This document shows, in pieces, positions 1 through 64,000 of a DNA stretch of 64,000 bases (position 1 is its first letter; each line of letters opens with the position of its first letter). The notes under the pieces are model-generated. The model was not told the origin of the DNA. It ran no database searches and saw nothing but the letters and a program-made list of their open reading frames with translations. Both the position numbers and the translations under genes were made by a program. This DNA is from Fidelibacterota bacterium (GTDB lineage: Bacteria; Fidelibacterota; UBA2242), in NCBI GenBank assembly GCA_049975265.1, contig JBNGDF010000005.1, forward strand, positions 10,220 to 74,219, in the 5' to 3' direction.

Positions 1-415
1 GGGCGACGACATTTTGGGATCGTTTTTTAGGGATCAGAGGGCTGAAAATTGTTGCGCGACTTGTGAAATGCCGGACGTAATTCCAGAAACCCAACAAGAC
101 GATGGCGGTTCCGAGCTTCGAAAGAAAAGGGCTGACCAGCAAGCCGGCGATCATGGTGAGGGAGATGAGGATGACTTCCCAGGAGTAGGAAGTGGCGGCT
201 TGGAAGGGTTCGATTTGGGTGGCAATATTCAGCTGCTCGAGCTGTTGGTGCAGGATTTCAGCCGCCTGTTGCTCCTCTTTTGAGGTAGCTCCCCGGTGGG
301 GCAGACCGGTTAGTTTTTGGAGGATATCCGGAATGTTCATAACGAGACAAATATAGGGGTTTTTAGAGGATGCTACAAGAGGAGAAAAAAAGTTTTTGCT
401 TTTGGTGAATATATT
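1..415 (-). CDS. Hypothetical protein with predicted membrane segments; 3' end lies beyond the window edge and the start codon is unresolved
   Basis: Hand reverse-complement of 1-415 gives an open minus-strand frame running from a stop at 416-418 to the window edge. It encodes ...GATSKEEQQAAEILHQQLEQLNIATQIEPF...LTMIAGLLVSPFLSKLGTAIVLLGFWNYVRHF..., with hydrophobic stretches. No ATG near the 5' end; a TTG at 349 is a candidate start. Not in the supplied ORF track, probably because it is truncated. Confidence 0.3.
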
Positions 416-438
416 CTAAATTAGACCGCTTTTTAAGT

Positions 439-511
439 GGCGAGGTAGCTCAGTCGGTAGAGCAGGGGACTGAAAATCCCTGTGTCGGCGGTTCGATTCC
501 GTCCCTCGCCA
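439..511 (+). tRNA. tRNA-Phe (anticodon GAA)
   Basis: Cloverleaf by hand: acceptor GGCGAGG/CCUCGCC, D-arm GCUC...GAGC, anticodon stem GGGGA/UCCCU with loop CUGAAAA (GAA at 34-36), T-arm GGCGG-UUCGAUU-CCGUC, discriminator A. CCA not encoded. Confidence 0.9.
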
Positions 512-513
512 CG

Positions 514-545
514 CCGATTTATCCCGGGCAATCGGGGTTTTTTTT
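514..545 (+). terminator. Rho-independent terminator immediately after tRNA-Phe
   Basis: Stem CCGATT (514-519) / AATCGG (530-535) with a 10-nt loop, followed by a run of 8 T. Confidence 0.5.
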
Positions 546-651
546 ATTTTATTGGGGATTTCGATTTCAAATCGTTTCCCGTTCGGCGTAGCCAAGCGAA
601 GCCGGGATTCCTCATTACACTATTTTATCCCGAAAAATCAACACCTTTTCT

Positions 652-1299
652 TCAAGAAGAAAGACGGAAATTTCCGGCCCTGCTTCCAATGGGATGGCTG
701 TCTTGAACCTGATAGAAATATACACCCGAACTATATTCTGAAGCGTCCCATTGCTGCTGATGAATACCGGAATTCTGGTATCAATAAACGAATTTTTCTA
801 CTAAATGACCATTGTTATTAAATGTTGTGAGACTGACGTTTGGTGGCTCACAAAGATTATAGGAAATGGTCGGGACCGGATTGAATGGGTTTGGAGAATT
901 CTGCAGAAGAGTGACTTTTTGGTGAGGATGAATGTTATGATCAACTCCGGTGTGCAAATCCCAACGGGTGGCTATAGAATATTCAATACCATTGAGTGCT
1001 TTTAAATAACCGGTATAATCGTATCCACAGATCTGGACCGTTGTTTTGCATTCCACCGCTGTATACCGGGTTACGGCTGACAGATTATTCACGGTGGTTG
1101 CTTTCATGAGAATTAATGGTTCATCCGATGATGCGGTTGCGGGGTGAGAACCGATTACCGCCAGACGTTCGCTATAGTTATCAAAAGAAAAGCTGATGTC
1201 CAATCCTACGTCCTGGATTGTAATATCGCCGATCTGAACAGTTATCAGTGATCGGTTTTGAAAACAACCGGAATTGAAATATAAACGCCTACCGGTTCA
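652..1299 (-). pseudogene. Remnant of a T9SS-secreted protein: C-terminal sorting domain only, interrupted by an in-frame TGA
   Basis: Track ORF 781..1203 (-) ends ...LLQNSPNPFNPVPTISYNLCEPPNVSLTTFNNNGHLVEKFVY with TGA at 781-783. The same frame continues YQNSGIHQQQWDASEYSSGVYFYQVQ...AGNF (hand-verified), which completes the canonical T9SS C-terminal domain motif. No N-terminal functional domain upstream; upstream stop at 1297-1299. Sits next to tRNA-Phe. Confidence 0.45.
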
Positions 1300-2651
1300 C
1301 CGTTTTGTTCTGCCGGCTTGAACTTTACCTTTTTTATGGCTTCCATAGCGGCTTTTTCCAGACCTTTGAAACCGGGGGATATGAGAACCGTTACAGAATC
1401 CGATACATCGCCGTTTTTATCCACCAATGTCTGGACAACTACGGTGCCTTCATGTCCTGCCTCTTTTTCGGCTTGCGGATAGACAACCGCTTTCTGGATA
1501 GCCGCAAAACCGCCGATAGGTTCAGGGGGAGAATCGTAGGGAACAAATTTCGGGTCATTCACTGCCGCTGTTTTTTCCGATGGATTCACCGGTGTGTTGT
1601 TATTTTGATTGTTGCAGGATAGAACAATCAGAATGATGGAAAGAAAAACGAGTGTGATTTTTTGAAATATTCCTAATTTCATTTGCAGCTCCTTTCCAAA
1701 ATTGAATAGATATTCAAACCGCCGAATGATGGTTTTTTTTGAGAAAAAGAGACCGTTGGCGATTAAAGGCAGCCGGTGATGAACCAGGTAACTTTCCAAG
1801 TTGTCCATCAATGTTCTGCCGTATTTCGCAGGACTCTCACCCAATAATTGAATGGCAGTCGCATCACAGATTTTTTCACGTTGAAAGTTGATTTGGTGAT
1901 TCGCCAGCCAGACCAGGGGATGGAAGAAATAGAGGATGTTTAGTACGTTCTGAACGCTGATGGTCAGAATATCCCGGCGTTTGATATGGGCTAATTCGTG
2001 ACAGAGCACATGGTTCATCTGTTGGGGCTTCCAGCGACTGGCGGATTCCGGCAGGTAAATGACCGGCTTGCGGAAACCTTTGGTAAATGGTGCCGGGACG
2101 TCTGGGGAGGTGCATAATCGAATCGGTTTTAAGATTCCAATCCGCTGCTTTAATAGATGTAAATTACTGGATTTAATAAATGTTAAGGATCTACTCAGAG
2201 ATGTAAAAAAGAGGCGTTCATTACGAATATATAAGAAGAGTAAAATCACAATACCGCATAGCCAGAGGATGAACAGGATTGACGGAATGGTTAATGAAAT
2301 CGCCGAACTGGTTTGCGATGCAGCGCCCGCCTGAACCGTATCGAAACGAAAACCGAAGAAGGGAATGACCGGAATTGCGGAATGCTGCGTGAGAGGAAAT
2401 TTGATAACCGGCAGAAGGATTGCTTTGAAGATAAACAGAGTCCAGATTGAATATAAAAAGACGGGAGACTTTTTTCGGAGCAAGAGATTGAGAGCAAACA
2501 GAATCATAAATACAAGTGTCAGTTGCAATGATTGGCGAGCGATGATATTCAGCCAGCTCTCACCCACCCGGTTGAGTGTTGCGATCAGATCAGCCATTTT
2601 CCTGCTCCTTTGTTTCGATGAAATGTTTGATTTTTTCCAGGTCCTTTTCAT
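1245..2651 (-). CDS. BlaR1/MecR1-family M56 peptidase signal transducer fused to a TonB C-terminal domain
   Basis: HELAHIKRRD (HExxH zinc motif) within multi-TM M56 architecture. C-terminal PPEPIGGFAAIQKAVVYP...GTVVVQTLVDKNGDV...KFKPAEQNGEPV is typical of a TonB C-domain. Likely real start at MADLIATL (around 2597), overlapping the upstream blaI. Confidence 0.8.
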   Translation of the reverse strand: MKRTWKKSNISSKQRSRKMADLIATLNRVGESWLNIIARQSLQLTLVFMILFALNLLLRKKSPVFLYSIWTLFIFKAILLPVIKFPLTQHSAIPVIPFFGFRFDTVQAGAASQTSSAISLTIPSILFILWLCGIVILLFLYIRNERLFFTSLSRSLTFIKSSNLHLLKQRIGILKPIRLCTSPDVPAPFTKGFRKPVIYLPESASRWKPQQMNHVLCHELAHIKRRDILTISVQNVLNILYFFHPLVWLANHQINFQREKICDATAIQLLGESPAKYGRTLMDNLESYLVHHRLPLIANGLFFSKKTIIRRFEYLFNFGKELQMKLGIFQKITLVFLSIILIVLSCNNQNNNTPVNPSEKTAAVNDPKFVPYDSPPEPIGGFAAIQKAVVYPQAEKEAGHEGTVVVQTLVDKNGDVSDSVTVLISPGFKGLEKAAMEAIKKVKFKPAEQNGEPVGVYISIPVVFKTDH

Positions 2652-2973
2652 TGAATTTTTGCGTATCGAATAAAAAGGCTGCCAGTTTTGAAAATGACCC
2701 GTCGAAGGCTCGTTTGACGAAATGGTTGGTCTCCTTCTTGAGAATATCGGTCTCTTTTACTGTAGCGGAATAGAAATTGACCAATCCGATCTTTTCTTTG
2801 GTCAAATATTTTTTATCCACCAGCCGCTCCATATAGGTCTGAATTGTGGTATAGGCTTTGGATTGGTGGGCAGACAGGGCTTCATACACATCCCGGACGG
2901 TTGCTTTGTCCTTTTTCCAGACCTGCTTCATGATTTCCCATTCGGCGTTTGTCAGTGTTTCGACTTTTGGCAT
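2590..2973 (-). CDS. BlaI/MecI/CopY-family transcriptional repressor
   Basis: 127 aa with N-terminal winged helix (LTNAEWEIMKQVWKKDKATVRDVYEALSAH...TIQTYMERLVDKKYL). Directly upstream of, and overlapping, the BlaR1-like gene in the classic BlaI-BlaR1 pairing. Confidence 0.85.
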   Translation of the reverse strand: MPKVETLTNAEWEIMKQVWKKDKATVRDVYEALSAHQSKAYTTIQTYMERLVDKKYLTKEKIGLVNFYSATVKETDILKKETNHFVKRAFDGSFSKLAAFLFDTQKFNEKDLEKIKHFIETKEQENG

Positions 2974-2997
2974 GTTTGTCTCCGAATTTGTCGCTAA

Positions 2998-3037
2998 TCT
3001 ACTACGTTGGTAGTAATATACGGGTCTTTGTAGTAGA
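2998..3037. promoter_or_regulatory. Candidate BlaI operator palindromes upstream of blaI
   Basis: TCTACTAC-gttg-GTAGTAA (2998-3016, imperfect 18-bp palindrome) plus a second right half-site GTAGTAGA (3030-3037). Lies 25-65 bp upstream of the blaI start codon (2973). Confidence 0.35.
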
Positions 3038-3280
3038 TGTCAAGTAAAAATGGGATAAATTGCGCCGGACTGAATTGCGCTTCATGGTTGCCAGCTTAAA
3101 TATGGATGGCAGTGGTAATTTCGATCGCAGGGTCACGGGGAATTTGATCCGCTCTTCAGCAAAAAACGGGTAAAATTTATCTCCGGTATTCTGTCACCAA
3201 TCAGTCAACCCGGTAAGAACGGCATAGCAGATAAAGTTTTAAGAATTTGTTTCGGTCTCACCCTCTGATTTTTCCGCGAA

Positions 3281-4666
3281 TTGCATGGAAAAAACGATAA
3301 AATATTTAATTTACAGTATGAAAACCGCCCGTTATCCGCAAAGAATTCATTCACCGCAGCTATGATGCGTTCCAATTCAGCGTTTCACATAATGGCAAAA
3401 CCGGTCGGTCCGCTCTGTAATCTTGCCTGTAAATACTGTTTCTATCTTGAGAAAGACAGACTTTTCCCACCTGCTGAGAAATGGATTATGACCCCGGAGA
3501 TAGTGGAAAAATTTATCCGTGAATATATCGAGTCGCAACCAACGCCGGTGGTCAGCTTTGCCTGGCAGGGCGGCGAACCGACATTAGCCGGCTTGGATTT
3601 TTTCAGGCAGGTTATCCGCCTTCAGAAAAAGTATTCTCATGGAAAAAGGATTGAAAACGCTTTTCAGACAAATGGGATTTTGCTGGACGACTGCTGGTGC
3701 GAATTCTTATCGGAAAATCGTTTTCTGGTGGGACTGTCCATCGACGGTCCCCAGGAAATTCACGATAAGTATCGCCTTTATAAGAATGGTAAACCGACCT
3801 TTGATAAGGTGATGGCTGCCCTGGACTGTTTAAAAAGACACGCTGTCGAATTCAACACCCTGACCTGTGTCTACAGAGAGAATTCCTACCGACCGCAGGA
3901 GATTTATGATTTCCTGAAGTCCATCGGCAGCCGGTTTATGCAGTTTATTCCGATTGTCGCCAGAAAAGCGCGCGATAACGATGGTACCGGACTGACCCTC
4001 GTACCTCCGACGTTTCAGGGAGAAGCGGCTGTAACCGAATGGTCGGTGGAACCTCTGCAGTATGGAAAATTTATGATGTCTGTTTTTAATAGCTGGGTAA
4101 GAAAGGATGTCGGTACATATTTTATCCAGCTGTTCGATGTATGTCTCGGGAGCTGGGTTGGTCAAAGCGCCGGACTTTGCATATTTGCCGAAACCTGCGG
4201 GTGGGCGCTGGCACTGGAGCATAATGGCGATCTGTACTCCTGTGATCACTTTGTCTTTCCTGAAAACCGGTTAGGTAACATAAGGGAGGAATCCCTCGGG
4301 AAGCTTGCAAACTCAGCGAAACAGATTCGATTCGGACGGGACAAAGCAGACACCCTGCCTCGTGTTTGCCGCCGCTGCGACGTGCGCTTTCTGTGTAATG
4401 GCGGTTGCCCCAAAAACAGGTTCGTGAAAACGACAGAGGGAGACCCTGGACTGAATTACTTATGTGCGGGCTACCAATACTTTTTCCACACAACAGCTCC
4501 ATATATGCGATATATGGTCAGTGAGCTGAACAACCGGCGCCCGCCCGCCAATGTAATGGATTTTGCGAGGCAGAAGGATAAGCATTTCCCCGGAGTCGAT
4601 CGTAACGATCCCTGTCCTTGCGGCAGCGGCGTCAAGTTTAAAGACTGCTGCGGCAGCGTTCGTTAG
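3281..4666 (+). CDS. Radical SAM / SPASM-domain enzyme (anaerobic sulfatase-maturase-like) with a C-terminal SEC-C metal-binding motif
   Basis: CNLACKYCFY (CxxxCxxC radical-SAM cluster motif). SPASM-type auxiliary cysteine motifs CRRCDVRFLCNGGCPKNRF. C-terminal CPCGSGVKFKDCCG matches a SEC-C motif. True start probably internal (MMRSNSAFHIMAKP, around 3365). Confidence 0.8.
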   Translation: MHGKNDKIFNLQYENRPLSAKNSFTAAMMRSNSAFHIMAKPVGPLCNLACKYCFYLEKDRLFPPAEKWIMTPEIVEKFIREYIESQPTPVVSFAWQGGEPTLAGLDFFRQVIRLQKKYSHGKRIENAFQTNGILLDDCWCEFLSENRFLVGLSIDGPQEIHDKYRLYKNGKPTFDKVMAALDCLKRHAVEFNTLTCVYRENSYRPQEIYDFLKSIGSRFMQFIPIVARKARDNDGTGLTLVPPTFQGEAAVTEWSVEPLQYGKFMMSVFNSWVRKDVGTYFIQLFDVCLGSWVGQSAGLCIFAETCGWALALEHNGDLYSCDHFVFPENRLGNIREESLGKLANSAKQIRFGRDKADTLPRVCRRCDVRFLCNGGCPKNRFVKTTEGDPGLNYLCAGYQYFFHTTAPYMRYMVSELNNRRPPANVMDFARQKDKHFPGVDRNDPCPCGSGVKFKDCCGSVR

Positions 4667-4813
4667 CTCCTTTGGTGGAAATATGTACAACCGCATGTCA
4701 GAGCTATTTGCAGGATGGTGGTGTATGTGTTTTTCAGTGAAATTTTACTTTTCAACGGAAAGAATTATTGGAATTATATCCAGAATATTTAAAATACACT
4801 GTAAATCAATCAA

Positions 4814-5662
4814 ATGGGGAAATTACGCATGATGAAGGAAAAACTAATTTATCGCGGCAAATCGAAGGATGTCTTCGAGATAAGTGCAGGATCGCATGCC
4901 GGCAAATACCGGATGGTTTTTACGGATAGGGCGACCGGCTATCTGGAAAACGGAAACCCGGTGTTTGATCCCGGTTACGATACGGTTGTCGGGGAGATTC
5001 CCGGCAAAGGAGCAATTGCCTGCCGGTTTGCCACCCATTTCTTCAAACTTCTGAAAGACAAAGGGATCCCTTCCCATTATATTGATACAGTCGGTGACAA
5101 CGAAATGATTGTGGAGCCCGCCATTCCGCTGAGTATGCCGGCGGAATCCCCGGAGCTGCCCGGTTCTGCGCCGCTGCTGAACCTTGAGTTCACCTGGAGA
5201 AACAATGCGACCGGCAGTTTCTGGCGCCGGTATCCCTTCGTGAAGCCCGGTAAAAATCTGCATAAGGTTGTCGAATTATGGACAAAGGGTGATCAGGATA
5301 TCCTGATTACCATGGAAGCCGTCGAAGCCACCGGAGCCATGACAAGAGCCGAAATCGCACAGAGCGTCGGGATTGTACAAAACATCGCCGAGATCGTCTC
5401 CCGGGAATTTGCGGTTCACGATCTCCATGTCATCGATGGAAAGTTCGAGCTGGGCAGATTGAAATACGGTGATGGTGCGATCGTTATCATCGATGAAATA
5501 TCCCCGGACGTCCTACGGGTCTGCAGAGGCTATGTGCCCGATACGGACGGTAATTGTATGGTCTTCAAAGAGTGTGCAGTCACCAATTTTGCTGACGACA
5601 AACGGACAATCAAGAACCGCAAACAGGTTCCAGCGTCCGATTTTATCAATATATTTCTATGA
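4814..5662 (+). CDS. SAICAR-synthetase (PurC)-family ATP-dependent ligase, divergent paralog
   Basis: LIYRGKSKDVFE, IPGKG, IPSHYI and GKFELG blocks align with PurC signature regions. At 282 aa it is longer than canonical PurC and carries extra inserts. Confidence 0.65.
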   Translation: MGKLRMMKEKLIYRGKSKDVFEISAGSHAGKYRMVFTDRATGYLENGNPVFDPGYDTVVGEIPGKGAIACRFATHFFKLLKDKGIPSHYIDTVGDNEMIVEPAIPLSMPAESPELPGSAPLLNLEFTWRNNATGSFWRRYPFVKPGKNLHKVVELWTKGDQDILITMEAVEATGAMTRAEIAQSVGIVQNIAEIVSREFAVHDLHVIDGKFELGRLKYGDGAIVIIDEISPDVLRVCRGYVPDTDGNCMVFKECAVTNFADDKRTIKNRKQVPASDFINIFL

Positions 5663-5730
5663 TCCCAAAAGCGCGGCGATCGGGGCTGATTATTATTGAA
5701 TTTTTAACCTTCAGGACATAAGGGGATATA

Positions 5731-6924
5731 ATGCAACGCTATGTAGGAACGGTGGCAAGAGGAATTCGGTTGCCCATCGTGCGTGAAGGGGATGCCATTG
5801 CAGAAATAGTTGTTGACAGTGTCATCGCCGCCGCTGAAGCAGAGGGATTCACCATCCGAGATCGGGATGTTGTGGGGATTACCGAGTCGGTGGTGGCGCG
5901 GGCACAGGGAAACTATGTCACGGTGGCTGCCATTGCGGCGGATTTGAAGATAAAATTCGGTGGCGACTGCCTGGGTGTTGTCTTTCCCATCCTCAGTCGC
6001 AACCGTTATGCCATTCTGCTGAAAGGAATCGCCCGCAGCACCCGGCAGATTGTCCTGCAATTCAGCTATCCATCCGACGAGGTCGGTAATCAATTGATCG
6101 AGCCGGACAAGGTGGAGGAAGAGGGTGTCAATCCCTGGACAGATCATTTTACGGAAAGCCAGTTTAAGCGGACTTTCGGCAGTAGTCTGCACCCGTTCAC
6201 GGGCATAGATTACGTTGCCTACTACCGTTCACTGGTGGAAAGCGAGGGAGCTAAGTGTACTATTCTCTTTTCCAATCAGCCGAAAACCATCCTAGACTAC
6301 GCCAAAAATGTTCTGGCGTGCGACATTCATACCCGGGTACGTACCAAGCGGCAGCTGCTGGCGGCAGGTGCACAGACGGTCTATAGCCTGGATGAAATTC
6401 TGTCCGCTTCCGTGAACGGTAGCGGGTATAATCCGGATTACGGACTGCTGGGCTCAAATAAAGCCAATGAGGAAACCGTGAAGCTCTTTCCCCGGGACTG
6501 CCAGCCGATAGTGGATCGCGTTCAGCAACTTTTCAGGGAAAAAACCGGTAAATCTGTAGAGGTTCTGATCTACGGCGATGGTGCTTTCAAAGACCCGGTG
6601 GGAAAAATCTGGGAGCTGGCAGACCCGGTGGTGTCACCCGCCTATACCGCCGGTTTACGGGGTACTCCCAATGAGATCAAGCTCAAGTATCTGGCGGACG
6701 ACCGCTTCGCAGATCTCACCGGACAGGCGCTGAAAGAGGCGATTGTTCAGGAGATTTATGAGAAAAAAGAGAATCTCGTCGGGGCAATGGAATCCCAGGG
6801 GACGACGCCCCGCTGCCTGACCGACCTGATCGGATCGCTCTGCGACCTGATTTCCGGCAGTGGCGATAAGGGTACGCCGGTGGTGTACATTCAGGGCTAT
6901 TTCGACAGCTTTGCCACCGGTTGA
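5731..6924 (+). CDS. CofE-like (F420-0:gamma-glutamyl ligase family) amide ligase, extended
   Basis: N-terminal LPIVREGDAIAEIVVDSV...DRDVVGITESVVARAQG and C-terminal ...DLIGSLCDLISGSGDKGTPVVYIQG resemble the CofE family terminal motifs. At 397 aa it has a large central insertion. Confidence 0.5.
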   Translation: MQRYVGTVARGIRLPIVREGDAIAEIVVDSVIAAAEAEGFTIRDRDVVGITESVVARAQGNYVTVAAIAADLKIKFGGDCLGVVFPILSRNRYAILLKGIARSTRQIVLQFSYPSDEVGNQLIEPDKVEEEGVNPWTDHFTESQFKRTFGSSLHPFTGIDYVAYYRSLVESEGAKCTILFSNQPKTILDYAKNVLACDIHTRVRTKRQLLAAGAQTVYSLDEILSASVNGSGYNPDYGLLGSNKANEETVKLFPRDCQPIVDRVQQLFREKTGKSVEVLIYGDGAFKDPVGKIWELADPVVSPAYTAGLRGTPNEIKLKYLADDRFADLTGQALKEAIVQEIYEKKENLVGAMESQGTTPRCLTDLIGSLCDLISGSGDKGTPVVYIQGYFDSFATG

Positions 6925-6968
6925 TACATATTTTAACCAGTAATTTACATTAAAGGGGGAGCAAGAGC

Positions 6969-8075
6969 ATGAACACGATAGAAAAAGCCCTGATGCACGG
7001 ATTGTTTGTTCATTTGCATCATAATATCGATAAGGTGATTGATTTCAAAGGGTTTCAGGAGATCAACCGTCAGGTGGAAAAAATCTGGACGGGAGCCTTA
7101 CTGGTGGGCCCGGAAGCCAATGACGATGCAGCGGTATTTCAATTTCCCGGAATGGATGGATTTGTGGTGGGAAAGATGGAGAGCCACTGCTCGCCTTGTG
7201 TACCTCGTCCCTACGACGCAGCCGCTACGGGTGCCGGTGGTGCCATGCGGGATGTGGTGGCGATGGGCGCCCGCCCAATTTTTTTATTGGATTTCATCGG
7301 TACCCGGCCATTGGACCAGGAGGTAATTGTCGGACCCTGTGGATTTAAGGGGCGTTGTACCTGCGGCAAATGTAAGGTCATGACCAGTCAGGAGCGGGTG
7401 AACATCATGGTCAAAGGTTTGGGGGATATGTGCCGGACGATGGATGTGTTTATTGTCGGCGGTGGCTTCTCCACCTCCTTTTCGGATATTGTGCCGGCGG
7501 TGGTGGTGTCGGTTATCGGCAAACTGGTTACGGAAAAGCCACTCACCAAACCGGCGAAAGATGCGGGCGACCAGATCATCATCATCGGTGTAACCGGTAA
7601 TGATGGAAACGATACCCTCTACCGCGCCGGTCTGGTCGAAGAAATGCGTCCGGCGATCGCCCTGTTTGATGAAGAAAAAGTGGCAATGGAGGCGGCGTTG
7701 GCGGCATTTGCCACCGGTCAGGTCAAAGCCTGTTCCGACCTGGGTGCAGCGGGTATCGGTGCCGCCATCTGTGAATCCGCCCGGTACGGCAAACGGGGTG
7801 CCAGAATCGATTTAACCAAAGTTCCTGTCTCTATTCAGGACATCACTCCTCAGGAAATCCTGATTTGTGAAACCCAGGCGCGGTATATCGTGCAGGTGGC
7901 GCCGGAAGCGGTGGATGAGGTGGTGGCGGCTATTCGTTCCAAAACCGAGCATGTCGCCGTCATCGGTGAAATTACCACCGCTGATCAGGAGGTTTTCGAG
8001 TATAATGGTGAGGTCATTGCCGCGATTCCCAATCAGCCGTCGCAGGCAGAGCTTGAAATACTGAAAAGCAGTTAG
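6969..8075 (+). CDS. AIR-synthase-related (PurM-like superfamily) protein
   Basis: NDDAAV...G block and AATGAGGAMRDVVAMGARP match the PurM-like N-domain glycine-rich motif. C-terminal domain also PurM-like. Confidence 0.65.
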   Translation: MNTIEKALMHGLFVHLHHNIDKVIDFKGFQEINRQVEKIWTGALLVGPEANDDAAVFQFPGMDGFVVGKMESHCSPCVPRPYDAAATGAGGAMRDVVAMGARPIFLLDFIGTRPLDQEVIVGPCGFKGRCTCGKCKVMTSQERVNIMVKGLGDMCRTMDVFIVGGGFSTSFSDIVPAVVVSVIGKLVTEKPLTKPAKDAGDQIIIIGVTGNDGNDTLYRAGLVEEMRPAIALFDEEKVAMEAALAAFATGQVKACSDLGAAGIGAAICESARYGKRGARIDLTKVPVSIQDITPQEILICETQARYIVQVAPEAVDEVVAAIRSKTEHVAVIGEITTADQEVFEYNGEVIAAIPNQPSQAELEILKSS

Positions 8076-8165
8076 TAATCATCCGAAGGATCTCTTTGAG
8101 AAAGGAAAAAATCAGTAGAGAATCGTTCAGCAACCTATGCTGTCGGATTGTGCTCCGGCGCCGTT

Positions 8166-9149
8166 TTAACTCTTTTCCGCCTGATGCAGAAAGTGCCGGA
8201 CGACCTGCAGGTATTCCTGCGGTTTTTCCAGATGGTGTTCGTGGGACGCATTTTCGAAAATCCGGATTTGAGACCCGGGCAGATGATCCTGAAAAAATTG
8301 CGTTGTTGTCGGTGTTGCTTCGTCATACTCGCCGCAGGTGAACAGCACCGGTATATCTATCTCATTCAGATGATCAGTGCGTTCGTAGCTATTCAGTTCA
8401 CCGGTGACGGTAAATTCACTGGGACCCCACATGTGTTTGTACATTTCGAAATTTATCGTCTCGAACGACCTGTTCAGACAGTCCGGCCAGGTATCGAGAC
8501 GGCAGACATGCCGACGATAAAAATCCATCATCGCTCCCTGATATTGGGAAGAACTGTAATCGCCAGTTTGTTCAGATTTTAGGATGATTGCCCGGGTTGA
8601 TTCCGGCATTTCACGAATATAGGCGTTCTGGTCTGCGATCCAGCGCGAGGCGCTGAGCAGGGGCCCGGAGAGAATGAGACTCTCAACGCCTGCAGGTTGA
8701 TGGGTCAGCATATAATCAATCGCCAGCGCGCATCCCCAGGACTGACCCAGAATATGGCATTTTTTCAATTCCAGCGCCTGACGTACCTGATGAAGTTCCT
8801 CCACAAAATGCCCGATGGTCCACAGATTTTTATCTGCCGGTCGGTCGGATTTGCCGCAGCCCAGCTGGTCATAGAAAATGACCGGACGTTCATCTGCCAG
8901 CGCCTCGAGCGGTTCAAGGTAGTCGTGTGAGACCCCCGGACTGCCGTGTATAATCAAAAGTGGCATACCGGTTTGGTTTTTACCTGCAATTTTGTACCAA
9001 ATTTTACCGCCGGTGACTATAATATAACCTTCCTGCAGATCATCGGAGTTTTCGGTTATGATGATATCTGTTTTCTTTTCTATGGAACACCCCCCGAGTA
9101 GAAGTACAAAAACGATTAAGGAAAGTAGCCGTGATTTGAGATAGAACAT
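8166..9149 (-). CDS. Proline iminopeptidase (S33 alpha/beta hydrolase), lipoprotein
   Basis: GQSWG nucleophile elbow, HGSPG motif and prolyl-aminopeptidase family architecture. Lipoprotein signal MFYLKSRLLSLIVFVLLLGGCS. Track ORF extends to 9215, but the signal peptide suggests the ATG at 9149. Confidence 0.8.
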   Translation of the reverse strand: MFYLKSRLLSLIVFVLLLGGCSIEKKTDIIITENSDDLQEGYIIVTGGKIWYKIAGKNQTGMPLLIIHGSPGVSHDYLEPLEALADERPVIFYDQLGCGKSDRPADKNLWTIGHFVEELHQVRQALELKKCHILGQSWGCALAIDYMLTHQPAGVESLILSGPLLSASRWIADQNAYIREMPESTRAIILKSEQTGDYSSSQYQGAMMDFYRRHVCRLDTWPDCLNRSFETINFEMYKHMWGPSEFTVTGELNSYERTDHLNEIDIPVLFTCGEYDEATPTTTQFFQDHLPGSQIRIFENASHEHHLEKPQEYLQVVRHFLHQAEKS

Positions 9150-9177
9150 TGGAGTGCGGATCCTTTTAATCACCTGG

Positions 9178-9543
9178 TCACTTTTCGAATGTTTTGTCAC
9201 CGAAGCCGTATTCAATTGCCAGGTCTATATGACGAAGCAGCTCCTTAAAATAGGGCATTTCAGATAGTCTTGAATCTATTTTCCCGGTGACCGACTGCAG
9301 CCAGTTCATAAAATCCGGGTGCATATAATCGGTAAAGGGAATCATGGCTTCGACCTCATCGCACAATTTCAGGTGGGTTTCCAGCGCATTGTGTGGGTCC
9401 CAATCCTGGTTGTTGGAGCGGCTTAACTGGACCGAAGATATCAGCAGCTGCTTCTGCAGCTCGACGGCATTGATATATTCCAGCAGTTTGTCTCTGAGTT
9501 CGAGCAGAGTAATCATAATATCTCGGATAAAAATTATCGACAT
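9178..9543 (-). CDS. Hypothetical protein
   Basis: 121-aa ORF with protein-like composition, co-directional with and upstream of the iminopeptidase. No recognisable motif. Confidence 0.4.
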   Translation of the reverse strand: MSIIFIRDIMITLLELRDKLLEYINAVELQKQLLISSVQLSRSNNQDWDPHNALETHLKLCDEVEAMIPFTDYMHPDFMNWLQSVTGKIDSRLSEMPYFKELLRHIDLAIEYGFGDKTFEK

Positions 9544-9653
9544 CCTGGGTAAATTGCAAGATTCCTAATGGCTGTCAGATGAGTGGCAAATAATTTCCAC
9601 CTTTGGCGGTGATTTTATAAATTTATAGAGAGGAACAGAGGGGAGGTACCGAA

Positions 9654-10352
9654 ATGAGTCACTCAGAGCCATTCAATCTTTTACGCATCGCTGTTATGCT
9701 TGGAATTTTTGTTGTTTTTTTTCCGCTTCTGCCGTTAATAATTACCGGACACTGGGACTGGTGGGAAGCCCGGGTGTATGCAGCGATTTATATTCTTGGT
9801 TTCGGAATCAGCCGGACACTGGCGGGACGACGGCATCCCGACCTTCTGGGCGAACGTGCCCGTTTTTTACGGCATGGGGATACCAAAGCCTGGGACAAGA
9901 TTCTGGCGCCCCTGGTCAGCCTCGGTGGCTGTCTGATACCGCTGGTCGTTGGGCTCGATGCGCGCTACGGCTGGTCACCGCCGTTTCAGCTGCCGGAAAA
10001 GCTGGTGGCACTGTTCATTATACTGGGTGGATTTCTTTTGGGGTCATACGCTCTGATTGAAAACCGCTTTTTTTCAGGGACGGTGCGCATCCAGCATGAT
10101 CGCCGGCATCAGATTGTGACCACCGGACCCTATCGCTGGGTACGGCATACCGGCTACGCCGGTGCTCTCCTCTCCTATCTGGCGACTCCGGTCTTTTTGG
10201 ATTCCTACTGGGCGTATCTGCCGGTGCTGTTTCTGACCGTCTGTTTAGTTCTCCGCACGGCGCTGGAAGACCGGACATTGCAAAACGAATTAGCGGGTTA
10301 TCGCGAATATGCCGGACAGACCTGCTACCGCCTGATCCCGGGAATCTGGTAG
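9654..10352 (+). CDS. Isoprenylcysteine carboxyl methyltransferase / phospholipid methyltransferase-family membrane protein
   Basis: Multi-TM protein with HQIVTTGPYRWVRHTGYAG, which resembles the ICMT/PEMT signature (xGxYxxVRHPxY). Confidence 0.75.
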   Translation: MSHSEPFNLLRIAVMLGIFVVFFPLLPLIITGHWDWWEARVYAAIYILGFGISRTLAGRRHPDLLGERARFLRHGDTKAWDKILAPLVSLGGCLIPLVVGLDARYGWSPPFQLPEKLVALFIILGGFLLGSYALIENRFFSGTVRIQHDRRHQIVTTGPYRWVRHTGYAGALLSYLATPVFLDSYWAYLPVLFLTVCLVLRTALEDRTLQNELAGYREYAGQTCYRLIPGIW

Positions 10353-10517
10353 TGGTTTTGGCGCTTTGGCGATTTATTTTCTTGTGTTAATTCCTTCCGC
10401 AGGCGTACATTTATGTAGCATTCAATGGAAGAATACGGTGTTCCAAAATTATCATCAACAATTCAATATCCGGTGGATTGGTTTCTCCAAAAACAAGCGA
10501 AGTGGCGGGGAATAATA

Positions 10518-11798
10518 ATGTGGCAACAAACGATTGGTATGGTTTTGCTCACGACGGTTTTGAGCCTGAATGCCCGGGATGCGGCTGCCGTCCCGACAGA
10601 AAAGGTATTCAATATGGAAGCCCGGGTTGATTCTCTGCACCAGAGGATTCGCCACCTGGAGGAGGAGTTGTAGCAAATCAGGCAAAATACGCAGGATGAG
10701 AGGTCAGAAATGGACGAGTTGCTGGCGCTGTTCAACGGCGATGCGGTGGAGACGGCGGATATCGAATCCCGTTCCCGGCATAAGCGTGTCGACGAACTCT
10801 TGAAAGCCATTGTTCAGCAACCAGGTCAGTTGCGCTTCAATGGGGGTGCGACGGCGATTTTTCAGGGAGGCGGCGACCGCAGTGATCAATATTCCAGCGC
10901 CACCGGCTCGTTTGATATTTACGCCTCGACAGCGTTTGGACCTAATACACTGCTGTTTTTCGATTGGGAAGCCATCGGCGGAAACTGACCGGACGACTAT
11001 TTTCCCAATTTTGCCGGTTTGAACGGAGACGCCGGTTCGACTCAGGACAGCCTGGGAATCGATCGTTTGACGGTGCTGGAAGCCTGGGCTGAATTTACCA
11101 TGCTGAACAGAATTTTTACAATTACTGCCGGGAAGATTGACCTGACCGACTATTTTGACAACAACGCCTCGGCGAATGACGAGACGATGCAGTTTATCAG
11201 TGGTGCCTTTGTGAACAGCGCCGCCTTTGCAGTGCCGGGCAATTCGCCCGGTGTCCGGCTGCGCACGACATTGTTCGATCGTTTTCATTTTCAAACAGGT
11301 ATCGTCAGCGCCGATAATTCAGGCAGTGAGATTTTGAAAGAGCTGTACCGGATCGCCAGCCTCGGTTTTACCCTCTTTCCCGCTTCCGATTTTGAGTCCA
11401 ATTTGCGTTTTTACGGATATCAGGACCCGCGTGCGGGTTATGCCACCGGCTGGGGAATCAGCTTTGATAATCTCTCTTTTGGAACCTATAATATTTTCGC
11501 CCGCTACGGACAGAACAGCACCGGTGTGGCGGAAAGTTGGGGCGTTCGCTGTGCCTGGAGTCTGGGCATCCGCTTTATGCGGGAAATCGCCAGCCAGTCC
11601 ACAGCTGTGGGGCTGGCATACGGGGAGACAACACTCCGGGATGATGATTTGCATAACGAACAGCTGCTGGAATTGTACGCTCGCCGCCAGGTCAATAAAT
11701 GGACGCACCTGTCACCCCATTTACAGGTTATCTGGAATGCCGGTGGCGCTGCTGACCGGATCATTCTGTTCGGAGTGCGAACACATTTTAATTTTTAA
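10518..11798 (+). pseudogene. OprB-family carbohydrate-selective porin (signal peptide, coiled coil, beta-barrel) interrupted by in-frame TAG and TGA
   Basis: One continuous frame (positions divisible by 3). Signal peptide MWQQTIGMVLLTTVLSLNA, then coiled coil ...RIRHLEEEL. TAG at 10671-10673, then QIRQNTQDERSEMDELL...FDWEAIGGN. TGA at 10986-10988, then PDDYFPNFAGLNGDAGS... The C-terminal ELYARRQVNKWTHLSPHLQVIWNAGG resembles the OprB C-terminal motif. Confidence 0.6.
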
Positions 11799-11810
11799 AA
11801 AAGGAGAAGT

Positions 11811-12815
11811 ATGAACCGATTTTATTATTGGATAATAGCAGTTAATCTGGCAGTGGTGAATGGTGCTGCCGGTAAAGAAGAACCGCTGGTGCAGCAGATC
11901 CGGTCCGCCGTTCAACACGAGGCATTTACGGTCAATGCGCTGGTTCAATCGGGATTCCGTTACTCTCTGGGAGACGACAATTTTCAGGGCGGTCGGACCT
12001 TTGAGGCTGCCAACGCCAGGCTGAGTTTTCGCGGGAATCTGGATGGGGGATTTTTTTACCGGCTGTTTTTCAATCTGGTCAAGGAGCCGAACCTGCTGGA
12101 TGCCTATATCGGCTACCGCTTCAGCGATGCTCTGCGTATTACCACCGGAGCCATGAAGCCGAAGCAGACCCTGGACTTTATTCCTGATCCCGGTTCGATG
12201 GATTTCATCGACCGCACGCATATCACCGATCTGCTTGTTCAGTCCCGGGAGATCGGAGTGTCGTTTGAGGGCGATGTCGGAGGGCTCTATTACTTTTCCG
12301 GAATTTTTAACGGCAATAAATTGTCGTCGAATAATAACAACGAATTCTACGGAATCGGACGGCTTCAGTACACTCTCGGGGATTTACAGCTGGCGGTGCA
12401 AGGTTCACACGGCAATTCACCCGGCGTGCAGACCGGTAATGCGGGGCCCGTATTGCAGGGCAAGCGGACCATTTACGGCGGCGATGTCCGGTTGAAGGCG
12501 GAACGTCTGCTGCTAGCGGCGGAATATCTGGCTGGCAGCCTCGATCTCGACTCGACGGCTGGTAGCGACAAGAAGGATCTGATCAGTGGCTACTATATCA
12601 CCGCCGGTTACCGGATACTGGAAAAGACTATGCTGCTGAGTCGCTGGCAGTCCTGGGGATACCGGGAGCAGGATTTTCGGGATCATCAGGTTACTTTTGG
12701 GATCAACCACAATTTTACCGGTGTCACCAGACTGCAGCTGAATGCCGACGCCTACTTTCCGGAAAAGAGCGATCGCCAGTATGGACTCTCCCTGCTGTTA
12801 CAGGTGCAATTTTAA
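11811..12815 (+). CDS. Phosphate-selective porin O/P (OprO/OprP)-like outer-membrane protein
   Basis: Signal peptide, then a 334-aa beta-rich protein with alternating hydrophobic patterning ending in the aromatic ...LLQVQF. Family assignment from overall resemblance only. Confidence 0.45.
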   Translation: MNRFYYWIIAVNLAVVNGAAGKEEPLVQQIRSAVQHEAFTVNALVQSGFRYSLGDDNFQGGRTFEAANARLSFRGNLDGGFFYRLFFNLVKEPNLLDAYIGYRFSDALRITTGAMKPKQTLDFIPDPGSMDFIDRTHITDLLVQSREIGVSFEGDVGGLYYFSGIFNGNKLSSNNNNEFYGIGRLQYTLGDLQLAVQGSHGNSPGVQTGNAGPVLQGKRTIYGGDVRLKAERLLLAAEYLAGSLDLDSTAGSDKKDLISGYYITAGYRILEKTMLLSRWQSWGYREQDFRDHQVTFGINHNFTGVTRLQLNADAYFPEKSDRQYGLSLLLQVQF

Positions 12816-12906
12816 CCGGACGGCGGTTTGTTATTGGCAAAATTCCGTACATCGCGAATTTTATGGAAAACAGATGATGTGATCGTAAAATAGAAGGAGG
12901 CATGCG

Positions 12907-13185
12907 ATGAGTGAACGAACAGCGTATATCGACAAGATGGCGGCGAAACTGAAAGAGCTGGATGCAGAAATCCGGATACTGGAAGCCAAGGGGGAATCGG
13001 CGAAAGCCGATTATAAACAGCAGATTCAGGTGTTGAAAGCTCAGCAGGAAGATGTCCGGCAGCAACTCAATAAAATCCGGGAAGCCGGTGAAGATGCCTG
13101 GGAGGAACTGAAAAAGGGCTTTGAGAAAAGCTGGCAAACCCTGGGCGATTCGGTAAAAAAATTGCTGTCGCGATTCAAGATTTGA
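12907..13185 (+). CDS. Small coiled-coil protein, hypothetical
   Basis: Strong SD (GAAGGAGG) 7 nt upstream. 92 aa, rich in heptad-like K/E/Q repeats. Confidence 0.5.
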   Translation: MSERTAYIDKMAAKLKELDAEIRILEAKGESAKADYKQQIQVLKAQQEDVRQQLNKIREAGEDAWEELKKGFEKSWQTLGDSVKKLLSRFKI

Positions 13186-13191
13186 GCACCG

Positions 13192-13965
13192 ATGGGATGG
13201 TTTAAGAAAACTAAAAAGGGCTCTGTTGGGCTGGCACTGGGCGGCGGTGCCGTGCTGGGCGCCGCTCATATAGGGGTTTTAAAAGCGATTGAGGAGAAGG
13301 GGCTTGACATCCGCTATGTTGCCGGCACCAGTATCGGAGCATTTGTGGGTGCCTTTTACGCCTTCGGCAAGAACTGGGCGGAAATCGAGGAAATCGCCAA
13401 AGATTTAAACTGGCTGGACATTTCTGGAATTTCGATTCCAAAGCTCGGCTTGCTGTCAAATCAGAAAATGGGCGAATTTATGAGGGAAAAAATCGGCGAT
13501 GTCAGCATTGAAGATGCGACGATTCCCTTTGCTGCCGTGACCACCGATATTATCAGCGGGGAGAAGATGGTGCTCCGGGAAGGCGATCTGGCGACGGCGG
13601 TGATGGCAAGTACCTGTATCCCGGGTGTTTTTATTCCCGTTGAATTGGATGACCGCCTGCTGGTTGACGGCGGACTGGTCGAAAACGTACCGATTGCACC
13701 TTTAAAAGATATGGGCGCCGACTTTATCATCGGCGCGGACCTGAACGCCGGTCATCGCCCGCAACGACCGGAGAATATTGTAGAGGTACTGCTCCGGACG
13801 TTTGATTTCATGATCAGGTCCGCCACCGCACTCCAGACGGAAGAGGCAGATGTCCTCATTCAGCCGGACCTGTCAGAGTTCAATATGTTTGAAACTTCCC
13901 AGGTGGGTGACCTGATTGAGGTGGGTTACGCCAGTGCACGGGCGGTATTGGAAAAAAACCTGTAA
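13192..13965 (+). CDS. Patatin-like phospholipase
   Basis: GLALGGGAVLGAAHIG (GxGxxG oxyanion motif), GTSIG (GxSxG nucleophile) and DGG (catalytic Asp) in canonical order. Confidence 0.85.
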   Translation: MGWFKKTKKGSVGLALGGGAVLGAAHIGVLKAIEEKGLDIRYVAGTSIGAFVGAFYAFGKNWAEIEEIAKDLNWLDISGISIPKLGLLSNQKMGEFMREKIGDVSIEDATIPFAAVTTDIISGEKMVLREGDLATAVMASTCIPGVFIPVELDDRLLVDGGLVENVPIAPLKDMGADFIIGADLNAGHRPQRPENIVEVLLRTFDFMIRSATALQTEEADVLIQPDLSEFNMFETSQVGDLIEVGYASARAVLEKNL

Positions 13966-14366
13966 ACGATCAGATCAATAATCCGGCAAAAGAGTAATCT
14001 TCCAGGCAGGTTATTATCAGGAGTAATATCCGTCAAAAAGATTAGATAATGTATAAGACCGGTTCTTTTCCAGCGCAATTACGGGGCATATCAACCACTT
14101 TCTGGCACCTTTTATAGATAACTGATGACGAATCAGAAATCGCCCGGACGGTTTCTGTGTCTGGGGTCACATATTTCCGGCTGCTTCACCGAATACTGCC
14201 GGTAATTACCATATATTAAGATGATCGGCATATGAATTGTATGAATTAAATACGTTGTTTGAAATGAAAAATCGGTTGCTTAACTCAGTTTATGCATTTG
14301 CTAAAACTGCTCTGCTGTTTGGTAGCAATAAAAAGATTCCTGGTTAAAACCCCCCCTACCCAGGAT

Positions 14367-14410
14367 GAGGAGAGAGTCTTACAGATAAGGCTCTCTCCTT
14401 CCTATTTTTA
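14367..14410 (+). terminator. Hairpin with a weak U-tract at the end of a 478-bp ORF-free leader, just upstream of the next gene's RBS
   Basis: GAGGAGAGAG...CTCTCTCC stem (14367-14398) followed by TTCCTATTTTTA. Sits 30 nt before the AGGAGG RBS of the 14444 gene. Confidence 0.3.
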
Positions 14411-14443
14411 TTCCGCAATGGTGAAATCAAGAGGAGGTAAAAG

Positions 14444-15250
14444 ATGAAAAAAGTACTAATCCTGCTGATAATGATTACAGGTATTGTTTTCCTGAGCTGC
14501 GAAAGCGATTCCGACGGTGAAGCCGGTACCGGCGAGATCGTTATCAAGGCGTTCGACGCCCCCTTTCAAGGGGATGTGGAGCATATCTACCTGCATATAA
14601 CCGAGGTCAGTGTGCACAAAGCGGTCGCCGGCAGCACCAGCGATACCTCGGCGCAATGGATCGTGCTGAGCGAAGCGGACACCACGATCGATTTCCTGGA
14701 GCTGGTCAATGGCACAATGGCAACCCTGATTCATTCACACCTCGACGTGGGACAGTATTCGCAGATGCGGTTGCTGCTGGGTGAAGGTTCAGCGATTGTC
14801 GTGGATGGTGTCTCCCACACTTTGAGGGTACCCAGCGGCAGCGAGTCCGGTGTAAAGCTGAATCTGGGTTTCTTTATTAATGAGGATGAAATCATCGATA
14901 TCTATCTGGATTTTGATGCGGAGCGCTCGATTAATAAACATCCGACTCAGGAGCGCTACTCATTGCAACCGACCTTCCGGGTGTTTAAAAGTGTGCTGTC
15001 GGGAACAGTCTCCGGGACCGTGACGGATTCTGTCGGAAACGGTCTGCAGGATGTTTCGGTCTATGCCGTCTCCGATGGTGATTCGGTGACCACCCTGACG
15101 AATGCGGACGGGAATTACAAATTGATCCTGTTAGCCGGAACCTATGTGGTCTCCGCAGCCGGTTATGAGCTCACGGCGGATACTGTTTATCAGAATATTG
15201 CCCTTGATGCCGAAGAGAATATCCTAAATCTGGATTTTGTGATGAACTGA
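14444..15250 (+). CDS. Lipoprotein with DUF4382-like domain and C-terminal carboxypeptidase-regulatory-like beta-sandwich
   Basis: Lipobox ...VFLSC. C-terminal LSGTVSGTVTDSVGNGLQDVSVYAVSDGDSV...NADGNYKL is typical of a CarboxypepD_reg-like fold. Confidence 0.55.
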   Translation: MKKVLILLIMITGIVFLSCESDSDGEAGTGEIVIKAFDAPFQGDVEHIYLHITEVSVHKAVAGSTSDTSAQWIVLSEADTTIDFLELVNGTMATLIHSHLDVGQYSQMRLLLGEGSAIVVDGVSHTLRVPSGSESGVKLNLGFFINEDEIIDIYLDFDAERSINKHPTQERYSLQPTFRVFKSVLSGTVSGTVTDSVGNGLQDVSVYAVSDGDSVTTLTNADGNYKLILLAGTYVVSAAGYELTADTVYQNIALDAEENILNLDFVMN

Positions 15251-15279
15251 TTGAGACCGAAATTGATTCGCAGTATGAA

Positions 15280-15306
15280 AAGACCGGTGCTCAGCCGGTC
15301 TTTTTT
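15280..15306 (+). terminator. Rho-independent terminator
   Basis: AAGACCGG-tgctcag-CCGGTCTT stem (8 bp) followed by TTTTTT. Confidence 0.6.
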
Positions 15307-15483
15307 ATAAAGCCGGTAGTGAAGGCAGGCGATAAATCCGGAAAAATGATTAATAACGCCGGACAAATGGTCTGTCAGCCGGGACAAACGATGTATCATT
15401 TATGGAAAATGGTTGATCCGGCGGTCCAAATGACTCATTACCACGGGAAAATGCCGGATTGTCTCAGCAACATCGTCCGGCAA

Positions 15484-16224
15484 CTATTTTCGCAGTGCCG
15501 CTTTGGTGAACCGGTACTCCGGAATATCAACATTGAAGTCAATGGATTCGAGAATGTACTCGGTCCCGCCACCGCGGGAGAGCATGTCCTTGAAGGTCAT
15601 CCGCTTCGGCAGCCAGCGTCCGTCCTGCTGAAAGACCTCCAGGATTTCGGTTTGCTTGAGCAGGCGTCCGCTGCGGGCGAAGCGCTCCTCCTTGAGCGGC
15701 AGCCAGCGCTTGGCGTCTACCCAGATTTTCCGGGAGTGATAAGCAACATCGCTGGTGTTGGCGGTCAGTTCCAGCACCCAGCAGTCGCGTCCATTATAGG
15801 TCTCTCTGCCCAGTACAACGGCATCGTAATTGGCACGCAGCTCATCGCTTTCCATTAAATCTTCGTAGGACATATCCGATCCCATCACGGATTGCTTCAG
15901 CAGGTGACCGGAAATCGTGATGATCCGGTCATTGGGCTCGGGTGTGTAAATCCAGAGATCGTCTCCCACTTTGAGCATCTTTTTACCCTTTTCACGGGCG
16001 GGCGACAGGTATTCCACAAAGGCTTTGTCGTTGCCCTTGGACCAGGCTTTGGAGCGGATTGTGCGATCGCCGGTGCGGCTGTGAACGATCATTGTTGCGG
16101 TACTGATCGCCTGATCATATACCTGATTCCGGTCGATTTTCTGCAAAATCTCATCGACGTCGGGTGTTTGGGCATTTATTGATATGGATAAACATAAAAT
16201 AACTGAAAAAGGAATCCGTTTCAT
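15484..16224 (-). CDS. LolA-like outer-membrane lipoprotein-sorting / DUF1571-type protein accessory to the ABC exporter
   Basis: Signal peptide, 246 aa, last gene of the minus-strand ABC cluster. Assignment rests on cluster context and length. Confidence 0.5.
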   Translation of the reverse strand: MKRIPFSVILCLSISINAQTPDVDEILQKIDRNQVYDQAISTATMIVHSRTGDRTIRSKAWSKGNDKAFVEYLSPAREKGKKMLKVGDDLWIYTPEPNDRIITISGHLLKQSVMGSDMSYEDLMESDELRANYDAVVLGRETYNGRDCWVLELTANTSDVAYHSRKIWVDAKRWLPLKEERFARSGRLLKQTEILEVFQQDGRWLPKRMTFKDMLSRGGGTEYILESIDFNVDIPEYRFTKAALRK

Positions 16225-17495
16225 GTTTCCAACTCCTTAAATAATGAGGCGGTCTGGCGTCTGTAAATACCGATGCCCGCCAGAGCGGTTCCGAATACAC
16301 TGGCGATCAGCCCCGGAAAAACACCGATGTAGTAGGTTGTGGTGGTAATCCTGGCTCTGAACACCAGCGGTATCATCATGTTGACATTTTTCATGGCACC
16401 GCTAAAGTCCAGACCTTTGACCTGCATCCAGTAGGCTGCCGCCAGCCCGAGTCCGGTACCGAGGATGGTTCCGGCGATTCCGATCGCCAGGGATTCACAT
16501 AGCAGAGAGCGGTAAATGTGACCTTTGGGTTCGCCGATAGCCAGGCGAACGCCCACTTCGCCATAGCGCCGCAAACCGCCCAGCAGACCGGCATTCCACA
16601 GGACGATGGACATGACGATGACGAATATCAGTGCAATCGTGCCAGCCATATTGTTCGCCATGGTCAGGTAATCTGTCAGCCCGCTGGTCTCTTTGAGTTT
16701 GCCCATAACGGGGGCAAAATCGCTCTCGTTGTCGGCATACCGGGCATTGAATATTTTCACAATTTCGGCGCAGGCTTCATCGTCATATACCCGGTTGGGT
16801 AAATAGCCCAGAATTTCCCCGGCGGCATTGTCCATATTGAGTGCTTGCTGAATGTCCCGGATATCGGCAATCATGGCTCCGCGGTCCATAGCCGGAATAC
16901 CGAATTTGATTGTACCGACGACCTTGAAATTATAGATCGCCATGCTACCGAACATGCCGGAACTCAGCAACGTTGCATAATCGCCCAGGGATATTTCCAG
17001 TTCCTTCGCCATTTCGTTACTGATCAGGATTTCACCCGGTTCCTCAGGCATTCTGCCGGTGACCAGGGATTTCGCGATATTCAAGGTATTAATCTCCGTA
17101 CTGCCGGGGCTCAGTAAATCCACACCCATTCCGGCGACGGTGCCCTGTTCGCGGGTCTCGCCGTTTTCATCGGGGATATCCAGCAAACCACCGAATTTGA
17201 TTCGCCTGACCCAGATCATATCCGGATATTCAGCCCTCAGGTCAGCCATCATTTCATCCACACCTGTGAGTGCCATATCGTTGGGCAGCTGGTCTTCGTT
17301 TTCCGCATATGCCCGGCTCATAATTTTTACATGACCGGAAGAAAAGCGGGCAGTGGAATCCACCATATCGGTGAGAATCCCGCCCATGAAGGCTTGATAA
17401 AAAACCGTAATACAGACTCCGATGGTAACCATAATGACCGGAAACAGGCTGCGATGACGGTCACGCAGCAAACCTTTAATAATAAATGTAATCAT
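16221..17495 (-). CDS. ABC transporter permease, FtsX/MacB-like
   Basis: N-terminal TM, large periplasmic domain and a C-terminal three-TM FtsX-type bundle. 4-bp overlap with neighbouring genes. Confidence 0.85.
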   Translation of the reverse strand: MITFIIKGLLRDRHRSLFPVIMVTIGVCITVFYQAFMGGILTDMVDSTARFSSGHVKIMSRAYAENEDQLPNDMALTGVDEMMADLRAEYPDMIWVRRIKFGGLLDIPDENGETREQGTVAGMGVDLLSPGSTEINTLNIAKSLVTGRMPEEPGEILISNEMAKELEISLGDYATLLSSGMFGSMAIYNFKVVGTIKFGIPAMDRGAMIADIRDIQQALNMDNAAGEILGYLPNRVYDDEACAEIVKIFNARYADNESDFAPVMGKLKETSGLTDYLTMANNMAGTIALIFVIVMSIVLWNAGLLGGLRRYGEVGVRLAIGEPKGHIYRSLLCESLAIGIAGTILGTGLGLAAAYWMQVKGLDFSGAMKNVNMMIPLVFRARITTTTYYIGVFPGLIASVFGTALAGIGIYRRQTASLFKELET

Positions 17496-18679
17496 TGGAT
17501 TTTCCCCCTGATTGCTTCGGTGGGTTCCATTTTGGCAATGCGGCGCGCCGGCAGGTAACTCACGATAGTGGTGGTGACTAAGACGATAAGCGTAGTGCCA
17601 AATACCAAACCCAATGAGTAGCTTGGATAAATCTTTTCGGCGATGGTCAATCCAAAATCGTCGGTGCCAGCGGGCATCGCCCAGCCAATTTTAGCCTGGT
17701 AAGCCAAAAGCGGGATGCCGTAAATTGCTGCTAAAATGGCAGCCAGGATCGAATGCATGGCGCCTTCCACCGTGAAAAGTGCAATGACCTGCCGTTGCGT
17801 CATGCCTAACGCGATATGCGTCCCGATCTCTTTTTGGCGGCGGAAAATGGACAACACCTGGGTATCGAAAATCGCCAGCATTGCCAGTGCCATCAATATA
17901 GTAAACATGACATAACCGCCGATGGATTTCGTTTTGATCATTTTCCGGATATCTTCCATCAGGAAATATTGATTTTTAAATTCCCAGCCCGGTATTTTAC
18001 CGATGAAGCCGCTCTCCGGCGCAGTAATCAGCATGGTCGCCTCATTGGGCATGCGCACTATCCGGCGGTGTTTTTCCAGCGGAATCCAGACAATCCCGGC
18101 ATCCATTGTCTGTACGTTGGTTTCGAAAATATGGACAATTTTTACTTCATCCGCATCGAAGGTGCCGTTTACATCGCGCCAGCGGACGGTTACGTAATCG
18201 CCCACCGCCAGCTTGCTGTTTTTGGCGGTCCGTTCGCCGATGATCGCCGGAATGTCACCGCCATCGCTTTTTAAGTGATGCGTTGGCAGCTCAATAATGG
18301 TTTGGTTCGGATCGATACCCCGGAGAGAGATGCTCTGAATGCGACCCTGGGGATACATATTTGCTTGGCTGATCAGTACCGGCGTCAGCAGACCTTTGCG
18401 AACCGCTTCCCGGGCGAGTTCGGGCAGCGGGGCATGACTGTCATCGATAGTAAAGGGATCGTAGGGGTCGTAATTTTTCTGCCAGTATTGACCGCCCCCG
18501 ACTTGCCAGGCGATGGTATCGCGTTGTGCCTGTTCGTTCCAGCCGTTCAGAACGCCTTTGAACCAGATGATGACTACAAATGCCAGCGAAAGGACGAAAA
18601 CGTTCAGCCAGGTCCGCAACCGGGCGCCGATCAAATTTCGAAATGCCAGTTTTAGTGCTAACATATTATCCTCCCTCAA
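17492..18679 (-). CDS. ABC transporter permease, FtsX/MacB-like
   Basis: Same architecture as the adjacent permease, translationally coupled. Confidence 0.85.
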   Translation of the reverse strand: MREDNMLALKLAFRNLIGARLRTWLNVFVLSLAFVVIIWFKGVLNGWNEQAQRDTIAWQVGGGQYWQKNYDPYDPFTIDDSHAPLPELAREAVRKGLLTPVLISQANMYPQGRIQSISLRGIDPNQTIIELPTHHLKSDGGDIPAIIGERTAKNSKLAVGDYVTVRWRDVNGTFDADEVKIVHIFETNVQTMDAGIVWIPLEKHRRIVRMPNEATMLITAPESGFIGKIPGWEFKNQYFLMEDIRKMIKTKSIGGYVMFTILMALAMLAIFDTQVLSIFRRQKEIGTHIALGMTQRQVIALFTVEGAMHSILAAILAAIYGIPLLAYQAKIGWAMPAGTDDFGLTIAEKIYPSYSLGLVFGTTLIVLVTTTIVSYLPARRIAKMEPTEAIRGKIQ

Positions 18680-18697
18680 AAAGGTTCTTCGAACCGG

Positions 18698-19399
18698 TTA
18701 TTCTTTGACGATCTGTTCGTCTTTGGCTACTTTCCCGTCCAGCAGAGTAATCTTGCGGTGCAGGTACTGGATGACCTTTTCGTCGTGAGTGGCAAAGATA
18801 AAGGTGGTTTTCAATTCCCGATTCAGGTTTTCCATGGTCTGCAGGATGTTATGGGAATTTTCGGCATCCAGGTTGGCGGTGGGTTCATCCGCCAGAACGA
18901 TTTTTGGGGATTTGACCATGGCGCGGGCAATCGAAACGCGCTGACATTCGCCGCCGGACAGTTGCGGCGGACGGGATTTACGTTTGTCCTGCAGACCGAC
19001 CCATTCCAGCGCCTGGTCCACCAGTTTACGCCGTTTGTCTTTTTCTATTTTTAACAAAAGTAGCGGTAGTTCGACATTTTCAAAGACATTGTACACCGGC
19101 AGAAGATTGTAGGTCTGGAAGATAAATCCCAGGTGTTGATTGCGCAGGTCGGCTGACTGGCGGGCGTTGAGTTTGTTGATTGATTGTCCCAGGACCAGTG
19201 CTTCGCCCTGAGTGGGCACGTCCAGTGAACCCACGATATTCAGAAGAGTCGTTTTACCGGAGCCGCTGGGACCGACGAGTCCAGCAAATTCACCCTTACC
19301 GATGGTCAGATTGATATCCTCCAATGCCCGGAAGTAACCACGCCCCACCGGATAATCCTTGGTCAGATTTTGCGTTGTGATTAATTGACCGTTTTCCAT
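18698..19399 (-). CDS. ABC transporter ATP-binding protein (LolD/MacB-type)
   Basis: Walker A GPSGSGKTT, ABC signature LSGGECQRVSIARA, Walker B ...VLADEPT. Likely start MENGQLITTQNLTKDY at 19399; the track ORF extends to 19471. Confidence 0.9.
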   Translation of the reverse strand: MENGQLITTQNLTKDYPVGRGYFRALEDINLTIGKGEFAGLVGPSGSGKTTLLNIVGSLDVPTQGEALVLGQSINKLNARQSADLRNQHLGFIFQTYNLLPVYNVFENVELPLLLLKIEKDKRRKLVDQALEWVGLQDKRKSRPPQLSGGECQRVSIARAMVKSPKIVLADEPTANLDAENSHNILQTMENLNRELKTTFIFATHDEKVIQYLHRKITLLDGKVAKDEQIVKE

Positions 19400-19528
19400 T
19401 AGTATATCCTTTCTTTTTTTACCGCCAAGACGCTGAGTTCTCGCCAAGTTCGCAAAGATTAATTTTAACAAATATGGTTTTCATTATTTTTACTTCCACG
19501 TTGCGCTCCCTGCGGTTATGACGGATTA

Positions 19529-20605
19529 TCAGTGATTGTAAATGAGCATTAAACGAATTCCGATATTGCTGCCGAAAGCGTTGATGGTAGGCAATTGTAT
19601 ATCCGGAAAGTGAAACAGCGCCAGATTGAGCATAATTTTATCATAGCTGCGCTGCCAGCTGATATACTGAATGAAGTCTTCAGTGTCCCAAAAATAAAAT
19701 ATCATCAGTGCCAGATTATCGAACAATCCCAGCGGATAATTCAGCATTAATGCGGATAATTGGGCATCCTGATCGGATTCATGAAACTTGTTCGACAGCC
19801 GATGGATCATGTGTTCCCCGAGAACATACAGCCCGTTCCCGACACTAAAAGTATAATCGGTTCCCATCGTCAGCGACTTGGTGTAATGATACGGTGCGGC
19901 GATTTCCTGATGCTGCACAAGCGCCTCAAACCAGACACCCACGACGACATCCCAGCGTCCGTCAAAAGCGATTCGGTTTTCCCGAAAATCAGCAGGGGAG
20001 CTGTGAACGGTTCGGGTATGTCCCGAGACCGCTGTTTCGCCCATGGGTACAGGAACCTGCAGCCGGGCGCCCAATTCCGGTTTGGTTTTCACACTGCCAG
20101 CCGTTTCCCAGCCCTTGGCATCACCATTACCGTACAATCCCCAAAGCCAGATGTTGGCATTGTTCAGAAAAATGAAGCGATACCGCAGACCCCAGACGCC
20201 TTCGGCAATATTCATCGGGTCGGTGGGATTCTGGCGCTCAAACCACATCAGTGCCCGCAGTAGCTGTGCCGGTCCGAAATTGATTTTTTGCAGACCTACT
20301 TGAATTTCCGATTGAGGGGTGGCGTAACGCAGATTCAGCCGGTAGGGGCGGATATCATCATGGTACTGTCCGGTTTCCTGATTGATATAGCCATGAAGCG
20401 ACAGTTCAAGATCGATAAAATGGGAGGGTGAGAAGGATTTCGAAATCTGCAGGTTGGGGATATACTGAATTCTCGCGCTGCCGTACCAGATGCCGCCGGA
20501 TTCCCAGCCGGTGCCGCTGAATGACAGCTGCCCCCTGATGTTCGTCTCCGTTGCGGAGAGCAGCGAGAAAATTCCTAAAAGCGATATCAGGAAGCGGGAG
20601 TTCAC
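19529..20605 (-). CDS. Hypothetical outer-membrane beta-barrel protein
   Basis: Signal peptide MNSRFLISLLGIFSLLSA, beta-rich composition with aromatic residues, between TetR and the ABC genes. Confidence 0.5.
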   Translation of the reverse strand: MNSRFLISLLGIFSLLSATETNIRGQLSFSGTGWESGGIWYGSARIQYIPNLQISKSFSPSHFIDLELSLHGYINQETGQYHDDIRPYRLNLRYATPQSEIQVGLQKINFGPAQLLRALMWFERQNPTDPMNIAEGVWGLRYRFIFLNNANIWLWGLYGNGDAKGWETAGSVKTKPELGARLQVPVPMGETAVSGHTRTVHSSPADFRENRIAFDGRWDVVVGVWFEALVQHQEIAAPYHYTKSLTMGTDYTFSVGNGLYVLGEHMIHRLSNKFHESDQDAQLSALMLNYPLGLFDNLALMIFYFWDTEDFIQYISWQRSYDKIMLNLALFHFPDIQLPTINAFGSNIGIRLMLIYNH

Positions 20606-21276
20606 TTTTTATCCTCATCCGGAATCGGCATCAAACCGTAATAAATGAAGTTGTTAACCTCAAGGGCAAATTCCGTATAGTTATCGTAGAGCGCCACCAG
20701 CTGTTCGTTTTTGGCGAGCTCCAGAAGCTGGTTAACAACAGCGAGGAAAAACTCCGGACGAATGGACTTACGAACCTCACCCTTTTCCTGAGCCTGTTGG
20801 ATGAGTTTTATGAACCATTGCATGACTTTTGTCAGCATCTGATTATAGAAATCCTGCAGTTCCGGAACAACGTCCAGATAATCCTTGATATATTGGTCAC
20901 CCATCGCCGTGGTGGCTTCGGCTTTCAATTTCAGGATCATGCTAACCTTCTCCTGGAAAGTGGCGCCGGTTTTATCCAGCGCATCCAGTTTTGCCATGCT
21001 ATCATCCATAATCCTTTGCCAGAGATACTTGATCAGTTCGTTCTTATTGGCAAAATATTTATAAAAGGTCATTTTGCTGACTCCGGCGGTCTGACAGATT
21101 TCCTCCACCGTGACCTTCTTGAAACCGAATTGATTGAAAAGAGTATCGGCGGCTGTGATGATTTGATGCTTTTTGGGGGGTATTTTTTTGGTTTTCATGT
21201 TTGTAGCGGGTTTACGATTCATATTTTTAAAAACGAAATTCGTATATATTTTACCATTTCGTAAAGCAAAATGCAA
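20602..21276 (-). CDS. TetR/AcrR-family transcriptional regulator
   Basis: HTH ...IITAADTLFNQFGFKKVTVEEICQTAGVSKMTFYKYF. First gene of the ABC cluster. Start probably internal (MKTKKIPP...). Confidence 0.8.
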   Translation of the reverse strand: MHFALRNGKIYTNFVFKNMNRKPATNMKTKKIPPKKHQIITAADTLFNQFGFKKVTVEEICQTAGVSKMTFYKYFANKNELIKYLWQRIMDDSMAKLDALDKTGATFQEKVSMILKLKAEATTAMGDQYIKDYLDVVPELQDFYNQMLTKVMQWFIKLIQQAQEKGEVRKSIRPEFFLAVVNQLLELAKNEQLVALYDNYTEFALEVNNFIYYGLMPIPDEDKK

Positions 21277-21358
21277 GAAAAATATTTACGAATTGTTCTT
21301 CAATTTACTTTATTCGTAAAATAGAGGTGGGATCGTAATACGAAAGCGGTGGTTTGTC

Positions 21359-22828
21359 TTAAACTGCAGCGGGATGGGTAAGCGTTTTGTATAATTTGAG
21401 GTACTGTTTGGCGGATTGCCGCCAGGAAAAATCCGCCTGCATGCCGTTCTGCTGGAGCAGTCGCCACGTTTTGGGATTGGAAAAGACTGATACTGCATCG
21501 CTGACGGCAATGACCAGGTCATCCGCGCTATAGTTCGCAAACAGAAAACCGTTGCCGGTCTCTCCGTTCCACTGTGTGATGGTATCCGCCAGTCCGCCGG
21601 TTTTGTGAATCACCGGGACGGTCCCGTATGACAAAGCTGCCATCTGGGTGATACCGCAGGGTTCGTAGCGGGAAGGCATTAGAAAGATATCACAACCAGC
21701 CAGGATTTTATGGGAGAGCGGGTTATTATAGCCGGAGTTAAATTTGAACTGTTTGGAATGATGATCGGCGATCCGCCGCAGCGATTGCTCATACTTCGCT
21801 TCGCCACTGCCCAGGATGACGATGGCAATCTCCATTTTCAGAATCCGCTCCAGCGCTTCGATCAAAATTGGAATCCCTTTCTGTTCGACCAGCCGGGAGA
21901 CCAATCCGATGAGAGGTTTATGGACATATTCCGGACTGATGCCGACATCGTTCATCAGGGCGACCTTATTATGGTATTTTTCCGCAATGGTCTGAAGAGA
22001 ATAAGGCTGGGTGATGTAGCGGTCGGTAGTGGGATTCCATTCGGAATAATTAACCCCATTCAGGATTCCATGCACCGGTTTACCGGTTGCCAGCAACACA
22101 TTTTTCAAGCCGGCACTCATGGTATCGTCGGTTACAATTTCTATTGCATGCGTCGGGCTGACGGTGCTGATGGCATCGGCGTACAGGATGCCGGCTTTGA
22201 GCGGATTGATCTGTCCGAACCACTCCAGCGGTGCCGTGGGGTAAAACAGTTCGTCGGGTAAATTATAGATCCGGCGGGCACTCATCTCTGTAATCCCCTG
22301 ATAGCCGACATTGTGCAGGGTCAGCAGGGTCTTTGTCTCCTGAAAATCACGATATTCCCGGGATTTCGCTTTCAGATAGACCGGAATCAGGGCGCAGTGA
22401 TTATCATTGCAATGAAAAACAGCGGGTTGCAGGTTGAGTAACCGGGCGGCTTCCAGACCTGCCTTTGAGAAAAGCAGAAAGCGCTGTGCGCTGTCGCTGT
22501 AGTAGTGTCCGTTTTGATCGGCATAAACGCCCCGTGAACCGAAATAGAACTCATTTTCGATGAAAAAGATTTGGAAATGTGAATTTTGTGGTGGCTGCCA
22601 GCGGGACAAACCACACGCGATGGTTTCGTTACCGATGTCGACATTGAACCGGTAGGGACTGCTTTCCAGTTTAAACTTTCGGCGATTTATCGTCCCGTAC
22701 GCCGGTGTTATTACCGTCATATCCACGCCCAAGGATGCCAATTCGACGGGTAGTGCACCGGCTACATCGCCCAGTCCGCCGACTTTGGAGAAGGGGTACA
22801 CCTCTGCTGAAACAAATACGATCTGCAT
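21359..22828 (-). CDS. glgA: Glycogen synthase (ADP-glucose type)
   Basis: N-terminal MQIVFVSAEVYPFSKVGGLGDV (the KxGGL motif) and C-terminal GT1 domain. Track ORF extends 10 codons upstream to 22858. Confidence 0.9.
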   Translation of the reverse strand: MQIVFVSAEVYPFSKVGGLGDVAGALPVELASLGVDMTVITPAYGTINRRKFKLESSPYRFNVDIGNETIACGLSRWQPPQNSHFQIFFIENEFYFGSRGVYADQNGHYYSDSAQRFLLFSKAGLEAARLLNLQPAVFHCNDNHCALIPVYLKAKSREYRDFQETKTLLTLHNVGYQGITEMSARRIYNLPDELFYPTAPLEWFGQINPLKAGILYADAISTVSPTHAIEIVTDDTMSAGLKNVLLATGKPVHGILNGVNYSEWNPTTDRYITQPYSLQTIAEKYHNKVALMNDVGISPEYVHKPLIGLVSRLVEQKGIPILIEALERILKMEIAIVILGSGEAKYEQSLRRIADHHSKQFKFNSGYNNPLSHKILAGCDIFLMPSRYEPCGITQMAALSYGTVPVIHKTGGLADTITQWNGETGNGFLFANYSADDLVIAVSDAVSVFSNPKTWRLLQQNGMQADFSWRQSAKQYLKLYKTLTHPAAV

Positions 22829-22839
22829 GGAATTTGGGT

Positions 22840-24552
22840 CTATTTTCCCAGTGTGCACCAGTAACGAAAATCGAGGGTGGGAAAGATTTCGTCATCTTTC
22901 TGAATGCGATCGAGATATTCTCTGGCGCCGTCGCTGAGACTGCCATCCGCCAGATATGTATCCAGAATCCGCCGCAGATTTTTGATCCGCTCATCGTGAA
23001 CAGTGACACGGTCTTCCGCATAATCCCGGGCGCTCCAGGTACTGATCAGAAATTGCCAGTCGGAACTTTCGAGCAGCAGCAGCTGCCGCGCTATAATGTT
23101 GAGGATTTCCGCCAGCGTTGCGTCATTGGTGTCTTTATACTGATCCGCCAACGCGATCATCCGATCTTCGGCGGCATAAATGTGTTTCCAGGTCCACTGG
23201 GTCCATTCATTCAGCCAGATATAGTGAAAACCACCCTGTCCCCAGGAGCCCTCCGGCAGTGAGACGGAGATTTTCGGCGGGTTATCGCGAAGATGTTCAC
23301 CGAGCGTCACTTTGCGGACCGAGGTGTCGCCGTTCAGTTTGCGCAGGACCTTTCCCACCCAGCGCGTTCCTTCGAACCACCAGTGCCCGAACAGCTCTGT
23401 ATCAAAGGGGGCCGTCAGAATGCCGGTCCGGCCGGTTGCGGCATAATGTTGATGAAGGTAATCATGGACCAACCCTGCAAAATGGGAAGCCTGGTTTTCC
23501 AGTGCCTCCTCCACATCTTCGGGATAGTATTCCTGCTTGTCGGCGAGGTCTGCTTTGGCACTGGTCACCTTCCAGAAGCGGTGTCCGCCGGGATAGTGTT
23601 TTTTATGAAAATCCAGATAGCGCCCGTCGCCGGGATAGCCGTATTCGCCGCTCCAGACCTGCAGTGAAGACTCTTCGTGCCGTCCGTAGACCACCGCTGC
23701 CCGGCTTGTTCCGGTGGAGCTGACCAGATAATTTTCGTAAATCGATCGTTCGGTGGTCTCTTTACGGGGTTTCCAGTTTTTCTCGAATTGACGCCAGAGC
23801 TGTTTCAGAGAGTCAAAGCGGTCGATATAAACCCCCTTGCCTTCGCCGCCCATAATCAGGTGCTTATCAACGATGAAATACTGAATGTCGTATTTGTAGA
23901 GAAATTCTTCGATCCCTTTGCGCTGAAATATTTTCGGGTATTCGGGAATCGGTGATGACCATTCATAACTGGGGCGATAGGCGCATTCCGGCAGCCACAT
24001 TCCCCGGGGCGCGCACCCAAAATGGCGCTGGTAAGTCTCCTTTCCAATCCGTATCTGGGCATCGATCGCCTCGTCGGAGCCCAGCAGCGGAAAATATCCA
24101 TGGGTAGCCGCGCAGGTGATGATTTCGATCTGCTCATCTTCCTGAAGTTTGCGGAATCCCGCCAGCAGATCCTGGTGGTAAACGTCGCTAAAACGTTGTT
24201 TGATATCGGTATAGAAATTTAACCAGAACTGTGCCAGCCGCTCGAGATGTTCGTTCCCGAGTTTGACAAATTCCAGCTGATTATCCCTGGCTGCCTCAAT
24301 TTTCTGGTCAAGGTAGTGAATCAGACCGGCTTTGAATTTATCCGCCGCCAGCTGCTCCGCCAGGATAGGAGTAATTCCTAGAGTGACCTTGGGACTGATG
24401 CCGTCGGCTGCCAGTGAGTCCAGTTCCTTCAGCAGAGGAATATAGGTTTCTGCAGCGGCTTCGTAGAGCCAGTCCATGCCGTGGGGCCATTCGCCGTGAT
24501 TGATCACATAGGGGAGATGGCTATGAAATACAAAAGTAAAGTATCCTTCCAT
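22840..24552 (-). CDS. GH57-family 1,4-alpha-glucan branching enzyme-like protein
   Basis: N-terminal FVFHSHLPYV (GH57 His-x-His-x-Pro signature), 570 aa, adjacent to glgA. Confidence 0.75.
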   Translation of the reverse strand: MEGYFTFVFHSHLPYVINHGEWPHGMDWLYEAAAETYIPLLKELDSLAADGISPKVTLGITPILAEQLAADKFKAGLIHYLDQKIEAARDNQLEFVKLGNEHLERLAQFWLNFYTDIKQRFSDVYHQDLLAGFRKLQEDEQIEIITCAATHGYFPLLGSDEAIDAQIRIGKETYQRHFGCAPRGMWLPECAYRPSYEWSSPIPEYPKIFQRKGIEEFLYKYDIQYFIVDKHLIMGGEGKGVYIDRFDSLKQLWRQFEKNWKPRKETTERSIYENYLVSSTGTSRAAVVYGRHEESSLQVWSGEYGYPGDGRYLDFHKKHYPGGHRFWKVTSAKADLADKQEYYPEDVEEALENQASHFAGLVHDYLHQHYAATGRTGILTAPFDTELFGHWWFEGTRWVGKVLRKLNGDTSVRKVTLGEHLRDNPPKISVSLPEGSWGQGGFHYIWLNEWTQWTWKHIYAAEDRMIALADQYKDTNDATLAEILNIIARQLLLLESSDWQFLISTWSARDYAEDRVTVHDERIKNLRRILDTYLADGSLSDGAREYLDRIQKDDEIFPTLDFRYWCTLGK

Positions 24553-24778
24553 AATATCCTCAGGTTTTTATTGTTCCGTTTTCAATGCCCCGTAAAATAC
24601 AACAGTTTGAATTAAAAATCCGCTACTCTTTTTCGGGCGGGAGAAATGTTGGTTTGGGTTATCTCCTGGCAAGGAAAATTGACCTGCGGGTGGAGTAGCC
24701 GGTTCCAGTACAGAAAGCCCTGTGCTGTTCACACAAGGCTTGGAGGAGGAGAAGAAGGGAACTGTATGTTTTTTGGGT

Positions 24779-25165
24779 TTATTCCAGGTTTCGGGAGGCG
24801 ATCAGGGGAATTCCCGAACCGGCAATGTTTTCCATCAGAATATCTCCCATTTTGACTGGAGTCGCTACTTCTATCCGGTTGATTTCATTCATACAAGGAA
24901 ATATCAGATGTTTGGGAATTGCTTCCCGGGTGCGCACCGGTAAACGTTTATAGTGGGAGTTAATAACCTTTACTGTGGAGGTTAGTATTCGGCGGGGGTC
25001 GGTCATTTCAGCGATCGCATAACTGATGCCCCGTTTGCAGGAATTACCCTCTACCCGAAATCCGTTTTCCGATTTTTCATCGCGGTAAACCGTCAGCCTG
25101 CAACCAATCGGGCAGGCGGTACAGATAAGCTCTTTAGATTGCATATGATGTTTTTTCTCCATCAA
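24779..25165 (-). CDS. DUF1667-domain protein (third subunit of a GlpA-like flavoenzyme module)
   Basis: 128 aa with a cysteine motif CTACPIGCRL. Genomic context with two flavoproteins. Confidence 0.55.
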   Translation of the reverse strand: MMEKKHHMQSKELICTACPIGCRLTVYRDEKSENGFRVEGNSCKRGISYAIAEMTDPRRILTSTVKVINSHYKRLPVRTREAIPKHLIFPCMNEINRIEVATPVKMGDILMENIAGSGIPLIASRNLE

Positions 25166-26411
25166 TGTGCAGGGAAATTGTTTTCGGTTGAATGGTTTTC
25201 ATGATATTGGAATTAATCCGTACCCGTTCCATTTCACCAGGGGCAAGGTGGAGTCGTTTGACCTCTTTGATTATTTTTCCATCGGCTTGAATCCGGATTC
25301 TGGCATTGCGATACACCCTGGTGACCCGCAGCATGATGTCCAGAATTCCGTTCAGATTATCAAGGCGGATATACTGAGGGATGACGTAGCTGACGCCCTC
25401 TTCCGGTACGACAGGGATAGAGGGGATGTTTTCATTGATTTCTTCAAAAATATAATGTGCGGCGCCGGCACCGGCTTTCCGGGCTTCTTCAGTGACATAA
25501 TCAGCCAAGTCGTGCACATGGGTGACATTTCCGCAGGCAAAGAATCCTTCGACGCTGGTTTCCATACTCTCGTTGACCAGCGGACCACCGGTTCTCGGAT
25601 CAAGTTTGATATTAGCCTGGAGGGATAATTCATTTTCCGGGATCAGTCCCACGGAAAGCAAAAGAGTATCGCATTGGTACTCTTTTTCGCTGCCCGGGAT
25701 CGGTTTTAGGTTCTGATCCACCTTGGAAATAGTGACGCCTGTGACACGGTCTTTACCCCTGATATTGGTGACAGTATGGTTCAGTAGCAAGGGAATGTCG
25801 TAATCGTGGAGACACTGAACGATATTGCGGGTCAAGCCGCTGGAATAGGGCATCAGCTCCGCAACCGCCATAACTTTGGCGCCCTCCAGTGTAAGGCGCC
25901 GTGCCATAATTAAACCTATATCACCGGAACCGAGAATCACAATCCGCCGACCCACCATGTAACCTTCGATATTGATAAATCGTTGAGCAGTACCGGCAGT
26001 AAGGACACCCGCCGGTCGGGTTCCGGGAATCCGAATGGCGCCCCGGGTCCGCTCACGGCAACCCATGGCTAAAATGATAGCATTGGCAGAGATGTGGATC
26101 AAGCCATCCTGTTTATTGATGGCGGTGATGGTTTTGATTTCTGAAATGTCCATTACCATCGTATCGGTTTTATATTCAATGTCCATTTCGAGAAGTTCAT
26201 TGATAAACCGCTGGGCATATTCTGGTCCGGTCAGTTCTTCTTTAAAAATATGTAAGCCGAAGCCGTTATGGATACACTGCTGCAAAATGCCGCCCAGTTC
26301 AAGGTCTCTTTCGAGAACTAAAATATTTTGGACACCCTTTTTCCGGGCTTCGATGGCAGCTGCCAAACCGGCGGGACCGCCTCCGATGACGACCAACTCG
26401 TAATTCAGCAT
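25134..26411 (-). CDS. FAD/NAD(P)-binding pyridine-nucleotide-disulfide-type oxidoreductase
   Basis: N-terminal VVIGGGPAGLAAA Rossmann motif and a second dinucleotide fold IVILGSGDIG. Confidence 0.75.
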   Translation of the reverse strand: MLNYELVVIGGGPAGLAAAIEARKKGVQNILVLERDLELGGILQQCIHNGFGLHIFKEELTGPEYAQRFINELLEMDIEYKTDTMVMDISEIKTITAINKQDGLIHISANAIILAMGCRERTRGAIRIPGTRPAGVLTAGTAQRFINIEGYMVGRRIVILGSGDIGLIMARRLTLEGAKVMAVAELMPYSSGLTRNIVQCLHDYDIPLLLNHTVTNIRGKDRVTGVTISKVDQNLKPIPGSEKEYQCDTLLLSVGLIPENELSLQANIKLDPRTGGPLVNESMETSVEGFFACGNVTHVHDLADYVTEEARKAGAGAAHYIFEEINENIPSIPVVPEEGVSYVIPQYIRLDNLNGILDIMLRVTRVYRNARIRIQADGKIIKEVKRLHLAPGEMERVRINSNIMKTIQPKTISLHIDGEKTSYAI

Positions 26412-27898
26412 TCTACTTCCTTCAATTGTTGGGCAGCGAGAACGGGTTTGGTTTCATTCATATCCGCAGATTTGGTTTTACCAGTGAGAATGGGTGAATT
26501 CAAATTGTCTTTTAGAATGCTGCCCATCTCCTGATGCAGTTCACGCGCCAGTATCTCAATCACACGGGGCATACAGAAACCACCCTGACAGCGTCCTGTG
26601 CCGGGTCGGACTCGGCGTTTGACACCGTCAACTGTTGTGGCGCCGGCATTTCGGTGAATGGCATCTACAATTTCGCCTTCGGTAATATTTTCGCAGCGGC
26701 AAATGATTCTGGCAAACCGCGGCTCTCTTTTGATCAAACTGGCTTTTTGATGATCGCTCAATTCGGCGAAGTGAATGATTTCGCGACGGGTGTCGCGAAA
26801 ATCACGCTTTGGTTTCAGCGCCGGCAGTATTGAATCGACAATGCCGACCACCTTTTCAGCAATTGCCGGCGCTGCCGTAAGTCCCGGTGATTTGATGCCG
26901 GCAACATTTATAAAACCCTTAACTGCCGGTGATTCTGCGATGATGAAGTCGCCGGTGTCGGGTTCGGCACGCAGTCCGGCGAAAATATTGATGGTCTGAT
27001 GCAGTGGAATATTAATAAAACTTTGCCGAGCGGTCTGTTGGACAAATTCCAGCCCCTGTGAGGTCGTCTCGACGGCGTCATCGCGGGAAATCCGTTCGGA
27101 GTTTGGTCCAATCAGAACGTTGCCATGAACTGTGGGGGTAACCAGAACCCCTTTCCCGAGATCACTGGGTGGTTGAAAAACCACATGGCGCACCATTTTG
27201 CCGGCGGTTTTGTCCAGTACATAGTATTCCCCACGGCGGGGCATGATTGTAAATTCCGGTGGCGCGATCAAATTGTTAATTTTATCGGCTTGCACACCGG
27301 CACAATTAATGATGACCCTGGAGCGGAATTGAACAGAGCCGGTTGAAATATTGAAAATTCCATCTGCTTTGGAGATGGAGACAACCGGGCTGTTTAAATA
27401 GAGTTCCGCGCCATTATCGATTGCATTTTCTGCCAGAGCAATCGCCAGCTCCCATGGTCCTACGATTCCGGCGGTTTTGGCATACAGCGCACCGATAGCA
27501 GCGGGATTTATTTCCGGTTCGAGATTGCGGAGCTGGTCGCGGTCGATGATTTCCATCTGGCGGATTTTATTCCGGATGCCCCGTTCATAAAGCTGCTGAA
27601 GGGTTTTAAGATCGGTGTCGTTAAACGCCAGCACCAGCGAACCAATTCGTTTGAAGGGTACTTGGAGACGTCTGCAAAGGGAATCGAACATGGGATTTCC
27701 CTTTGAATTTAGTTCAGCCATCAGGGTACCCGGTTTCGGATCGTAGCCGGCGTGGATAATGGCACTGTTGGCTTTTGTGGTGCCGTTTGAGACGTCGTTT
27801 TCTTTATCGATCAGAGCGATTTTCAATTGATAGCGGGTTAATTCACGGGCGATAGAGGTACCGCAGATTCCGGCTCCGATAATCAGAACGTCATACAT
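26405..27898 (-). CDS. FAD-dependent oxidoreductase of the glycerol-3-phosphate / L-2-hydroxyglutarate dehydrogenase (GlpA-like) type with C-terminal BFD-like [2Fe-2S] domain
   Basis: MYDVLIIGAGICGTSIAREL (GxGxxG). C-terminal cysteine pairs CRCENITEGEIVDAIH...GRCQGGFC are typical of BFD-like domains. Confidence 0.7.
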   Translation of the reverse strand: MYDVLIIGAGICGTSIARELTRYQLKIALIDKENDVSNGTTKANSAIIHAGYDPKPGTLMAELNSKGNPMFDSLCRRLQVPFKRIGSLVLAFNDTDLKTLQQLYERGIRNKIRQMEIIDRDQLRNLEPEINPAAIGALYAKTAGIVGPWELAIALAENAIDNGAELYLNSPVVSISKADGIFNISTGSVQFRSRVIINCAGVQADKINNLIAPPEFTIMPRRGEYYVLDKTAGKMVRHVVFQPPSDLGKGVLVTPTVHGNVLIGPNSERISRDDAVETTSQGLEFVQQTARQSFINIPLHQTINIFAGLRAEPDTGDFIIAESPAVKGFINVAGIKSPGLTAAPAIAEKVVGIVDSILPALKPKRDFRDTRREIIHFAELSDHQKASLIKREPRFARIICRCENITEGEIVDAIHRNAGATTVDGVKRRVRPGTGRCQGGFCMPRVIEILARELHQEMGSILKDNLNSPILTGKTKSADMNETKPVLAAQQLKEVEC

Positions 27899-28099
27899 GC
27901 CGCCGAGTCCTTCATGTTGTTAAAGAATAAATATACATTAATATTAATTCATTGATAATTTCAACTATCTGTCGCCAAAAGTCAATAAAAAATTTTAAGA
28001 CTATCGGTTATCCGTTAATTATATCCCCAAAATTCAGCGATTCTATAAAGATCGGCATTTACTTTTTAAAGGCGGATTAATTGATAGGTAGAACAGATA

Positions 28100-29031
28100 T
28101 TAAGTTAGATGAAGCAGCTCGTCAGCCCCCTGATCATCAATAACCAGAGAGTTGATGATTCCTGCTCTCGCCGCAGCGGCAACGACTTGAGCCCGATCCC
28201 GTCCGCCGGTTACGGCAACCACTTCCGGAATCCTTTTTAACTGTTCCAAGCTGATGCCGATAATCCGGTTTGTATAAGTGGTTTCACATTCATTGCCATC
28301 TTGGTCCAGAAAATGACCACAGATTTCACCCACCATGCCCCGGGATTTAAGGTTATTTAATTTGTGTTTTTCAGAAAATTCATTTGTGTAGAAGACCGAA
28401 TTTACCGGATTACCAATTCCTACGAAAGCCAGGTTGGCATGATCCATCTGGTTTAGGACATATTTAATCTGCTCGTGTTCTACAAAAATTTGGTAGCTGC
28501 GGTGGTCGGGAGTGATTGCGGGGGCTTGCAGACGATAATATTGTCCGCCCCAGCGTTTCGCCAGGCGCCGGGTAAGTTCGATAGCATCATTTTCCTGAAT
28601 CTGGGTAGAAATATCACCGATGGCTTGAATAAAGATATTGCTGTAAGTCGCTTGGGTCGGTTTCATCTCCTCCGTCACAGCATTCAGATAACGTCCCGCG
28701 GCGACACAGACAACTGAACCGGATTTGATTAGTTTGCTGAGAACAGGAGCCGCAAAATGCCCCATCGTGTAGCGATACTGTTCGCTGGTCTGACCGGGGA
28801 TTGTTTTGATGACGACGCAGTGATGAAAATGGAATTCTTCCATCAATTTCTTTTCAAGCACCTGATCACGGGGCGAAAAAGGCTTAACCTGGATTTGGAC
28901 TATTCCCTTTTTACGGGCTTCCTGGAGCAGACGGGACACATTAGCCTGGGATAGTCCGGCTAGTTTAGCTACTTTAGCCTGCCCCAGACCTTCGATGTAG
29001 TAAAGCGAGGCAACAAGCAGTAAAATTTCAT
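28100..29031 (-). CDS. SorC/CggR-family sugar-phosphate-binding transcriptional regulator (locus 1)
   Basis: C-terminal sugar-binding domain in track ORF 28100..28939 (GTG). The HTH LLLVASLYYIEGLGQAKVAKLAGLSQANVSRLL continues in-frame upstream to a stop at 29078-29080, with no in-frame ATG. An ATG at 29029-29031 lies 1 nt out of frame, just before a TTTT/AAA run; an in-frame ATT (29048-29050) lies 6 nt downstream of an AGGGAG SD. Confidence 0.65.
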
Positions 29032-29285
29032 CTTTTGCTTTTGGTTTAATGTCTGGCTCCCTGCGAAGTTTTAAAAATCATCCTGACCGTAAATTGATTG
29101 AACATTTCAAATTCTCCCAGATAATAAAGAAAAAACATCAATTATTCAATCATATTTATTCATTAAAAAAAATTTATATAAAATGAACTCTGTTCTGACA
29201 ATGAGTGTTTTTACCAATATTGCTATACTTAATGATTTTCCCCTTATAAAATTGAAGTTGTCTGGTTGTTTTTAACAAAAAAAGT

Positions 29286-29313
29286 GTTGACATTCCCTGA
29301 AAAATGCTTAAAA
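29286..29313 (+). promoter_or_regulatory. Sigma-70-like promoter for the locus-1 TonB receptor operon
   Basis: TTGACA (29286-29291), 16-nt spacer, TAAAAT (29308-29313), about 155 bp upstream of the receptor ATG. Confidence 0.35.
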
Positions 29314-29331
29314 TTAACTTGGCATTTTTAT
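29296..29331. promoter_or_regulatory. Imperfect inverted repeat TGAAAAATGC...GCATTTTTA overlapping the -10 element; candidate SorC operator
   Basis: TGAAAAATGC (29296-29305) and GCATTTTTA (29324-29332) are reverse complements at 9/10 positions. A second GAAAAATGCT copy lies at about 29409. The locus-2 intergenic region has a related perfect palindrome TGAAAAATC-N5-GATTTTTCA. Confidence 0.3.
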
Positions 29332-29467
29332 TAATGGATATTTATTCAATTTAATTATAAAGCATGGTTTTTTTTTAAACATAGGTCGAAACAGGCGGTT
29401 AAGAAACAGAAAAATGCTCAGCCGCGCCCAGACTGGGATTAGGGCAAGCCTGTGTGGAGTGATAGTT

Positions 29468-32185
29468 ATGAATAAATTTGGTGTGGTTGTAATAGTTGGA
29501 CTGGTCTTATTGATTTGTATTAGTGCTTTGGCTGCACGACCGGAAAAATCATGGGGAAGATTGTTGATAAAAACACCGGTGATCCGATTGTCGGCGCTAA
29601 TATCTATATTGAAGGTACCAGTATGGGGACGGCATCGGATATCAATGGCGATTACTTTATTATCAACATTCCACCCGGAACCTACACACTGATCTGTTCT
29701 TATGTTGGATATGAACGCATCTCCGTAGTAAATATTGAGGTCAACGTTGACCGGACTACAATTCAAAATTTTTCTATCGCTCCCCAAGCAATTGAGGGTG
29801 AGGAAGTAACGGTTATTGGGACCCGCAAGATTATTGAAATGGACCGCACAAATACAGCGGCTTATGTAACATCAGAAGAAATTCAGACCATGCCGGTGCA
29901 GGAGCTGGGCGACCTTATTCAGCTGCAAACGGGTGTGGTGAAGGATGCCGGTGGTACTTTTCATATTCGTGGTGGTCGCGGTGGTGAAATCGCCTATCTG
30001 ATTGACGGAGTTCCGGTGACGGATCAATATAACGGCGGAAGTTCCATTGCGATGGAAAACAGCTGGGTTCAGGAGCTGCAGGTCATCAGCGGTACGTTTA
30101 ACGCCGAGTTACGGTCAGGCTCAATCGGGTGTCGTCAATATGATTACCAAGGAGGGTGCGAAAAAATTTGGCGGAAATGCCTCGCTCTCAATTGGCGATT
30201 ATCTTTCAAGCCATTCAGATATTTTTATGAATATCGGGGAGATAAATATAAATGAGAAGGACCTCAATCTGAACTTCAGAGGACCGATCTCCCTTATTCG
30301 GAATTTGTCTTTTTACACATCCCTGCGCTATTATCAGACCGATGGCTGGTTATACGGACAGCGTCGGGTGCTTATCGATGATACCGTGCCGATCCAGCAT
30401 TATGTCTATCAGGCTCAACGAAATCCCACTCAGGAGGAGTCACTTTATGGGTATAACATTCCGGACTCGCTGATGAATGGAGACGGCGCCTATATTCCCA
30501 TGAATGGCAGAGAAAAAATTTCCGGTTACGGGAAGCTTTCGTACATGCTTACGCCGAAAATTAAGATCAACTATTCGCTATTTTACAATAAGACGGAATC
30601 CAGGTCCTACAGTGATTCCCGGCGCTACTCTCCTGACGGTGTACGTCCGTCTCATGACCGCAATTATAATCACATTCTCAGTCTGAATCACATCCTCTCA
30701 AATAAGACCTTTTATAATCTCAACCTATCCCATTATGCCAAAAACACCTGGTCTTACCTTTTTGAAAATCCTCTGGATCCGCGTTACCAAGGCATTGCCT
30801 TTAGTGACCAGGGATTCATCTTTGGCGGCACTCAGAACGACCGGTATGATATTTTACGCTCGGCGACATCAGTTAAATTTGATCTGACCAGTCAGATCAA
30901 CAAGTTCAATCAGGTTAAAATGGGGCTCGAGTATAAGCAACACAAACTTGATTACAACTCTTCCAAAACGGTAGCATACGGTGTCAACTACCAGCCGCCC
31001 GATTCTCTGGCGGTGCCTGCGAGAAATACGGCAAATAATAATCATTATCTGGTAAAGCCCTTAGAAGCATCAATATATATTCAGGACAAAATTGAATTCA
31101 GAGAGGTGATCATCAATGTCGGTTTACGTTACGATTACTGGGACCCGGTAGCTCAGATCCCCGTGGATTTACGCGCCAGAACAAATATCTATGATGGTAT
31201 TCGACTGGATTCGGAACTCAGGAAAGCCAAAAAACAGATGCAACTGAGTCCCCGATTGTGTTTAGCATATCCTATTTCCGACCGGGGAGTATTTCACGTT
31301 TCCTACGGTCACTTTTTCCAGCTGCCGCGTTTCAATGCAATTTACAATAATTACGAATATGAGATTGAACTGGGCGGGCTGCGTACAACAATGGGCAACG
31401 TGAATTTGAAACCGGAACAGACAGTAGCTTACGAGTTGGGACTTCAACAGCAACTTGCGGCGGACTACAGTATTGACATTACCGTTTATTATAAGGACAT
31501 CCGTAATTTACTGAGTCAGGAAATCATCAGTACCTATGATGACAAGGTCTATGCCCGCTATATTAATCGTGATTACGGCAATGTAAAGGGTATCATCTTT
31601 TCGGTGAACAAAGCCTATTCGAATTATTTTTCCGGTGGGATTGATTACACCTATCAGGTGGCGATGGGGAATGCGTCTGATCCGAATGCTGTCTTTACAA
31701 GATATCAGACCGATCCACCGGCGGAGGACGAAAAGCAGGTGGTCCCTCTGGACTGGGATCAGCGGCATACCTTGAATGCGTCGGCGATTGTTGGGAATCC
31801 GTCCAACTGGACCTTTGCGGTAATCGGGCGGTTTGCCACAGGAATGCCTTACACGCCGACCAACCCCGGTAGTCAGTTGACGACCCAGTTTGAAAACAGT
31901 GCCCGCAGACCGGCGACGTATAACATTGACCTGAATATCTATAAATCGGTGAAATTGCAGCGCTATAAGCTGAATCTCTTTTGCAAGATATTCAATTTGA
32001 CCGACCGTTTAAATGAGATCAGAATCTATTCCAGTACCGGCAATGCCCGTCATCCCTACAGGACCATTCCCAATATGGAGGTGCTGCAAAACAATCCGAA
32101 TTTCACGGTGGATGAGGTGGATTTGAATCCTACCTACTATTCCAGTCCCCGACGGGTTTTATTCGGTATAAGTGTCGATTTCTAA
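29468..32185 (+). CDS. TonB-dependent outer-membrane receptor (CarboxypepD_reg + plug + barrel), locus 1; reading frame broken by two compensating 1-nt frameshifts
   Basis: Signal peptide MNKFGVVVIVGLVLLICISALAA in frame A. GKIVDKNTGDPIVGANIYIEG...plug domain in frame B from about 29527. Returns to frame A at about 30108 (NAE|YGQAQSGVVNMITKEGAKKF). Paralog at 56024..58735 is colinear and intact. C-terminal ...VLFGISVDF. Alignment with the paralog indicates one extra nt near 30106-30110. Confidence 0.7.
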
Positions 32186-32200
32186 AAGAGGAAAATATTC

Positions 32201-35200
32201 ATGTGCAAATCAATAATAATACGATGCCTTGTTCCTGTTACCCTTCTGTTTCTGACCAAGCAGGGGTTGTTCGCCGGAGCTGATGAGCGTACCACCGGGG
32301 TTCATGATGGTAACCTTGTAATTACCCGCTATTCGAATTATGGCAACCTGGGGCACCGCGATTCCAGTCCGCGGATGGAATGGCCGAAGGGGACCGGTTT
32401 TGTCTACGGGTTTGAATTTATTATGATGGCGGGTGCTGAAGTGCTGGACGTTAACGGCGATACAGTCCATATCGTATCGGAATCCTATTCACATCCAACC
32501 AGCGGGGATATTTCGGCAGACGGAACGCACTGGTACAGCTGGCAACCGTTGCCGGGTTATTACAATATGGGACCCGAAAACAAGCTGTTATATCCGGCGA
32601 TGAGTCATAAACCAGAGACCTGGCCGGCAAGCTGGCCTCACGACTACCCCGGCGAACCCGGAACCCGTGACGGTTTGTGGAACGGTGAGTTTGGTGCTTA
32701 TACGCGCGCTGATCAGGAAAGTTACTATGTCATGGACGATCGTGACAATGACGAGTACGAATATTATCCCTTTATCGGAAGTTCTGTTGATTCATCGGGC
32801 TATCCCTACGGGAGGCGTGGTCTTGGATTTGAGGTGAAAATGCGCGGCTATCAGTGGGCGGCAGTAGAGGCGGAAGACATTCTGATTGTGTGTTACGATA
32901 TTGCCAATGTCAGTCATAAAAACCTCGAGACAGTTGTATTCGGTATGTACGTGGATGCCATGGTGGGTGGTACCAATGACAATCCCGATCATGCAACATT
33001 TGACGATTTGGATGATATTACCTATTGCTGGGATCATGATGGTGTGGACAATCGGGGTCGCCCGGGGCTCGGTTTTTTCGGATTTGCTTTTTTGGAAAGT
33101 CCCGGTGATCCGCTAAATGGAGTAGATGATGATCAGGATGGGTTAATCGATGAACGTCAGGATAATCCTCGCGGCAACTATATTTTTGGTTCAATCGGCA
33201 ATTTTGGAGAGCCCTGTTGGCACTGGGAAGGCGATGAAGATGGGGATTGGCGCCCTTATTTGGATGAGAACGGAAATGGACAGTGGGACCACGGTGAATT
33301 CATCGGTGATGATGTCGGTTCGGATGGGATCGGACCATATGACCAGGACTATCCGGGACCAGATCCTGATGGAACCGAAGCCAACGGAATGCCCGATGAC
33401 GGCGAACCGAATTATAATAAGACCGACAACGATGAATCGGATCAGATCGGCTTGACCAGTTCAGTATTGTGTGAAGCCCAGAGTATGGCACCCGACGAGC
33501 GCACCTGGAACCATATGAAGCCTGGCCTGTTTGCCTGGGTTCAACCTTCTAATCTCGCGTTTGTTTACGGCTCGGGCTATTTTAAGGTTATGCAAGCAGA
33601 AACCCGCAAATTTGCCATTGCCTGTCTGTTTGGAATTGATGAAGATGATATATACCGTAATAAAAGAACTATGCAGCGGATTTACGATGCCGATTATAGC
33701 TTTACTAAACCGCCGCTGAAGCCGCGTTTGACGGCTATAGCCGGTGATGGTAAAGTGATTCTCAGTTGGGATAAACGCGCTGAATTGTCCATTGATCCAA
33801 TCTATAAAGAGGATTTTGAAGGATACTTAGTCTATCGCTCTACAGATCCCTCATTTAATGATATTAAGACGGTCACCGATGCCTACGGTGCGCCGATTTA
33901 CTGGAAACCGATTGCCCAGTACGATCTGGTTGACGGTCTGAAGGGTCCGCATCCAATCGCAATTGAAGGGACCGGTGCGCAATTTTACATGGGTAAGGAC
34001 ACCGGTCTGAAATACTACTACGTCGATGAAGATGTCCAAAACGGGCGTACCTACTACTATGCAGTCTGTTCGTATGACAAGGGATATGACACGGACTTTT
34101 ATGAAAAGGGGTTCTCCCGCTATGATCTCCTGGCTCCGGTAGCGCCTTCGGAGTGTTCAAAAATTATTCAGACCGACCTCGTGGGCAATGTCACCAGTGT
34201 TGACCGTAACTGTGCCGTCGTCGTGCCCAATGCCCCCAGCGCCGGGTATGTGCCCGGTCAGGTGGAGGAAATTGAGCATATCGGCATTGCTACCGGCGAG
34301 TATGCCGTCAATGTTATCGTGCCCGATAGCGTTAAAGATGGTCATACTTATGAAATCACTTTTCTGGATGATTCGACGGACTGGCGCAATACAAAGAGTG
34401 TTAAAGTTGAAAATGTAACGGCGGGAAAGATTTTATACCAGAATGATTATAATGAATTCGAGATCAGTAACGAACTTTTTGAGGGGCTCCAGTTCGAATT
34501 TGACAACGATTCAACCTATATCAAAGAGTATGGCTGGCGGGTGGGTAATTGCAATCTGCCCGTAGAAGTGGACACGGCGTGGGGTGTCAAAATTATCCGG
34601 GTTCCGGAAGATCTGGAAATAAGGGTACTTGGTCCCAATGCCGACACCACCTACAATCCCCTTGCATGGGAGCGGTATCCGGTCAATTTTCAGGTGTGGA
34701 GTACGACCCGCAATGAACAGATGGATTTCATGTTCAGTGAACCGATTAATAAAGACAGTATGCTGAACGCCGGTGATAAGGTCTATCCGGTGATTAATGC
34801 CAAAGGATTTAATTACAACGATATATGGGAAATTTACTTTCGCCACGACACCACCCAAAAGGATGTGATTTTACCGCAGCCGGGTGACATTTTTGAAATT
34901 AAGGTCTATAAACCCTTTAACTCCGATGATACGCTCCGTTTTACAACAGCAGGTTCCTTCGTCAGCAAAACAGAAGCGAAGAGCAGTCTGGACGATGTAT
35001 ATGTCGTTCCCGATCCCTATGTGGTGACAGCCAGCTGGGAAAAACCACTGTTTTATGCCAGCGGTCGGGGTGAACGCCGGGTCGATTTTGTCAATCTGCC
35101 GCAGAAGTGTACGATTCGGATTTTTACCATGAGTGGAAAGCGGGTGCGGACCCTGCACCACTCCGCTGATTTAACGGATGATGGAACGGAATCCTGGGAT

Positions 35201-35305
35201 TTACTGACCGAAGACGGTCTGACGGTAGCCTTTGGAGTGTATATTTTTCATGTGGAGGCACCGGGGATTGGCTCCAAAATTGGAAAATTTGCCATTATCA
35301 AATAA
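32201..35305 (+). CDS. Large secreted Ca-binding-repeat protein with FN3-like domains and T9SS C-terminal sorting domain (locus-1 cargo A)
   Basis: Signal peptide. Many DxDxDG-type acidic repeats (DDDQDGLIDE, DENGNGQWD, DPDGTEANGMPDDGEP). FN3-like block (...VILSWDKRAELS...YLVYRS...). C-terminus ...CTIRIFTMSGKRVRTLHHSA...GVYIFHVEAPGIGSKIGKFAIIK resembles a T9SS C-terminal sorting domain. 15 bp downstream of the receptor gene. Confidence 0.75.
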   Translation: MCKSIIIRCLVPVTLLFLTKQGLFAGADERTTGVHDGNLVITRYSNYGNLGHRDSSPRMEWPKGTGFVYGFEFIMMAGAEVLDVNGDTVHIVSESYSHPTSGDISADGTHWYSWQPLPGYYNMGPENKLLYPAMSHKPETWPASWPHDYPGEPGTRDGLWNGEFGAYTRADQESYYVMDDRDNDEYEYYPFIGSSVDSSGYPYGRRGLGFEVKMRGYQWAAVEAEDILIVCYDIANVSHKNLETVVFGMYVDAMVGGTNDNPDHATFDDLDDITYCWDHDGVDNRGRPGLGFFGFAFLESPGDPLNGVDDDQDGLIDERQDNPRGNYIFGSIGNFGEPCWHWEGDEDGDWRPYLDENGNGQWDHGEFIGDDVGSDGIGPYDQDYPGPDPDGTEANGMPDDGEPNYNKTDNDESDQIGLTSSVLCEAQSMAPDERTWNHMKPGLFAWVQPSNLAFVYGSGYFKVMQAETRKFAIACLFGIDEDDIYRNKRTMQRIYDADYSFTKPPLKPRLTAIAGDGKVILSWDKRAELSIDPIYKEDFEGYLVYRSTDPSFNDIKTVTDAYGAPIYWKPIAQYDLVDGLKGPHPIAIEGTGAQFYMGKDTGLKYYYVDEDVQNGRTYYYAVCSYDKGYDTDFYEKGFSRYDLLAPVAPSECSKIIQTDLVGNVTSVDRNCAVVVPNAPSAGYVPGQVEEIEHIGIATGEYAVNVIVPDSVKDGHTYEITFLDDSTDWRNTKSVKVENVTAGKILYQNDYNEFEISNELFEGLQFEFDNDSTYIKEYGWRVGNCNLPVEVDTAWGVKIIRVPEDLEIRVLGPNADTTYNPLAWERYPVNFQVWSTTRNEQMDFMFSEPINKDSMLNAGDKVYPVINAKGFNYNDIWEIYFRHDTTQKDVILPQPGDIFEIKVYKPFNSDDTLRFTTAGSFVSKTEAKSSLDDVYVVPDPYVVTASWEKPLFYASGRGERRVDFVNLPQKCTIRIFTMSGKRVRTLHHSADLTDDGTESWDLLTEDGLTVAFGVYIFHVEAPGIGSKIGKFAIIK

Positions 35306-35333
35306 GCGATGTTCTCTTTAGTTGGAGTAAGAT

Positions 35334-36401
35334 ATGCCAGTTATTAAAAGTATTCGGAAAATCGTAATTCTCTTTGCCATACTGGGGTTTTCAACAGTTC
35401 TGATGGCGCAGTTTACGGAAGATGAATATATTGAAAGTGTCTATAAAGAAGATGTCATGAAGCGGGGTACTTCGGCGGCACCCTTTCTTGAAATCGGTGT
35501 CGGCGCCAAAGCGCAGGCGATGGGTGGCGCTTTTACGGCGATTGCGAATGATGCCAGCGCCCTGTTCTGGAATCCGGCTGGCATCACCCAGATTCAGACG
35601 ATATCCGCTTCGGTAATTTATACAGAATGGCTGGCGAATACGCGGCATGAGTACTTTGGCGCCGTCATACCGTTGGGAGGGCGTTTCGCCTGGGGTCTGA
35701 ATGCCACAATCCTTGATTATGTGGATGAACAGCCGGTGCGGACCATTGACCAACCGGAAGGTACCGGCGAGTACTGGACGGCTTCGGATATGGCGTTGGC
35801 GACTTCCTTTGCCGCCCGGATTACCGACCGCTTTTCCTTTGGCATGAGTGCCAAATATATCCGCATGCAGATCTGGAACGAGACCGCCAGCGCCGGAGCA
35901 CTCGATTTTGGCGTCTTGTATAAATCGCAGTTGAAAGGACTGACCCTGGGAACGAGCATTTCCAATTTTGGAACCACACTGAAGCTTGACGGTCGTGATT
36001 TGGTGCGGGCGTATGATGCCGATAAGCAGCATTATTCGAATGACCAGCTGAATGTGCTTTACAAAATGGAGAGCTATCCGTTGCCGCTGCTGTTCCGTTT
36101 CGGAATTGCCTACAGCATTACGCGATCTAAAAACCAGTTGACCCTGACCTGCGATCTGAATCATCCGTCCAATGATATTGAGAGCATCAACGTGGGTTTG
36201 GAGTACTGTCTGCTGAATATTTTTTATTTGCGGACCGGTTACCAATCGCTGTTTGATGATGACAGTGAAAACGGCTTGACGTACGGTTTCGGGCTGGAAA
36301 CGCCGCTGAAAAATTCCTTCGGTCTGGCGTTTAGTTACTCTTTTGCCGAGTGGGGATTGCTGGAAAACGTTCAGCGTTTTTCGGTTGATTTGAAAATGTA
36401 A
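35334..36401 (+). CDS. T9SS-associated outer-membrane beta-barrel (PorV/PorQ/PorP-like) encoded inside the cargo locus
   Basis: Signal peptide. Conserved N-terminal block LEIGVGAKAQAMGGAFTAIANDASALFWNPAGI (the A-MGGA...D-SA-FWNPAG pattern typical of PorV-type shuttle barrels). C-terminal aromatic ending. Paralog at 61955..63028. Confidence 0.5.
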   Translation: MPVIKSIRKIVILFAILGFSTVLMAQFTEDEYIESVYKEDVMKRGTSAAPFLEIGVGAKAQAMGGAFTAIANDASALFWNPAGITQIQTISASVIYTEWLANTRHEYFGAVIPLGGRFAWGLNATILDYVDEQPVRTIDQPEGTGEYWTASDMALATSFAARITDRFSFGMSAKYIRMQIWNETASAGALDFGVLYKSQLKGLTLGTSISNFGTTLKLDGRDLVRAYDADKQHYSNDQLNVLYKMESYPLPLLFRFGIAYSITRSKNQLTLTCDLNHPSNDIESINVGLEYCLLNIFYLRTGYQSLFDDDSENGLTYGFGLETPLKNSFGLAFSYSFAEWGLLENVQRFSVDLKM

Positions 36402-36460
36402 TGAAGGAAAAGATTTTAAATAAAACAAATGAATACAACAGGAATTAACAGAAGGAGAGA

Positions 36461-39058
36461 ATGATGAAAGTATGGAAAATTGTTACTCTGTTTTTCATGA
36501 TATTAGTCGTTTTGAGTCCCGGAATTCTTACGGCTCAATGGGGTACCTGTCTGCATTTTACTCAGATGGAGCATGACAAGGTAACGGTCTATGATACGCC
36601 CAGTTTGTGGCCCGGAGTCCTGAACGCCGGAACAGTGGAGTTATGGTTCAAACCGGATACGATATTCAAGAGCGACACCCACGGTCCGGATTATACCTAT
36701 ATTTTCTGTAAAAATATTTCCGGAAACTGGGTTGGCGACATGGGTCTGCACTGGATTCGGGGCGAAGGAGACATGGCTTGCTTCATCCAGAGCGGTGATG
36801 CCGCCAATTATCCCACACAGACAGTCAGATCGAATAACGATGTGTTTGAAGCCCGCTGGTATCATGTGGCTTATGTCTGGGATACCGCCGATTCCATGCG
36901 TCTGTTTATTGACGGCAAAATGCAGGATGATATCGAGCCCGATCCGAACTCGGTAGGCGAGTACTGTTATGGCGTACCAAACGGAACGCAGCTGATCAAT
37001 ATCGGAACCGGTGCGCAGGATATGTGGTATTCTCGTTATGAAACCTTTCCCGGTTGCATTGATGAGGTCCGGGTTTCGGGTGTAGCCCGTTATACTGAGG
37101 ATTTTGAAGTGCCCGATGAACCGCTTGATGCGGATGTGTATACGGTCGCCCTCTGGCATTTTGATGAAGGCGAGGGCAATATTGCCAATGATGCCAGTGG
37201 TTACGGCTTTACCGGTACGCTGGGAGACCCCGATTCGGCACTGGGCGTAGCCACTCCGGAATGGGTTGAGGTGATTCGTGATCCGAAGATACTGATTAAT
37301 GAAGTTTTAGCCGATCCGCATGATGATGTTCAATACGGAGATGCCAATGGTGACGGGGTCCGGAATGCCTCTCAGGACGAATTCGTTGAGCTAGTTTGTG
37401 TGGCACAAAAACCGGTGGATATGACTGGCTGGAAACTGGGTGACGACGATGCGCTGAATTTTCAGTTTCCCGATGGCTATCTACTTCAGCCCAACGAATT
37501 TGTGACCATTTTCGGCGGGGGCGACGTCAGCGGATTTCCGGGATACAGTTCCGATCTTCTACTGACAAAGGTGTTTTCAGCCGGCGGGAGCATCGGCGAC
37601 GGACTGGATGAAGCCGGAGACTATGTGGTGATGCAATCGGCGAACGGGCTGGATAACACCTACCTGGCATTTGGCAGCGTAAGCGGGGATCCGACCGGGA
37701 GCGCCGTCAGTGAGCTGACCTGGGAATTTTCTCAGAGTACTGCCGCCAATGCCGCCAATGATAATTCCATTACCCGCAGTCCTGATGCCGGACAGGATAC
37801 GGATGACCCATTCACTGAACATCTGAATGTCAGCAGCGATTACTTCTCACCCGGCAAGACGCTGGAAGGTTTTTCGACCTTAGCCTATACATTGACAATT
37901 AATATATCGCCAGCCGGTGCCGGAACTGTTGAGTTAGATGAAGAGAGTGCCGCCAAAACCGAATTCGGCTACGGAGACTTGGTCACCCTGACCGCCCATG
38001 CGAACGGGCTTTACATTTTTGATAAATGGTCCGGTGATGAGAGTTCTATGGTGAATCCGGTGATCATCTCCATGAAGAGTTCGAAAGTCATTACGGCGGA
38101 ATTTATTGAAGCCTTTCAACGACCGGTCACTATTCTGATCAATGAAATTAATGCTGACCCGTCGAACGATCCGATTCTGGGTGACGCCAATGGTGACGGT
38201 TCACGCCATCCCCAGCAGGATGAGTTTGTGGAGTTGGTGAATGTCAGTACGGAGACGGTGGACCTGAGCGGCTGGATGGTCGGTGATGACGAGCGGATTA
38301 GTTTTACCTTTCCGGATGGCGTAACCATCGGACCGGGTGAGTTTGTCACCATATTCGGCGGTGGCAACATTTCCGGAGTACCGGGTTTTAATGTTAATCC
38401 GCTGAAGAGCCGGGTGTTCGTATCTGCCATTCGTGATACTCTGGGGAACGGACTTGCCAACTCTGGTGAAACGGTGGTGGTCATTTCTGCGGACTCCTCT
38501 TATGCGATGTATTGCAATTACGGCAGCCGGTACGGACAGGGACCGCCGGTCAAGGATTTTAATGCCGGCATCTACTACAATATGCGCATGGATGCGGCAA
38601 CTCCGGGCGACCAGAATCAATCGATGACCCGTTATCCGGATGGCAGTATTGATGTACTGGATAATTTTGTACTGCATACCGAAGTGAATGAGGATAAAGA
38701 ATCCTCGCCGAATTTGACTGTTGACGGCCAGGAAAGCATCACTGTCAATGCCATCGGAGTTGGAAGTGCGGATTTGCCGAGAACATTTCAGCTCTATCGC
38801 AATTTTCCGAATCCCTTTAATCCGACCACGACAATCCGGTTTGCGACACCCAAACAGACACTGGTCAATCTGGCTGTTTATAACATGTTGGGACAGAAAG
38901 TCGCGGATCTGATGAATAAAGAGTGTGCCGCCGGGATTTATGAAGTGCAGTGGAATGGTAAGAACATCGCCGGTGAACCGGTTCCCACCGGCATTTATCT
39001 CTATAGTATTCAGGCGGACGGTTTCCGACGGACACATAAAATGATTCTGATGAAATAG
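36461..39058 (+). CDS. LamG/ConA-like domain + two lamin-tail domains (LTD) + T9SS C-terminal sorting domain protein (locus-1 cargo B)
   Basis: WYHVAYVWDTADSMRLFIDGKMQDD (LamG-like). Two LTD blocks: ILINEVLADPHDD...DEFVELVCVAQKPVDMTGWKLGDDD...FPDGYLLQPNEFVTIFGGG and ILINEINADPSND...DEFVELVNVSTETVDLSGWMVGDDE...FPDGVTIGPGEFVTIFGGG. C-terminal YRNFPNPFNPTTTIRF...VYNMLGQKVADL...GIYLYSIQADGFRRTHKMILMK is a T9SS sorting-domain motif. Confidence 0.8.
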   Translation: MMKVWKIVTLFFMILVVLSPGILTAQWGTCLHFTQMEHDKVTVYDTPSLWPGVLNAGTVELWFKPDTIFKSDTHGPDYTYIFCKNISGNWVGDMGLHWIRGEGDMACFIQSGDAANYPTQTVRSNNDVFEARWYHVAYVWDTADSMRLFIDGKMQDDIEPDPNSVGEYCYGVPNGTQLINIGTGAQDMWYSRYETFPGCIDEVRVSGVARYTEDFEVPDEPLDADVYTVALWHFDEGEGNIANDASGYGFTGTLGDPDSALGVATPEWVEVIRDPKILINEVLADPHDDVQYGDANGDGVRNASQDEFVELVCVAQKPVDMTGWKLGDDDALNFQFPDGYLLQPNEFVTIFGGGDVSGFPGYSSDLLLTKVFSAGGSIGDGLDEAGDYVVMQSANGLDNTYLAFGSVSGDPTGSAVSELTWEFSQSTAANAANDNSITRSPDAGQDTDDPFTEHLNVSSDYFSPGKTLEGFSTLAYTLTINISPAGAGTVELDEESAAKTEFGYGDLVTLTAHANGLYIFDKWSGDESSMVNPVIISMKSSKVITAEFIEAFQRPVTILINEINADPSNDPILGDANGDGSRHPQQDEFVELVNVSTETVDLSGWMVGDDERISFTFPDGVTIGPGEFVTIFGGGNISGVPGFNVNPLKSRVFVSAIRDTLGNGLANSGETVVVISADSSYAMYCNYGSRYGQGPPVKDFNAGIYYNMRMDAATPGDQNQSMTRYPDGSIDVLDNFVLHTEVNEDKESSPNLTVDGQESITVNAIGVGSADLPRTFQLYRNFPNPFNPTTTIRFATPKQTLVNLAVYNMLGQKVADLMNKECAAGIYEVQWNGKNIAGEPVPTGIYLYSIQADGFRRTHKMILMK

Positions 39059-39077
39059 TGTTAAGTGAAAGTGTCAA

Positions 39078-39112
39078 TGGGCGGCTCTCCGGTCGCCCAA
39101 TGCAGCTTTTTT
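39078..39112 (+). terminator. Probable terminator after the locus-1 operon
   Basis: TGGGCG-gctctccggt-CGCCCA stem followed, 7 nt later, by TTTTTT. Confidence 0.4.
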
Positions 39113-39262
39113 GATAGCTTGGGAAAATTTTTTGTCCCCCTGAACAGTCCATTGATTTGACGGAAGTATGTTGTGATTTTTCTACTGAACATTGAAGAAA
39201 GGAGTTCTTCGAAAAATTGATGGGGTAAGCACTCTGTAAATCCGTTGAAAAAGGAGCCAATA

Positions 39263-40039
39263 ATGCGAAATAATCTTAAAATTGTATGGCTGGGACTACT
39301 GCTGGTTTTCGGCGCCTCATGTGCCCGAGTTGACAACCGCATAATCACCGCCCATCGGGGAGCGTCTGGCACTGCACCGGAAAATACAATGATTGCAATC
39401 CAAAGGGCGATCGAGCTGGGCGCCGGTTTTTCGGAAATTGATGTTCAGGAGACTGCCGATGGCGAAATCATTTTACTCCATGACAAGACGTTGGAGCGGA
39501 CCGGCGGTGTCGTCTGGAATATCTGGGATACACCCTATGACTCGTTGAAGAAGATTGAGGTGGGCTCCTGGTTTGCGCCGGAATATGCCGGTGAACCGGT
39601 GCCCCGGCTGGCGGATGTCATAGATGCTGTTAAGGGAAAAATAAAACTGAATATTGAGCTGAAAATCAACGGTCATGAAAAGGAACTGGTAGAAAAGGTG
39701 GTAGACCTGATTCATGAAAAAAAATTCCAGTCGGAATGCATCGTTACCAGTTTTGATCTGCAATCTGTCCAGAAAGTTCGTCAACTGGATAAAAATCTCA
39801 AGGTCGGGTTGATTTTCAGTAAATATCCGGAAAATGTGGATGTGTTTTCTCTGGATGTGGATCTGCTGAGTGTGAAATATACGCTGGTGGATGAAGAATT
39901 TATGCGGAAAGCCCGCGCTAGTGGTAAGGATGTGCATGTCTGGACCGTCAATGACTCGGAGATGATGCAGAAGCTTCTGGATTTGGGCGTAACGAGCATT
40001 ATTACCAATTATCCGGGGAAATTGAGGACGCTGATCTGA
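39263..40039 (+). CDS. Glycerophosphodiester phosphodiesterase (GDPD family), lipoprotein
   Basis: IITAHRGASGTAPENT...EIDVQETADGEIILLHD (GDPD catalytic His/Arg and Glu/Asp blocks). AAGGAG SD 6 nt before the ATG at 39263. Lipobox ...VFGASC. Confidence 0.8.
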   Translation: MRNNLKIVWLGLLLVFGASCARVDNRIITAHRGASGTAPENTMIAIQRAIELGAGFSEIDVQETADGEIILLHDKTLERTGGVVWNIWDTPYDSLKKIEVGSWFAPEYAGEPVPRLADVIDAVKGKIKLNIELKINGHEKELVEKVVDLIHEKKFQSECIVTSFDLQSVQKVRQLDKNLKVGLIFSKYPENVDVFSLDVDLLSVKYTLVDEEFMRKARASGKDVHVWTVNDSEMMQKLLDLGVTSIITNYPGKLRTLI

Positions 40040-40058
40040 GAGTGACAGGAGAACAGTC

Positions 40059-42056
40059 ATGAAACGTCGCATATTTAGTTGTGTAATGCTTCTACTTGTC
40101 AGCGGACAGACCCTGCCCGCACTGGACCTGCCGGCTGTTTTTGGTGATAATATGGTCCTTCAGCAGAAAAGCAAGGTGGCGGTCTGGGGCTGGGCATCTC
40201 CAAATGAGAAAGTGAGGGTCTGTGGTAATTGGAGCCGGCGCAGAGCATCTGCCATTGCCGATGAAAGTGGAAAATGGCTAGTTCGATTAAAGACGCCCAA
40301 AGCCGGAGGACCCTATACGTTGACGGTTTCTGCGGATACGACGATTGTGTTCCGGGATGTATTGATTGGTGAGGTCTGGTTCTGTGCCGGGCAATCCAAT
40401 ATGGATATGTGGATGGCCAAAGGCGCCGGAAAAGCCGGTGTTTTGAACTATCAGGAAGAAATTGCAAAAGCCGACTATCCAAATATACGTATGTTTAAAG
40501 TTACGCAAAAATTGTCTGAATCACCAATGGAGAATTGTGTTGGCGCCTGGCAGAGATGCACTCCGGAAAGTGTCGCCAGATTCAGTGCCGTAGCGTACTA
40601 CTATGGGTTGGAATTGTATCAGGAATTGGGCGTGCCGATCGGGTTGGTTCAGAGCTCCTGGGGTGGCTCACCGGCTCAGGCGTGGACCAGCCGCGAGGCT
40701 CTGGAAAGCCATCCGGATTTTCGATATTACTTAAATGAACTTGAAGAAATTGTTCAGAACGAGAAGAACAAGGAGCACTTAAAGCGGGAGTACGAGGAAG
40801 ACCTCAATCGCTGGATCCTGGAATCTTATGCCCTGGATAAAAAAATCTGGCGGAGCTGGATTTCACCCGAGCTGGATGACAGCGACTGGCAAAAAATGAA
40901 TTTACCAAGCAGCTGGGAGAGCGCCGGACTGCCGGATTTTGACGGCACGGTCTGGTTCCGGAAGCATTTTACCGTGCCCAATGAATTTCTTGGTAAAGAG
41001 TTACTATTTGATCTTGGACCAGTCGATGACATTGATCGGACCTTCATCAACGGGAGAAGGATAGGTGAGATTCAGGAACGGGGCAACTATAAAGTATCCC
41101 GTGAGTATCCAATTCCGACGGACTTGCTGAAGCCCGGTGACAACGTGGTTTCCATCCGCGTAACCGATTATAAGGGTAGTGGTGGAATTTATGGCGGGAG
41201 TGATCATTTGCGCATTGTTACGGCGAACAATCAGAAGGTGGTTACCGATCTCTCCGGCGAGTGGCTCTATAAAGTCGCTTATGATATTAAAGACCATCGT
41301 CCGATCCCGGAAATCCCGGGCAAGATGACAAAAACAACACCGACGGCGCTGTTTAACGGTATGGTGGCGCCGTTAATTCCTTATACTATAAAGGGGGTTA
41401 TCTGGTACCAGGGCGAAAGCAACCGATCTGAAGCCTATGTATATCGGGAACTGTTTCCGTTGATGGTTTCGGATTGGCGGGAGCGCTGGCAGTTGGGTGA
41501 TTTCCCGTTTTACTATGTCCAGATAGCGCCCTTTGGTTATAAGAGTGAACATCCGATTGCTGCGGAAGTGCGGGAATCCCAACTGGTATGTCTGAACACG
41601 ATTCCCAACTCAGGTATGGTTGTGACGATGGATGTTGGAGATATTGATGATATCCATCCCCGTGACAAAAAAACAGTGGGACAGAGGTTGTCACTCTGGG
41701 CATTGGCGAAAACATATCATAGAAAAGGGGTACCCTGTTCCGGTCCTTTATACAGGGAAATGGTCGTAGAAGATAATAAGGTACGAATATATTTTGACTT
41801 TGCTGATGATGGTTTAAAAATAAACGGTGATGATCTGTCACATTTTTCAATTGCCGGTGCTGACAGCGTTTTTCAGCCGGCGAAGACAAAAATTGAAGGT
41901 AATACGATTCTTGTGTGGAATGAGAATATAACAAAACCGATTGCTGTACGTTTTGGCTGGAGTAATACGGCGGAACTGAATCTGTACAATTCTGCCGGTC
42001 TGCCGGCATCGCCTTTTCGCACCGATGACTTCCCGGTTTCCACTCAGAGAAAATAG
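40059..42056 (+). CDS. Sialate-O-acetylesterase-like (SASA/DUF303) carbohydrate esterase with central galactose-binding-like domain
   Basis: Signal peptide. GEVWFCAGQSNMDM (SGNH/SASA-type GQSN nucleophile block). Second conserved block ...YQGESN.... No T9SS sorting domain. Confidence 0.65.
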   Translation: MKRRIFSCVMLLLVSGQTLPALDLPAVFGDNMVLQQKSKVAVWGWASPNEKVRVCGNWSRRRASAIADESGKWLVRLKTPKAGGPYTLTVSADTTIVFRDVLIGEVWFCAGQSNMDMWMAKGAGKAGVLNYQEEIAKADYPNIRMFKVTQKLSESPMENCVGAWQRCTPESVARFSAVAYYYGLELYQELGVPIGLVQSSWGGSPAQAWTSREALESHPDFRYYLNELEEIVQNEKNKEHLKREYEEDLNRWILESYALDKKIWRSWISPELDDSDWQKMNLPSSWESAGLPDFDGTVWFRKHFTVPNEFLGKELLFDLGPVDDIDRTFINGRRIGEIQERGNYKVSREYPIPTDLLKPGDNVVSIRVTDYKGSGGIYGGSDHLRIVTANNQKVVTDLSGEWLYKVAYDIKDHRPIPEIPGKMTKTTPTALFNGMVAPLIPYTIKGVIWYQGESNRSEAYVYRELFPLMVSDWRERWQLGDFPFYYVQIAPFGYKSEHPIAAEVRESQLVCLNTIPNSGMVVTMDVGDIDDIHPRDKKTVGQRLSLWALAKTYHRKGVPCSGPLYREMVVEDNKVRIYFDFADDGLKINGDDLSHFSIAGADSVFQPAKTKIEGNTILVWNENITKPIAVRFGWSNTAELNLYNSAGLPASPFRTDDFPVSTQRK

Positions 42057-42074
42057 AAAGCAGATTACCATCCG

Positions 42075-44039
42075 ATGAGATTTCAAAAACACATTTTTCA
42101 GGTAGCGGCCACTTTTTTCCTCACAATAGGGAGTGGATTTTTATCAGCAATGCCCATTTTCAGCTACTATACCGGAATGGATTCAACCGATGGAATTATA
42201 TATAATGCAGTGGAGATTGTTGGTATTTCCGATCCGGAAGAGGCGGTTGCCCGGGGAGAATCCGGCTGGGGATATACAGTTCCTCAGGCAGCCCGTTTTG
42301 ATACGGATTCCTCCTATATTATTACCGCAGAGAACGTTCAACTGAGTTATATCGGCGATCACACGCTATCCGGTGAAATCTGGGTGCGACCATATCGCGG
42401 CAATGGTGTCTTGTGGACGTGGGGCGATACGAGCGGGGCAAATTTTTTACGGATGTCTTTGAAAGAGGATTGCTCTATCCGCCTTGAGCGGAGCATTCTG
42501 GACAGTGTTTATGTGGTTGATTCCGGGCGGACGCTGGATACAAACCGAATGCAATATATCCGCTGGGTCAGTGAAGTTCTGCAAGATACGCTGTATCAAT
42601 CATTATGGATAAATGGACAGATCAGTTCTCAAAACAGAGACTACCTGCTGTCCGGCACAGGGTTTGTCATTTTAAGGTCCCCTTTTCAGCTGGGTGGCGT
42701 ACTGAGTTCGGACAGTGCGGCACAGGCTTTTTCCGGGGAAATCCATGCGGCTACCCTTACGAATGTTTTGTCGCAATACGAACTGTCCGCTTATCTGCCC
42801 TATGACGGCAGCCGGTTTTCCGGGATTCCCTATTATTGGGATTACGACCATTGGAAAAGTTATACCATTTCACCGACACCTGTTGGGGCGCTGATATTTG
42901 TGCCCTATGTCCACGATGATTTTGTTCCTCAGGGGCTGACCAACTCCTTTGAGGACCCAGACTTCAGCGGTGATGGAATGATTTTTATTTCCATGTATAA
43001 CAAGACGATTAATAATGTCATTGGTCTGAAGCGCTCAATTGTTGTCGAGATGGATCCCGGAAATCATTTTGCGGTGCGGCGCTGTTTTCGGCTGCGGGGA
43101 CAGCTGCAATACAGCCATAATGGCGGCATTGCGTATAAAAATAACCGTATTTATATCGCCGGTTCGGGCTATATTGAAGCTTATCAGATTCCTGTCTACG
43201 ATGGCGAAGGAGACGCAAAGTATCAGGACCTGTACCCAATGTCTTCCGGTTTATACGATGTGGAGGGCTCGACCTCTTTTACCACCATTTTTAATGATAC
43301 TCTCTGGGTCGGTGATTTTCGTGAAGAGGATCAAAGCAATCCCTATTTGCGGGGCTATCCTCTGGACTCAAATGGCGCCATTGGCGGTACCCCAAAATAT
43401 TATCGCCTGCCGCTGCAAACTCAGGGTTGTACCTGGGGTATATACGCCGGCAGGACATACCTGTTTACTTCGATCAGTTCGGGCGGTACAAATAACAGTC
43501 TGTTGCACCGGTTTGATCGGAATGAGCTATCCGTCTATGCGGTTCCGGAGCCCGACAGAACCCTTGAATTTCCGTCTGGAGCCGAGGATATCAGTTTTGA
43601 CGGTGACGGCGATCTGTGGTGCGTTTCAGAGTCGGGTGCGAAGTACTATCAGCTGCGTGATTCCTATCCCTGGCGCCAGTTTTTTCCTTTTATCTATGAA
43701 ATAAAAAATTCAGTCCTGTTCAGCGATATTGATACGACGTTGAATCTGCAATTTCAACAAAACCGGATACCATCAAAATTTTCGGTTCAAAACTATCCGA
43801 ATCCGTTTAATCAACAAACGGTCATTACCTATTCAATCATTGAAAACTCTGTCATTGATATGGTTCTCTATGATATTTGTGGCAGAGAGCTGTCCCGACT
43901 GGTCGATCAGGAGTCGAAGCCGGCGGGCAGCTATCAGTTTGTCTGGCATACGCCGGAGCTGCCGACAGGGATATATTTCATTCTGCTGTCGGATAATCAC
44001 GGTCAGCAGGCTATCCGCAAGCTGGTTTTTCTAAAGTAA
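42075..44039 (+). CDS. Hypothetical secreted protein with LamG-like domain and T9SS C-terminal sorting domain
   Basis: C-terminal VQNYPNPFNQQTVITYSI...VLYDICGRELSRLVDQ...GIYFILLSDNHGQQAIRKLVFLK is a T9SS sorting-domain motif. N-terminal region GEIWVRPYRGNGVLWTWGD is LamG-like. Confidence 0.6.
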   Translation: MRFQKHIFQVAATFFLTIGSGFLSAMPIFSYYTGMDSTDGIIYNAVEIVGISDPEEAVARGESGWGYTVPQAARFDTDSSYIITAENVQLSYIGDHTLSGEIWVRPYRGNGVLWTWGDTSGANFLRMSLKEDCSIRLERSILDSVYVVDSGRTLDTNRMQYIRWVSEVLQDTLYQSLWINGQISSQNRDYLLSGTGFVILRSPFQLGGVLSSDSAAQAFSGEIHAATLTNVLSQYELSAYLPYDGSRFSGIPYYWDYDHWKSYTISPTPVGALIFVPYVHDDFVPQGLTNSFEDPDFSGDGMIFISMYNKTINNVIGLKRSIVVEMDPGNHFAVRRCFRLRGQLQYSHNGGIAYKNNRIYIAGSGYIEAYQIPVYDGEGDAKYQDLYPMSSGLYDVEGSTSFTTIFNDTLWVGDFREEDQSNPYLRGYPLDSNGAIGGTPKYYRLPLQTQGCTWGIYAGRTYLFTSISSGGTNNSLLHRFDRNELSVYAVPEPDRTLEFPSGAEDISFDGDGDLWCVSESGAKYYQLRDSYPWRQFFPFIYEIKNSVLFSDIDTTLNLQFQQNRIPSKFSVQNYPNPFNQQTVITYSIIENSVIDMVLYDICGRELSRLVDQESKPAGSYQFVWHTPELPTGIYFILLSDNHGQQAIRKLVFLK

Positions 44040-44075
44040 GGTACGGTGGAAGTGAGTCGTTTAAGAAAGATAACA

Positions 44076-45763
44076 ATGATTGGACCGATTCTGGGCAGCA
44101 TGCTGTTAACTGCTATGACTGACAGTGCGGTTATTTGGCAGGACGATTTTGATTCGGAATATCTAAATGGCTGGACGATTGTCGACCTTGCTCCGGGTCA
44201 ACAATCCGACTGGCATGTTTATGATGGTTTTTTGGTTCATACTTCAAATATCGGCGGGAAAAAGCAGCTGGGGTCCCATATTGTCGCCGGAGACCGGGAA
44301 TGGCGCAATTATACAGTTCGGGCTGAACTGGTTTTCACCGACGATGATTATATCGGGATTCTGTTTCGCTACCGGGATCAGAAAAACTATTACCGCTTTT
44401 TCTTATCGGGACAAAATGGACAGAGTTTTCTGGAAAAGCGGGTGAAGGGCGATATTCAGCGATTGGGCTTTTTCGAGGAATCGCTGGATGAATGCAAAAT
44501 GACAATGACCGCTGCTGTTCACCAGGATACGATTCGGGTCTATCTCAATGATCGGGAATATTTTACGGTGATCGACTCCAGTCATCCAACCGGTAAGGTG
44601 GGATTTATGACCTGCTACAACGAGGGGGCGTATTTTGACAATATTGTCGTATCGGAATTTTACGAACCGATGATAAAAGTGGTCAAACCGCGGCTGGATT
44701 TTCGGTGCGGACCCTACCTCCAGAATGTTCTCGGTGACAGTGCAACGATTATGTGGCAGACGAACCTGCCGGCTAATTCGATTGTGGAATACGGTCGGCG
44801 GAAAGGATCTGCCAGGCGCATCGAAGTTGCGGGAAGCCGAAAAATTCATGAAATATGTCTGCGGAATTTGCGGAAAAATGCCCGTTATTTTTATCGGGTT
44901 ATCTCGGATAGTCTGCAGAGCGAGTGGTTCTCTTTTCGGTCTTATAATCCAAACCGGAAAAAATTGCGATTTGCTCTGTATGGTGACAGTCAGAATAATT
45001 TTATGGTGCATCGCAAAATCGCGGTTGCGATTGAAAAACATGATCCGGAATTCATCGTCCATGCCGGTGATCTGGCGCACGGCGGTCGGACTGGGCAACA
45101 GAATTTTTTCATCCGGCGGGCAGATTGTTGAGTAAAACACCAGGTTATGTTGCCCGCGGAAACCACGCCTATGGTTCGCCGCTTTTTGCCGATTATTTTT
45201 CCTTTCCGGAAAAGGAGCATGAAACCTATTATAGTATCCGGGTGGGAAATGCCTATTTCATCTTCCTAGATAATGCCAAAGCCGATTTTCCTGACAAAGA
45301 TTACTATCTTGATATTGATGAAGACAGCCAGCAATATAAGTGGCTGGTGCAACAATTAAGCTCCGCCGCGGCACAGCGCGCCGAATGGCTGTTTGTGGTA
45401 GCGCATGTGCCCTGCTATTCGGAGTTTGCCAGTCAGAAATTCGCAGGTAATATAAACGTCAAAAAATATGTACCGCTATACCGGCGTTATCAGGTGGATG
45501 CGGTTTTTTCCGGGCATATTCACGCCTATGAGCGGGGCGAGTCGGAGGGCGTTCACTATTTCATCTGTGGCGGTGCCGGGGGGACATTGGATCAAAAGCA
45601 GGAGCGGGATATTCCGGAGATAGAGGTTTCCCAGGCGGGTCATCACTACTGTATTGTCGAGATAGACGGTGCCCGTTTGTCATTTAAACAGTACGGAATC
45701 GATGGTCGGTTGCGGGACAGTTTTGAGATTAACAAGGGGGAGAAGCAGAATAAAAAGGAATGA
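44076..45763 (+). CDS. DUF1080/LamG-like domain + purple-acid-phosphatase-like metallophosphoesterase; frame broken at a T6 homopolymer
   Basis: Metallophosphoesterase motifs GDSQNN..., HAGDLAH, then after the frame change ARGNHAY (GNHE-type), GHIHAYER. The frame switches at TTTTTT 45104-45109 (track ORFs 44046..45131 and 45125..45763). Confidence 0.65.
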
Positions 45764-46043
45764 ATATCAATGCTTTGCAAAAGGGGGCAATAAGATTTAT
45801 TTGGCTTGAATGAGCCGGTAAAGGGCGTAGAAAGGCAATTTTTTTATTGACTCTGATGGAAATATTTTTTAAGGTATAGTGGAATTTATATTATTGAATA
45901 AATATTCAAATGAAGTTCAGAATCTTACCCTCCCAAAAAAAAATATCTGGTTTCAGACAGGGGTACGATGGTTAAAAGAAAGGAGGCAGCAAACAGACTT
46001 TGAGAAAGGCGTTGAACATTTTTAATAAAGAAAAGGAGAACCT

Positions 46044-49000
46044 ATGAAAAAGCGTGGTTTTGTATTTATCGCTGCTCTGATGTTCGTAAGTATCAGTACC
46101 TTTGCTACGGTGGTTACAACATCGGATAGTGTCGTAATAAACGAGTTTACCTATAACTCGGAATACTACGACAATGAATGGATCGAGCTGTACAACATTT
46201 CCAAGGACACGGTCAATATTGTGGGCTGGTCATTGATGGACGGTTATGCAGGTCACAATCCTGCTGTTATTCCAAACACCTGTCCTGACACCCTCTTGGA
46301 GCCCGGTGAATATTTTACGATCTGAACGATTGGAGATGGATTAAGCCATGGTTGGCCGCTACATTTTACTCCTAATGTGGATGCAGTCGGAAGCACCAAT
46401 ATCGTTTTAAATAATACCGGAGACATTCTGTACCTGCGGGACGCGACCGGAACGGTAGTCGACAGCGTCGATTTCTGGGATGAAGAAACATTCCCGGATG
46501 CACCCCGATGGGGTGTTGGTCCAACATGCGAGCTGATTGATCCTCTTGCTGATAACAATGATCCGAATAACTGGGCCGCTAGTTTTATGTATGGCGGGAC
46601 TCCCGGGTCCCAGAATCAGGTGGCTTTTGAAGTACCGAAAATCATCATCAGTGAAGTAATGTACAATCAGACAGAGGGATATGAGTTTATCGAATTGATG
46701 AATGCCGGTGACGTGGATGTCGATATCAGCGGCTGGTGGATCACTGACGATAATCCAACCACTGCTAAGACCCCCATACCTGCGAGCACGACTCTGGCAG
46801 CCGGGGATTTTTATGTCATTTTGGTTGATTCGTCCGAGGCTCCTCCCTTTGCACCGGATCACAATATTGCCGCCGTTGCGCCAATTGGTCTGAATAATGA
46901 TAAAGAGAATATCGTCCTTTTCAATGCCAATGACACGATGGTGACCTTTATGCATTATGATGACGGCAGTTCCAGCTATGGTGAATTTGCCCATGCTCCC
47001 AAAACCAGTGGTCATACACTTGAAATAATTGATATCAATTGTACCAATTGGGAGCCTTTAAACTGGCAGTTGAGTCTCTATGTAGGCGGTTCGCCAGGAG
47101 CTCTGAATGCCACGCCGGCGTCACTGGTTTTGGCTGAAATTGTCGGTACTAACAAAGTTGATCTGACCTATTCGGAACCGGTGGATTCAACCCAGGCTGT
47201 GACGAAAACCAATTACAAGGTCGATCATGGAGTTGGTAATCCGGATACTGTCATATGGTTAAGCGAAGTCATGGTAGAACTGACCGTGTCGGAAATCAAG
47301 TGGGATACCACGTACGCTCTGGCGGTCTGGAATGTCACCGATCTTGAGAGTGGAACTCCGATTCCGGATAGTACCGTCATCACCTACGGTCGTTACAAAC
47401 CTGATGCCGAACCACCGGTTGTTGTGGCGGTTAACGCGATGACAGATTCAACGGTCGTGGTCGAGTTTAACGAAGAGGTGGATTCCACTTCGGCGGTAAC
47501 GCTGACCAACTACAGCATCGATAACTCCATTGGCAATCCGCTGGGTGTCACCTGGTTTGGTGATAAGGTGGAGCTGGCATTAGCCATGAAACTGACCCTG
47601 GATGCCACGTATACCATTACGGTCAACGGGATTACCGATTTGTACGAAAATACAATGACCACCGCCGCCGTTTTGGAGTTCGTCCTCCGGGATTACAGTG
47701 GCAAGATTATCATCAACGAGTTCACCTACAATTCGGAATATTACGATAATGAGTTCATTGAGTTATATAATAATTCTGATGAAACCATTAATATCGCCGG
47801 TTGGGGTTTTCAGAACTCACTGGATAAGGATGTTTTAATTGTAGCCGATACAATCGACACCGAAATCGAACCGGGGACCTATTGGACAGTTTGGCTGTAT
47901 GCGGATCCGTTATCCAGGGGTCTCGATTGGCCACTGCACTTTACGCCGGATTGGAATGCGGCGATTGATTTGACCGATTCTACTAAAATCCACGTCTTCA
48001 ATCTCTGGAATTCCGGCAGCGATATATCGCTCTATGACGAAGCCGGCAGAACCGTTGATTTTGTTGATTTTAAGGAAGAAGAGACCTTCAATCAGCAGGC
48101 AAAATGGGGTGTTGGTGTGACCCTTGAGCGGATTGATCCCGACGGTCCCTCCAACGATCCGGAAAATTGGATGGCGAGCTGGTACTACGGTGGGTCACCC
48201 GGTGCAGCCAACCGCATTGATCGCCCGGTCTATCCGAAAATCGTCATCAACGAAATCATGTACCACAGCGCCGATGGTAATACCGAGTTTGTCGAACTGA
48301 AAAACCTGGATGATGTTGCCGTGGATATCAGCGGCTGGTGGTTGCGGCGTGATAATCCGACCCTTCCGAAAGTACCGTTTACCGGTGAAACAACTCTGCA
48401 ACCGGGCGACTTCTATGTTGTTCTAATTGATTCTCTCGGCGGACAGGATCTGGGATTTGTTCCGGATATGAATTATACCAATATTTCCAAGATCAACTAT
48501 TCCAACAGCAAGGATAACGTAATTCTGTTTAATGACGATGATATGATGGTGACCTATGTACATTATGATGACGGTGCTCATAGTTATAGTGAATTCACCC
48601 ATGCAATGGATGCTGACGGACTGGGTAAGTCGCTGGAATATTGGGATTACCGGAAAGAGAACTGGGAACCATTAGCCTGGGCAGCCAGTCAGGATTCCGG
48701 TGGAACACCCGGCAGAGAAAACTTCATTCCCGATGTCGTTCCGCCGGTCGTGGATTCAGCCCTGGCGATCAGTGATACTACCGTGCGAGTCTACTTCAAC
48801 GAAGAGCTGAACTATACGACAGCCGTAAACAAGAACAACTACACTATCGACAATGGTATTGGTAATCCGCTCTACAATCTTCTGGAGTCTGGCAATATGT
48901 CGGTTATTCTCTACCTGAATCCGACTAATCCGCTGGTTGAAGGGACAAACTACACGGTTACCGTTACCGGCGTCACCGACGTTTCCGGAAATGCCATCGA

Positions 49001-49346
49001 AGACATGAATACGGCGACCTTTGTCGGTCCGGCGGTGGTTGGAATAAACGGTGAGGATGCTCTTCCTAAGGTCTTCGCCCTGCATAAGAACTACCCGAAC
49101 CCATTTAACCCGGTCACGACGATCAATTACGATCTTCCCAAAGATGCCAATGTTCGCATCGTGATCTATGATGTAATGGGACGGGAGGTTCGCACGCTGG
49201 TGAACCGGCATCAGAAAGCGGGCTACAGGACACTGCAGTGGAATGCACTGGATAACCGCGGACTTCCGGTCAGTTCAGGCTTCTATTTCTATGTGATGGA
49301 TGCCGGCAACTTCCATAAGACCGAGAAGATGCTGTTGCTGAAGTAG
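46044..49346 (+). CDS. Four-LTD (lamin-tail domain) repeat protein with Ig-like spacers and T9SS C-terminal sorting domain; single in-frame TGA at 46323
   Basis: LTD blocks VINEFTYNSEYYDNEWIELYN..., IISEVMYNQTEGYEFIELMNAGDVDVDISGWWITDDNPT, IINEFTYNSEYYDNEFIELYNN..., VINEIMYHSADGNTEFVELKNLDDVAVDISGWWLRRDNPT, i.e. a tandem duplication of a two-LTD module. C-terminal YPNPFNPVTTINYDLPKDANVRIVIYDVMGREVRTL...GFYFYVMDAGNFHKTEKMLLLK. The TGA at 46323-46325 aligns with a Trp (TGG) in the internal repeat. Confidence 0.7.
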
Positions 49347-49371
49347 TGTGTCAAAGTGGAAAACTGAAAAA

Positions 49372-49400
49372 GGCTGCCTTTCATCGGGCAGCCTTTTTTT
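49372..49400 (+). terminator. Rho-independent terminator
   Basis: GGCTGCC-tttcatcg-GGCAGCC stem followed by TTTTTTT. Confidence 0.7.
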
Positions 49401-49574
49401 CTCATAATGAAAGCGGCTGTTGGAAATAATATTGGTGAATATTTTCATTGACTTTTAGCCAGATTTTCCGCAAACTTTATTGGAATTATTATTTGTGTAT
49501 ATTTATTCTAAGTTTGAATTTGCCTGAATGCTCCAATTTTTTAAAATTTCAAATGTCAATCAAAGGATGCCCTG

Positions 49575-50459
49575 ATGAAGAAACTGTTTACAGGAGGTCT
49601 GATTGCTTTAATGACCATGGGATGTTCTCAGAGCGATCGTAAACCGATTGATTTTTATGATCGTCTGAATATCCTGCCCATCCAGGCACACCGCGGCGGT
49701 GGTCTGGCATTGCCCGAAAATACGCTGGAGACCTTTGAATTTACCTGGGCAAATCAGATGATTCCCGAAGCCGATATCCGGACAACCAGTGACGATGTCA
49801 TTGTCTGTATACATGATGATACCGTTGGACGGGTGGCTCCGGATGCTTCCGCCAATTTAAAAAAGAAAAAATTCGAAGAGCTTGATTTACAAACGATCAG
49901 GTCACTAGATGTGGGTCGCTATCGGGGCAAACCCGGTCAGCGGATTCCCACCTTGGAAGAAGTATTCGCCGTGATGCAGGGACATCCTGAAAAATTGCTC
50001 TACCTGGATTATAAACAGATCGATCTGGACCGACTGGCGACGCTGGTGAAAAAGTATAATTTGGAAAAACAGATTATTTTTACGACGAAGCACTATGACC
50101 TGATTCTGGAGTGGAAAAAGCGGATTCCGGAATCACCGACCATGATCTGGATAGGGGGTTCACTGGCGCATAAAAAGGAGACTTATGCCAGCCTGAAGGA
50201 GGCTGATTTTGAAGGTTTAACAACACTCCAGATCCATGTCAAACTGCAGGATAACGGGCAATTTACCCCCGATGCGGATTATCTCGGTGCCTGCTTGAAA
50301 GAGTTGACGAAACATGGTGTCTTGTTTCAGGTACTGCCCTGGCGAATTAACGATCCGGAAGTCTTTAGAAAACTGATGGATATCGGTATCCGTTCCTTTG
50401 CCACCGATTTTCCTGATTTAACGCTTGCAGTATATACCGACTATTTAAAAAGTCCGTGA
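49575..50459 (+). CDS. GDPD-family phosphodiesterase-like lipoprotein
   Basis: Lipobox ...LMTMGCS. LPIQAHRGGGLALPENT...DIRTTSDDVIVCIHDD matches GDPD catalytic blocks. Confidence 0.7.
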   Translation: MKKLFTGGLIALMTMGCSQSDRKPIDFYDRLNILPIQAHRGGGLALPENTLETFEFTWANQMIPEADIRTTSDDVIVCIHDDTVGRVAPDASANLKKKKFEELDLQTIRSLDVGRYRGKPGQRIPTLEEVFAVMQGHPEKLLYLDYKQIDLDRLATLVKKYNLEKQIIFTTKHYDLILEWKKRIPESPTMIWIGGSLAHKKETYASLKEADFEGLTTLQIHVKLQDNGQFTPDADYLGACLKELTKHGVLFQVLPWRINDPEVFRKLMDIGIRSFATDFPDLTLAVYTDYLKSP

Positions 50460-50475
50460 AAGGAAGCGACCGGGC

Positions 50476-51849
50476 ATGAAATCCTACGAAATTGAGACTT
50501 CGCAGCGGATAAAGGATGCGCTGCAAATCCTTGACGCGAGTAAAATTGTCGAAATCGGTAGCGGCATTTTAGACAGGATAGCGGAAATCTTTCGGCGCTG
50601 TTTTGATGATCGACCAGCGATCATTATTGCGGATATGAATACCTATCCGGCTGCCGGACGGCAGGTTGAAACACTGCTAAAAAATTCGGGTATATCGCTG
50701 CTGGAAACGTTTATTTTCAGGGAAGCTGATTTGTATGCAGAGATGCAGCATGTTGACCATTTGGTGGAGCTGCTCTCGAAAGTAGATGCCATTGCCATTG
50801 CGGTGGGGTCCGGTACCATCAACGATCTGGTCAAGTTAAGTTCCTATCGTTGTGGTCGTCAGTATCTGGTGGTGGTGACTGCCGGATCGGTGGATGGGTA
50901 CAGCGCTTATGGAGCATCAATCTCAGAAAATGGTTTAAAACAGACCTTTTTTTGTCCGGCACCTCAGGCGGTGATTGTGGATTTGGATGTTATAGCCGCC
51001 GCCCCACGGATAATGAATGCCTGGGGATATGCCGATTTGGCAGCAAAAATCCCGGCGGGCGCCGATTGGATTATCGCGGATGCACTGGGGATTGAACCGA
51101 TTGACAGAATTGCCTGGAATTTCGTGCAACGACCGCTACGGAAATTAATCACCGATCCTGCCGGTGTCAGAAATGGCGATCAGCGGGCACTCTGTTTCCT
51201 GATCGAGGGATTAATCATGAGTGGTCTGGCGATGCAACAGGCGAAATCCTCGCGACCGGCTTCGGGTGCCGAGCATCAGTTCAGTCACCTTTGGGACAAC
51301 CAGCATCATATTCACCATGGCAAGGCGCCTTCCCACGGTTTCAAGGTAGCGGTGGGGTCTATGGCATCCATTGCGCTCTATGAGGCAATGTTTGCAATTC
51401 TGGGTGATGCTCCATCAGCGAAACTACGGGATGTCACCGGCTACTGGTTGGATTTTGCTGATATTGAGAGAGAAATAAAACGGGAATTTCCCAGTCCGCA
51501 GGAGTCGGTTCAGATCATTGAGCAGAGCCGTGAAAAGTATGTCGATCACAGAGAGTTAGCCAAACGGGTTGCTCAGGCAGTCTCCATCTGGCCGGATTTG
51601 AAGAAGAAATTGCTGAAACAACTGCTCGATTTTAAAGAATTTCAAGCCCTGCTCAGAAGGGTGGGGGCACCCCTCTCACCTCTTGACATCGGTATTGAGC
51701 CGGATCGGCTGAGGGCTAGTTATCGAACCGCCTGGCTGATACGGCAGCGGTATACGATATTGGACTTTACTTACCAGTTGGGTATATTCGAGCAGTGCAT
51801 CGGGTATATTTTCGATTCCGAACGGTATTGGAAATCCTCGTCTGAATAA
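50476..51849 (+). CDS. Dehydroquinate-synthase-like / glycerol-1-phosphate-dehydrogenase-like NAD(P)-dependent metal dehydrogenase
   Basis: GSGTINDLVK (glycine-rich NAD-binding loop of the DHQS/iron-ADH/G1PDH superfamily), ...VVVTAGSVDGYSA, and histidine cluster HQFSHLWDNQHHIHHG. 457 aa. Confidence 0.5.
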   Translation: MKSYEIETSQRIKDALQILDASKIVEIGSGILDRIAEIFRRCFDDRPAIIIADMNTYPAAGRQVETLLKNSGISLLETFIFREADLYAEMQHVDHLVELLSKVDAIAIAVGSGTINDLVKLSSYRCGRQYLVVVTAGSVDGYSAYGASISENGLKQTFFCPAPQAVIVDLDVIAAAPRIMNAWGYADLAAKIPAGADWIIADALGIEPIDRIAWNFVQRPLRKLITDPAGVRNGDQRALCFLIEGLIMSGLAMQQAKSSRPASGAEHQFSHLWDNQHHIHHGKAPSHGFKVAVGSMASIALYEAMFAILGDAPSAKLRDVTGYWLDFADIEREIKREFPSPQESVQIIEQSREKYVDHRELAKRVAQAVSIWPDLKKKLLKQLLDFKEFQALLRRVGAPLSPLDIGIEPDRLRASYRTAWLIRQRYTILDFTYQLGIFEQCIGYIFDSERYWKSSSE

Positions 51850-51869
51850 AACATTAGCGGAAAAGGAAC

Positions 51870-52721
51870 ATGGATAACAAGACAACACATTTAAAGCGGC
51901 TCGTGAATATTCGCCACCTGGTACTGGATATGGACGGAACCATTTACAACGGCAGACGGCTGTTTAATTTTACCACTGATTTTTTTAAAAAGCTGGACAA
52001 CCTGGGAATTCGGTACACCTATCTGACGAACAATTCATCGAGAAATGTGTCGCAGTATCTGGAAAAAATCCGCAGCATGAACCTGAAAGGAACCAAAGAG
52101 AATATCTACACATCTTCGCTGGCGACGATTGATTATCTTCAATCCAGGCGACCGGAGCTGCAGAAATTGTATATTCTGGGAACGGAGGGATTGAAAAGGG
52201 AATTTCGGGAATATGGATTTACGGTCGTGGAGACAGACGGCGCTATGGAACCGGACGGCGTAGTGGTCGGTTTTGATACCTCTCTTGATTTTAAGCGCTT
52301 ATGTAAAGCCGGATACTGGATCAAAAGCGGAAAGCCTTTTATAGCGACGCATCCTGATCGCATCTGCCCTACGGATCAACCGACGCTGCTGATTGACTGC
52401 GGGGCTATCTGTGCCGCTCTGAGTTCGGCGACCAGCAGGGCGCCGGATGTGGTGCCGGGTAAGCCCGACCCAGGTATGATTTGGGGAATCATGGAGCGCA
52501 ATAAATTACACAAGGAAGAGGTAGCCATGGTGGGCGATCGCCTCTATACGGATATTGAGATGGCACGCCGAGCCGGGGTGATGGGGATTTTGGTATTGTC
52601 CGGTGAAGCAACGGCGGAGGATGTAAATAACGCCGTCCATCAACCGGACCTGATTGTGGAAAATATCCGGGAACTTGGGGAACTACTGGAACAGAGTCAT
52701 CAGGTGAACAACCGAGAGTGA
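51870..52721 (+). CDS. HAD-IIA (NagD-like) sugar-phosphate phosphatase
   Basis: LVLDMDGTIY (DxDGT motif I), ...YLTNNSS (motif II), ...GKPDP..., MVGDRLYTDI (motif IV). Confidence 0.8.
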   Translation: MDNKTTHLKRLVNIRHLVLDMDGTIYNGRRLFNFTTDFFKKLDNLGIRYTYLTNNSSRNVSQYLEKIRSMNLKGTKENIYTSSLATIDYLQSRRPELQKLYILGTEGLKREFREYGFTVVETDGAMEPDGVVVGFDTSLDFKRLCKAGYWIKSGKPFIATHPDRICPTDQPTLLIDCGAICAALSSATSRAPDVVPGKPDPGMIWGIMERNKLHKEEVAMVGDRLYTDIEMARRAGVMGILVLSGEATAEDVNNAVHQPDLIVENIRELGELLEQSHQVNNRE

Positions 52722-52754
52722 TACTGTAGTGATTTAGATTACAGGAGACATCAG

Positions 52755-54143
52755 ATGATCTTTAGCAGGCTGTTCAATTTTTTAAAGGTGGCACCGGATG
52801 TACCGCCGATTACCGATGAGCACGTGATGCGGAAACAGTACAAATACTGGCGTTTCCGGGTCATGTATGTCATGATGTTCGGCTATATGGGCTACTACTT
52901 TGTGCGTAAGAGTCTGGCGGTGGCGATGCCGGTTATCGAGCAGGAGTTTAATATTCCCAAGGCACAGCTGGGTCTGATTCTGACGGCGTTTGGGATTACC
53001 TATGGGGTCTCAAAATTTATCAACGGTTTTGCGGGTGACCGCACGAATCCGCGCTACTTCATGGCGTTGGGCTTGATCTGTTCGGCGCTGATCAATGTGT
53101 TTTTCGGACTGAGCAGCGGTATTATTACATTCGGTGTGTTCTGGATTTTAAACGGCTGGTTTCAGGGAATGGGCTGGGCACCCTGCAGCAAAACGCTGGT
53201 CAATTGGTATGCCGCCCTGGAGCGCGGCGTCCGGTTTTCCATCACCAACACCGCCTGTTCCATCGGAGCTTCGGGAGTCGTCTTTTTAAACGGTTTTCTG
53301 ATTGTCCGCTACGGCTGGCGCTCCTGCTTTTTTGTGCCGGCGGGGATTGCCTTGCTGGCGGCGCTTTTTATTTTGAATCGTCTGCGCGACCGTCCGCAAT
53401 CGCTGGGTCTGCCGCCGGTGGAGGAATATGTAGGCGAGGAAGCCGATATCAGCGATTCAAAAGATGGGCAAAACGTCTCATATAAAAAGGTTGTGGTTCA
53501 GTACATTTTCAAAAATCCGGGAATGTGGATCGTCAGTATTGCCAACTTTTTTGTCTATGTGATCCGCTATGCGATTCTGGATTGGGGTACCACCTTTCTG
53601 ACGGAGTCAAAGGGCGTGGATATTACCCAGGCGGCGGGGATTGTCGGTGGCTATGAACTGGCGGGATTAGCCGGTATGCTGGTCGGCGGCTGGGCTATGG
53701 ACAAGCTGTTTAGAGGCTACGGCGGACGGACCTGTGGAATTTATATGGCGTTATGTACCCTTTTTATTTATCTGTTCTGGAAATTGCCGGTACAATCGGT
53801 GATTCTCAATGGAGCACTTATCTGGGGTACAGGATTTATGATTTATGGTCCGCAGTGTCTGGTAGCGGTTATCGCTGTCAACATGGTGCCGAAAAGCGCC
53901 GGTGCGGCAGCGGTGGGACTGACCGGTCTGTTTGGCTATTTAAGTACGATTCTTTCCGGTTGGGGGCTTGGTTTGGTAGTTGACAATTTCGGATGGGATA
54001 CCGGCTTTATGGTATTGGTCCTGTCATCTCTGGCGGCGATGTTCTGTTTTATTTTGTTGTGGAACCGGAATCCACATCTGCCGGGTTCCAAAGCGCATAC
54101 AGAGCATGAAAATAATAAATTGAGAAACCGGAGTGCCAGATAG
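52755..54143 (+). CDS. MFS transporter, organophosphate:Pi antiporter (GlpT/UhpT) family
   Basis: 12-TM MFS protein. N-terminal GYMGYYFVRKSLAVAMPVI...GLILTAFGITYGVSKFINGFAGDR resembles GlpT/UhpT. Confidence 0.8.
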   Translation: MIFSRLFNFLKVAPDVPPITDEHVMRKQYKYWRFRVMYVMMFGYMGYYFVRKSLAVAMPVIEQEFNIPKAQLGLILTAFGITYGVSKFINGFAGDRTNPRYFMALGLICSALINVFFGLSSGIITFGVFWILNGWFQGMGWAPCSKTLVNWYAALERGVRFSITNTACSIGASGVVFLNGFLIVRYGWRSCFFVPAGIALLAALFILNRLRDRPQSLGLPPVEEYVGEEADISDSKDGQNVSYKKVVVQYIFKNPGMWIVSIANFFVYVIRYAILDWGTTFLTESKGVDITQAAGIVGGYELAGLAGMLVGGWAMDKLFRGYGGRTCGIYMALCTLFIYLFWKLPVQSVILNGALIWGTGFMIYGPQCLVAVIAVNMVPKSAGAAAVGLTGLFGYLSTILSGWGLGLVVDNFGWDTGFMVLVLSSLAAMFCFILLWNRNPHLPGSKAHTEHENNKLRNRSAR

Positions 54144-54616
54144 TGGGAAAGCGGTTAAAAATTGCGATTGACTGTGACGATGCGGCAACGGACCTGAAAA
54201 AAGTTATTTATGAGCATTTGAAGACATCTGGTGTTGATATTACCGATTTGAATTATGGAGCGGGGCGTGACGCCATGTATCCGGAGATCGGCTATCATCT
54301 GGCTCTGAAAATCCAGACCGGCGAATATGATCGGGGAATTTTAATTTGTGGTACCGGTTTGGGAATGGCGATTATCGCCAATAAGGTCGAAGGTGTGTAT
54401 GCCGGTGTTTGTCACGATGTTTATTCGGCTGAACGTCTGAGAAAGAGCAACAAGGCCCAAATATTGACCATGGGAGCGCGGGTCATCGGCAGCGAGTTGG
54501 CAAAAATGATTGTGGATGCATGGTTGCACTCCGAATTTAGCGGCGGTCACTCACAACCCAAAGTAGACCAGATCAAAGCTCTGGAAAGACGCTCTTTTCT
54601 TTCGAAAGCGTTATAA
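54143..54616 (+). CDS. RpiB/LacA/LacB-family sugar-phosphate isomerase
   Basis: MGKRLKIAIDCDDAA...GILICGTGLGMAIIANKVEGVYAGVCHD matches the RpiB fold motifs. Start codon overlaps the transporter stop. Confidence 0.8.
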   Translation: MGKRLKIAIDCDDAATDLKKVIYEHLKTSGVDITDLNYGAGRDAMYPEIGYHLALKIQTGEYDRGILICGTGLGMAIIANKVEGVYAGVCHDVYSAERLRKSNKAQILTMGARVIGSELAKMIVDAWLHSEFSGGHSQPKVDQIKALERRSFLSKAL

Positions 54617-54698
54617 TTTATAACAATTATTTCTTTTGTTTATACCCTGAGCCCGTTTTATGGATTTGCTGTCAGGGTAATTCTACATGTAGAACATT

Positions 54699-55636
54699 TC
54701 AAGATATCTTTAATAATTCTCTTGCACCGATATCATCGATGACTAAAGAGTTGATCAGATTACCGTGAATGGCGGCGGCAAGAGCCTCCGCCCGATTTGC
54801 GCCGCTGGTAACGGCGATGACCTGAGGGATCCTTTTTAACTGTTCCATGCTGATTCCGATGACCCGATTGCGATATTCGGTATCACACTCTTCGCCATCC
54901 CGGTTAAAAAAGTGACCACAGATTTCGCCCACAACCCCCTTATTGATCAGGTAGTTTATATCGTTGGTTTTCAGAAAGTCGCGGTCGTAAAACACCGAAT
55001 TGCCGTGAACGCCAATACCGACAAAGGCAAGATCGGCGCTGTCCATACGGGATAATACGAATTTGATCTGATCGTGTGAGACAAAGGCTTCGTAGGTCTG
55101 ACTATTGGTGGTGATGGCCGGGGCTTGCAGGCGTAGAAATTGCCCGCTCCAGCGCTTGGCGAGTTTCCGAGTGATTTCAATGGCATCGTCTTCTTTGATA
55201 TGGGTGCTGATATCGCCCATCGCTTGAATGAAAGTTACGCCGGAACTGTTGGCCGGGTGCATGTTTTCGCTTAGGCTGTAAATATGACGTCCGGCAGCGA
55301 CACAGACAATGTTATTCGGTTTAATCAGTTTGGATATAAGCGGTCCGGCGAAATGCCCCAACGCATGCCGGCGGTTTTCCTCGCTGGTGCTGGCAGCGCT
55401 TTTGATGACAATTGCGAAATCCAGGTGATATTTGATTTTGAGATTTTGTTCGAGTTCTTTATCCTGAGCGGAAAAGGGTTTTACGGTGATCTGAACGATC
55501 CCACGCCGGCGCGCTTCCTCCAGGAGTCGGGAAACGGTGGCTTGGGACACCCCGGCTAGTTCCGAAACCTTTGCCTGCCCCAATTTCTCTACATAGTAGA
55601 GAGTCGAAACTAAGAGTAAAAGGTCATCTGAGACAT
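54699..55636 (-). CDS. SorC/CggR-family transcriptional regulator (locus 2), paralog of 28100..29031
   Basis: HTH DDLLLLVSTLYYVEKLGQAKVSELAGVSQATVSRLLEEARRRG plus a C-terminal sugar-binding domain. The track ORF's N-terminal 45 aa (to 55778) look like translated AT-rich spacer. The candidate ATGs at 55636 and 55627 are 1 nt out of frame, in the same ATG-N3-TTTTAC context as locus 1. Confidence 0.6.
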
Positions 55637-55754
55637 TAATTTTAATAGTGCACCCGATTTCAAATTGATTATAACACCAATAATCAGTTATTACTGCCTT
55701 TAAAATAATATAGTTGGAATATTTATACAAATAAAAAGAGGAAATTAGCAAAAG

Positions 55755-55777
55755 TGAAAAATCAGGCAGATTTTTCA
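55755..55777. promoter_or_regulatory. Perfect 9-bp inverted repeat TGAAAAATC-aggca-GATTTTTCA between SorC-2 and TonB receptor 2; candidate operator
   Basis: Read directly from the sequence. Shares the TGAAAAAT core with the locus-1 intergenic inverted repeat. Confidence 0.35.
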
Positions 55778-56023
55778 ATCAAGGGTAGAATAATAGGTAG
55801 CTTTCAATGAATTGGTAAAAAAACTGTTGACTTTTAGGATAAAAGATTGCATACTACACATAGAATTAATATTTATGAATAATTATTCTTATGGTATTAA
55901 TAATTCCCCGCAAACTCGAGATAAGTAAAAATTCTTTTATTGTGTTCGCAAAGGTGACTTCCTGAAACCTACCCAGATATCTTGACATGAATAAAAAATA
56001 TTTTCAATCAGTTGGAGTGGTGA

Positions 56024-58735
56024 ATGAGTAAAAATATCGGATACGCTGCTTTGGTTTTCATTGCCCTGTTCCAGTTTGGCTTTTCCGGGACTACCGGGAA
56101 AATCAGCGGAAAAATCGTGGACGGTACGACGGGCGATCCGATTATTGGAGCCAATATCTATCTTCAAAACACAGACTACGGCGCCGTTTCCGACGCTGAA
56201 GGTAGCTACTTCATCATCAATATCCCACCGGGTACGTACGATATTGTCTGCTCCTTTATCGGTTATGAGAAAACGATCTATACCGGTGTGGTGGTTAACC
56301 TGGACCGGACGACCACAGTCAATTTTACTATCAAGCCGCAAACCATACAGGGCAAAGAGGTGGTGGTGGTTGGTCAACGTACCCTGGTCGAAATGGACCG
56401 GACCAACTCAGCGGCGTATGTTTCTTCCGAGAACATCGAGACGATGCCGGTCCAGGAAGTCGATGATCTCATTCAGCTGCAGACCGGTGTTGTCAGGGAT
56501 GCCTCCGGTGCATTTCATATTCGGGGCGGGCGTGCCGGTGAAATTGCCTATCTGATTGACGGTGTGGCGGTTACTGACCAGTATAACGGCGGCAGCTCGA
56601 TTGGTCTGGAAAACAGCTGGGTTCAGGAATTGCAGGTGATCAGCGGTACCTTTAACGCCGAATACGGGCAGGCGCAATCGGGCATTGTAAATATTGTGAC
56701 AAAAGAGGGAGCGAAAAAATTTAAGGGCAGAGTGTCGGTCTCAGCGGGTGATTACATATCAGCACACAATGATGTTTTCATGAACATAGACTACCTAAAT
56801 GTCGGCGAAAAGGACCTGAATTTTAACCTTCAGGGACCATTGCCGGTTTTACCACAGGGGTCTTTTTATACATCCACCCGTTATTATCAGACCGACGGCT
56901 GGTTGTACGGTCAGCGCCGCATCAGGATTGAAGATACGGTGCCGATCCAGGCATTTATGAACGAGGCGTATAAAACCGAAACTGAGGACCAGAGATTGTA
57001 CGGCATTAAAGTACCTGACTCGCTAATGACCGGTGACGGAGCCTACATCCCGTTAAACGGAAAAGAGAAATTCTCCATTTACGGTAAGCTAACGACCAAA
57101 CTAGGTTCAGCCAAGCTTAACTATTCGCTTTTTTACAACGATGATGAAAGTAAAAGCTACAGCGATGCCCGCCGGTATGCACCCGATGGAGTACGGACCA
57201 ATTACGGTACCAGTTTTAACCACCTATTCAGTCTGAATCATGTATTGAGCAACAGTACGTTTTATACGTTGAATTTTACAAATTATTCTAAAAATACCCA
57301 GGCTTACCTCTTTAAGGATCCCCTGGATCCACGGTATCAGGGATCTCCTTATTCAACGGACGGTTTTTATTTCGGCGGAACCCAGAACGGTCGTTACGAT
57401 ATAACCCGTTCGGCATTATCCCTTAAACTGGACCTGACCAGCCAAATCAATACGGCAAATCAGATTAAAGGTGGATTTGAATTTAAACAACATAATTTGG
57501 ACTATTTTATCCAGGAGACCGTAGCCGAAGGACCGGTGTATGAAAAAGCGCATCTAAAACTACCAATTCGTGAGACCACGATGTTTAACCAGTATGTTGT
57601 CAAGCCCCGGGAAGCAGCAGTCTACCTCCAGGATAAAATGGAGCTCATTGAGATCATTATGAATATCGGTCTGCGGTATGATTATTGGGATCCGAATGCG
57701 TTAGTTCCCGACAGTCTGCGAGCCCCGGCGGATTCCGGTACGATTTGGCTCGGATCACCGCTTTCCGATGCAAAAACCAGATCACAAATCAGCCCCCGCT
57801 TCGGATTGGCATTCCCAATCTCCAATGAAGGTGTTGTGCACACTTCTTACGGTCATTTTTTTCAGCTGCCGCGTTTCGAATATATTTATAATAATTATGA
57901 GTACGAAATCGAACTCGGTAAATTGAAAACCAAGATGGGTAACCCGAATTTGAAACCGGAAAAAACAGTCTGTTATGAAGTGGGCTTACAGCAACAGCTG
58001 ATGGGAATTTTCGCACTGGACTTAACCATCTATTATAAGGACATTACAAACCTTTTAAGTCAGGAAATTATTTCGACCATTGATGACAAAGCCTACGCGC
58101 GGTTCATCAATCGAGACTACGGCAATGTAAAGGGATTTACACTGTCCTTTAAAAAGGGGTATGGTTATAACGATTTTGTGTCGGCTTCGGTGGATTATAC
58201 CTATCAGGTCGCCCGGGGCAATGCTTCAGACCCGAATGCCGTCTTTCTGGATTTTCAATCGGACCCGCCGAAGGAGACCGAAAAGCAGGTATTACCGTTA
58301 GATTGGGATCAGACCCACACGTTTAATGCCTCGATAGCCGTCGGGAATCCCTCGGATTGGAACCTGGGAATAATCGGACGGTATGCAACTGGTCAGCCCT
58401 ATACCCCCGTGAGTCCGGGAAGTGCACTGTCAACCCAGTTTGAAAACAGCGACCGCAAGCCGGTAACCTATAATATTGATATGACTTTTTATAAGTATTT
58501 ATCGGTAATGAATTATAAAGTCAAACTGTTTTGCAAAGTATTCAACCTGACCGATCGGTTGAATGAGATCACCGTTTATGAAGGTACGGGACGCGCCGGT
58601 TACACCTATCGAACCATGGCAACTTACCATTTGTTGCAGAAGAACCCGAATTTTACAATTGAAGAGATTGATCTCCGTCCGGATTACTATTCTGAACCAC
58701 GGCGCGTACTGATCGGTTTAGCTGTTGATTTTTAG
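56024..58735 (+). CDS. TonB-dependent outer-membrane receptor (CarboxypepD_reg + plug + barrel), locus 2, intact
   Basis: Signal peptide. GKISGKIVDGTTGDPIIGANIYLQN...GTYDIVCSFIGYE (carboxypeptidase-regulatory-like), plug domain, 22-strand-size barrel. C-terminal ...VLIGLAVDF. Colinear with the locus-1 receptor. Confidence 0.85.
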   Translation: MSKNIGYAALVFIALFQFGFSGTTGKISGKIVDGTTGDPIIGANIYLQNTDYGAVSDAEGSYFIINIPPGTYDIVCSFIGYEKTIYTGVVVNLDRTTTVNFTIKPQTIQGKEVVVVGQRTLVEMDRTNSAAYVSSENIETMPVQEVDDLIQLQTGVVRDASGAFHIRGGRAGEIAYLIDGVAVTDQYNGGSSIGLENSWVQELQVISGTFNAEYGQAQSGIVNIVTKEGAKKFKGRVSVSAGDYISAHNDVFMNIDYLNVGEKDLNFNLQGPLPVLPQGSFYTSTRYYQTDGWLYGQRRIRIEDTVPIQAFMNEAYKTETEDQRLYGIKVPDSLMTGDGAYIPLNGKEKFSIYGKLTTKLGSAKLNYSLFYNDDESKSYSDARRYAPDGVRTNYGTSFNHLFSLNHVLSNSTFYTLNFTNYSKNTQAYLFKDPLDPRYQGSPYSTDGFYFGGTQNGRYDITRSALSLKLDLTSQINTANQIKGGFEFKQHNLDYFIQETVAEGPVYEKAHLKLPIRETTMFNQYVVKPREAAVYLQDKMELIEIIMNIGLRYDYWDPNALVPDSLRAPADSGTIWLGSPLSDAKTRSQISPRFGLAFPISNEGVVHTSYGHFFQLPRFEYIYNNYEYEIELGKLKTKMGNPNLKPEKTVCYEVGLQQQLMGIFALDLTIYYKDITNLLSQEIISTIDDKAYARFINRDYGNVKGFTLSFKKGYGYNDFVSASVDYTYQVARGNASDPNAVFLDFQSDPPKETEKQVLPLDWDQTHTFNASIAVGNPSDWNLGIIGRYATGQPYTPVSPGSALSTQFENSDRKPVTYNIDMTFYKYLSVMNYKVKLFCKVFNLTDRLNEITVYEGTGRAGYTYRTMATYHLLQKNPNFTIEEIDLRPDYYSEPRRVLIGLAVDF

Positions 58736-58790
58736 AGCAAATCGTCTTGAATTTTCCTTAAAATTAAATGCGAAGGTGTAATTGAACATA

Positions 58791-61700
58791 TGACGGGAAA
58801 GAAAAAATCAAACAAATATGGGCGGTGTCTCGCAATACTGCTGATATCACTACTCTAGACCTGGACCGGTATATTTGCCGGTAATGAACATCGCCGGTCG
58901 GGAATCCACAACGGAAATCTGGTCAACACCCGCTTTTCCAATTTTGGGAATTTGGGTGACCGGTATAAATCGCCGCAAATGGAGTGGCCGAAAGGGACCG
59001 GATATACTTACGGTTTTGAGTTTATCATGGCTGCCGGAGGCGAAGTGGTGGATTCTGCGGGTTTCACGGTTCAGATTGTTTCCGAGAGCTATACACATCC
59101 GACCTCGCATGACATTTCACCCGATGGTACGCATCTCTGGAACTGGCAGCCTCTGCCAGGCTATTTCGAAGAGGATATCACAATTAATAAAGATGAATTT
59201 CCGGCAATGAGTCATAAATCGGAAACCTGGCCTAAATCCTGGCCGCATGATTATCCCGGTAATCCCGGTACTCGTGCTGGGCGTTGGAATGGTGAATTTG
59301 GTGCCTATGTTCGGGCGGATCAAGAGAGCTATTATGTGATTGATGATCGGGATAATGACGAATACGGCTATTTTCCATTCATTGGCAGTGCAATTGATTC
59401 CGGTGGCTGGTATACAGGCGGGCGCCGGGGACTTGGTCTCAAAGTAAAAGTGCGTGGATATCAATGGGCGGCTGTAGCAGCTGAGGATATTCTGATTGTC
59501 CGCTACGACTTTGAAAACTACAGTCATAAGGATTTACCGAAAGTTGTTTTTGGTATGTATGCCGATGTGATGGTGGGCGGCTCCGGTGATTCCGGTGATG
59601 ATTTAGCCTATTTTGACCTGGTTGATGATATTACCTACTGTTGGGATGCCGATGGTTTAGATATTAAAGGTCGCACGGGGATCGGTTACTTCGGATACGC
59701 CTTTTTAGAGAGTCCCGGTGATCCGCTTAATGGTCTCGATGATGACCAGGATGGTCTGATTGATGAAGAACAGGATAATGATCGAGGCAGTTATATATAA
59801 GGTCCGGTTGGAAAATTTGCTGAGGGCAATGTGTGGCATTGGTCTGGTGACGAGGATGGTGATTGGCGCAGCTATGAAGACGCCAACGGCAACGGACAAT
59901 GGGATTATGGGGAGTTTATTGGTGACGATGTCGGCTCGGACGGAATTGGTCCCTACGACTACGATTATCCAGGTCCGGATACCGACGGAACAGAAGCCAA
60001 TGGAATGCCGGATCAGGGAGAACCGAATTTCGGTAAAACTGATAATAATGAATCCGATCAGATCGGCTTGACCAGTTTTGTACTTAACAACGCCACCAAC
60101 ATGAAGGATGACCTCAGGGCATGGCGGTTCTTCCAACTGGGCTTGATTTCGACTCCTCCGGTTACAAACCTGGCGTTTTTCTATGGTTCGGGATATTTTT
60201 CCTTACCTAAAGAATGGAACCAGAAAATTTGCCATTGCAAATCTGTTCGGAAATGACTTTGAGGATATTTTAAAGAATAAGCGCACGATGCAGAAAATTT
60301 ATGATGCCGATTATAACTTTACAAAGCCGCCGCTGAAACCCAATGTCCGCGCTGTAGCACGGGACAGGAAAGTCATTTTGACCTGGGATAAGATGGCGGA
60401 ACTTTCCATCGATCCGATTTACGGTTCTGACTTCGAGGGCTATCTGGTCTACCGATCCACCGATCCCTCTTTTAACGACGTCAAAACAATTACCGATGCT
60501 TACGGTAATGAGCTCTACTGGGAACCGATTGCCCAGTTTGACAAAGCCGACGGGCTGAGCGGCTTGCATCCGATTACGATTGAGGGTACGGGAGCTCATT
60601 TTCACATGGGAGATGACAGCGGCTTACAGTACCATTATATTGACAGCACAGTGGAAAACGGGCGGCGCTATTTTTACGCTGTCTGTTCCTATGATAAAGG
60701 GTATGACGAGGATTTTTACGAGCGGGGTTTGTCGTCGGTGGCATCGCTTGCACCGGTTTACCCCACCGAATGCAGTAAAATCATTCAGATTGATGCGTTG
60801 GGGGAAGTGGAGTATGTGGATATCAATTGCGCCGTAGTGACTCCCAATGCCGGCAGCGCCGGTTATATTGAAGGGGGCATGGTGGCTGACTACGAGCACG
60901 TCGGTCTGGCGACCGGCTATCTGGATGTGGTGTTTGCTATCCCCGATGACGTTCAGGATGGACATCGTTATGAAGTAACCTTTTCTGATACCACCGGCGG
61001 TCGCTTCACCAACGGTATCTGCATCCGGGATTTAACGGATAATGAGATTATCTATAAGAATGACTGTTACGATGAATTTGATATCAGAAGGGAAGTCCGA
61101 GAAGGTATGCGTTTTGATTTTTACAACGATTCTTCCTACGTGACCGAGCACGGCTGGCTGGTGGGGAATTGTAATCTGCCCTATCGTGTTGGTCTAACCA
61201 GCGATAACGCCAAGCGCCGCACGCTGCCGGAAGATATTGAGATTCGGATTCTGGGAGATAATGCCGACACTTCGTTCTACAATCCACTGGACACTGAATC
61301 CAACCGCCCGGTAAATTTTCAGGTCTGGAGCACCACCTACAACCGCAAGCTGGATTTTGCTTTTTATGAATATGTTCATAAGGACAACCGTCTTAATGGC
61401 GGCGATCAGATCAGTATTTGTCATGAAATTCAGAATTTCGGCACCGCTTCGAAGGTTGCCTGGATTTTCAAACTGGATACCGTCGAAAATGCGATTGACC
61501 CGGAATATGGTGATATATTTTACTTTAAGGTGACCAAGCCATTCAATGCCGATGACACCATCCGTTTTATAACGCACGGATCAAAGATAGACAAAAAGCA
61601 GGCGAAAGCGGACCTGGATGATATTTACGTAGTTCCCGATCCCTATGTGGTCAGTGCCCCCTGGGAAAAGCCGCTATTTTTTACCAGTGGCAGGGGCGAA

Positions 61701-61928
61701 CGGCGCATTGATTTTGTCAATTTGCCGTCGGAATGTATGATTCGTATCTATACGGTTTCAGGAAAACTGGTCAAGACTCTCAGGCATTCGGCGCAGATGT
61801 CCATGGGTGCCGAATCATGGGACTTGGTGTCGGAAGACGGGCTGACGGTGGCATACGGCATATATGTCTATCATGTGGAGGCTCCCGGAATCGGTTCGAA
61901 AGTGGGCAAATTTGCTTTAATAAAGTAA
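58791..61928 (+). pseudogene. Decayed paralog of the large Ca-binding T9SS cargo (locus 2): four disruptions
   Basis: 1. ATG at 58791 is 1 nt out of frame with the signal peptide (A6 run 58802-58807). 2. In-frame TAG 58856-58858 between signal peptide and mature region. 3. In-frame TAA 59798-59800 (GSYI*GPVGKF versus locus-1 GNYIFGSIGNF). 4. Frameshift near 60180-60256 (track ORFs 58952..59800, 59831..60256, 60183..61928). The T9SS sorting-domain tail ...IRIYTVSGKLVKTL...KVGKFALIK is retained. Confidence 0.7.
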
Positions 61929-61954
61929 CGGTGCATGATTGGATTGAGGATTCT

Positions 61955-63028
61955 ATGAATAAAAATCAACAAAAGTTGCTGCTGAAATTATTATTGATTG
62001 CTCTGGTTTTGATGGGTGGCTCGAGCCTGTGGGCGCAGCTGGAGGAGGAATACACCGAACTCATTTATACGGGGGAGGTCAACAAAAAGGGGTCATCCTC
62101 AGCCCAGTTTCTGGAAATCGGCATCGGCGCCAGGGCACTGTCCATGGGTAGTGCGTTTACGGCGGTGGCTAATGATGTGACCGCGCTATACTGGAATCCG
62201 GCGGGTATTACCCAGATTGACAATATCAGCGTCACCGGTACTCATACTGAGTGGTTTGCCGACATGTCGCTGGATCATGCTGCCGGGATTGTACCGGTGG
62301 GCAACGGACAGATGGTGGGATTTGCGCTGTCGGTTTTCAATGCCATTGATAAGCAGACGGTCCGCACCGTGACGTATCCGGAAGGAACCGGGGAATACTA
62401 CAGCGCCTCGGATTTGGCGCTGGCTTTGACATATGGTCTGAGAATCACCGATCGTTTCTCCTGTGGTTTGACGGGTAAATATGTACGGCAACAGATTTGG
62501 CACATGTCGTCAGCGGGGTATGCCGTGGATATCGGTTTACTCTATAAAACACAATTAAAAGGTCTGAATCTGGGCGCCAGTATTTCCAATTTCGGGACGG
62601 ATATGCGCCTGGCTGGTCGTGATGTGCGGCGGGCTCATGATGAAGACCCGATTCACTATTCAAACGATAAAATCAATGCCATGCTGGAAACCGATGCATT
62701 TCCAATGCCGCTGCTGTTTCGGTTCGGGCTGGCGTACTCTTTTTCACCTTTTAAATATAATGATTTGACGCTGGCGGTGGATCTGTTGCACCCCAGCAAT
62801 AACGTGGAATACCTGAATGTGGGCTGCGAATATGCTCTGGCAAAACTGTTTTTCCTGCGCATTGGATATGAGGCGCTGTTTGATGAAGAGGCGGAAAGCG
62901 GTTTGAGCCTCGGAGCCGGCATCAACTATAAGCTGTTTCAGCAGACGGCATTGCGATTTGATTATGCGATTGTTGACTGGGGACGTCTGGCGTATGCCCA
63001 GCATTTTACCGTGGGATTATCATTTTGA
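61955..63028 (+). CDS. PorV/PorQ/PorP-like outer-membrane beta-barrel (locus 2 paralog)
   Basis: Signal peptide MNKNQQKLLLKLLLIALVLMGGSSLWA. FLEIGIGARALSMGSAFTAVANDVTALYWNPAGI block homologous to 35334..36401. C-terminal ...HFTVGLSF. Confidence 0.5.
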   Translation: MNKNQQKLLLKLLLIALVLMGGSSLWAQLEEEYTELIYTGEVNKKGSSSAQFLEIGIGARALSMGSAFTAVANDVTALYWNPAGITQIDNISVTGTHTEWFADMSLDHAAGIVPVGNGQMVGFALSVFNAIDKQTVRTVTYPEGTGEYYSASDLALALTYGLRITDRFSCGLTGKYVRQQIWHMSSAGYAVDIGLLYKTQLKGLNLGASISNFGTDMRLAGRDVRRAHDEDPIHYSNDKINAMLETDAFPMPLLFRFGLAYSFSPFKYNDLTLAVDLLHPSNNVEYLNVGCEYALAKLFFLRIGYEALFDEEAESGLSLGAGINYKLFQQTALRFDYAIVDWGRLAYAQHFTVGLSF

Positions 63029-63062
63029 ATAATTTTTTTAAGAAAAAACCTTGGAGGTATTT

Positions 63063-64000
63063 ATGAAAAGAAGAAATGTTACCATCGCGAACCTCTGCGT
63101 GACGTTTCTGGTGCTGGCTTTTTTTTCCGGAACAGTCACGGCCCAATGGGGCAAGGCGTTGCATTATAAATGGTGGGAGCATGACCGGCTGCTGGTTCTC
63201 CAGTCGGTGGACTATTGGCCGGAGCATGTGTATCAGGGAACGGTAGAGTGTTTCTTCAAACTGGATTCGACGTTGCGTTCGGATAATCATGGCAATACCT
63301 ATACCTACATCATTTCGAAAAATCAGGGCGGTGCCGCCAAGGGCGATTTCGGGATTGCCTGGCAGACAGGGGCTGGCGATCTACACTCCTGGATTCAGGA
63401 TGTAAGTAAAACCGCCTCGGTGCATACATACGAAATTAAGGTCTGGCAACCCCGCTGGTACCATGTCGCAGTTACGTGGGATGTCAACGATTCAATGCGG
63501 ATTTGGGTAGACGGTGTCCAGATGGCGGATCGAACACCGTCAGGGCTGATTAATGATACCTATCCCCCGCTGGATGTGGAAAGTGGCAACATGCCGATTG
63601 TGATTGGAAACCAGACGACGGAACAGATGTCCACCACCTGGGACGGCTTTCGCGGTACGATTGACGAATTCCGGATCTCCAATGTGGTTCGCTATACCGA
63701 GGATTTTGAAGTTCCCACCGAGCCTTTCATAGCGGATGCCAATACCATGGCGCTCTGGCATTTTGATGAAGGTGAGGGTTACGTCGCCCACGATGCAGCC
63801 TTCGGTCTTTTCGACGGGAAATTGGGGAATGAGAGCAATAGTTATGTTGATGCACCCCAATGGGTTGATATTGTTTATTCAGAAAAAGTGATCATTAATG
63901 AGGTTTTGCTGGATGAGCGCAATAATGATGTCAACGGCGACGGTGTCAGTGACCTGCGGGATGAATTTGTCGAGCTGACCAACATTGCCGATAAGGCGGT
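63063..64000 (+). CDS. LamG-like + LTD protein (locus-2 cargo B), 3' end beyond the window edge
   Basis: Hand-translated MKRRNVTIANLCVTFLVLAFFSGTVTAQWGKALHY...RWYHVAVTWDVNDSMRIWVDGVQMAD (LamG-like). ...VIINEVLLDERNNDVNGDGVSDLRDEFVELTNIADKAV (LTD start) at the window edge. Paralogous to 36461..39058. Confidence 0.75.
   Translation, partial: MKRRNVTIANLCVTFLVLAFFSGTVTAQWGKALHYKWWEHDRLLVLQSVDYWPEHVYQGTVECFFKLDSTLRSDNHGNTYTYIISKNQGGAAKGDFGIAWQTGAGDLHSWIQDVSKTASVHTYEIKVWQPRWYHVAVTWDVNDSMRIWVDGVQMADRTPSGLINDTYPPLDVESGNMPIVIGNQTTEQMSTTWDGFRGTIDEFRISNVVRYTEDFEVPTEPFIADANTMALWHFDEGEGYVAHDAAFGLFDGKLGNESNSYVDAPQWVDIVYSEKVIINEVLLDERNNDVNGDGVSDLRDEFVELTNIADKA

Follow-up and report, generated by a model that had tools for sequence, protein, structure and literature searches.

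A three-gene operon of divergent purC-, cofE- and purL-like genes next to a probable sulfatase-maturase gene in a Fidelibacterota genome

The DNA analyzed here (the window, a 64 kb stretch of a Fidelibacterota (Marinimicrobia) MAG) contains two independent units side by side: a radical SAM/SPASM gene, whose product is probably an ordinary anaerobic sulfatase maturase (anSME), and a three-gene operon, purC'-cofE'-purL' (~4755-8075). On sequence comparison, each of the three ligases encoded by the operon is a divergent paralogue in a slowly evolving, unnamed subfamily that is scattered, usually as a lone gene, among anaerobic bacteria of many phyla. The best reading of the region, and the one that we favor on balance, sets an anSME unit beside a lineage-specific ligase operon whose products take part in a dispersed accessory pathway, one that forms C-N bonds at the expense of NTPs on a substrate resembling a purine intermediate.

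Organization of the locus

Four ORFs (3281-4666, 4814-5662, 5731-6924 and 6969-8075) run in one direction, with gaps of 147, 68 and 44 bp between them (Table 1). This is the co-directional, closely spaced layout that a first-pass annotation of the sequence had described, and its domain assignments are reproduced by Pfam: Radical_SAM, SPASM and SEC-C in the first ORF, followed by SAICAR_synt, F420_ligase, and AIRS with AIRS_C. The union of all four genes in one operon, which the same annotation had proposed, does not survive comparison with related genomes. In the closest relatives, loci L012 and L092, the purC'-cofE'-purL' trio is 88-93% identical to that of the window, and the anSME gene is absent upstream of purC', a divergent 1022-aa gene being found there instead; the radical SAM gene is likewise absent from all ~170 other ligase loci. 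When the window is aligned with L092 and L012, conservation starts only ~60 bp before purC', and the sequence further upstream of the conserved block is unalignable. Inside that block is a sigma-70-like element, TTGGAA-16-TAAAAT at 4768-4795 (a consensus match only), and purC'-cofE'-purL' appears from the alignment to have a putative promoter-like region of its own. The three ligase genes form a single operon in this MAG.

A shared regulator or riboswitch that would tie the ligase genes together was not found: Rfam scans that covered the window as a whole, positions 2900-8300 in a sensitive mode and 40 related loci yielded tRNAs alone and no riboswitch, the purine, ZTP and THF classes included, on which grounds an RNA leader was rejected. 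Anti-phage defense was also rejected as a function, PADLOC returning no match for the three ligases and, for anSME, nothing beyond weak generic matches to radical SAM (viperin model) and to the SEC-C region.

Table 1. Features of the anSME gene and the purC'-cofE'-purL' operon (positions are those of the window)
Feature	Position	Strand	Description
anSME, radical SAM/SPASM	3362..4666	+	NF010308 and TIGR03942; transcription unit separate from the ligase operon
SEC-C zinc-knuckle motif	4601..4654	+	DPCPCGSGVKFKDCCG; PF02810, 38.6 bits (cut-off 20.4), ORF residues 441-458
Conserved block upstream of ligase operon	4755..4801	+	Putative promoter or operator; almost unchanged from the window to L092/L012
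purC'	4829..5662	+	SAICAR-synthetase paralogue; SAICAR_synt PF01259, 105 bits; ORF open from 4814
cofE'	5731..6924	+	Long CofE-family protein, 397 aa; F420_ligase PF01996, 186 bits; internal insertion of ~160 aa
purL'	6969..8075	+	368 aa; AIRS and AIRS_C; paralogue of the catalytic N-terminal half of small PurL (FGAM synthetase II)

The radical SAM/SPASM gene

The first ORF is open from a TTG at 3281; the ATG at 3362 is the likelier start because residue 34 of the ORF is the first to align with the anSME model, at position 12 of the latter. The protein matches two anSME equivalog models over their full length and above both cut-offs (NF010308, 522.7 bits, cut-off 484; TIGR03942, 507.4 bits, cut-off 349.45), and is therefore probably a sulfatase maturase. 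With the known anSMEs AtsB, ChuR and anSMEcpe it has in common the radical SAM CX3CX2C motif (CNLACKYC) and a SPASM domain with auxiliary-cluster cysteines (CX2CX5CX3C, CRRCDVRFLCNGGC); with further cysteines the complement is full. It differs from them in a 27-residue C-terminal extension that ends in the SEC-C motif; the anSME model stops short of this motif, at residue 434. An enzyme of this kind, a radical SAM protein with two auxiliary 4Fe-4S clusters, would convert an active-site Cys or Ser of a sulfatase to formylglycine. The first-pass annotation had reasoned that no sulfatase lies nearby and that the enzyme is for this reason probably not a sulfatase maturase. The premise stands, none of the ORFs scanned from the 64 kb stretch having the C/S-x-P-S/A-R signature or a sulfatase Pfam domain, but the conclusion is at odds with the two equivalog scores. 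An exact-sequence look-up of the anSME product gave no record.

On models of peptide maturases (DynA, DarW and others) the protein reaches 160-205 bits, in every case far below the cut-off of the model, and the precursor-peptide ORF suggested earlier, upstream of anSME or between the genes, was sought without a plausible candidate emerging; short ORFs do occur ahead of anSME and within the 147-bp gap, but they are unconvincing. These results, together with the want of a radical SAM gene at related ligase loci, led to rejection of a RiPP-type SPASM maturase cluster.

Three divergent relatives of purine and F420 enzymes

All three ligases fall below the equivalog cut-offs of their parent families yet keep the catalytic motifs of those families. 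Literature searches on the gene combination and on each '-like' family disclosed no assigned function and nothing relevant except the reports on Chlamydia FolC2 and on archaeal purC-like genes that are cited below; the description of the set as uncharacterized, already made on first inspection, is borne out.

PurC' is taken to start at 4829 because the NCBI annotation specifies 277 aa. It scores 98 bits on TIGR00081 (cut-off 189.9) and is likewise far below the cut-offs of six other purC models. The domain is that of PurC, and the N-terminal GK(S/A)K, RN..GS and DEISPD motifs, which contact CAIR and ADP in E. coli PurC (PMC3261824), are retained: 83 members of the PurC' family have GKSK, WRNNATGS and DEISPD without variation, and these segments align to the solved PurCs. 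PurC' departs from PurC in a ~15-residue insertion near position 100 and in its C-terminal 45 residues, which align to no solved PurC, each such alignment ending at DEISPD..R. In E. coli PurC, R199 and R215 contact CAIR (PMC3261824); a conserved KRTIKN motif of PurC' might substitute for these C-terminal arginines, and three Cys near the divergent C-terminus are also conserved. In contrast to PurC, PurC' is found outside pur operons, usually as a lone gene, and 80 metagenome loci disclose no recurrent neighbor.

CofE' belongs with CofE and the FbiB N-domain to PF01996, but is much longer than CofE (~250 aa): 379 of its residues are spread over the 218-position profile, and it must therefore contain a large insertion, which is internal and of alpha/beta type. 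Its score on TIGR01916 is 42 bits (cut-off 180.65). The best solved matches of its AF2 model (pLDDT 79) are to A. fulgidus CofE (2phn, 2g9i and 7uld, at 11-14% identity), the sole solved fold matched, with further weak and partial Rossmann-like matches; a CofE' family profile searched against PDB sequences did not retrieve CofE. F420 biosynthesis genes (cofC/D/G/H, fbiC) are absent from the window ORFs scanned and from the surroundings of CofE' in six other contexts, and neither fol nor other folate genes adjoin CofE' in any context examined. Recruitment of the CofE family to a substrate outside F420 synthesis has a precedent in Chlamydia CT611 (FolC2), which replaces FolC in folate metabolism (PMC1971073, PMC4161248); the cluster names of distant CofE' relatives are uninformative on orthology to FolC2.

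In the PDB, PurL' can be aligned to the PurL of T. maritima and that of T. thermophilus. PurL is also the characterized family on which it scores best, at 170.6 bits on TIGR01736 (cut-off 525.75) over model positions 52-351 of 718. Small PurL consists of two tandem PurM-like halves (~720 aa) and is usually adjacent to PurS and PurQ, whereas PurL' is equivalent to one half, to which a conserved four-Cys insertion has been added (CX6CXCX2C; C124, C131, C133 and C136), and neither PurS nor PurQ recurs beside it. The AIRS/AIRS_C architecture and the DDAA, ESH..P, RD and DLGAAG motifs of small PurL are retained, in conserved segments that read DDAA, MESHCSPC, GGAMRD and CSDLGAAG.

Distribution, conservation and linkage

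The ligase subfamilies are about 70-93% identical across >15 phyla of anaerobes (PurC' 75-88% and CofE' 69-89% across phyla, PurL' 67-93% across >15 phyla). Four-fold degenerate sites are saturated (identity 0.25-0.42), and GC3, which ranges from 0.34 to 0.92, is host-like; the proteins have therefore been under long-term purifying selection, and recent horizontal transfer as the source of their high identity is rejected. The families differ in size: CofE' has at least 8000 matches, as against 946 for PurL' and 665 for PurC', and is a lone gene in Clostridium, Tindallia and Hydrogenedentes, so that it must have a role independent of the others. IMG/VR contains nine CofE' matches, all host-like, one of which adjoins an integrase and none of which has phage-type neighbors; PurL' and PurC' were not found there, and phage auxiliary genes were rejected as an explanation.

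Adjacency of the trio is confined to this lineage, where it occurs once among 80 GTDB-species PurL' loci and once among 80 metagenome PurC' loci. Elsewhere, nearly all of 160 loci have just one of the genes (~98% of the sampled loci have single genes with lineage-specific, functionally unrelated neighbors), and in other Neomarinimicrobiota with an 87-89% identical PurL' the neighbors are missing. Of the two findings that the first-pass annotation had named as jointly refuting its proposal, one is borne out, the four genes of the window being syntenic nowhere else and the trio in the nearest relatives alone; the other is not, the three ligases grouping apart from housekeeping orthologues. Clustering of the neighbors at 80 PurL' loci singled out one recurrent partner, a PurM-like gene. 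This PurM', a fourth family that is absent from the window, lies 17 bp downstream of PurL' in 25 of the 40 informative clade-B PurL' loci and scores 157 bits on TIGR00878 (cut-off 236); since it matches the purM model from end to end, the notion that PurL' and PurM' are the halves of a split PurL was rejected.

Other adjacencies are rare. A tight PurL'-PurM'-PurC' operon is found in an acidobacterial locus (L068, Acidobacteriota), PurC' and PurL' lie 800 bp apart in L163, and in L136 another long gene of the CofE type, 33% identical to CofE', is located 186 bp upstream of PurC'; a Bacteroidales MAG (locus-tag prefix JXB19) has PurL' at one locus and PurC' at another. Three independent PurL'/PurC' adjacencies were observed in the 160 loci, where ~0.2-0.3 would be expected by chance on our own rough estimate. 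No other pur or fol gene accompanies the ligase families in ~170 loci. Because PurC', CofE', PurL' and PurM' are repeatedly, though rarely, adjacent, we infer that their products serve a single, dispersed accessory pathway.

A candidate pathway and its alternatives

What such a pathway might do can be sketched from the chemistry of the parent enzymes, from which every step, with its substrate, nucleophile and product, is borrowed. PurL', probably a homodimer operating without PurS or PurQ, would use ATP to phosphorylate an amide oxygen for replacement by free ammonia or an amine, yielding an amidine; PurM', where present, would drive closure of an aminoimidazole-type ring with ATP; PurC' would turn a ring carboxylate of a phosphoribosyl-like substrate into an acyl phosphate, for coupling to an acidic amino acid; and CofE' would add glutamate at the expense of GTP or ATP. 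The end product would plausibly be an amino-acid-conjugated aminoimidazole-type nucleotide or cofactor. A bolder version, which we offer tentatively and consider possible rather than probable, is that PurL', PurM', PurC' and long CofE' constitute an ancient and unrecognized shadow of mid-purine biosynthesis, preserved by strong purifying selection in >15 anaerobe phyla (70-93% protein identity in spite of saturated silent sites) and making a new compound of this kind, and that the present operon is a rare place in which three of its genes have been joined.

The foremost competing explanation, which we hold to be unlikely, is that these are alternative isozymes with housekeeping roles. Purine steps 4, 5 and 7 would be carried out by PurC', PurL' and PurM' as functional versions of the enzymes, perhaps dependent on ammonia or adapted to anaerobes; CofE' would act as a folylglutamate synthase of the FolC2 type, and the operon would serve ordinary purine and one-carbon metabolism. 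The corresponding purine enzyme is indeed the nearest characterized family of each protein, the catalytic and phosphate-binding motifs are kept (residue roles in PMC3261824), the L068 operon brings three of the genes together, the Chlamydia enzyme does replace FolC (PMC1971073, PMC4161248), and a central role would fit very strong purifying selection. Yet every score is far under its equivalog cut-off, and the families are small and patchy and are present in orders such as Bacteroidales and Eubacteriales, which normally have the canonical purine pathway. Company with other pur or fol genes and control by a purine, ZTP or THF riboswitch are missing from the loci and scans described above; the region of PurC' that would correspond to the CAIR contacts R199 and R215 is not alignable with solved PurCs, and PurL' dispenses with the second half of PurL and with PurS and PurQ as recurrent neighbors.

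Chance juxtaposition, by which three unrelated lone genes would have come to share a transcript but not a pathway in one Marinimicrobia lineage, is less probable still. It accords with the solitary state of the genes in ~98% of sampled loci amid unrelated, lineage-specific neighbors; it is harder to reconcile with adjacencies that arose independently among these families in unrelated phyla, as in L068, L163, L136 and the PurL'-PurM' pairs of clade B, with gaps of only 68 and 44 bp downstream of a conserved block, and with the same unusual conservation and habitat range in all families. The four-gene reading of the first-pass annotation, with a SPASM enzyme and three ligases making a modified peptide, nucleotide or cofactor, can draw on co-directional genes and a gap of just 147 bp before purC', on the maturation of peptides by anSME-related SPASM enzymes and on the radical SAM genes that often precede archaeal purC-like genes (PMC3261824), but is very improbable and appears largely refuted by synteny, given also that the anSME cut-offs are exceeded and those of each peptide maturase are not, that a conserved block of its own precedes purC', that no credible precursor ORF was found, and that the archaeal neighbors are CofG/CofH-like and not SPASM enzymes.

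Implications

The anSME part of this region is ordinary. The interest of the remainder, in the reading of a dispersed accessory pathway, is that if the linkage is real, four families that are automatically annotated as PurC, CofE, PurL and PurM carry the wrong name in thousands of anaerobe genomes and would mark an unknown and strongly constrained pathway. The operon described here and the acidobacterial PurL'-PurM'-PurC' operon would then provide compact material for heterologous expression and metabolomics. Real linkage would also correct metabolic reconstructions for Marinimicrobia and other uncultured phyla in which F420 biosynthesis is inferred from a cofE annotation, or in which these genes are counted towards completeness of the purine pathway.

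The ligase genes and their surroundings

Four co-directional ORFs with the domains described in the first-pass annotation are present, separated in order by gaps of 147, 68 and 44 bp. The last three specify PurC', CofE' and PurL', look-alikes of PurC, CofE and PurL (hereafter the trio); the first specifies a radical SAM/SPASM protein. Annotated proteins 100% identical to CofE' and PurC' come from a Fidelibacterota (Marinimicrobia) MAG, where they lie on a 163-kb contig. The best-supported reading, toward which we lean without great assurance, is that the trio belongs to an accessory pathway which is otherwise dispersed and which this lineage has brought together as one operon. By their domain and profile matches, the flanking genes are unrelated: a BlaI repressor and a BlaR1-TonB_C sensor upstream, divergent, and a proline iminopeptidase downstream of the trio, convergent. 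Neither sulfatase nor purine, folate or F420 genes were found among the ORFs scanned across the 64 kb window; no riboswitch was found, nor did the three ligases match any defence system.

Coordinates of features in the window and in related loci (L-numbers) of other genomes and metagenomes
Feature	Location	Orientation	Content
tRNA gene	window 439-511		sole above-threshold Rfam match in the window
Repressor and sensor	window 1245-2973	- strand, divergent from ORF 1	BlaI-type; BlaR1 (M56) fused to TonB C-terminal domain
ORF 1	window 3281-4666	co-directional with ORFs 2-4	Radical_SAM, SPASM, SEC-C
SEC-C zinc knuckle	window 4601-4654		appended to ORF 1 product; unusual domain combination
ORF 2 (PurC')	window 4814-5662	co-directional	SAICAR_synt
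ORF 3 (CofE')	window 5731-6924	co-directional	F420_ligase, 379 residues over 218-position profile
ORF 4 (PurL')	window 6969-8075	co-directional	AIRS, AIRS_C
Two adjoining ORFs	window 11019-12815	+ strand	partial porin matches (OprB C-terminal end, then Porin_O_P N-terminal part); perhaps a pair of divergent porins, perhaps a single disrupted gene
Two regions	window 21359-28939 and 36461-58735		glycogen genes (GH57 branching enzyme, glycogen synthase); two FAD/pyridine-nucleotide oxidoreductases, one with BFD-like 2Fe-2S domain; two GDPD phosphodiesterases; SorC-type regulators; TonB-dependent receptors; several T9SS-sorted surface proteins with lamin-tail domains
PurM'	L050 11106-12233; also L056, L058, L062, L066-L068, L077, L081, L083 and others		79-86% identical across phyla
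CofE-like/PurC' pair	L136 4588-5838 and 6025-6858
PurL' and Flavodoxin_5-family gene	L172 3001-4684; also L173, L174 (other Marinimicrobia)		second gene starts one base after PurL'
CofE-like and HI0933-like FAD oxidoreductase genes	L176 6652-9233		40%-identical long CofE-like gene overlaps end of oxidoreductase gene by 4 bp
tRNA gene runs	L028 3187-3261; L034 3648-3721 (two Elusimicrobia MAGs)		PurL' begins 40-75 bp later
tRNA genes	L047, L074		just after PurL' or PurM' genes

Relation to PurC, CofE and PurL

The trio proteins are predicted not to be the housekeeping enzymes after which they are named. The best curated models for PurC', CofE' and PurL' are TIGR00081 (purC; score 98, cut-off 189.9), TIGR01916 (cofE; 42, cut-off 180.65) and TIGR01736 (purL; 170.6, cut-off 525.75), and the shortfall in all three cases bears out the initial description of an uncharacterised ligase set. 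PurL' aligns to positions 52-351 of the 718 of TIGR01736 only, that is, to one of the two PurM-like halves of PurL; it retains the DDAA, MESHCSPC, GGAMRD and CSDLGAAG motifs of PurL and has an added conserved CX6CXCX2C insertion. PurC' likewise retains GKSK, WRNNATGS and DEISPD; its last ~45 residues, with three conserved cysteines, cannot be aligned to any solved PurC. The conserved cysteine motifs suggest Zn or Fe-S sites. The AF2 model of CofE' (pLDDT 79) matches only A. fulgidus CofE among solved structures, at 11-14% identity; additional weak, Rossmann-like partial matches are probably attributable to its insertion. Searching the PDB by sequence with the CofE' protein or its family profile did not find CofE, and distant CofE' relatives carry no informative names. 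That these are unfamiliar housekeeping isozymes, with CofE' acting as a FolC2-type folylglutamate synthase, we regard as unlikely; for the CofE' part there is a precedent in Chlamydia, where a CofE-family protein replaces FolC (PMC1971073, PMC4161248).

Conservation and distribution

Each trio protein falls within an unnamed subfamily whose conservation is remarkable. Homologues match the window protein at 69-89% identity for CofE' (Marinimicrobia, Hydrogenedentes, Sumerlaeota, Cloacimonas, Actinobacteria, Clostridium, Tindallia), 67-93% for PurL' (80 GTDB species in >15 phyla, all anaerobe MAGs) and 75-88% for PurC' (Bacteroidales, Deltaproteobacteria, Desulfomonilia, Spirochaetes, Kiritimatiellae). 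Recent transfer is excluded as the source of this identity: between partners with 75-87% protein identity, the identity at four-fold degenerate sites is no more than 0.25-0.42, and GC3 of the family genes, which ranges from 0.34 to 0.92, tracks the host genome. The conservation thus reflects long-term purifying selection, which we judge unusually strong for metabolic enzymes. CofE' has at least 8000 matches, against 946 for PurL' and 665 for PurC', and must therefore also work without them. PurL' and PurC' were not found in viral contigs; the CofE' matches there have the look of host rather than phage genes: none is flanked by genes of phage type, and one adjoins an integrase.

Synteny of the families

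Among 80 species-level loci on the PurL' side the trio recurs in L012 only, and among 80 metagenome loci on the PurC' side in L092 only; the two are of the same lineage. Other Neomarinimicrobiota whose PurL' is 87-89% identical are also without the trio. CofE' is solitary in Clostridium faecium, Hydrogenedentes and Tindallia, and PurL' in Thermoguttaceae, Syntrophales and Bacteroidales. Absence of synteny elsewhere, which the first-pass annotation would have counted against a joint function, is nearly complete for the cluster as such, yet the same families adjoin again independently. In L068 (Acidobacteriota) the genes for PurL', PurM' and PurC' form, in that order, a tight operon, PurM' being a PurM-like protein of a fourth conserved family (375 aa; 157 bits on TIGR00878, cut-off 236) that does not occur in the window. 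In L163, 800 bp separate PurC' and PurL'. L136 has, 186 bp upstream of PurC', a long CofE-like gene that is divergent from CofE' (416 aa, 33% identity), an independent link between these families. PurL' and PurC' also occur together, though at separate loci, in one Bacteroidales MAG (locus-tag prefix JXB19). Of 40 informative clade-B loci, 25 have the gene for PurM' 17 bp downstream of PurL', as do none of 30 clade-A loci; no other neighbour recurs. By our estimate for a 3000-gene genome, 160 loci would by chance show ~0.2-0.3 cases of PurL' next to PurC', against three independent ones observed. Chance juxtaposition of the trio genes, with which the rarity of the full cluster would agree, is accordingly a distinctly improbable explanation.

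Two further arrangements concern individual families. The spacing of PurL' and the Flavodoxin_5-family gene suggests that their translation is coupled; in the window, PurL' has no gene of this family after it. The overlapping CofE-like and HI0933-like genes of L176 may work together in the lineage concerned.

The radical SAM gene

Profile scores identify the radical SAM gene as, in all probability, an ordinary anaerobic sulfatase-maturing enzyme (anSME), of a kind already known and forming a unit separate from the trio. Its product exceeds the cut-offs of NF010308 (522.7 bits, cut-off 484) and TIGR03942 (507.4, cut-off 349.45), which leaves the proposal that it is not a sulfatase maturase unsupported; every peptide-maturase model scores it far under its own cut-off. 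The translation contains CX3CX2C and SPASM CX2CX5CX3C motifs, and model alignment points to ATG 3362 as the likely start. The SEC-C motif (38.6 bits, cut-off 20.4), lying past the end of the anSME model, is by its score evidently genuine. A precursor-peptide ORF, a check that the first-pass annotation had suggested, was looked for, and no credible one was found.

The closest relatives, L012 and L092, keep the trio at 88-93% identity together with the convergent peptidase, and lack anSME; a divergent 1022-aa gene occupies the upstream position in both. When the upstream DNA is aligned, ~60 bp before purC' are nearly invariant, including a TTGGAA-16-TAAAAT site, and sequence farther upstream is unalignable. 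Since conservation is confined to this block and anSME is missing in the closest relatives, the ligase genes carry a putative regulatory region of their own. With anSME absent also from roughly 170 related loci, the four-gene operon originally proposed finds no support, and a joint radical SAM pathway is very improbable. Archaeal purC-like genes are often preceded by CofG/CofH-like radical SAM genes (PMC3261824); that arrangement is not applicable here, because the window enzyme is a SPASM-type anSME.

A candidate pathway

For the dispersed accessory pathway that we favour, we infer four steps from the chemistry of the parent families. PurL', probably a homodimer working without PurS/PurQ, would make an amidine from an amide by way of an ATP-derived iminophosphate, with free ammonia or an amine as the attacking group; PurM', where present, would close an imidazole-type ring; PurC' would activate a ring carboxylate of its phosphoribosyl-like substrate as an acyl phosphate and couple it to an acidic amino acid; and CofE' would add glutamate. 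No literature on this gene combination was found. The trio enzymes are novel forms of familiar types, and what makes them moderately interesting is chiefly that several linked, unstudied families are so strongly conserved across phyla.

Follow-up and report, generated by a model that had tools for sequence, protein, structure and literature searches.

Two paralogous SusD-free outer-membrane loci with T9SS cargo in a glycerol-phosphate gene setting of a Marinimicrobia-like genome

For the phosphate utilisation systems (PUS) of Flavobacterium, consisting of PusCD and periplasmic phosphodiesterases, a role in scavenging lipid head groups and nucleic acids has been proposed (PMC8115612). In the T9SS, the binding of retained CTDs to cognate barrels, as in PorU-PorV and PorZ-PorQ, is an established principle (PMC10202324). 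Lamin-tail domains (LTDs) are known from two extracellular nucleases, ExeM and Xds (PMC6085458, PMC6746945), and from a nuclease of 'DNA-degradation loci' (PMC8289736). Bacillus subtilis, in turn, salvages teichoic acid by means of GlpQ and PhoD, where stereochemistry (sn-G3P or sn-G1P) matters (PMC7086022). The loci described here combine a TonB-dependent receptor (TBDR), a PorV/PorQ-family barrel and T9SS cargo, an architecture for which no description was found in the literature, as the original prediction had supposed.

Both loci lie in a window of 64,000 nucleotides, the whole stretch of DNA that was analysed, from a Marinimicrobia-like genome. Two regions, 28.1-39.1 kb and 54.7-64 kb, form collinear paralogous loci with 43-71% protein identity (tblastn), and share the predicted five-gene order: a SorC regulator, a TBDR, a protein of about 1034 aa (here called big), a barrel, and a T9SS cargo protein with LamG and LTD domains, the last being only partly visible in locus 2.

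28100-29060, minus strand: SorC/CggR/DeoR-type regulator 1 (PF04198, 1e-58; ORF called at 28100-28939)
29414-32185, plus strand: TBDR1, with CarboxypepD_reg, Plug and barrel (Pfam); frameshifts near 29525 and 30108
32201-35305, plus strand: big1, 1034 aa
35334-36401, plus strand: PorV/PorQ-family outer-membrane beta-barrel 1 (NF033709, 209.7 bits, cut-off 90)
36461-39058, plus strand: cargo of 865 aa with LamG, LTD, InlB-B-like repeat, LTD and type A sorting domain (Pfam)
54699-55778, minus strand: SorC/CggR/DeoR-type regulator 2, HTH and Sugar-bind (Pfam), intact
56024-58735, plus strand: TBDR2, 903 aa, intact
58790-61928, plus strand: big2, paralogue of big1; TAG at 58856, TAA at 59798, frameshift near 60215
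62027-63028, plus strand: PorV/PorQ-family barrel 2 (tblastn paralogy and profile search)
63063-64000, plus strand: cargo with LamG and the beginning of the first LTD, truncated where the window ends

Between the loci, identity (tblastn) is 57% for the regulators, 62-71% for the TBDRs, 61-69% for big, 51% for the barrels, and 43% for the visible part of the LamG/LTD protein. The divergence of big1 from big2 (61% identity) is about that from the Caldithrix orthologue. Judged by sequence, the loci are old paralogues, so that the predicted duplication holds as paralogy but not as a recent event. Since such old paralogues stand side by side in related genomes, the substrates of the two loci probably differ. 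Both regulators hold a Sugar-bind domain of the SorC/CggR type (Pfam/NCBIfam), and regulators of this type typically sense sugar phosphates. In regulator 1 the HTH continues in frame upstream to about 29060 with no ATG, GTG or TTG start, and its 57% identity to regulator 2 extends over 316 aa, reaching 29050.

Profile searches for LTD, TIGR04183, Plug/TonB_dep_Rec, GDPD, Metallophos and SASA bore out the domain calls made from the letters. Both receptors have CarboxypepD_reg, Plug and TonB_dep_Rec barrel domains (Pfam/NCBIfam), and no SusD family match was found anywhere in the window (Pfam/NCBIfam), in agreement with the predicted PUL-like system that centres on a TBDR, dispenses with SusD and uses T9SS cargo at the surface. 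Barrel 1 does not reach the PorV and PorQ equivalog models (NCBIfam), and matches F. johnsoniae PorV (6h3i_F) with an E-value of 1e-5.

Sequence searches of Pfam, NCBIfam and PDB give no match for the big protein. In big1 a signal peptide is followed by a beta-supersandwich that resembles galactose mutarotase and carries D-rich loops (about 30-500), then by an FN3-like domain (about 505-660), by beta-sandwich domains and, at 934-1034, by a T9SS-CTD-like domain with an insertion at 941-956. The supersandwich (mutarotase-like), the FN3/Ig-like domains and the T9SS-CTD-like end are seen in a confident AlphaFold model. The FN3-like part announced for this protein is thus supported by structure, and its sorting domain is detectable only at the profile and structure level: curated models (Pfam/NCBIfam) do not recognize it, but its profile matches the sorting domains at the ends of cargo proteins encoded in the window (26.6 and 13.9 bits) and, weakly, the CTD of PorU. 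The 'Ca-binding repeats', on the other hand, are D-rich DxDxDG-like loops read in the sequence, with no HMM match. PorZ and PorU are among the top Foldseek matches, and an identity with either was rejected, as big holds neither C25 peptidase nor beta-propeller domains and does not match their NCBIfam models.

The 865-aa cargo matches Laminin_G_3, two LTDs, Flg_new_2 and TIGR04183 (34.3 bits, cut-off 23), and no catalytic domain was found in it (Pfam/NCBIfam). The original prediction saw the system as built around such LTD cargo, but a survey of 80 genomes from several FCB phyla places the weight elsewhere. The TBDR gene immediately precedes big in 60 of 62 loci, and the PorV-like gene immediately follows big in 64 of 72. 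The LTD member is conserved in the window's subtype (23/23 loci), but the trio is also met without LTD, accompanied by peptidases (M20, M14) or FG-GAP/ASPIC cargo. From these gene neighbourhoods, the invariant core is the TBDR, big and the PorV-like barrel, and not the LTD cargo. The trio is carried by Marinisomatota, Calditrichota, Ignavibacteriota, KSB1, Fidelibacterota and Rhodothermales, is widespread among Bacteroidota relatives, in several copies with varied catabolic neighbours, and the big family counts 2053 clusters at 50% identity (E≤1e-30). The trio probably takes the role that SusD has in Bacteroidota.

The genes around the loci were assigned much as predicted (Pfam/NCBIfam):

24779-27898, minus strand: G3P-dehydrogenase-like trio on the strand of SorC1 and immediately downstream of it (Pfam): DUF1667 (24779-25165), Pyr_redox_2 (25134-26411), DAO + BFD [2Fe-2S] (26405-27898)
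39245-40039, plus strand: GDPD 1, predicted lipoprotein (lipobox FGASC; PF03009, 3.2e-44)
40059-42056, plus strand: secreted SASA-type (SGNH-like) esterase with signal peptide and GH2_N-like sugar-binding insert (Pfam)
42075-44039, plus strand: T9SS cargo CTD654, with LamG-like N-domain, conserved domain of about 300 aa and unknown fold, and type A sorting domain
44046-45763, plus strand: secreted phosphoesterase with 3-keto-disaccharide-hydrolase-like, Pur_ac_phosph_N and Metallophos domains; frameshift near 45085
46044-49346, plus strand: protein with four LTDs, two Big_5 and a T9SS sorting domain; in-frame TGA at 46323
49575-54616, plus strand: operon-like block of five genes, as follows
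49575-50459, plus strand: GDPD 2, lipoprotein
50476-51849, plus strand: G1PDH-like Fe-ADH_2 dehydrogenase (solved G1PDHs closest)
51870-52721, plus strand: HAD phosphatase
52755-54143, plus strand: organophosphate:Pi antiporter-family MFS (GlpT/UhpC-like)
54143-54616, plus strand: RpiB

Both GDPDs hold lipoboxes. The MFS and G1PDH-like proteins fall under the NCBIfam equivalog cut-offs, and the substrates of both are therefore not fixed. A pure glycerol-phosphate route does not account for RpiB and the HAD phosphatase. Further upstream, the porins expected at 10-13 kb are a Porin_O_P and an OprB-like protein (10.5-12.8 kb), and a patatin-like phospholipase lies at 13192-13965.

The subtype, defined by at least 54% identity to big1, comprises 23 loci from Marinisomatota, Calditrichota, Ignavibacteriota, KSB1 and Rhodothermales, surveyed by tblastn with non-nuclease queries drawn from the window itself and from a handful of related loci. 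LTD+LamG cargo and CTD654 are both found in all 23 (CTD654 homologues show Laminin_G_3 in 14/22 and the sorting domain in 22/22), and G3P genes (GlpD, the DAO-BFD trio, GlpT-like, glycerol kinase or GDPD) lie within 10 kb in 20, which bears out the predicted phosphodiester/glycerol-phosphate setting. The DAO-BFD/Pyr_redox_2/DUF1667 trio also precedes the locus-1 orthologue in L002, and the five-gene block lies ahead of clusters of the locus-2 type in L010 and L033. GlpD is inside the operon in Caldithrix, Ignavibacteria and Rhodothermales, and a 46% clade has a GlpT-like transporter, DAO-BFD and PhoD. Given these contexts, the tie to phosphodiester/glycerol-phosphate metabolism is no local accident. 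Because the LTD/LamG protein and the second cargo are present in 23/23 and G3P genes in 20/23, the gene content supports glycerol phosphate/phosphodiester as the substrate class, rather than DNA specifically.

Our main reading, to which we give a probability of roughly 0.55, is that each locus is a SusD-free outer-membrane nutrient-uptake machine, in this subtype targeting a glycerol-phosphate-containing polymer or conjugate. The big protein would be exported by the T9SS with its C-terminal domain kept, would stay attached to the cell surface through its cognate PorV-like barrel, in the way that PorV retains PorU and PorQ retains PorZ, and would act as the substrate-capturing partner of the TBDR. 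The LamG+LTD and LamG + unknown-domain cargo would bind or process the substrate, for which teichoic-acid-like polymers, phosphoglycerol-decorated glycans and phospholipid head groups are candidates. The TBDR would pass fragments across the outer membrane; the lipoprotein GDPDs and the purple-acid-type phosphoesterase would release glycerol phosphate in the periplasm; the organophosphate:Pi antiporter would import it, and the DAO-BFD/Pyr_redox_2/DUF1667 complex and the G1PDH-like enzyme would oxidize it to DHAP. The SorC-type regulators may govern each locus. Several observations weigh against this reading: the C-terminal domain of big has an insertion and goes unrecognized by the curated sorting-domain models, the substrates of the MFS and G1PDH-like proteins are not fixed, RpiB and the HAD phosphatase are left over, and with TBDR1 and big2 broken neither locus is complete as read.

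An unlikely alternative is a glycan PUL in the usual sense, where a polysaccharide is the ligand of big and the LamG proteins, and the phosphodiesterases do no more than trim phosphoglycerol-like decorations or are chance neighbours. The predicted N-domain of big is a carbohydrate-binding-type supersandwich as in GH15, GH94 and GH65 enzymes and mutarotases; together with the LamG domains of three cargo proteins, the SASA carbohydrate esterase with its GH2_N insert and the 3-keto-disaccharide-hydrolase-like domain, it suggests a glycan equally well, against the glycerol-phosphate reading. However, neither locus nor the annotated orthologous loci show a catalytic domain of a glycoside hydrolase or polysaccharide lyase, and there is no sugar kinase, isomerase or sugar permease except RpiB and the OPA-family MFS, whereas the glycerol-phosphate genes recur across phyla.

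Somewhat less probable still is the use of phospholipids or membrane debris, with the esterase deacylating, the FadL-related barrel passing fatty acids or lyso-lipids, the TBDR taking head-group diesters and GDPD yielding G3P. It would account for the weak FadL/Toluene_X matches of the PorV-like proteins, the SGNH-type esterase beside two GDPDs and a G3P route, and the patatin-like phospholipase; the G1PDH-like enzyme could serve archaeal G1P lipids. Nevertheless, the barrel is strong on the PorV/PorQ family model (209.7 bits) and weak on FadL, the loci hold no beta-oxidation or fatty-acid activation genes, the SASA esterase is missing from most orthologous loci, and an anchor role fits the trio's peptidase contexts better than a lipid channel.

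The capture and uptake of extracellular DNA, as originally suggested, with DNA bound by the LTD cargo and fragments entering via the TBDR, appears improbable and found no specific support. LTDs do occur in nucleases, the regulators resemble B. subtilis DeoR (NF053881, 2.5e-42, under cut-off), and the window holds RpiB and a HAD sugar-phosphatase. Yet the window's LTD proteins have no nuclease or other catalytic domain (Pfam), and no nuclease, nucleotidase, nucleoside phosphorylase or deoxyribose-phosphate aldolase is found in the window loci (Pfam) or among annotated neighbours in five related loci. In the 23-locus survey the partners that recur are GlpD or G3P-dehydrogenase, the GlpT-like transporter, GDPD and glycerol kinase.

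It is very improbable that the loci, as decaying pseudogene remnants, no longer function in the host: frameshifts or in-frame stops, at least seven in total and with all three stop codons among them, affect TBDR1, big2, the phosphoesterase and the four-LTD gene between 28 and 64 kb, but every core gene is intact once between the two (TBDR2, big1, PorV1, PorV2, LamG-LTD1), close relatives carry intact genes at 92-94% identity (TBDR1, 923 aa, and the phosphoesterase, 572 aa, in L081; P0015, 92% identical to big2), and two in-frame stops in an unrelated upstream porin fit a window-wide assembly or consensus error.

Compared with the known systems, B. subtilis GlpQ/PhoD offers a GDPD-family exo-phosphodiesterase (with PhoD in a related clade) that frees glycerol phosphate from poly(glycerol phosphate), although these are secreted Gram-positive enzymes with no outer-membrane transport, and the link to the window is one of gene content only. 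ExeM of Shewanella and Xds of Vibrio are secreted LTD proteins tied to phosphodiester substrates, whereas the window's non-catalytic LTD proteins are T9SS cargo combined with LamG. The PUS also place an outer-membrane TBDT beside phosphodiesterases/phosphomonoesterases and an inner-membrane organophosphate transporter, but with SusD-like PusD lipoproteins instead of T9SS cargo and big/PorV-like accessories; the window clusters, where no Pho-type regulator was seen, carry G3P-oxidising enzymes and therefore look like carbon/energy catabolism as much as phosphorus scavenging.

With the SusCD-type PULs of Bacteroidota the loci share a regulator-controlled cluster whose TBDR begins with a CarboxypepD_reg-like domain and is accompanied by substrate-binding proteins at the surface, hydrolases in the periplasm and a transporter in the inner membrane. 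Unlike them, they lack a SusD lipoprotein and CAZyme catalytic domains, TBDR2 falls under the SusC/RagA model (TIGR04056, 74 bits, cut-off 368), the partner is a non-lipoprotein of about 1000 aa that ends in a T9SS-CTD-like domain, together with a PorV-family barrel, and the trio is mainly found outside class Bacteroidia. A parallel to this partner is given by the PorU-PorV, PorZ-PorQ and SprB-SprF type pairs, where the gene of a large secreted sorting-domain protein also adjoins that of a PorV-family barrel, and the Foldseek matches of big point the same way; in contrast to PorU-PorV and PorZ-PorQ, big has other domains, its barrel is under the equivalog cut-offs, and the pair is coupled to a TBDR, in multiple copies and with varied catabolic neighbours.

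The two loci are collinear by ORF listing and six-frame comparison, in line with the original prediction of paralogous copies. Each holds a SorC-type regulator, a TonB-dependent receptor (TBDR), a secreted protein of about 1000 residues (here named big), a PorV/PorQ-family barrel, and a protein with LamG and lamin-tail domains (LTD) that is a T9SS cargo. Identities between the loci are 57% for SorC, 62-71% for the TBDR, 61-69% for big, 51% for the PorV-like barrel, and 43% for the LamG/LTD protein.

Genes of locus 1 (28.1-39.1 kb) and locus 2 (54.7-64 kb), in window positions
28100-28939, minus strand: SorC-type regulator 1, HTH in frame up to about 29060 (locus 1)
about 29414-32185: TBDR1 (locus 1)
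32201-35305: big1, 1034 aa (locus 1)
35334-36401: PorV/PorQ-family barrel 1 (locus 1)
36461-39058: LamG + LTD + InlB-B-like + LTD + T9SS sorting domain, 865 aa (locus 1)
54699-55778, minus strand: SorC regulator 2 (locus 2)
56024-58735: TBDR2 (locus 2)
58790-61928: big2 (locus 2)
62027-63028: PorV-like barrel 2 (locus 2)
from 63063, cut at the window end: LamG/LTD protein (locus 2)

The regions upstream of both TBDR genes (about 29280-29300 and about 55810-55830) have the sequence AAAAAAA[G/C]TGTTGAC[A/T]TT in common, with a TTGACA-like -35 box. Judging from this likeness, the motif may be a common promoter or operator of the two SorC-controlled operons.

Nearly all of the other domain calls made earlier were borne out by Pfam and NCBIfam. 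Both GDPDs score above the gathering threshold of PF03009 (152.3 and 77.1 bits, each over profile positions 1-244 of 244), and each carries a lipobox. Also confirmed were a purple-acid-type metallophosphoesterase, the HAD and RpiB genes, the G3P-dehydrogenase-like trio of DAO-BFD, Pyr_redox_2, and DUF1667 genes, and phosphate-type and OprB-type porins. Pfam identified a SASA esterase into which a GH2_N binding domain is inserted; no GH or PL catalytic domain occurs in the loci. The MFS transporter belongs to the organophosphate:Pi antiporter (OPA) family, falling below the equivalogs for GlpT (TIGR00712, 357.7 vs 632.55 bits), UhpC (393 vs 564 bits), and PgtP (358.9 vs 407.75 bits). Similarly, the Fe-ADH_2 enzyme misses the glycerol-1-phosphate dehydrogenase (G1PDH) equivalog NF002022 (171.5 vs 413 bits), and its closest solved relatives are G1PDHs (9h4x, E 1.5e-35; also 4rgq, 4rfl, and 5fb3).

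The LTD family PF00932 is found above its gathering score in two stretches of the 865-aa protein (98 bits) and in three stretches of a four-LTD/Big_5 protein (177.7 bits), whose fourth LTD lies at 46044-46322 (45.8 bits). According to Pfam, neither LTD protein has a nuclease or other catalytic domain fused to its LTDs. The sorting domain (TIGR04183/PF18962, cut-off 23 bits) was recognized in the LamG-LTD protein (34.3 bits), in the four-LTD protein (31.5 bits), and in CTD654, a further T9SS cargo of 654 residues (36.1 bits), for which a family profile retrieved nothing from the PDB beyond the sorting domain and weak LamG matches. Core T9SS genes (SprA/Sov, PorK/L/M/N) were not found within the 64-kb window.

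Elsewhere in the window, a patatin-like phospholipase (PF01734, 2.3e-35; 13192-13965, plus strand) directly 3' of the phosphate-selective porin could be related to a phospholipid theme. A BlaR1-type M56 peptidase is fused to a TonB C-terminal domain (1245-2651, minus strand), and the adjoining small ORF (781-1203) is weakly similar to T9SS sorting domains.

Several of these genes are broken. TBDR1 has frame shifts near 29525 and 30108, big2 is interrupted by a TAG at 58856 and a TAA at 59798 and changes frame near 60215, the phosphoesterase is shifted near 45085, the four-LTD gene has an in-frame TGA at 46323, and the HTH of SorC1 (in frame, 28939-29060) is without a canonical start. Intact counterparts of the lesioned genes exist in relatives at 92-94% identity, and each core gene has one intact copy left across the two loci. 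Recoding of stop codons is ruled out because TGA, TAG, and TAA all serve both as lesions and as normal terminators here. A restriction of the lesions to the duplicated loci is less likely in view of the OprB-like porin upstream (10480-11798, plus strand), which lies outside the finding and also has two in-frame stops ('EEEL*QIRQ' and 'AIGGN*PDDYF'). The lesions are thus window-wide and compatible with assembly error or general gene decay, so that either pseudogenes or assembly error would fit. An in-frame stop was also seen in a CTD654 homologue from an Ignavibacteriales MAG (L060, 15655-17646).

The core of the system is the trio formed by the TBDR, big, and the PorV-like barrel. Across 80 sampled genome loci holding a big homologue, the TBDR is directly upstream of big in 60 of the 62 with enough flank, and the PorV-like gene directly downstream in 64/72 and anywhere in the locus in 68/72. 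Two or three trios occur in tandem in four loci (L063, L066, L070, and L077, the last at 191-14216 and 17196-22585) from MAGs of Marinimicrobia, Fidelibacterota, and other FCB-group bacteria, with no glycerol-phosphate genes nearby. The accompanying genes vary by lineage: an FG-GAP T9SS cargo, a peptidase M20, and a racemase in Caldithrix abyssi DSM 13497; a peptidase M14 in one Fidelibacterota genome; and, in a KSB1-like clade, five FG-GAP/ASPIC cargo proteins and a BNR protein, with DHDPS and SSF genes upstream. The trio therefore behaves like a generic uptake module, with its substrate set by the neighbors, and the earlier view of a system built around LTD cargo fails.

The central member of the trio, big, belongs to a large family. 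Homologues of big1 number in the thousands, are annotated as 'hypothetical' and without Pfam domains, and come from Marinimicrobia, Ignavibacteria, Calditrichota, KSB1, Fidelibacterota, Zixibacteria, and Rhodothermales. When 1.84 billion cluster representatives (50%-identity clusters) were searched with a profile, 2053 matched at E≤1e-30. The gene 3' of the TBDR has no Pfam match and no lipobox, and sequence and profile searches of the 1034-aa protein against Pfam, NCBIfam, and the PDB gave nothing usable. Some family members of ~1360 residues (P0212, P0223, P0232, and P0240) hold an additional two-component-regulator propeller domain (PF07494).

A poor AlphaFold model of big (pLDDT 60.9), for which 27 close homologues were used, was replaced by a confident one from 108 diverse homologues (pLDDT 87.9, pTM 0.82). 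In this model, a beta-supersandwich domain is joined by an FN3-like domain, more beta-sandwiches, and, at the C-terminus, a domain with a low-confidence insertion at 941-956. D-rich, DxDxDG-like loops, read from the sequence without HMM support, are inserted in the supersandwich at about residues 300-415.

The C-terminal domain of big1 does not match the curated sorting models TIGR04183 and PF18962 at E≤0.01, and reaches E 0.028 with FlgD_ig. A profile of the last 110 residues of the family does align with the terminal sorting domains of two cargo proteins of the window, the four-LTD protein (residues 919-985 of 989, 26.6 bits) and the LamG-LTD protein (803-857 of 865, 13.9 bits), and weakly with the C-terminal domain of PorU (E 0.27). 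UniRef names a Caldithrix abyssi member of the family 'T9SS type A sorting domain'. Foldseek returned PorZ (E 2.5e-6) and PorU (E 1e-5) among the top matches; the TM-scores were low, which is to be expected of chains with several domains. An identity of big with PorU or PorZ was rejected, given that it lacks peptidase C25 and propeller domains as well as any NCBIfam match, and that conserved Cys residues are absent outside its C-terminal domain.

The barrel is a member of the PorV/PorQ family (NF033709, 209.7 bits, cut-off 90; PDB PorV 6h3i_F, E 1e-5) that misses the equivalogs of both PorV (NF033710, 73 vs 250 bits) and PorQ (NF033711, 94.9 vs 220 bits). TBDR2, in turn, misses the SusC/RagA model TIGR04056 (74.3 vs 368.25 bits), its match being confined to the N-terminal 26-243. 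Two T9SS substrates are known to retain their C-terminal domains, namely PorU and PorZ, which remain bound to PorV and PorQ, and cognate PorV-like barrels have been proposed to shield such domains from cleavage (PMC10202324). By analogy, the T9SS would export big, and the barrel of the neighboring gene would hold it beside the TBDR, where it would serve as the substrate-binding partner of the receptor.

Regarding the substrate, the main evidence that it yields glycerol phosphate is the recurrence of glycerol-phosphate genes across loci. In a subtype sample of 23 loci (orthologues at ≥54% identity to big1, full flanks, five phylum-level lineages), such genes lie <=10 kb away in 20, and both a protein with LTD, LamG, and sorting domains and a CTD654 homologue are present in all 23. 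The order in Caldithrix and Ignavibacteria-type loci is GlpT-like, TBDR, big, PorV-like, GlpD (DAO + DAO_C), GntR, LamG-LTD, cargo, and GDPD, and that in Rhodothermales is TBDR, big, PorV-like, LTD-LamG, cargo, SurA-like, and GlpD. A distant clade (43-47% identity) is without LTD and still holds the SurA-like protein, a GlpT-like MFS, DAO-BFD, Pyr_redox_2, and glycerol kinase or PhoD. The LamG domains, the supersandwich, and the SASA esterase would also be compatible with a glycan that bears phosphoglycerol, or with a teichoic-acid-like polymer that is glycosylated. DNA, by analogy, would draw on the general association of LTDs with nucleases and on nothing beyond it, because no nuclease or nucleoside-catabolic gene occurs in the window loci or among the annotated neighbors in five related loci; the 23-locus survey relied on query sequences of the window and of a few related loci only, with no nuclease among them. 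The originally predicted architecture, with the caveat of its broken genes, and the phosphodiester and glycerol-phosphate theme are upheld, and the LTD-centered and DNA readings are not.

The SurA-like protein (460-520 aa, faint SurA_N/Rotamase_2 similarity) recurs in trio operons (L084 19595-20989; L045 14370-15932; L083 14429-15958), after the cargo genes in Rhodothermales and directly after the PorV-like gene in the 46% clade. From its similarity, it may be a dedicated periplasmic chaperone. None was seen in the window, and one possibly lies beyond 64000.

Sequence distances point to an old duplication. L081 (94%), L001 (82%), and L002 (81%) fall into a group with big1, and P0015 (92%) and L010 (77%) into one with big2. 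big1 and big2 share 61%, similar to the distance of either from the Caldithrix orthologue. At least three related genomes hold both locus types, with P0001 and P0015 on one 37-kb contig and L002 and L010 in one MAG. The locus-1 type is accompanied by GDPD1 and the DAO-BFD trio, and the locus-2 type by GDPD2, the G1PDH-like enzyme, HAD, MFS, and RpiB; enzymes of the GDPD1 type are also found with GlpD in Ignavibacteria-type loci. Since wall and lipoteichoic poly(glycerol phosphate) are enantiomers and GlpQ is stereospecific (PMC7086022), a split of the locus types into sn-G3P and sn-G1P substrates is an attractive speculation.

Taken together, the trio may be an unrecognized uptake machine spanning phyla of the non-Bacteroidia FCB group, in which a T9SS-exported binder, keeping an uncleaved C-terminal domain on its own barrel, would take the role of SusD. 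The two loci would possibly be specialized by enantiomer, locus 1 (GDPD1 and the G3P-dehydrogenase trio) for sn-glycerol-3-phosphate diesters and locus 2 (GDPD2 and the G1PDH-like enzyme) for sn-glycerol-1-phosphate diesters, for instance polymers of the lipoteichoic-acid type or head groups of archaeal lipids. This reading is tentative, with a probability of roughly 0.3.

SusCD accounts for polymer uptake in Bacteroidota. The sister phyla of Bacteroidota (Marinisomatota/SAR406, Calditrichota, Ignavibacteriota, KSB1, Fidelibacterota, and Rhodothermales) are abundant in oceans and sediments and have many TBDRs and, to our knowledge, largely no SusD. If the reading is true, a conserved trio of >2000 distinct 50%-identity clusters, without annotation or solved relative, would fill this gap, and the T9SS would gain a direct part in nutrient import. 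The glycerol-phosphate subtype would likewise point to the recycling, in the dark ocean, of teichoic-acid-like polymers or lipid head groups, which make up a sizeable pool of organic phosphorus and carbon. A homologous trio in the cultured Caldithrix abyssi DSM 13497 (Calab_3298) makes the idea testable.

Among known systems, the SusCD PULs are alike in function, but the loci described here are without a SusC-family receptor, SusD (none of the ORFs in loci 1 and 2 matches a SusD-like Pfam family), and CAZyme catalytic domains. A literature search, most subscription journals being outside its scope, returned no description of a cluster of TBDR, PorV-like, and large-protein genes, and within that scope the claim of an undescribed, SusD-less PUL type stands. 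big and its barrel resemble the PorU-PorV and PorZ-PorQ pairs but are neither, and the ExeM/Xds LTD nucleases carry a catalytic domain, whereas the LTD proteins of the window do not. The closest known systems are the phosphate utilization systems of Flavobacterium, in which PusCD is placed with periplasmic phosphodiesterases (PMC8115612). Here too, a TBDT is found with two GDPDs, a Metallophos enzyme, and an OPA-family MFS, but PusCD includes the SusD-like PusD, which has no counterpart in the window loci. The loci vary on the theme of TBDR-based nutrient uptake, and of most interest in them is the TBDR-big-PorV trio, which is widespread and unannotated.

Follow-up and report, generated by a model that had tools for sequence, protein, structure and literature searches.

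The window (the whole 64,000-nt stretch of DNA analysed here) contains the same cassette twice, made up of a TonB-dependent receptor (TBDR) gene, a gene for a protein that we refer to as X, a gene for an outer-membrane barrel and a LamG/LTD cargo gene (please see Table 1 for coordinates). The TBDR, X and barrel genes are co-oriented and separated by gaps of 15-54 nt in both cassettes. The original prediction had placed one barrel gene in each locus. Both open reading frames were found there, intact, on the + strand, and their products are paralogs with 51% identity over 332 residues (BLASTP, E 1e-127), far beyond chance. The receptor gene that opens each cassette was absent from that prediction. 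The ATG of barrel 2 is internal to a longer mechanical ORF beginning at 61733. A Shine-Dalgarno-like GGAG/GAGG lies shortly 5' of the start of each barrel gene, and both products begin with a signal peptide that ends between A and Q.

Table 1 Genes of the two cassettes and of locus 1. Column Position denotes coordinates in the window. Column Description denotes length, domains and lesions of the gene or its product, or the source of the assignment.
Feature	Position	Strand	Description
Cassette 1 TBDR	29468..32185	+	CarboxypepD_reg + Plug + 22-strand-type barrel; frameshifts near 29520 and 30108
Protein X1	32201..35305	+	1,034 aa
Barrel 1	35334..36401	+	355 aa; PorV/PorQ-family 14-strand outer-membrane barrel with N-terminal hatch
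Cassette 1 cargo	36461..39058	+	865 aa; LamG + two LTD + InlB-B-repeat + type-A sorting domain
GDPD	39245..40039	+	Locus 1; Pfam/NCBIfam
SASA-type esterase	40059..42056	+	Locus 1; Pfam/NCBIfam
Sorting-domain protein	42075..44039	+	Locus 1; Pfam/NCBIfam
Purple acid phosphatase	44046..45763	+	Locus 1; frameshift-split; Pfam/NCBIfam
Three LTD + Big_5 + sorting-domain protein	46377..49346	+	Locus 1; Pfam/NCBIfam
Cassette 2 TBDR	56024..58735	+	903 aa, intact; CarboxypepD_reg, Plug, barrel (Pfam)
Cassette 2 protein X	58790..61928	+	In-frame TAG 58856, in-frame TAA 59798, frameshift near 60200
Barrel 2	61955..63028	+	357 aa; intact PorV/PorQ-family paralog
Cassette 2 LamG(/LTD) cargo	63063..64000	+	Laminin_G_3 match; continues past window end, C-terminus unseen

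In this assembly one partner is damaged in each cassette; in cassette 1 it is the TBDR, in cassette 2 it is X. The cassette 1 receptor can be followed across two frames with 62-71% identity to the intact receptor of cassette 2, its signal peptide lies in a third reading frame, and a close relative has an intact ortholog (905 aa). The cassette 2 X gene has 61-69% identity to X1 in two frames and, as assembled here, is probably a pseudogene. The sole notable site of a promoter scan was a promoter-like 11/12 match at 29287..29314, 5' of receptor 1. Terminator-like sites occur in the window at chance level, and none falls between the genes of either cassette. This picture is weakly consistent with an operon.

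The barrel genes had been described as lying between two T9SS cargo genes. This stands for the downstream gene of locus 1, whose sorting domain scores 29.8 bits with Por_Secre_tail (cut-off 27) and 34.3 bits with TIGR04183 (cut-off 23). It does not stand for the upstream gene, X, which has no family match and whose sorting-type C-terminus was found by profile-profile comparison only. The downstream gene of locus 2, with a product 43% identical to that of the cassette 1 cargo gene over 308 aa, runs off the window. The cargo and enzyme genes of locus 1 from 39245 to 49346 have the same order, and are all intact, in the close relative. The locus in the window also has acid phosphatases, a glycerol-3-phosphate oxidase and an MFS transporter. 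No T9SS core gene was found in the window, and no canonical porV among the annotated ORFs of its first part (1..28 kb).

Both barrels are true members of the PorV/PorQ family and not FadL transporters. The resemblance that the original prediction had drawn from a conserved N-terminal block is borne out at the family level. The block reads AQAMGGAFTAIANDASALFWNPAG in barrel 1 and, with substitutions, ALSMGSAFTAVANDVTALYWNPAG in barrel 2; this hatch region is the best-conserved part of the family (mean column conservation 0.75), and both sequences show the NPA(G) motif of the hatch. The subfamily-level NCBIfam model of the PorV/PorQ family, NF033709, gave full-length matches of 209.7 bits for barrel 1 and 201.4 bits for barrel 2 against a cut-off of 90, the first aligning residues 46-354 with model positions 1-325 of 326. 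The Pfam PorV model gave 34.5 bits for barrel 1 (cut-off 27) and 24.9 bits, under the cut-off, for barrel 2. The name used by NCBI is 'PorV/PorQ family protein'. None of the equivalog models was reached by barrel 1 or barrel 2, respectively: PorV NF033710 gave 73.0 and 68.9 bits against 250, with mainly the N-terminal half covered, PorQ NF033711 94.9 and 84.4 bits against 220, PorV2 NF052325 69.2 and 90.1 bits against 325, and BamG NF053685 27.8 and 24.6 bits against 250. The best equivalog-level matches are PorQ and PorV2, and all equivalog scores are far under their cut-offs. The FadL/TodX Pfam family PF03349 (Toluene_X) matched the N-terminal hatch only, with 27.7 and 19.7 bits against a gathering cut-off of 29.7, and the PorP/SprF Pfam family gave no match for either barrel at E <= 1.

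A profile search of the PDB with barrel 1 returned PorV 6h3i_F as the sole sequence relative (E 2.5e-15), with TodX and CymD at E 0.09-0.6. The AF2 model of barrel 1 (pLDDT 84, pTM 0.77) is predicted to have 14 strands and a hatch. Its top Foldseek match was Flavobacterium PorV 8gl6_F (E 1.4e-16, TM 0.69), the second was FadL (E 7.5e-10, TM about 0.5), and BamG chains were in the list with TM 0.44-0.47. The extracellular loops of the barrel are better conserved than four of its six periplasmic turns. Loop L4 (214-252, with invariant G220, D228 and P251) is conserved, yet poorly modelled, and the same holds for residues 939-957 of X; this combination is expected of interfaces that depend on a partner.

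Protein X belongs to no Pfam or NCBIfam family, and X1 had no NCBIfam match at E <= 0.1. More than 3,700 homologs were found, none of them named, and the family forms 1,033 clusters at 50% identity (E <= 1e-30). As read from the sequence, X1 starts with a signal peptide of the signal-peptidase-I type with no lipobox. Its N-terminal half is conserved and includes an Asp-rich stretch. The chain also has FN3/Ig-like sandwiches and a variable middle (about 700-930), and it ends in a divergent sorting domain of the T9SS type (959-1034), preceded by a linker (931-958) that is likewise conserved. X has no match to the SusD family and no lipoprotein signal, and its model consists of all-beta sandwiches. 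No fold could be assigned to the N-terminal third because the confidence of the AF2 model is low there. Sequence comparison with solved structures found nothing for X other than one Fn3-like chain at E 0.47. Foldseek returned generic FN3 chains (TM < 0.1) and, weakly, PorZ 5m11 (E 6.6e-5, TM about 0.1); X is not PorZ-like overall.

In order to place the C-terminus of X, we rely on its profile-profile alignment with 77 type-A sorting domains of the same loci, in which hhalign gave a probability of 94.5% and E 8e-8 over 53 columns. Isolated C-termini of X matched only FlgD_ig, CHU_C and Por_Secre_tail, at 12-23 bits (cut-off 27) in seven of ten homologs. Since this domain falls under every curated sorting-domain cut-off, including TIGR04183 / PF18962, export of X by the T9SS is an inference. 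Few parts of X are as well conserved as the sorting domain and its linker (0.73-0.77 vs 0.48-0.53 in the middle), and such conservation is unlike that of a disposable signal.

We surveyed 80 loci from other species, seen from the side of the barrel. The gene order is TBDR-X-barrel in 54 of them and TBDR-barrel-X in 10 (nine scored by script and L072 read by hand); in another 10, X and barrel are present and a contig end cuts the locus, and in five the upstream DNA is absent. One further locus (L039), considered as a lone exception to the triad, was rejected as such, the cause being an assembly gap. Wherever a locus has sufficient flanking DNA, X adjoins the barrel and the TBDR lies beside both. 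The triad was also found from the side of X and in single genomes of Marinimicrobia, Ignavibacteria and Caldithrix. The linkage of TBDR, X and barrel is invariable across FCB-group phyla. The barrel had been predicted to be embedded in loci and not to be a single housekeeping gene, and this agrees with two copies within 27 kb in the window, several per genome in other MAGs, and tandem triads in two of the surveyed loci (L030 and L054).

The pairing of the barrel with its flanking cargo, as originally predicted, did not hold up: only 4 of the 80 loci have a full-length LamG/LTD cargo gene as a neighbour, and the constant partners are X and the TBDR. Genes with type-A sorting domains outnumber barrels in these loci, with several cargo genes per barrel. 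Other neighbours vary by locus, with phosphoesterases here and CBM4_9, CBM20, GH-like and ABC sugar-binding genes elsewhere. This suggests that the role of the barrel is independent of the substrate. A module specific to glycerophosphodiester use was rejected, phosphoester genes being common to only 5 of the 80 loci. A SurA-like PPIase gene lies just 3' in 36 of the 80.

In our judgement the chances are about even that the operon of each cassette encodes an outer-membrane uptake module in which the barrel joins the TBDR and X as an obligate third subunit. Within this module the barrel would most likely hold X by its sorting domain, by analogy with PorQ-PorZ. X would leave the cell through the T9SS, and the dedicated barrel, not the general PorV, would receive its sorting domain and leave it uncleaved (cf. 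PorQ-PorZ, PorV-PorU), so that X would stay on the cell surface. The barrel would abut the TBDR in the membrane and thereby place X above the receptor, to act there as a lid or as a partner that binds substrate, in a role that would be similar to that of SusD lipoproteins over SusC in Bacteroidia. In the window, the module would serve a glycerophosphodiester/organic-phosphate locus.

This mode of attachment has a known model in the T9SS attachment complex of Porphyromonas gingivalis, with its PorQ-PorZ and PorV-PorU pairs. In these pairs a surface protein is held by a 14-strand barrel of the PorV/PorQ family through an uncleaved sorting domain; sorting domains are retained on PorV and PorQ, and cognate PorV-like barrels have been hypothesised to protect them (PMC10202324). 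The barrels here also fall in NF033709, and X has what appears from its sequence to be a conserved sorting-type C-terminus. They differ from PorQ and PorV in being multi-copy and in not being equivalogs (95 and 73 bits vs 220 and 250), and from both pairs in that the operon joins the barrel and its presumed client X, which lacks overall likeness to PorZ, to a TBDR. The original comparison with SprF and SprB is useful as an analogy, since there too the gene of a type-B client adjoins that of its dedicated carrier or anchor barrel (PMC10202324). As a statement of membership it fails: SprF/PorP is another barrel family, without a match here, and SprF-SprB pairs come without a TonB-dependent receptor.

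We used a mirror-tree test to compare the divergence of the barrel with that of the TBDR and of parts of X. The barrel co-diverges best with the TBDR (r 0.90, partial 0.64), and there was no special co-divergence signal between the barrel and the sorting domain of X (r 0.69, partial r -0.11). In length-matched blocks, the values against the barrel were 0.77 for the TBDR, 0.68 for the N-terminal half of X and 0.73 for its middle. These values favor a reading, in our view unlikely, in which the barrel is a scaffold or assembly partner that docks laterally on the TBDR, as BamG does on BamA and PorV on SprA, without specific binding of the X sorting domain, and may work with the downstream SurA-like PPIase found in almost half of the loci. 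BamG, of the Bacteroidota BAM complex, is a barrel of the FadL superfamily that acts not as a channel but as a platform to which surface proteins dock, lies side-on to a larger barrel and has PPIases in its complex (PMC12578637), and BamG chains are among the Foldseek matches. However, the similarity is very weak (28 and 25 bits vs 250; TM 0.44-0.47 vs 0.69 for PorV), and BamG is essential, usually single-copy and without TBDR linkage. Two membrane barrels may share evolutionary rates and constraints anyway, and the highly conserved sorting-type domain of X is left unexplained. This reading overlaps in part with the uptake module.

Barrels of the PorV/PorQ family are known as parts of a secretion machine. 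On the reading favoured in the original prediction, the barrel could be a dedicated T9SS shuttle that takes the place of the general PorV at the translocon, carries out the sorting-domain cargo encoded in its own locus and then releases it, without forming a lasting complex with either X or the receptor. PorV of Flavobacterium johnsoniae (6h3i, 8gl6), the type-A carrier at the SprA translocon, has the closest fold among solved structures and is the sole sequence relative in the PDB, the loci are rich in type-A sorting-domain proteins, and the extracellular loops of PorV bind the sorting domain, PorV itself docking laterally on another barrel (PMC10994853). We nevertheless regard a shuttle as quite unlikely. 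Cargo genes are not constant neighbours (the 4 of 80 loci above) and there are several to each barrel, whereas the strict linkage is to X and the TBDR, which a general cargo shuttle does not need. PorV is a single housekeeping gene with many cargos and no TBDR linkage, and the barrels here are shorter (355 aa vs 367-402) and, at 73 bits against 250, far under the PorV equivalog cut-off.

A FadL-type channel, importing hydrophobic or amphipathic products of the locus (fatty acids, or lysolipids from phospholipids) in parallel to the TBDR, would be in keeping with the FadL superfamily fold, the N-terminal hatch with its NPA(G) motif, the weak Toluene_X matches and the glycerophosphodiesters handled by the locus in the window. 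We consider it very unlikely, as Toluene_X is under its cut-off in both paralogs, which score about 200 bits with the PorV/PorQ family model, and as the barrel accompanies loci for unrelated substrates (CBM4_9, CBM20, GH-like, ABC sugar-binding), with phosphoester genes in so few of them. That the barrels are simply the organism's own housekeeping PorV or PorQ orthologs, located here by chance, would suit the NCBI name and the PorQ and PorV2 top equivalog-level matches, but is highly improbable given equivalog scores far under every cut-off, two copies in 27 kb with several per genome and tandem triads elsewhere, and the invariable linkage to the TBDR and X.

Returning to the uptake module, we suggest tentatively, and with slightly more doubt than belief, that TBDR, X and barrel form a single physical complex that would be a T9SS-based, lipoprotein-free counterpart of SusCD. 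The barrel would be docked on the receptor, and X would be held permanently by its uncleaved divergent sorting domain as a lid or substrate catcher. Loci for the use of polymers and organophosphates in Marinimicrobia, Calditrichota, Ignavibacteriota, KSB1, Rhodothermales and Gemmatimonadota would be organised around this complex and not around SusCD, and the unnamed X family of more than 1,000 clusters would gain a function. The likeness to SusC/SusD lies in a receptor with CarboxypepD_reg, a large surface-protein gene directly 3' of it, many paralogs per genome, and the position of each copy within a locus of substrate-specific secreted enzymes. Lids other than SusD adjoining TBDTs of Bacteroides have been proposed earlier (bioRxiv 10.1101/2023.03.17.533168). 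The system here differs in that the receptor is outside SusC/RagA (TIGR04056, 74.3 bits vs a cut-off of 368, with a match to the N-terminal domain and plug only) and X is neither SusD nor a lipoprotein. In addition, the gene of the PorV-like barrel is an obligatory third member, and the accessory enzymes have T9SS sorting domains and not lipid anchors.

In the literature searched we found no description of the TBDR/X/barrel triad, or of PorV-like barrels tied to TonB-dependent receptors in these phyla, and the proposed three-part nutrient-uptake module is apparently hitherto undescribed. The analysis links a distinct PorV/PorQ subfamily with two partners, a nutrient receptor and a protein family that is widespread, very large and wholly unannotated. 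If the complex is real, abundant environmental phyla of the FCB group would build surface uptake machines without SusD-type lipoproteins, in environments that include the ocean (Marinimicrobia) and sediments and sludge (Ignavibacteria and Calditrichota). The idea of a sorting domain guarded and retained by a cognate barrel would then cover, besides the machine components PorU and PorZ, an entire class of clients, and the triad would be a marker for annotating substrate-utilisation loci outside Bacteroidia.

Two paralogous barrel genes, as the original prediction had it, were found intact on the forward strand (see the table below). Both show a Shine-Dalgarno-like motif, and both encode signal peptides with an A|Q end; the ATG of barrel 2 is internal to a longer mechanical ORF beginning at 61733. 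The conserved N-terminal block then described is exact in barrel 1 and carries conservative changes in barrel 2. The PorV/PorQ-type resemblance also claimed was borne out by profile search, since barrels 1 and 2 matched the NCBIfam PorV/PorQ family model NF033709 over their full length with 209.7 and 201.4 bits (cut-off 90 bits). Scores were far below the equivalog cut-offs for PorQ (95 and 84 bits; cut-off 220), PorV (73 and 69; 250), PorV2 (69 and 90; 325) and BamG (28 and 25; 250). Among Pfam models, PorV (cut-off 27) was passed by barrel 1 with 34.5 bits and missed by barrel 2 with 24.9, both barrels fell under the FadL/Toluene_X cut-off, and neither matched PorP/SprF. A 58-homolog barrel profile had F. 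johnsoniae PorV as its sole match among PDB sequences (E 2.5e-15). The AF2 model, with 14 strands and an N-terminal hatch (pLDDT 84, pTM 0.77), was closest to PorV of the substrate-bound translocon (8gl6_F, E 1.4e-16, TM 0.69), followed by FadL and TodX (E about 1e-9, TM about 0.5); TM to BamG was 0.44-0.47. Because the family model is passed, the equivalog models fail and the fold is closest to PorV, the barrels are a separate subfamily within the PorV/PorQ family. Conservation of the hatch and extracellular loops exceeds that of four of the six periplasmic turns, and loop L4 (214-252) is long and modelled with low confidence, yet G220, D228 and P251 are invariant.

Features of the two cassettes and surrounding genes, with examples from related loci
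Feature	Coordinates	Strand	Remarks
Barrel 1 (cassette 1)	35334..36401	+	355 aa, intact ORF; 51% identity to barrel 2, E 1e-127
Barrel 2 (cassette 2)	61955..63028	+	357 aa, intact ORF
CarboxypepD_reg-Plug TonB-dependent receptor (TBDR)	29468..32185 (cassette 1), 56024..58735 (cassette 2)		62-71% identity
Protein X, about 1,034 aa	32201..35305 (cassette 1), 58790..61928 (cassette 2)		61-69% identity
LamG/LTD protein	36461..39058 (cassette 1), 63063..window end (cassette 2)		43% identity
Glycerol-3-phosphate oxidase-like	26405..27898	-	
SorC-type regulator	54699..55778	-	
Probable second SorC regulator	28100..28939	-	synteny with close relative L088 only
Purple acid phosphatase	44046..45763		one gene, split at about 45125
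Weak sorting-domain-like match	703..909	-	31% identity to LamG/LTD protein C-terminal domain, E 5e-6
SurA-like PPIase, related loci	L019:11198-12757, L009:11059-12639, L041:15238-16770, L044:14616-16433		32 further loci

The whole cassette, beyond the barrel alone, is present twice in the window, and its TBDR, X and barrel genes are spaced by 15-54 nt. Each cassette has one damaged partner, namely receptor 1 (two frameshifts, about 29520 and 30108) and X2 (in-frame stops TAG 58856 and TAA 59798, plus one frameshift near 60200); both barrels are undamaged. Cassette 1 is entirely intact, with the same gene order, in L088. The damage reflects either an error-rich assembly or decaying loci. Elsewhere in the two loci are genes for GDPD phosphodiesterases, purple acid phosphatase, glycerol-3-phosphate oxidase, a HAD phosphatase, an MFS transporter and regulators of the SorC type, and this content marks an organic-phosphate/glycerophosphodiester theme. 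The set lies around the cassettes at 25134..28939 and 39245..55778; it counts two GDPD genes and acid phosphatases among its members, along with RpiB and an Fe-ADH-like gene. Several window proteins have sorting domains above threshold, so the host uses a T9SS; no T9SS core genes lie within the 64-kb window. The weak match at 703..909 is near the window start and distant from both loci. Predicted cleavage sites of the barrels and LamG cargo (genes starting at 35334, 61955, 36461 and 63063) expose an N-terminal Q (LMA|Q, LWA|Q, LTA|Q, VTA|Q). This 'Q-rule' was reported for Bacteroidetes and said not to cover the FCB group in its entirety (PMC5837995); the present example is from a Marinimicrobia MAG.

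When genomes of Marinimicrobia, Ignavibacteria and Caldithrix were inspected one by one, the barrel homolog was always preceded by a CarboxypepD_reg-Plug receptor of ~900-960 aa and a Pfam-less protein of 1,034-1,182 aa, and the triad of TBDR, X and barrel was likewise recovered with X homologs as the starting point. One genome per species was scanned, and the resulting 80 loci were classed by tblastn with the window proteins. The order was TBDR-X-barrel in 54 loci and TBDR-barrel-X in 10 (nine script-scored, L072 hand-read); X-barrel with a contig end before the receptor was seen in 10, and 5 were without upstream DNA. L039 was rejected as a lone exception to the triad, having a run of N (assembly gap) inside X. 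This run (L039:9510-9610) immediately precedes an X-type C-terminal domain and is a scaffold gap or misjoin, with a murC-like gene adjacent. Taxa with triad loci include Calditrichota, Ignavibacteriota, KSB1, Rhodothermales, Gemmatimonadota, Marinimicrobia and assorted 'Bacteroidota' MAGs. Two triads are found in each of L030, L054 and L055, and some MAGs hold several loci (JAKQNR01: L011, L027, L028; CAYWTB01: L006, L043; DYKB01: L030, L056). In their tandem arrangement and multiple copies per genome, triads closely resemble paralogous SusC/D pairs. Full-length LamG/LTD cargo adjoins the barrel in only 4/80 loci and phosphoester genes are shared with the window in only 5/80; other loci have sorting-domain CBM4_9 or CBM20 proteins, GH-like genes, ABC sugar-binding proteins or LamG-phosphatases. 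This marks the triad as a generic module inside substrate-specific loci, in the position that SusC/SusD hold in Bacteroidia. Immediately downstream of it, 36/80 loci encode a SurA-like PPIase (~500-600 aa, Rotamase_2 and SurA_N), a candidate fourth subunit of chaperone-like kind; no homolog occurs in the window.

Protein X has a signal-peptidase-I type signal peptide, no family in Pfam (2025) or NCBIfam (June 2026) and no sequence relative in PDB. Its homologs number more than 3,700, at 45-65% identity across phyla and every one called 'hypothetical', and an exhaustive profile search gave 1,033 clusters at 50% identity (E <= 1e-30). The AF2 model (pLDDT 69, with values above 85 in the C-terminal half) shows FN3/Ig-like sandwiches strung one after another; Foldseek matched it to FN3 chains of generic type and, at a weak level, to PorZ. 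By profile-profile comparison, a divergent sorting-type sandwich makes up the last ~75 residues. This C-terminus aligned to 77 type-A sorting domains of the same loci with an hhalign probability of 94.5% (E 8e-8), and the only Pfam signals of isolated C-termini were sub-threshold FlgD_ig, CHU_C and Por_Secre_tail, in 7/10 homologs. Conservation of this domain and the preceding linker (YVVPDPYV...GRGERR) is 0.73-0.77, matching the best parts of X, and the middle domains are far more variable (0.48-0.53). Residues 939-957 are conserved yet modelled at pLDDT below 50, a combination also shown by barrel loop L4. The N-terminal third is highly conserved, yet its model confidence is low, and an Asp-rich stretch at about residues 300-420 has DxDxDG-like motifs and resembles calcium-binding loops.

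The extracellular loops of PorV bind sorting domains (PMC10994853). PorU and PorZ retain their sorting domains and stay on PorV and PorQ, and a published proposal has cognate PorV-like barrels shield such domains from cleavage (PMC10202324). BamG on BamA illustrates that the sole task of a FadL-like barrel can be to provide a docking platform on a second barrel (PMC12578637). Given these precedents and the invariable gene linkage, the scheme that we favor, at about an even chance, is one in which the T9SS would export X and the barrel, as a dedicated partner, would receive it and retain it at the cell surface beside the receptor, where X would act as the receptor's binding partner or lid. Gene linkage, barrel fold and the sorting-type domain of X are results; X export, its binding by the barrel and its position over the receptor are inferred from them and from the precedents. 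In this scheme, the dedicated, locus-specific role originally predicted would stand in part, for X and the TBDR; the downstream LamG/LTD cargo adjoins the barrel in too few loci.

Pairwise divergences were compared over the window and the 52 loci in which none of the three ORFs is broken. Barrel divergence tracks the receptor (r 0.90, partial r 0.64); values were lower for the X N-terminal half (r 0.81, partial r 0.15), X middle (r 0.79, partial r 0.18) and X sorting domain (r 0.69, partial r -0.11). Length-matched 104-column blocks gave 0.77 for the TBDR, 0.68 for the X N-terminal half and 0.73 for X middle. Contrary to expectation, special co-divergence of the barrel with the X sorting domain was absent in this set. 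This outcome may stem from constraints common to membrane barrels, or from a strongly conserved interface that varies too little, and it also fits direct barrel-barrel contact. For the latter reason we retain the reading of the barrel as a receptor-associated scaffold, which the PPIase genes just 3' of triads also favor; the window has no such gene, and we consider this reading unlikely. Somewhat less probable still is a general shuttle for the cargo of its locus, because the cargo is varied and more numerous than the barrels and the TBDR linkage would be left without reason. A FadL-type channel is improbable, with scores under cut-off and the same barrel serving loci for unrelated substrates. 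Housekeeping PorV/PorQ can practically be dismissed, as the barrels are multi-copy, miss the equivalog cut-offs by far and always lie within triads.

The family-level label of the barrels is already known, being the NCBI name for the protein from a Fidelibacterota (Marinimicrobia) MAG. What appears new is the obligatory coupling of this subfamily to a TonB-dependent receptor and the unnamed X family, for which full-text literature searches found no description. With the barrel as dedicated partner of X, the triad might, as we tentatively suggest, be a T9SS-based counterpart of SusCD; its X component belongs to a very large, nameless family that Pfam and NCBIfam do not model.
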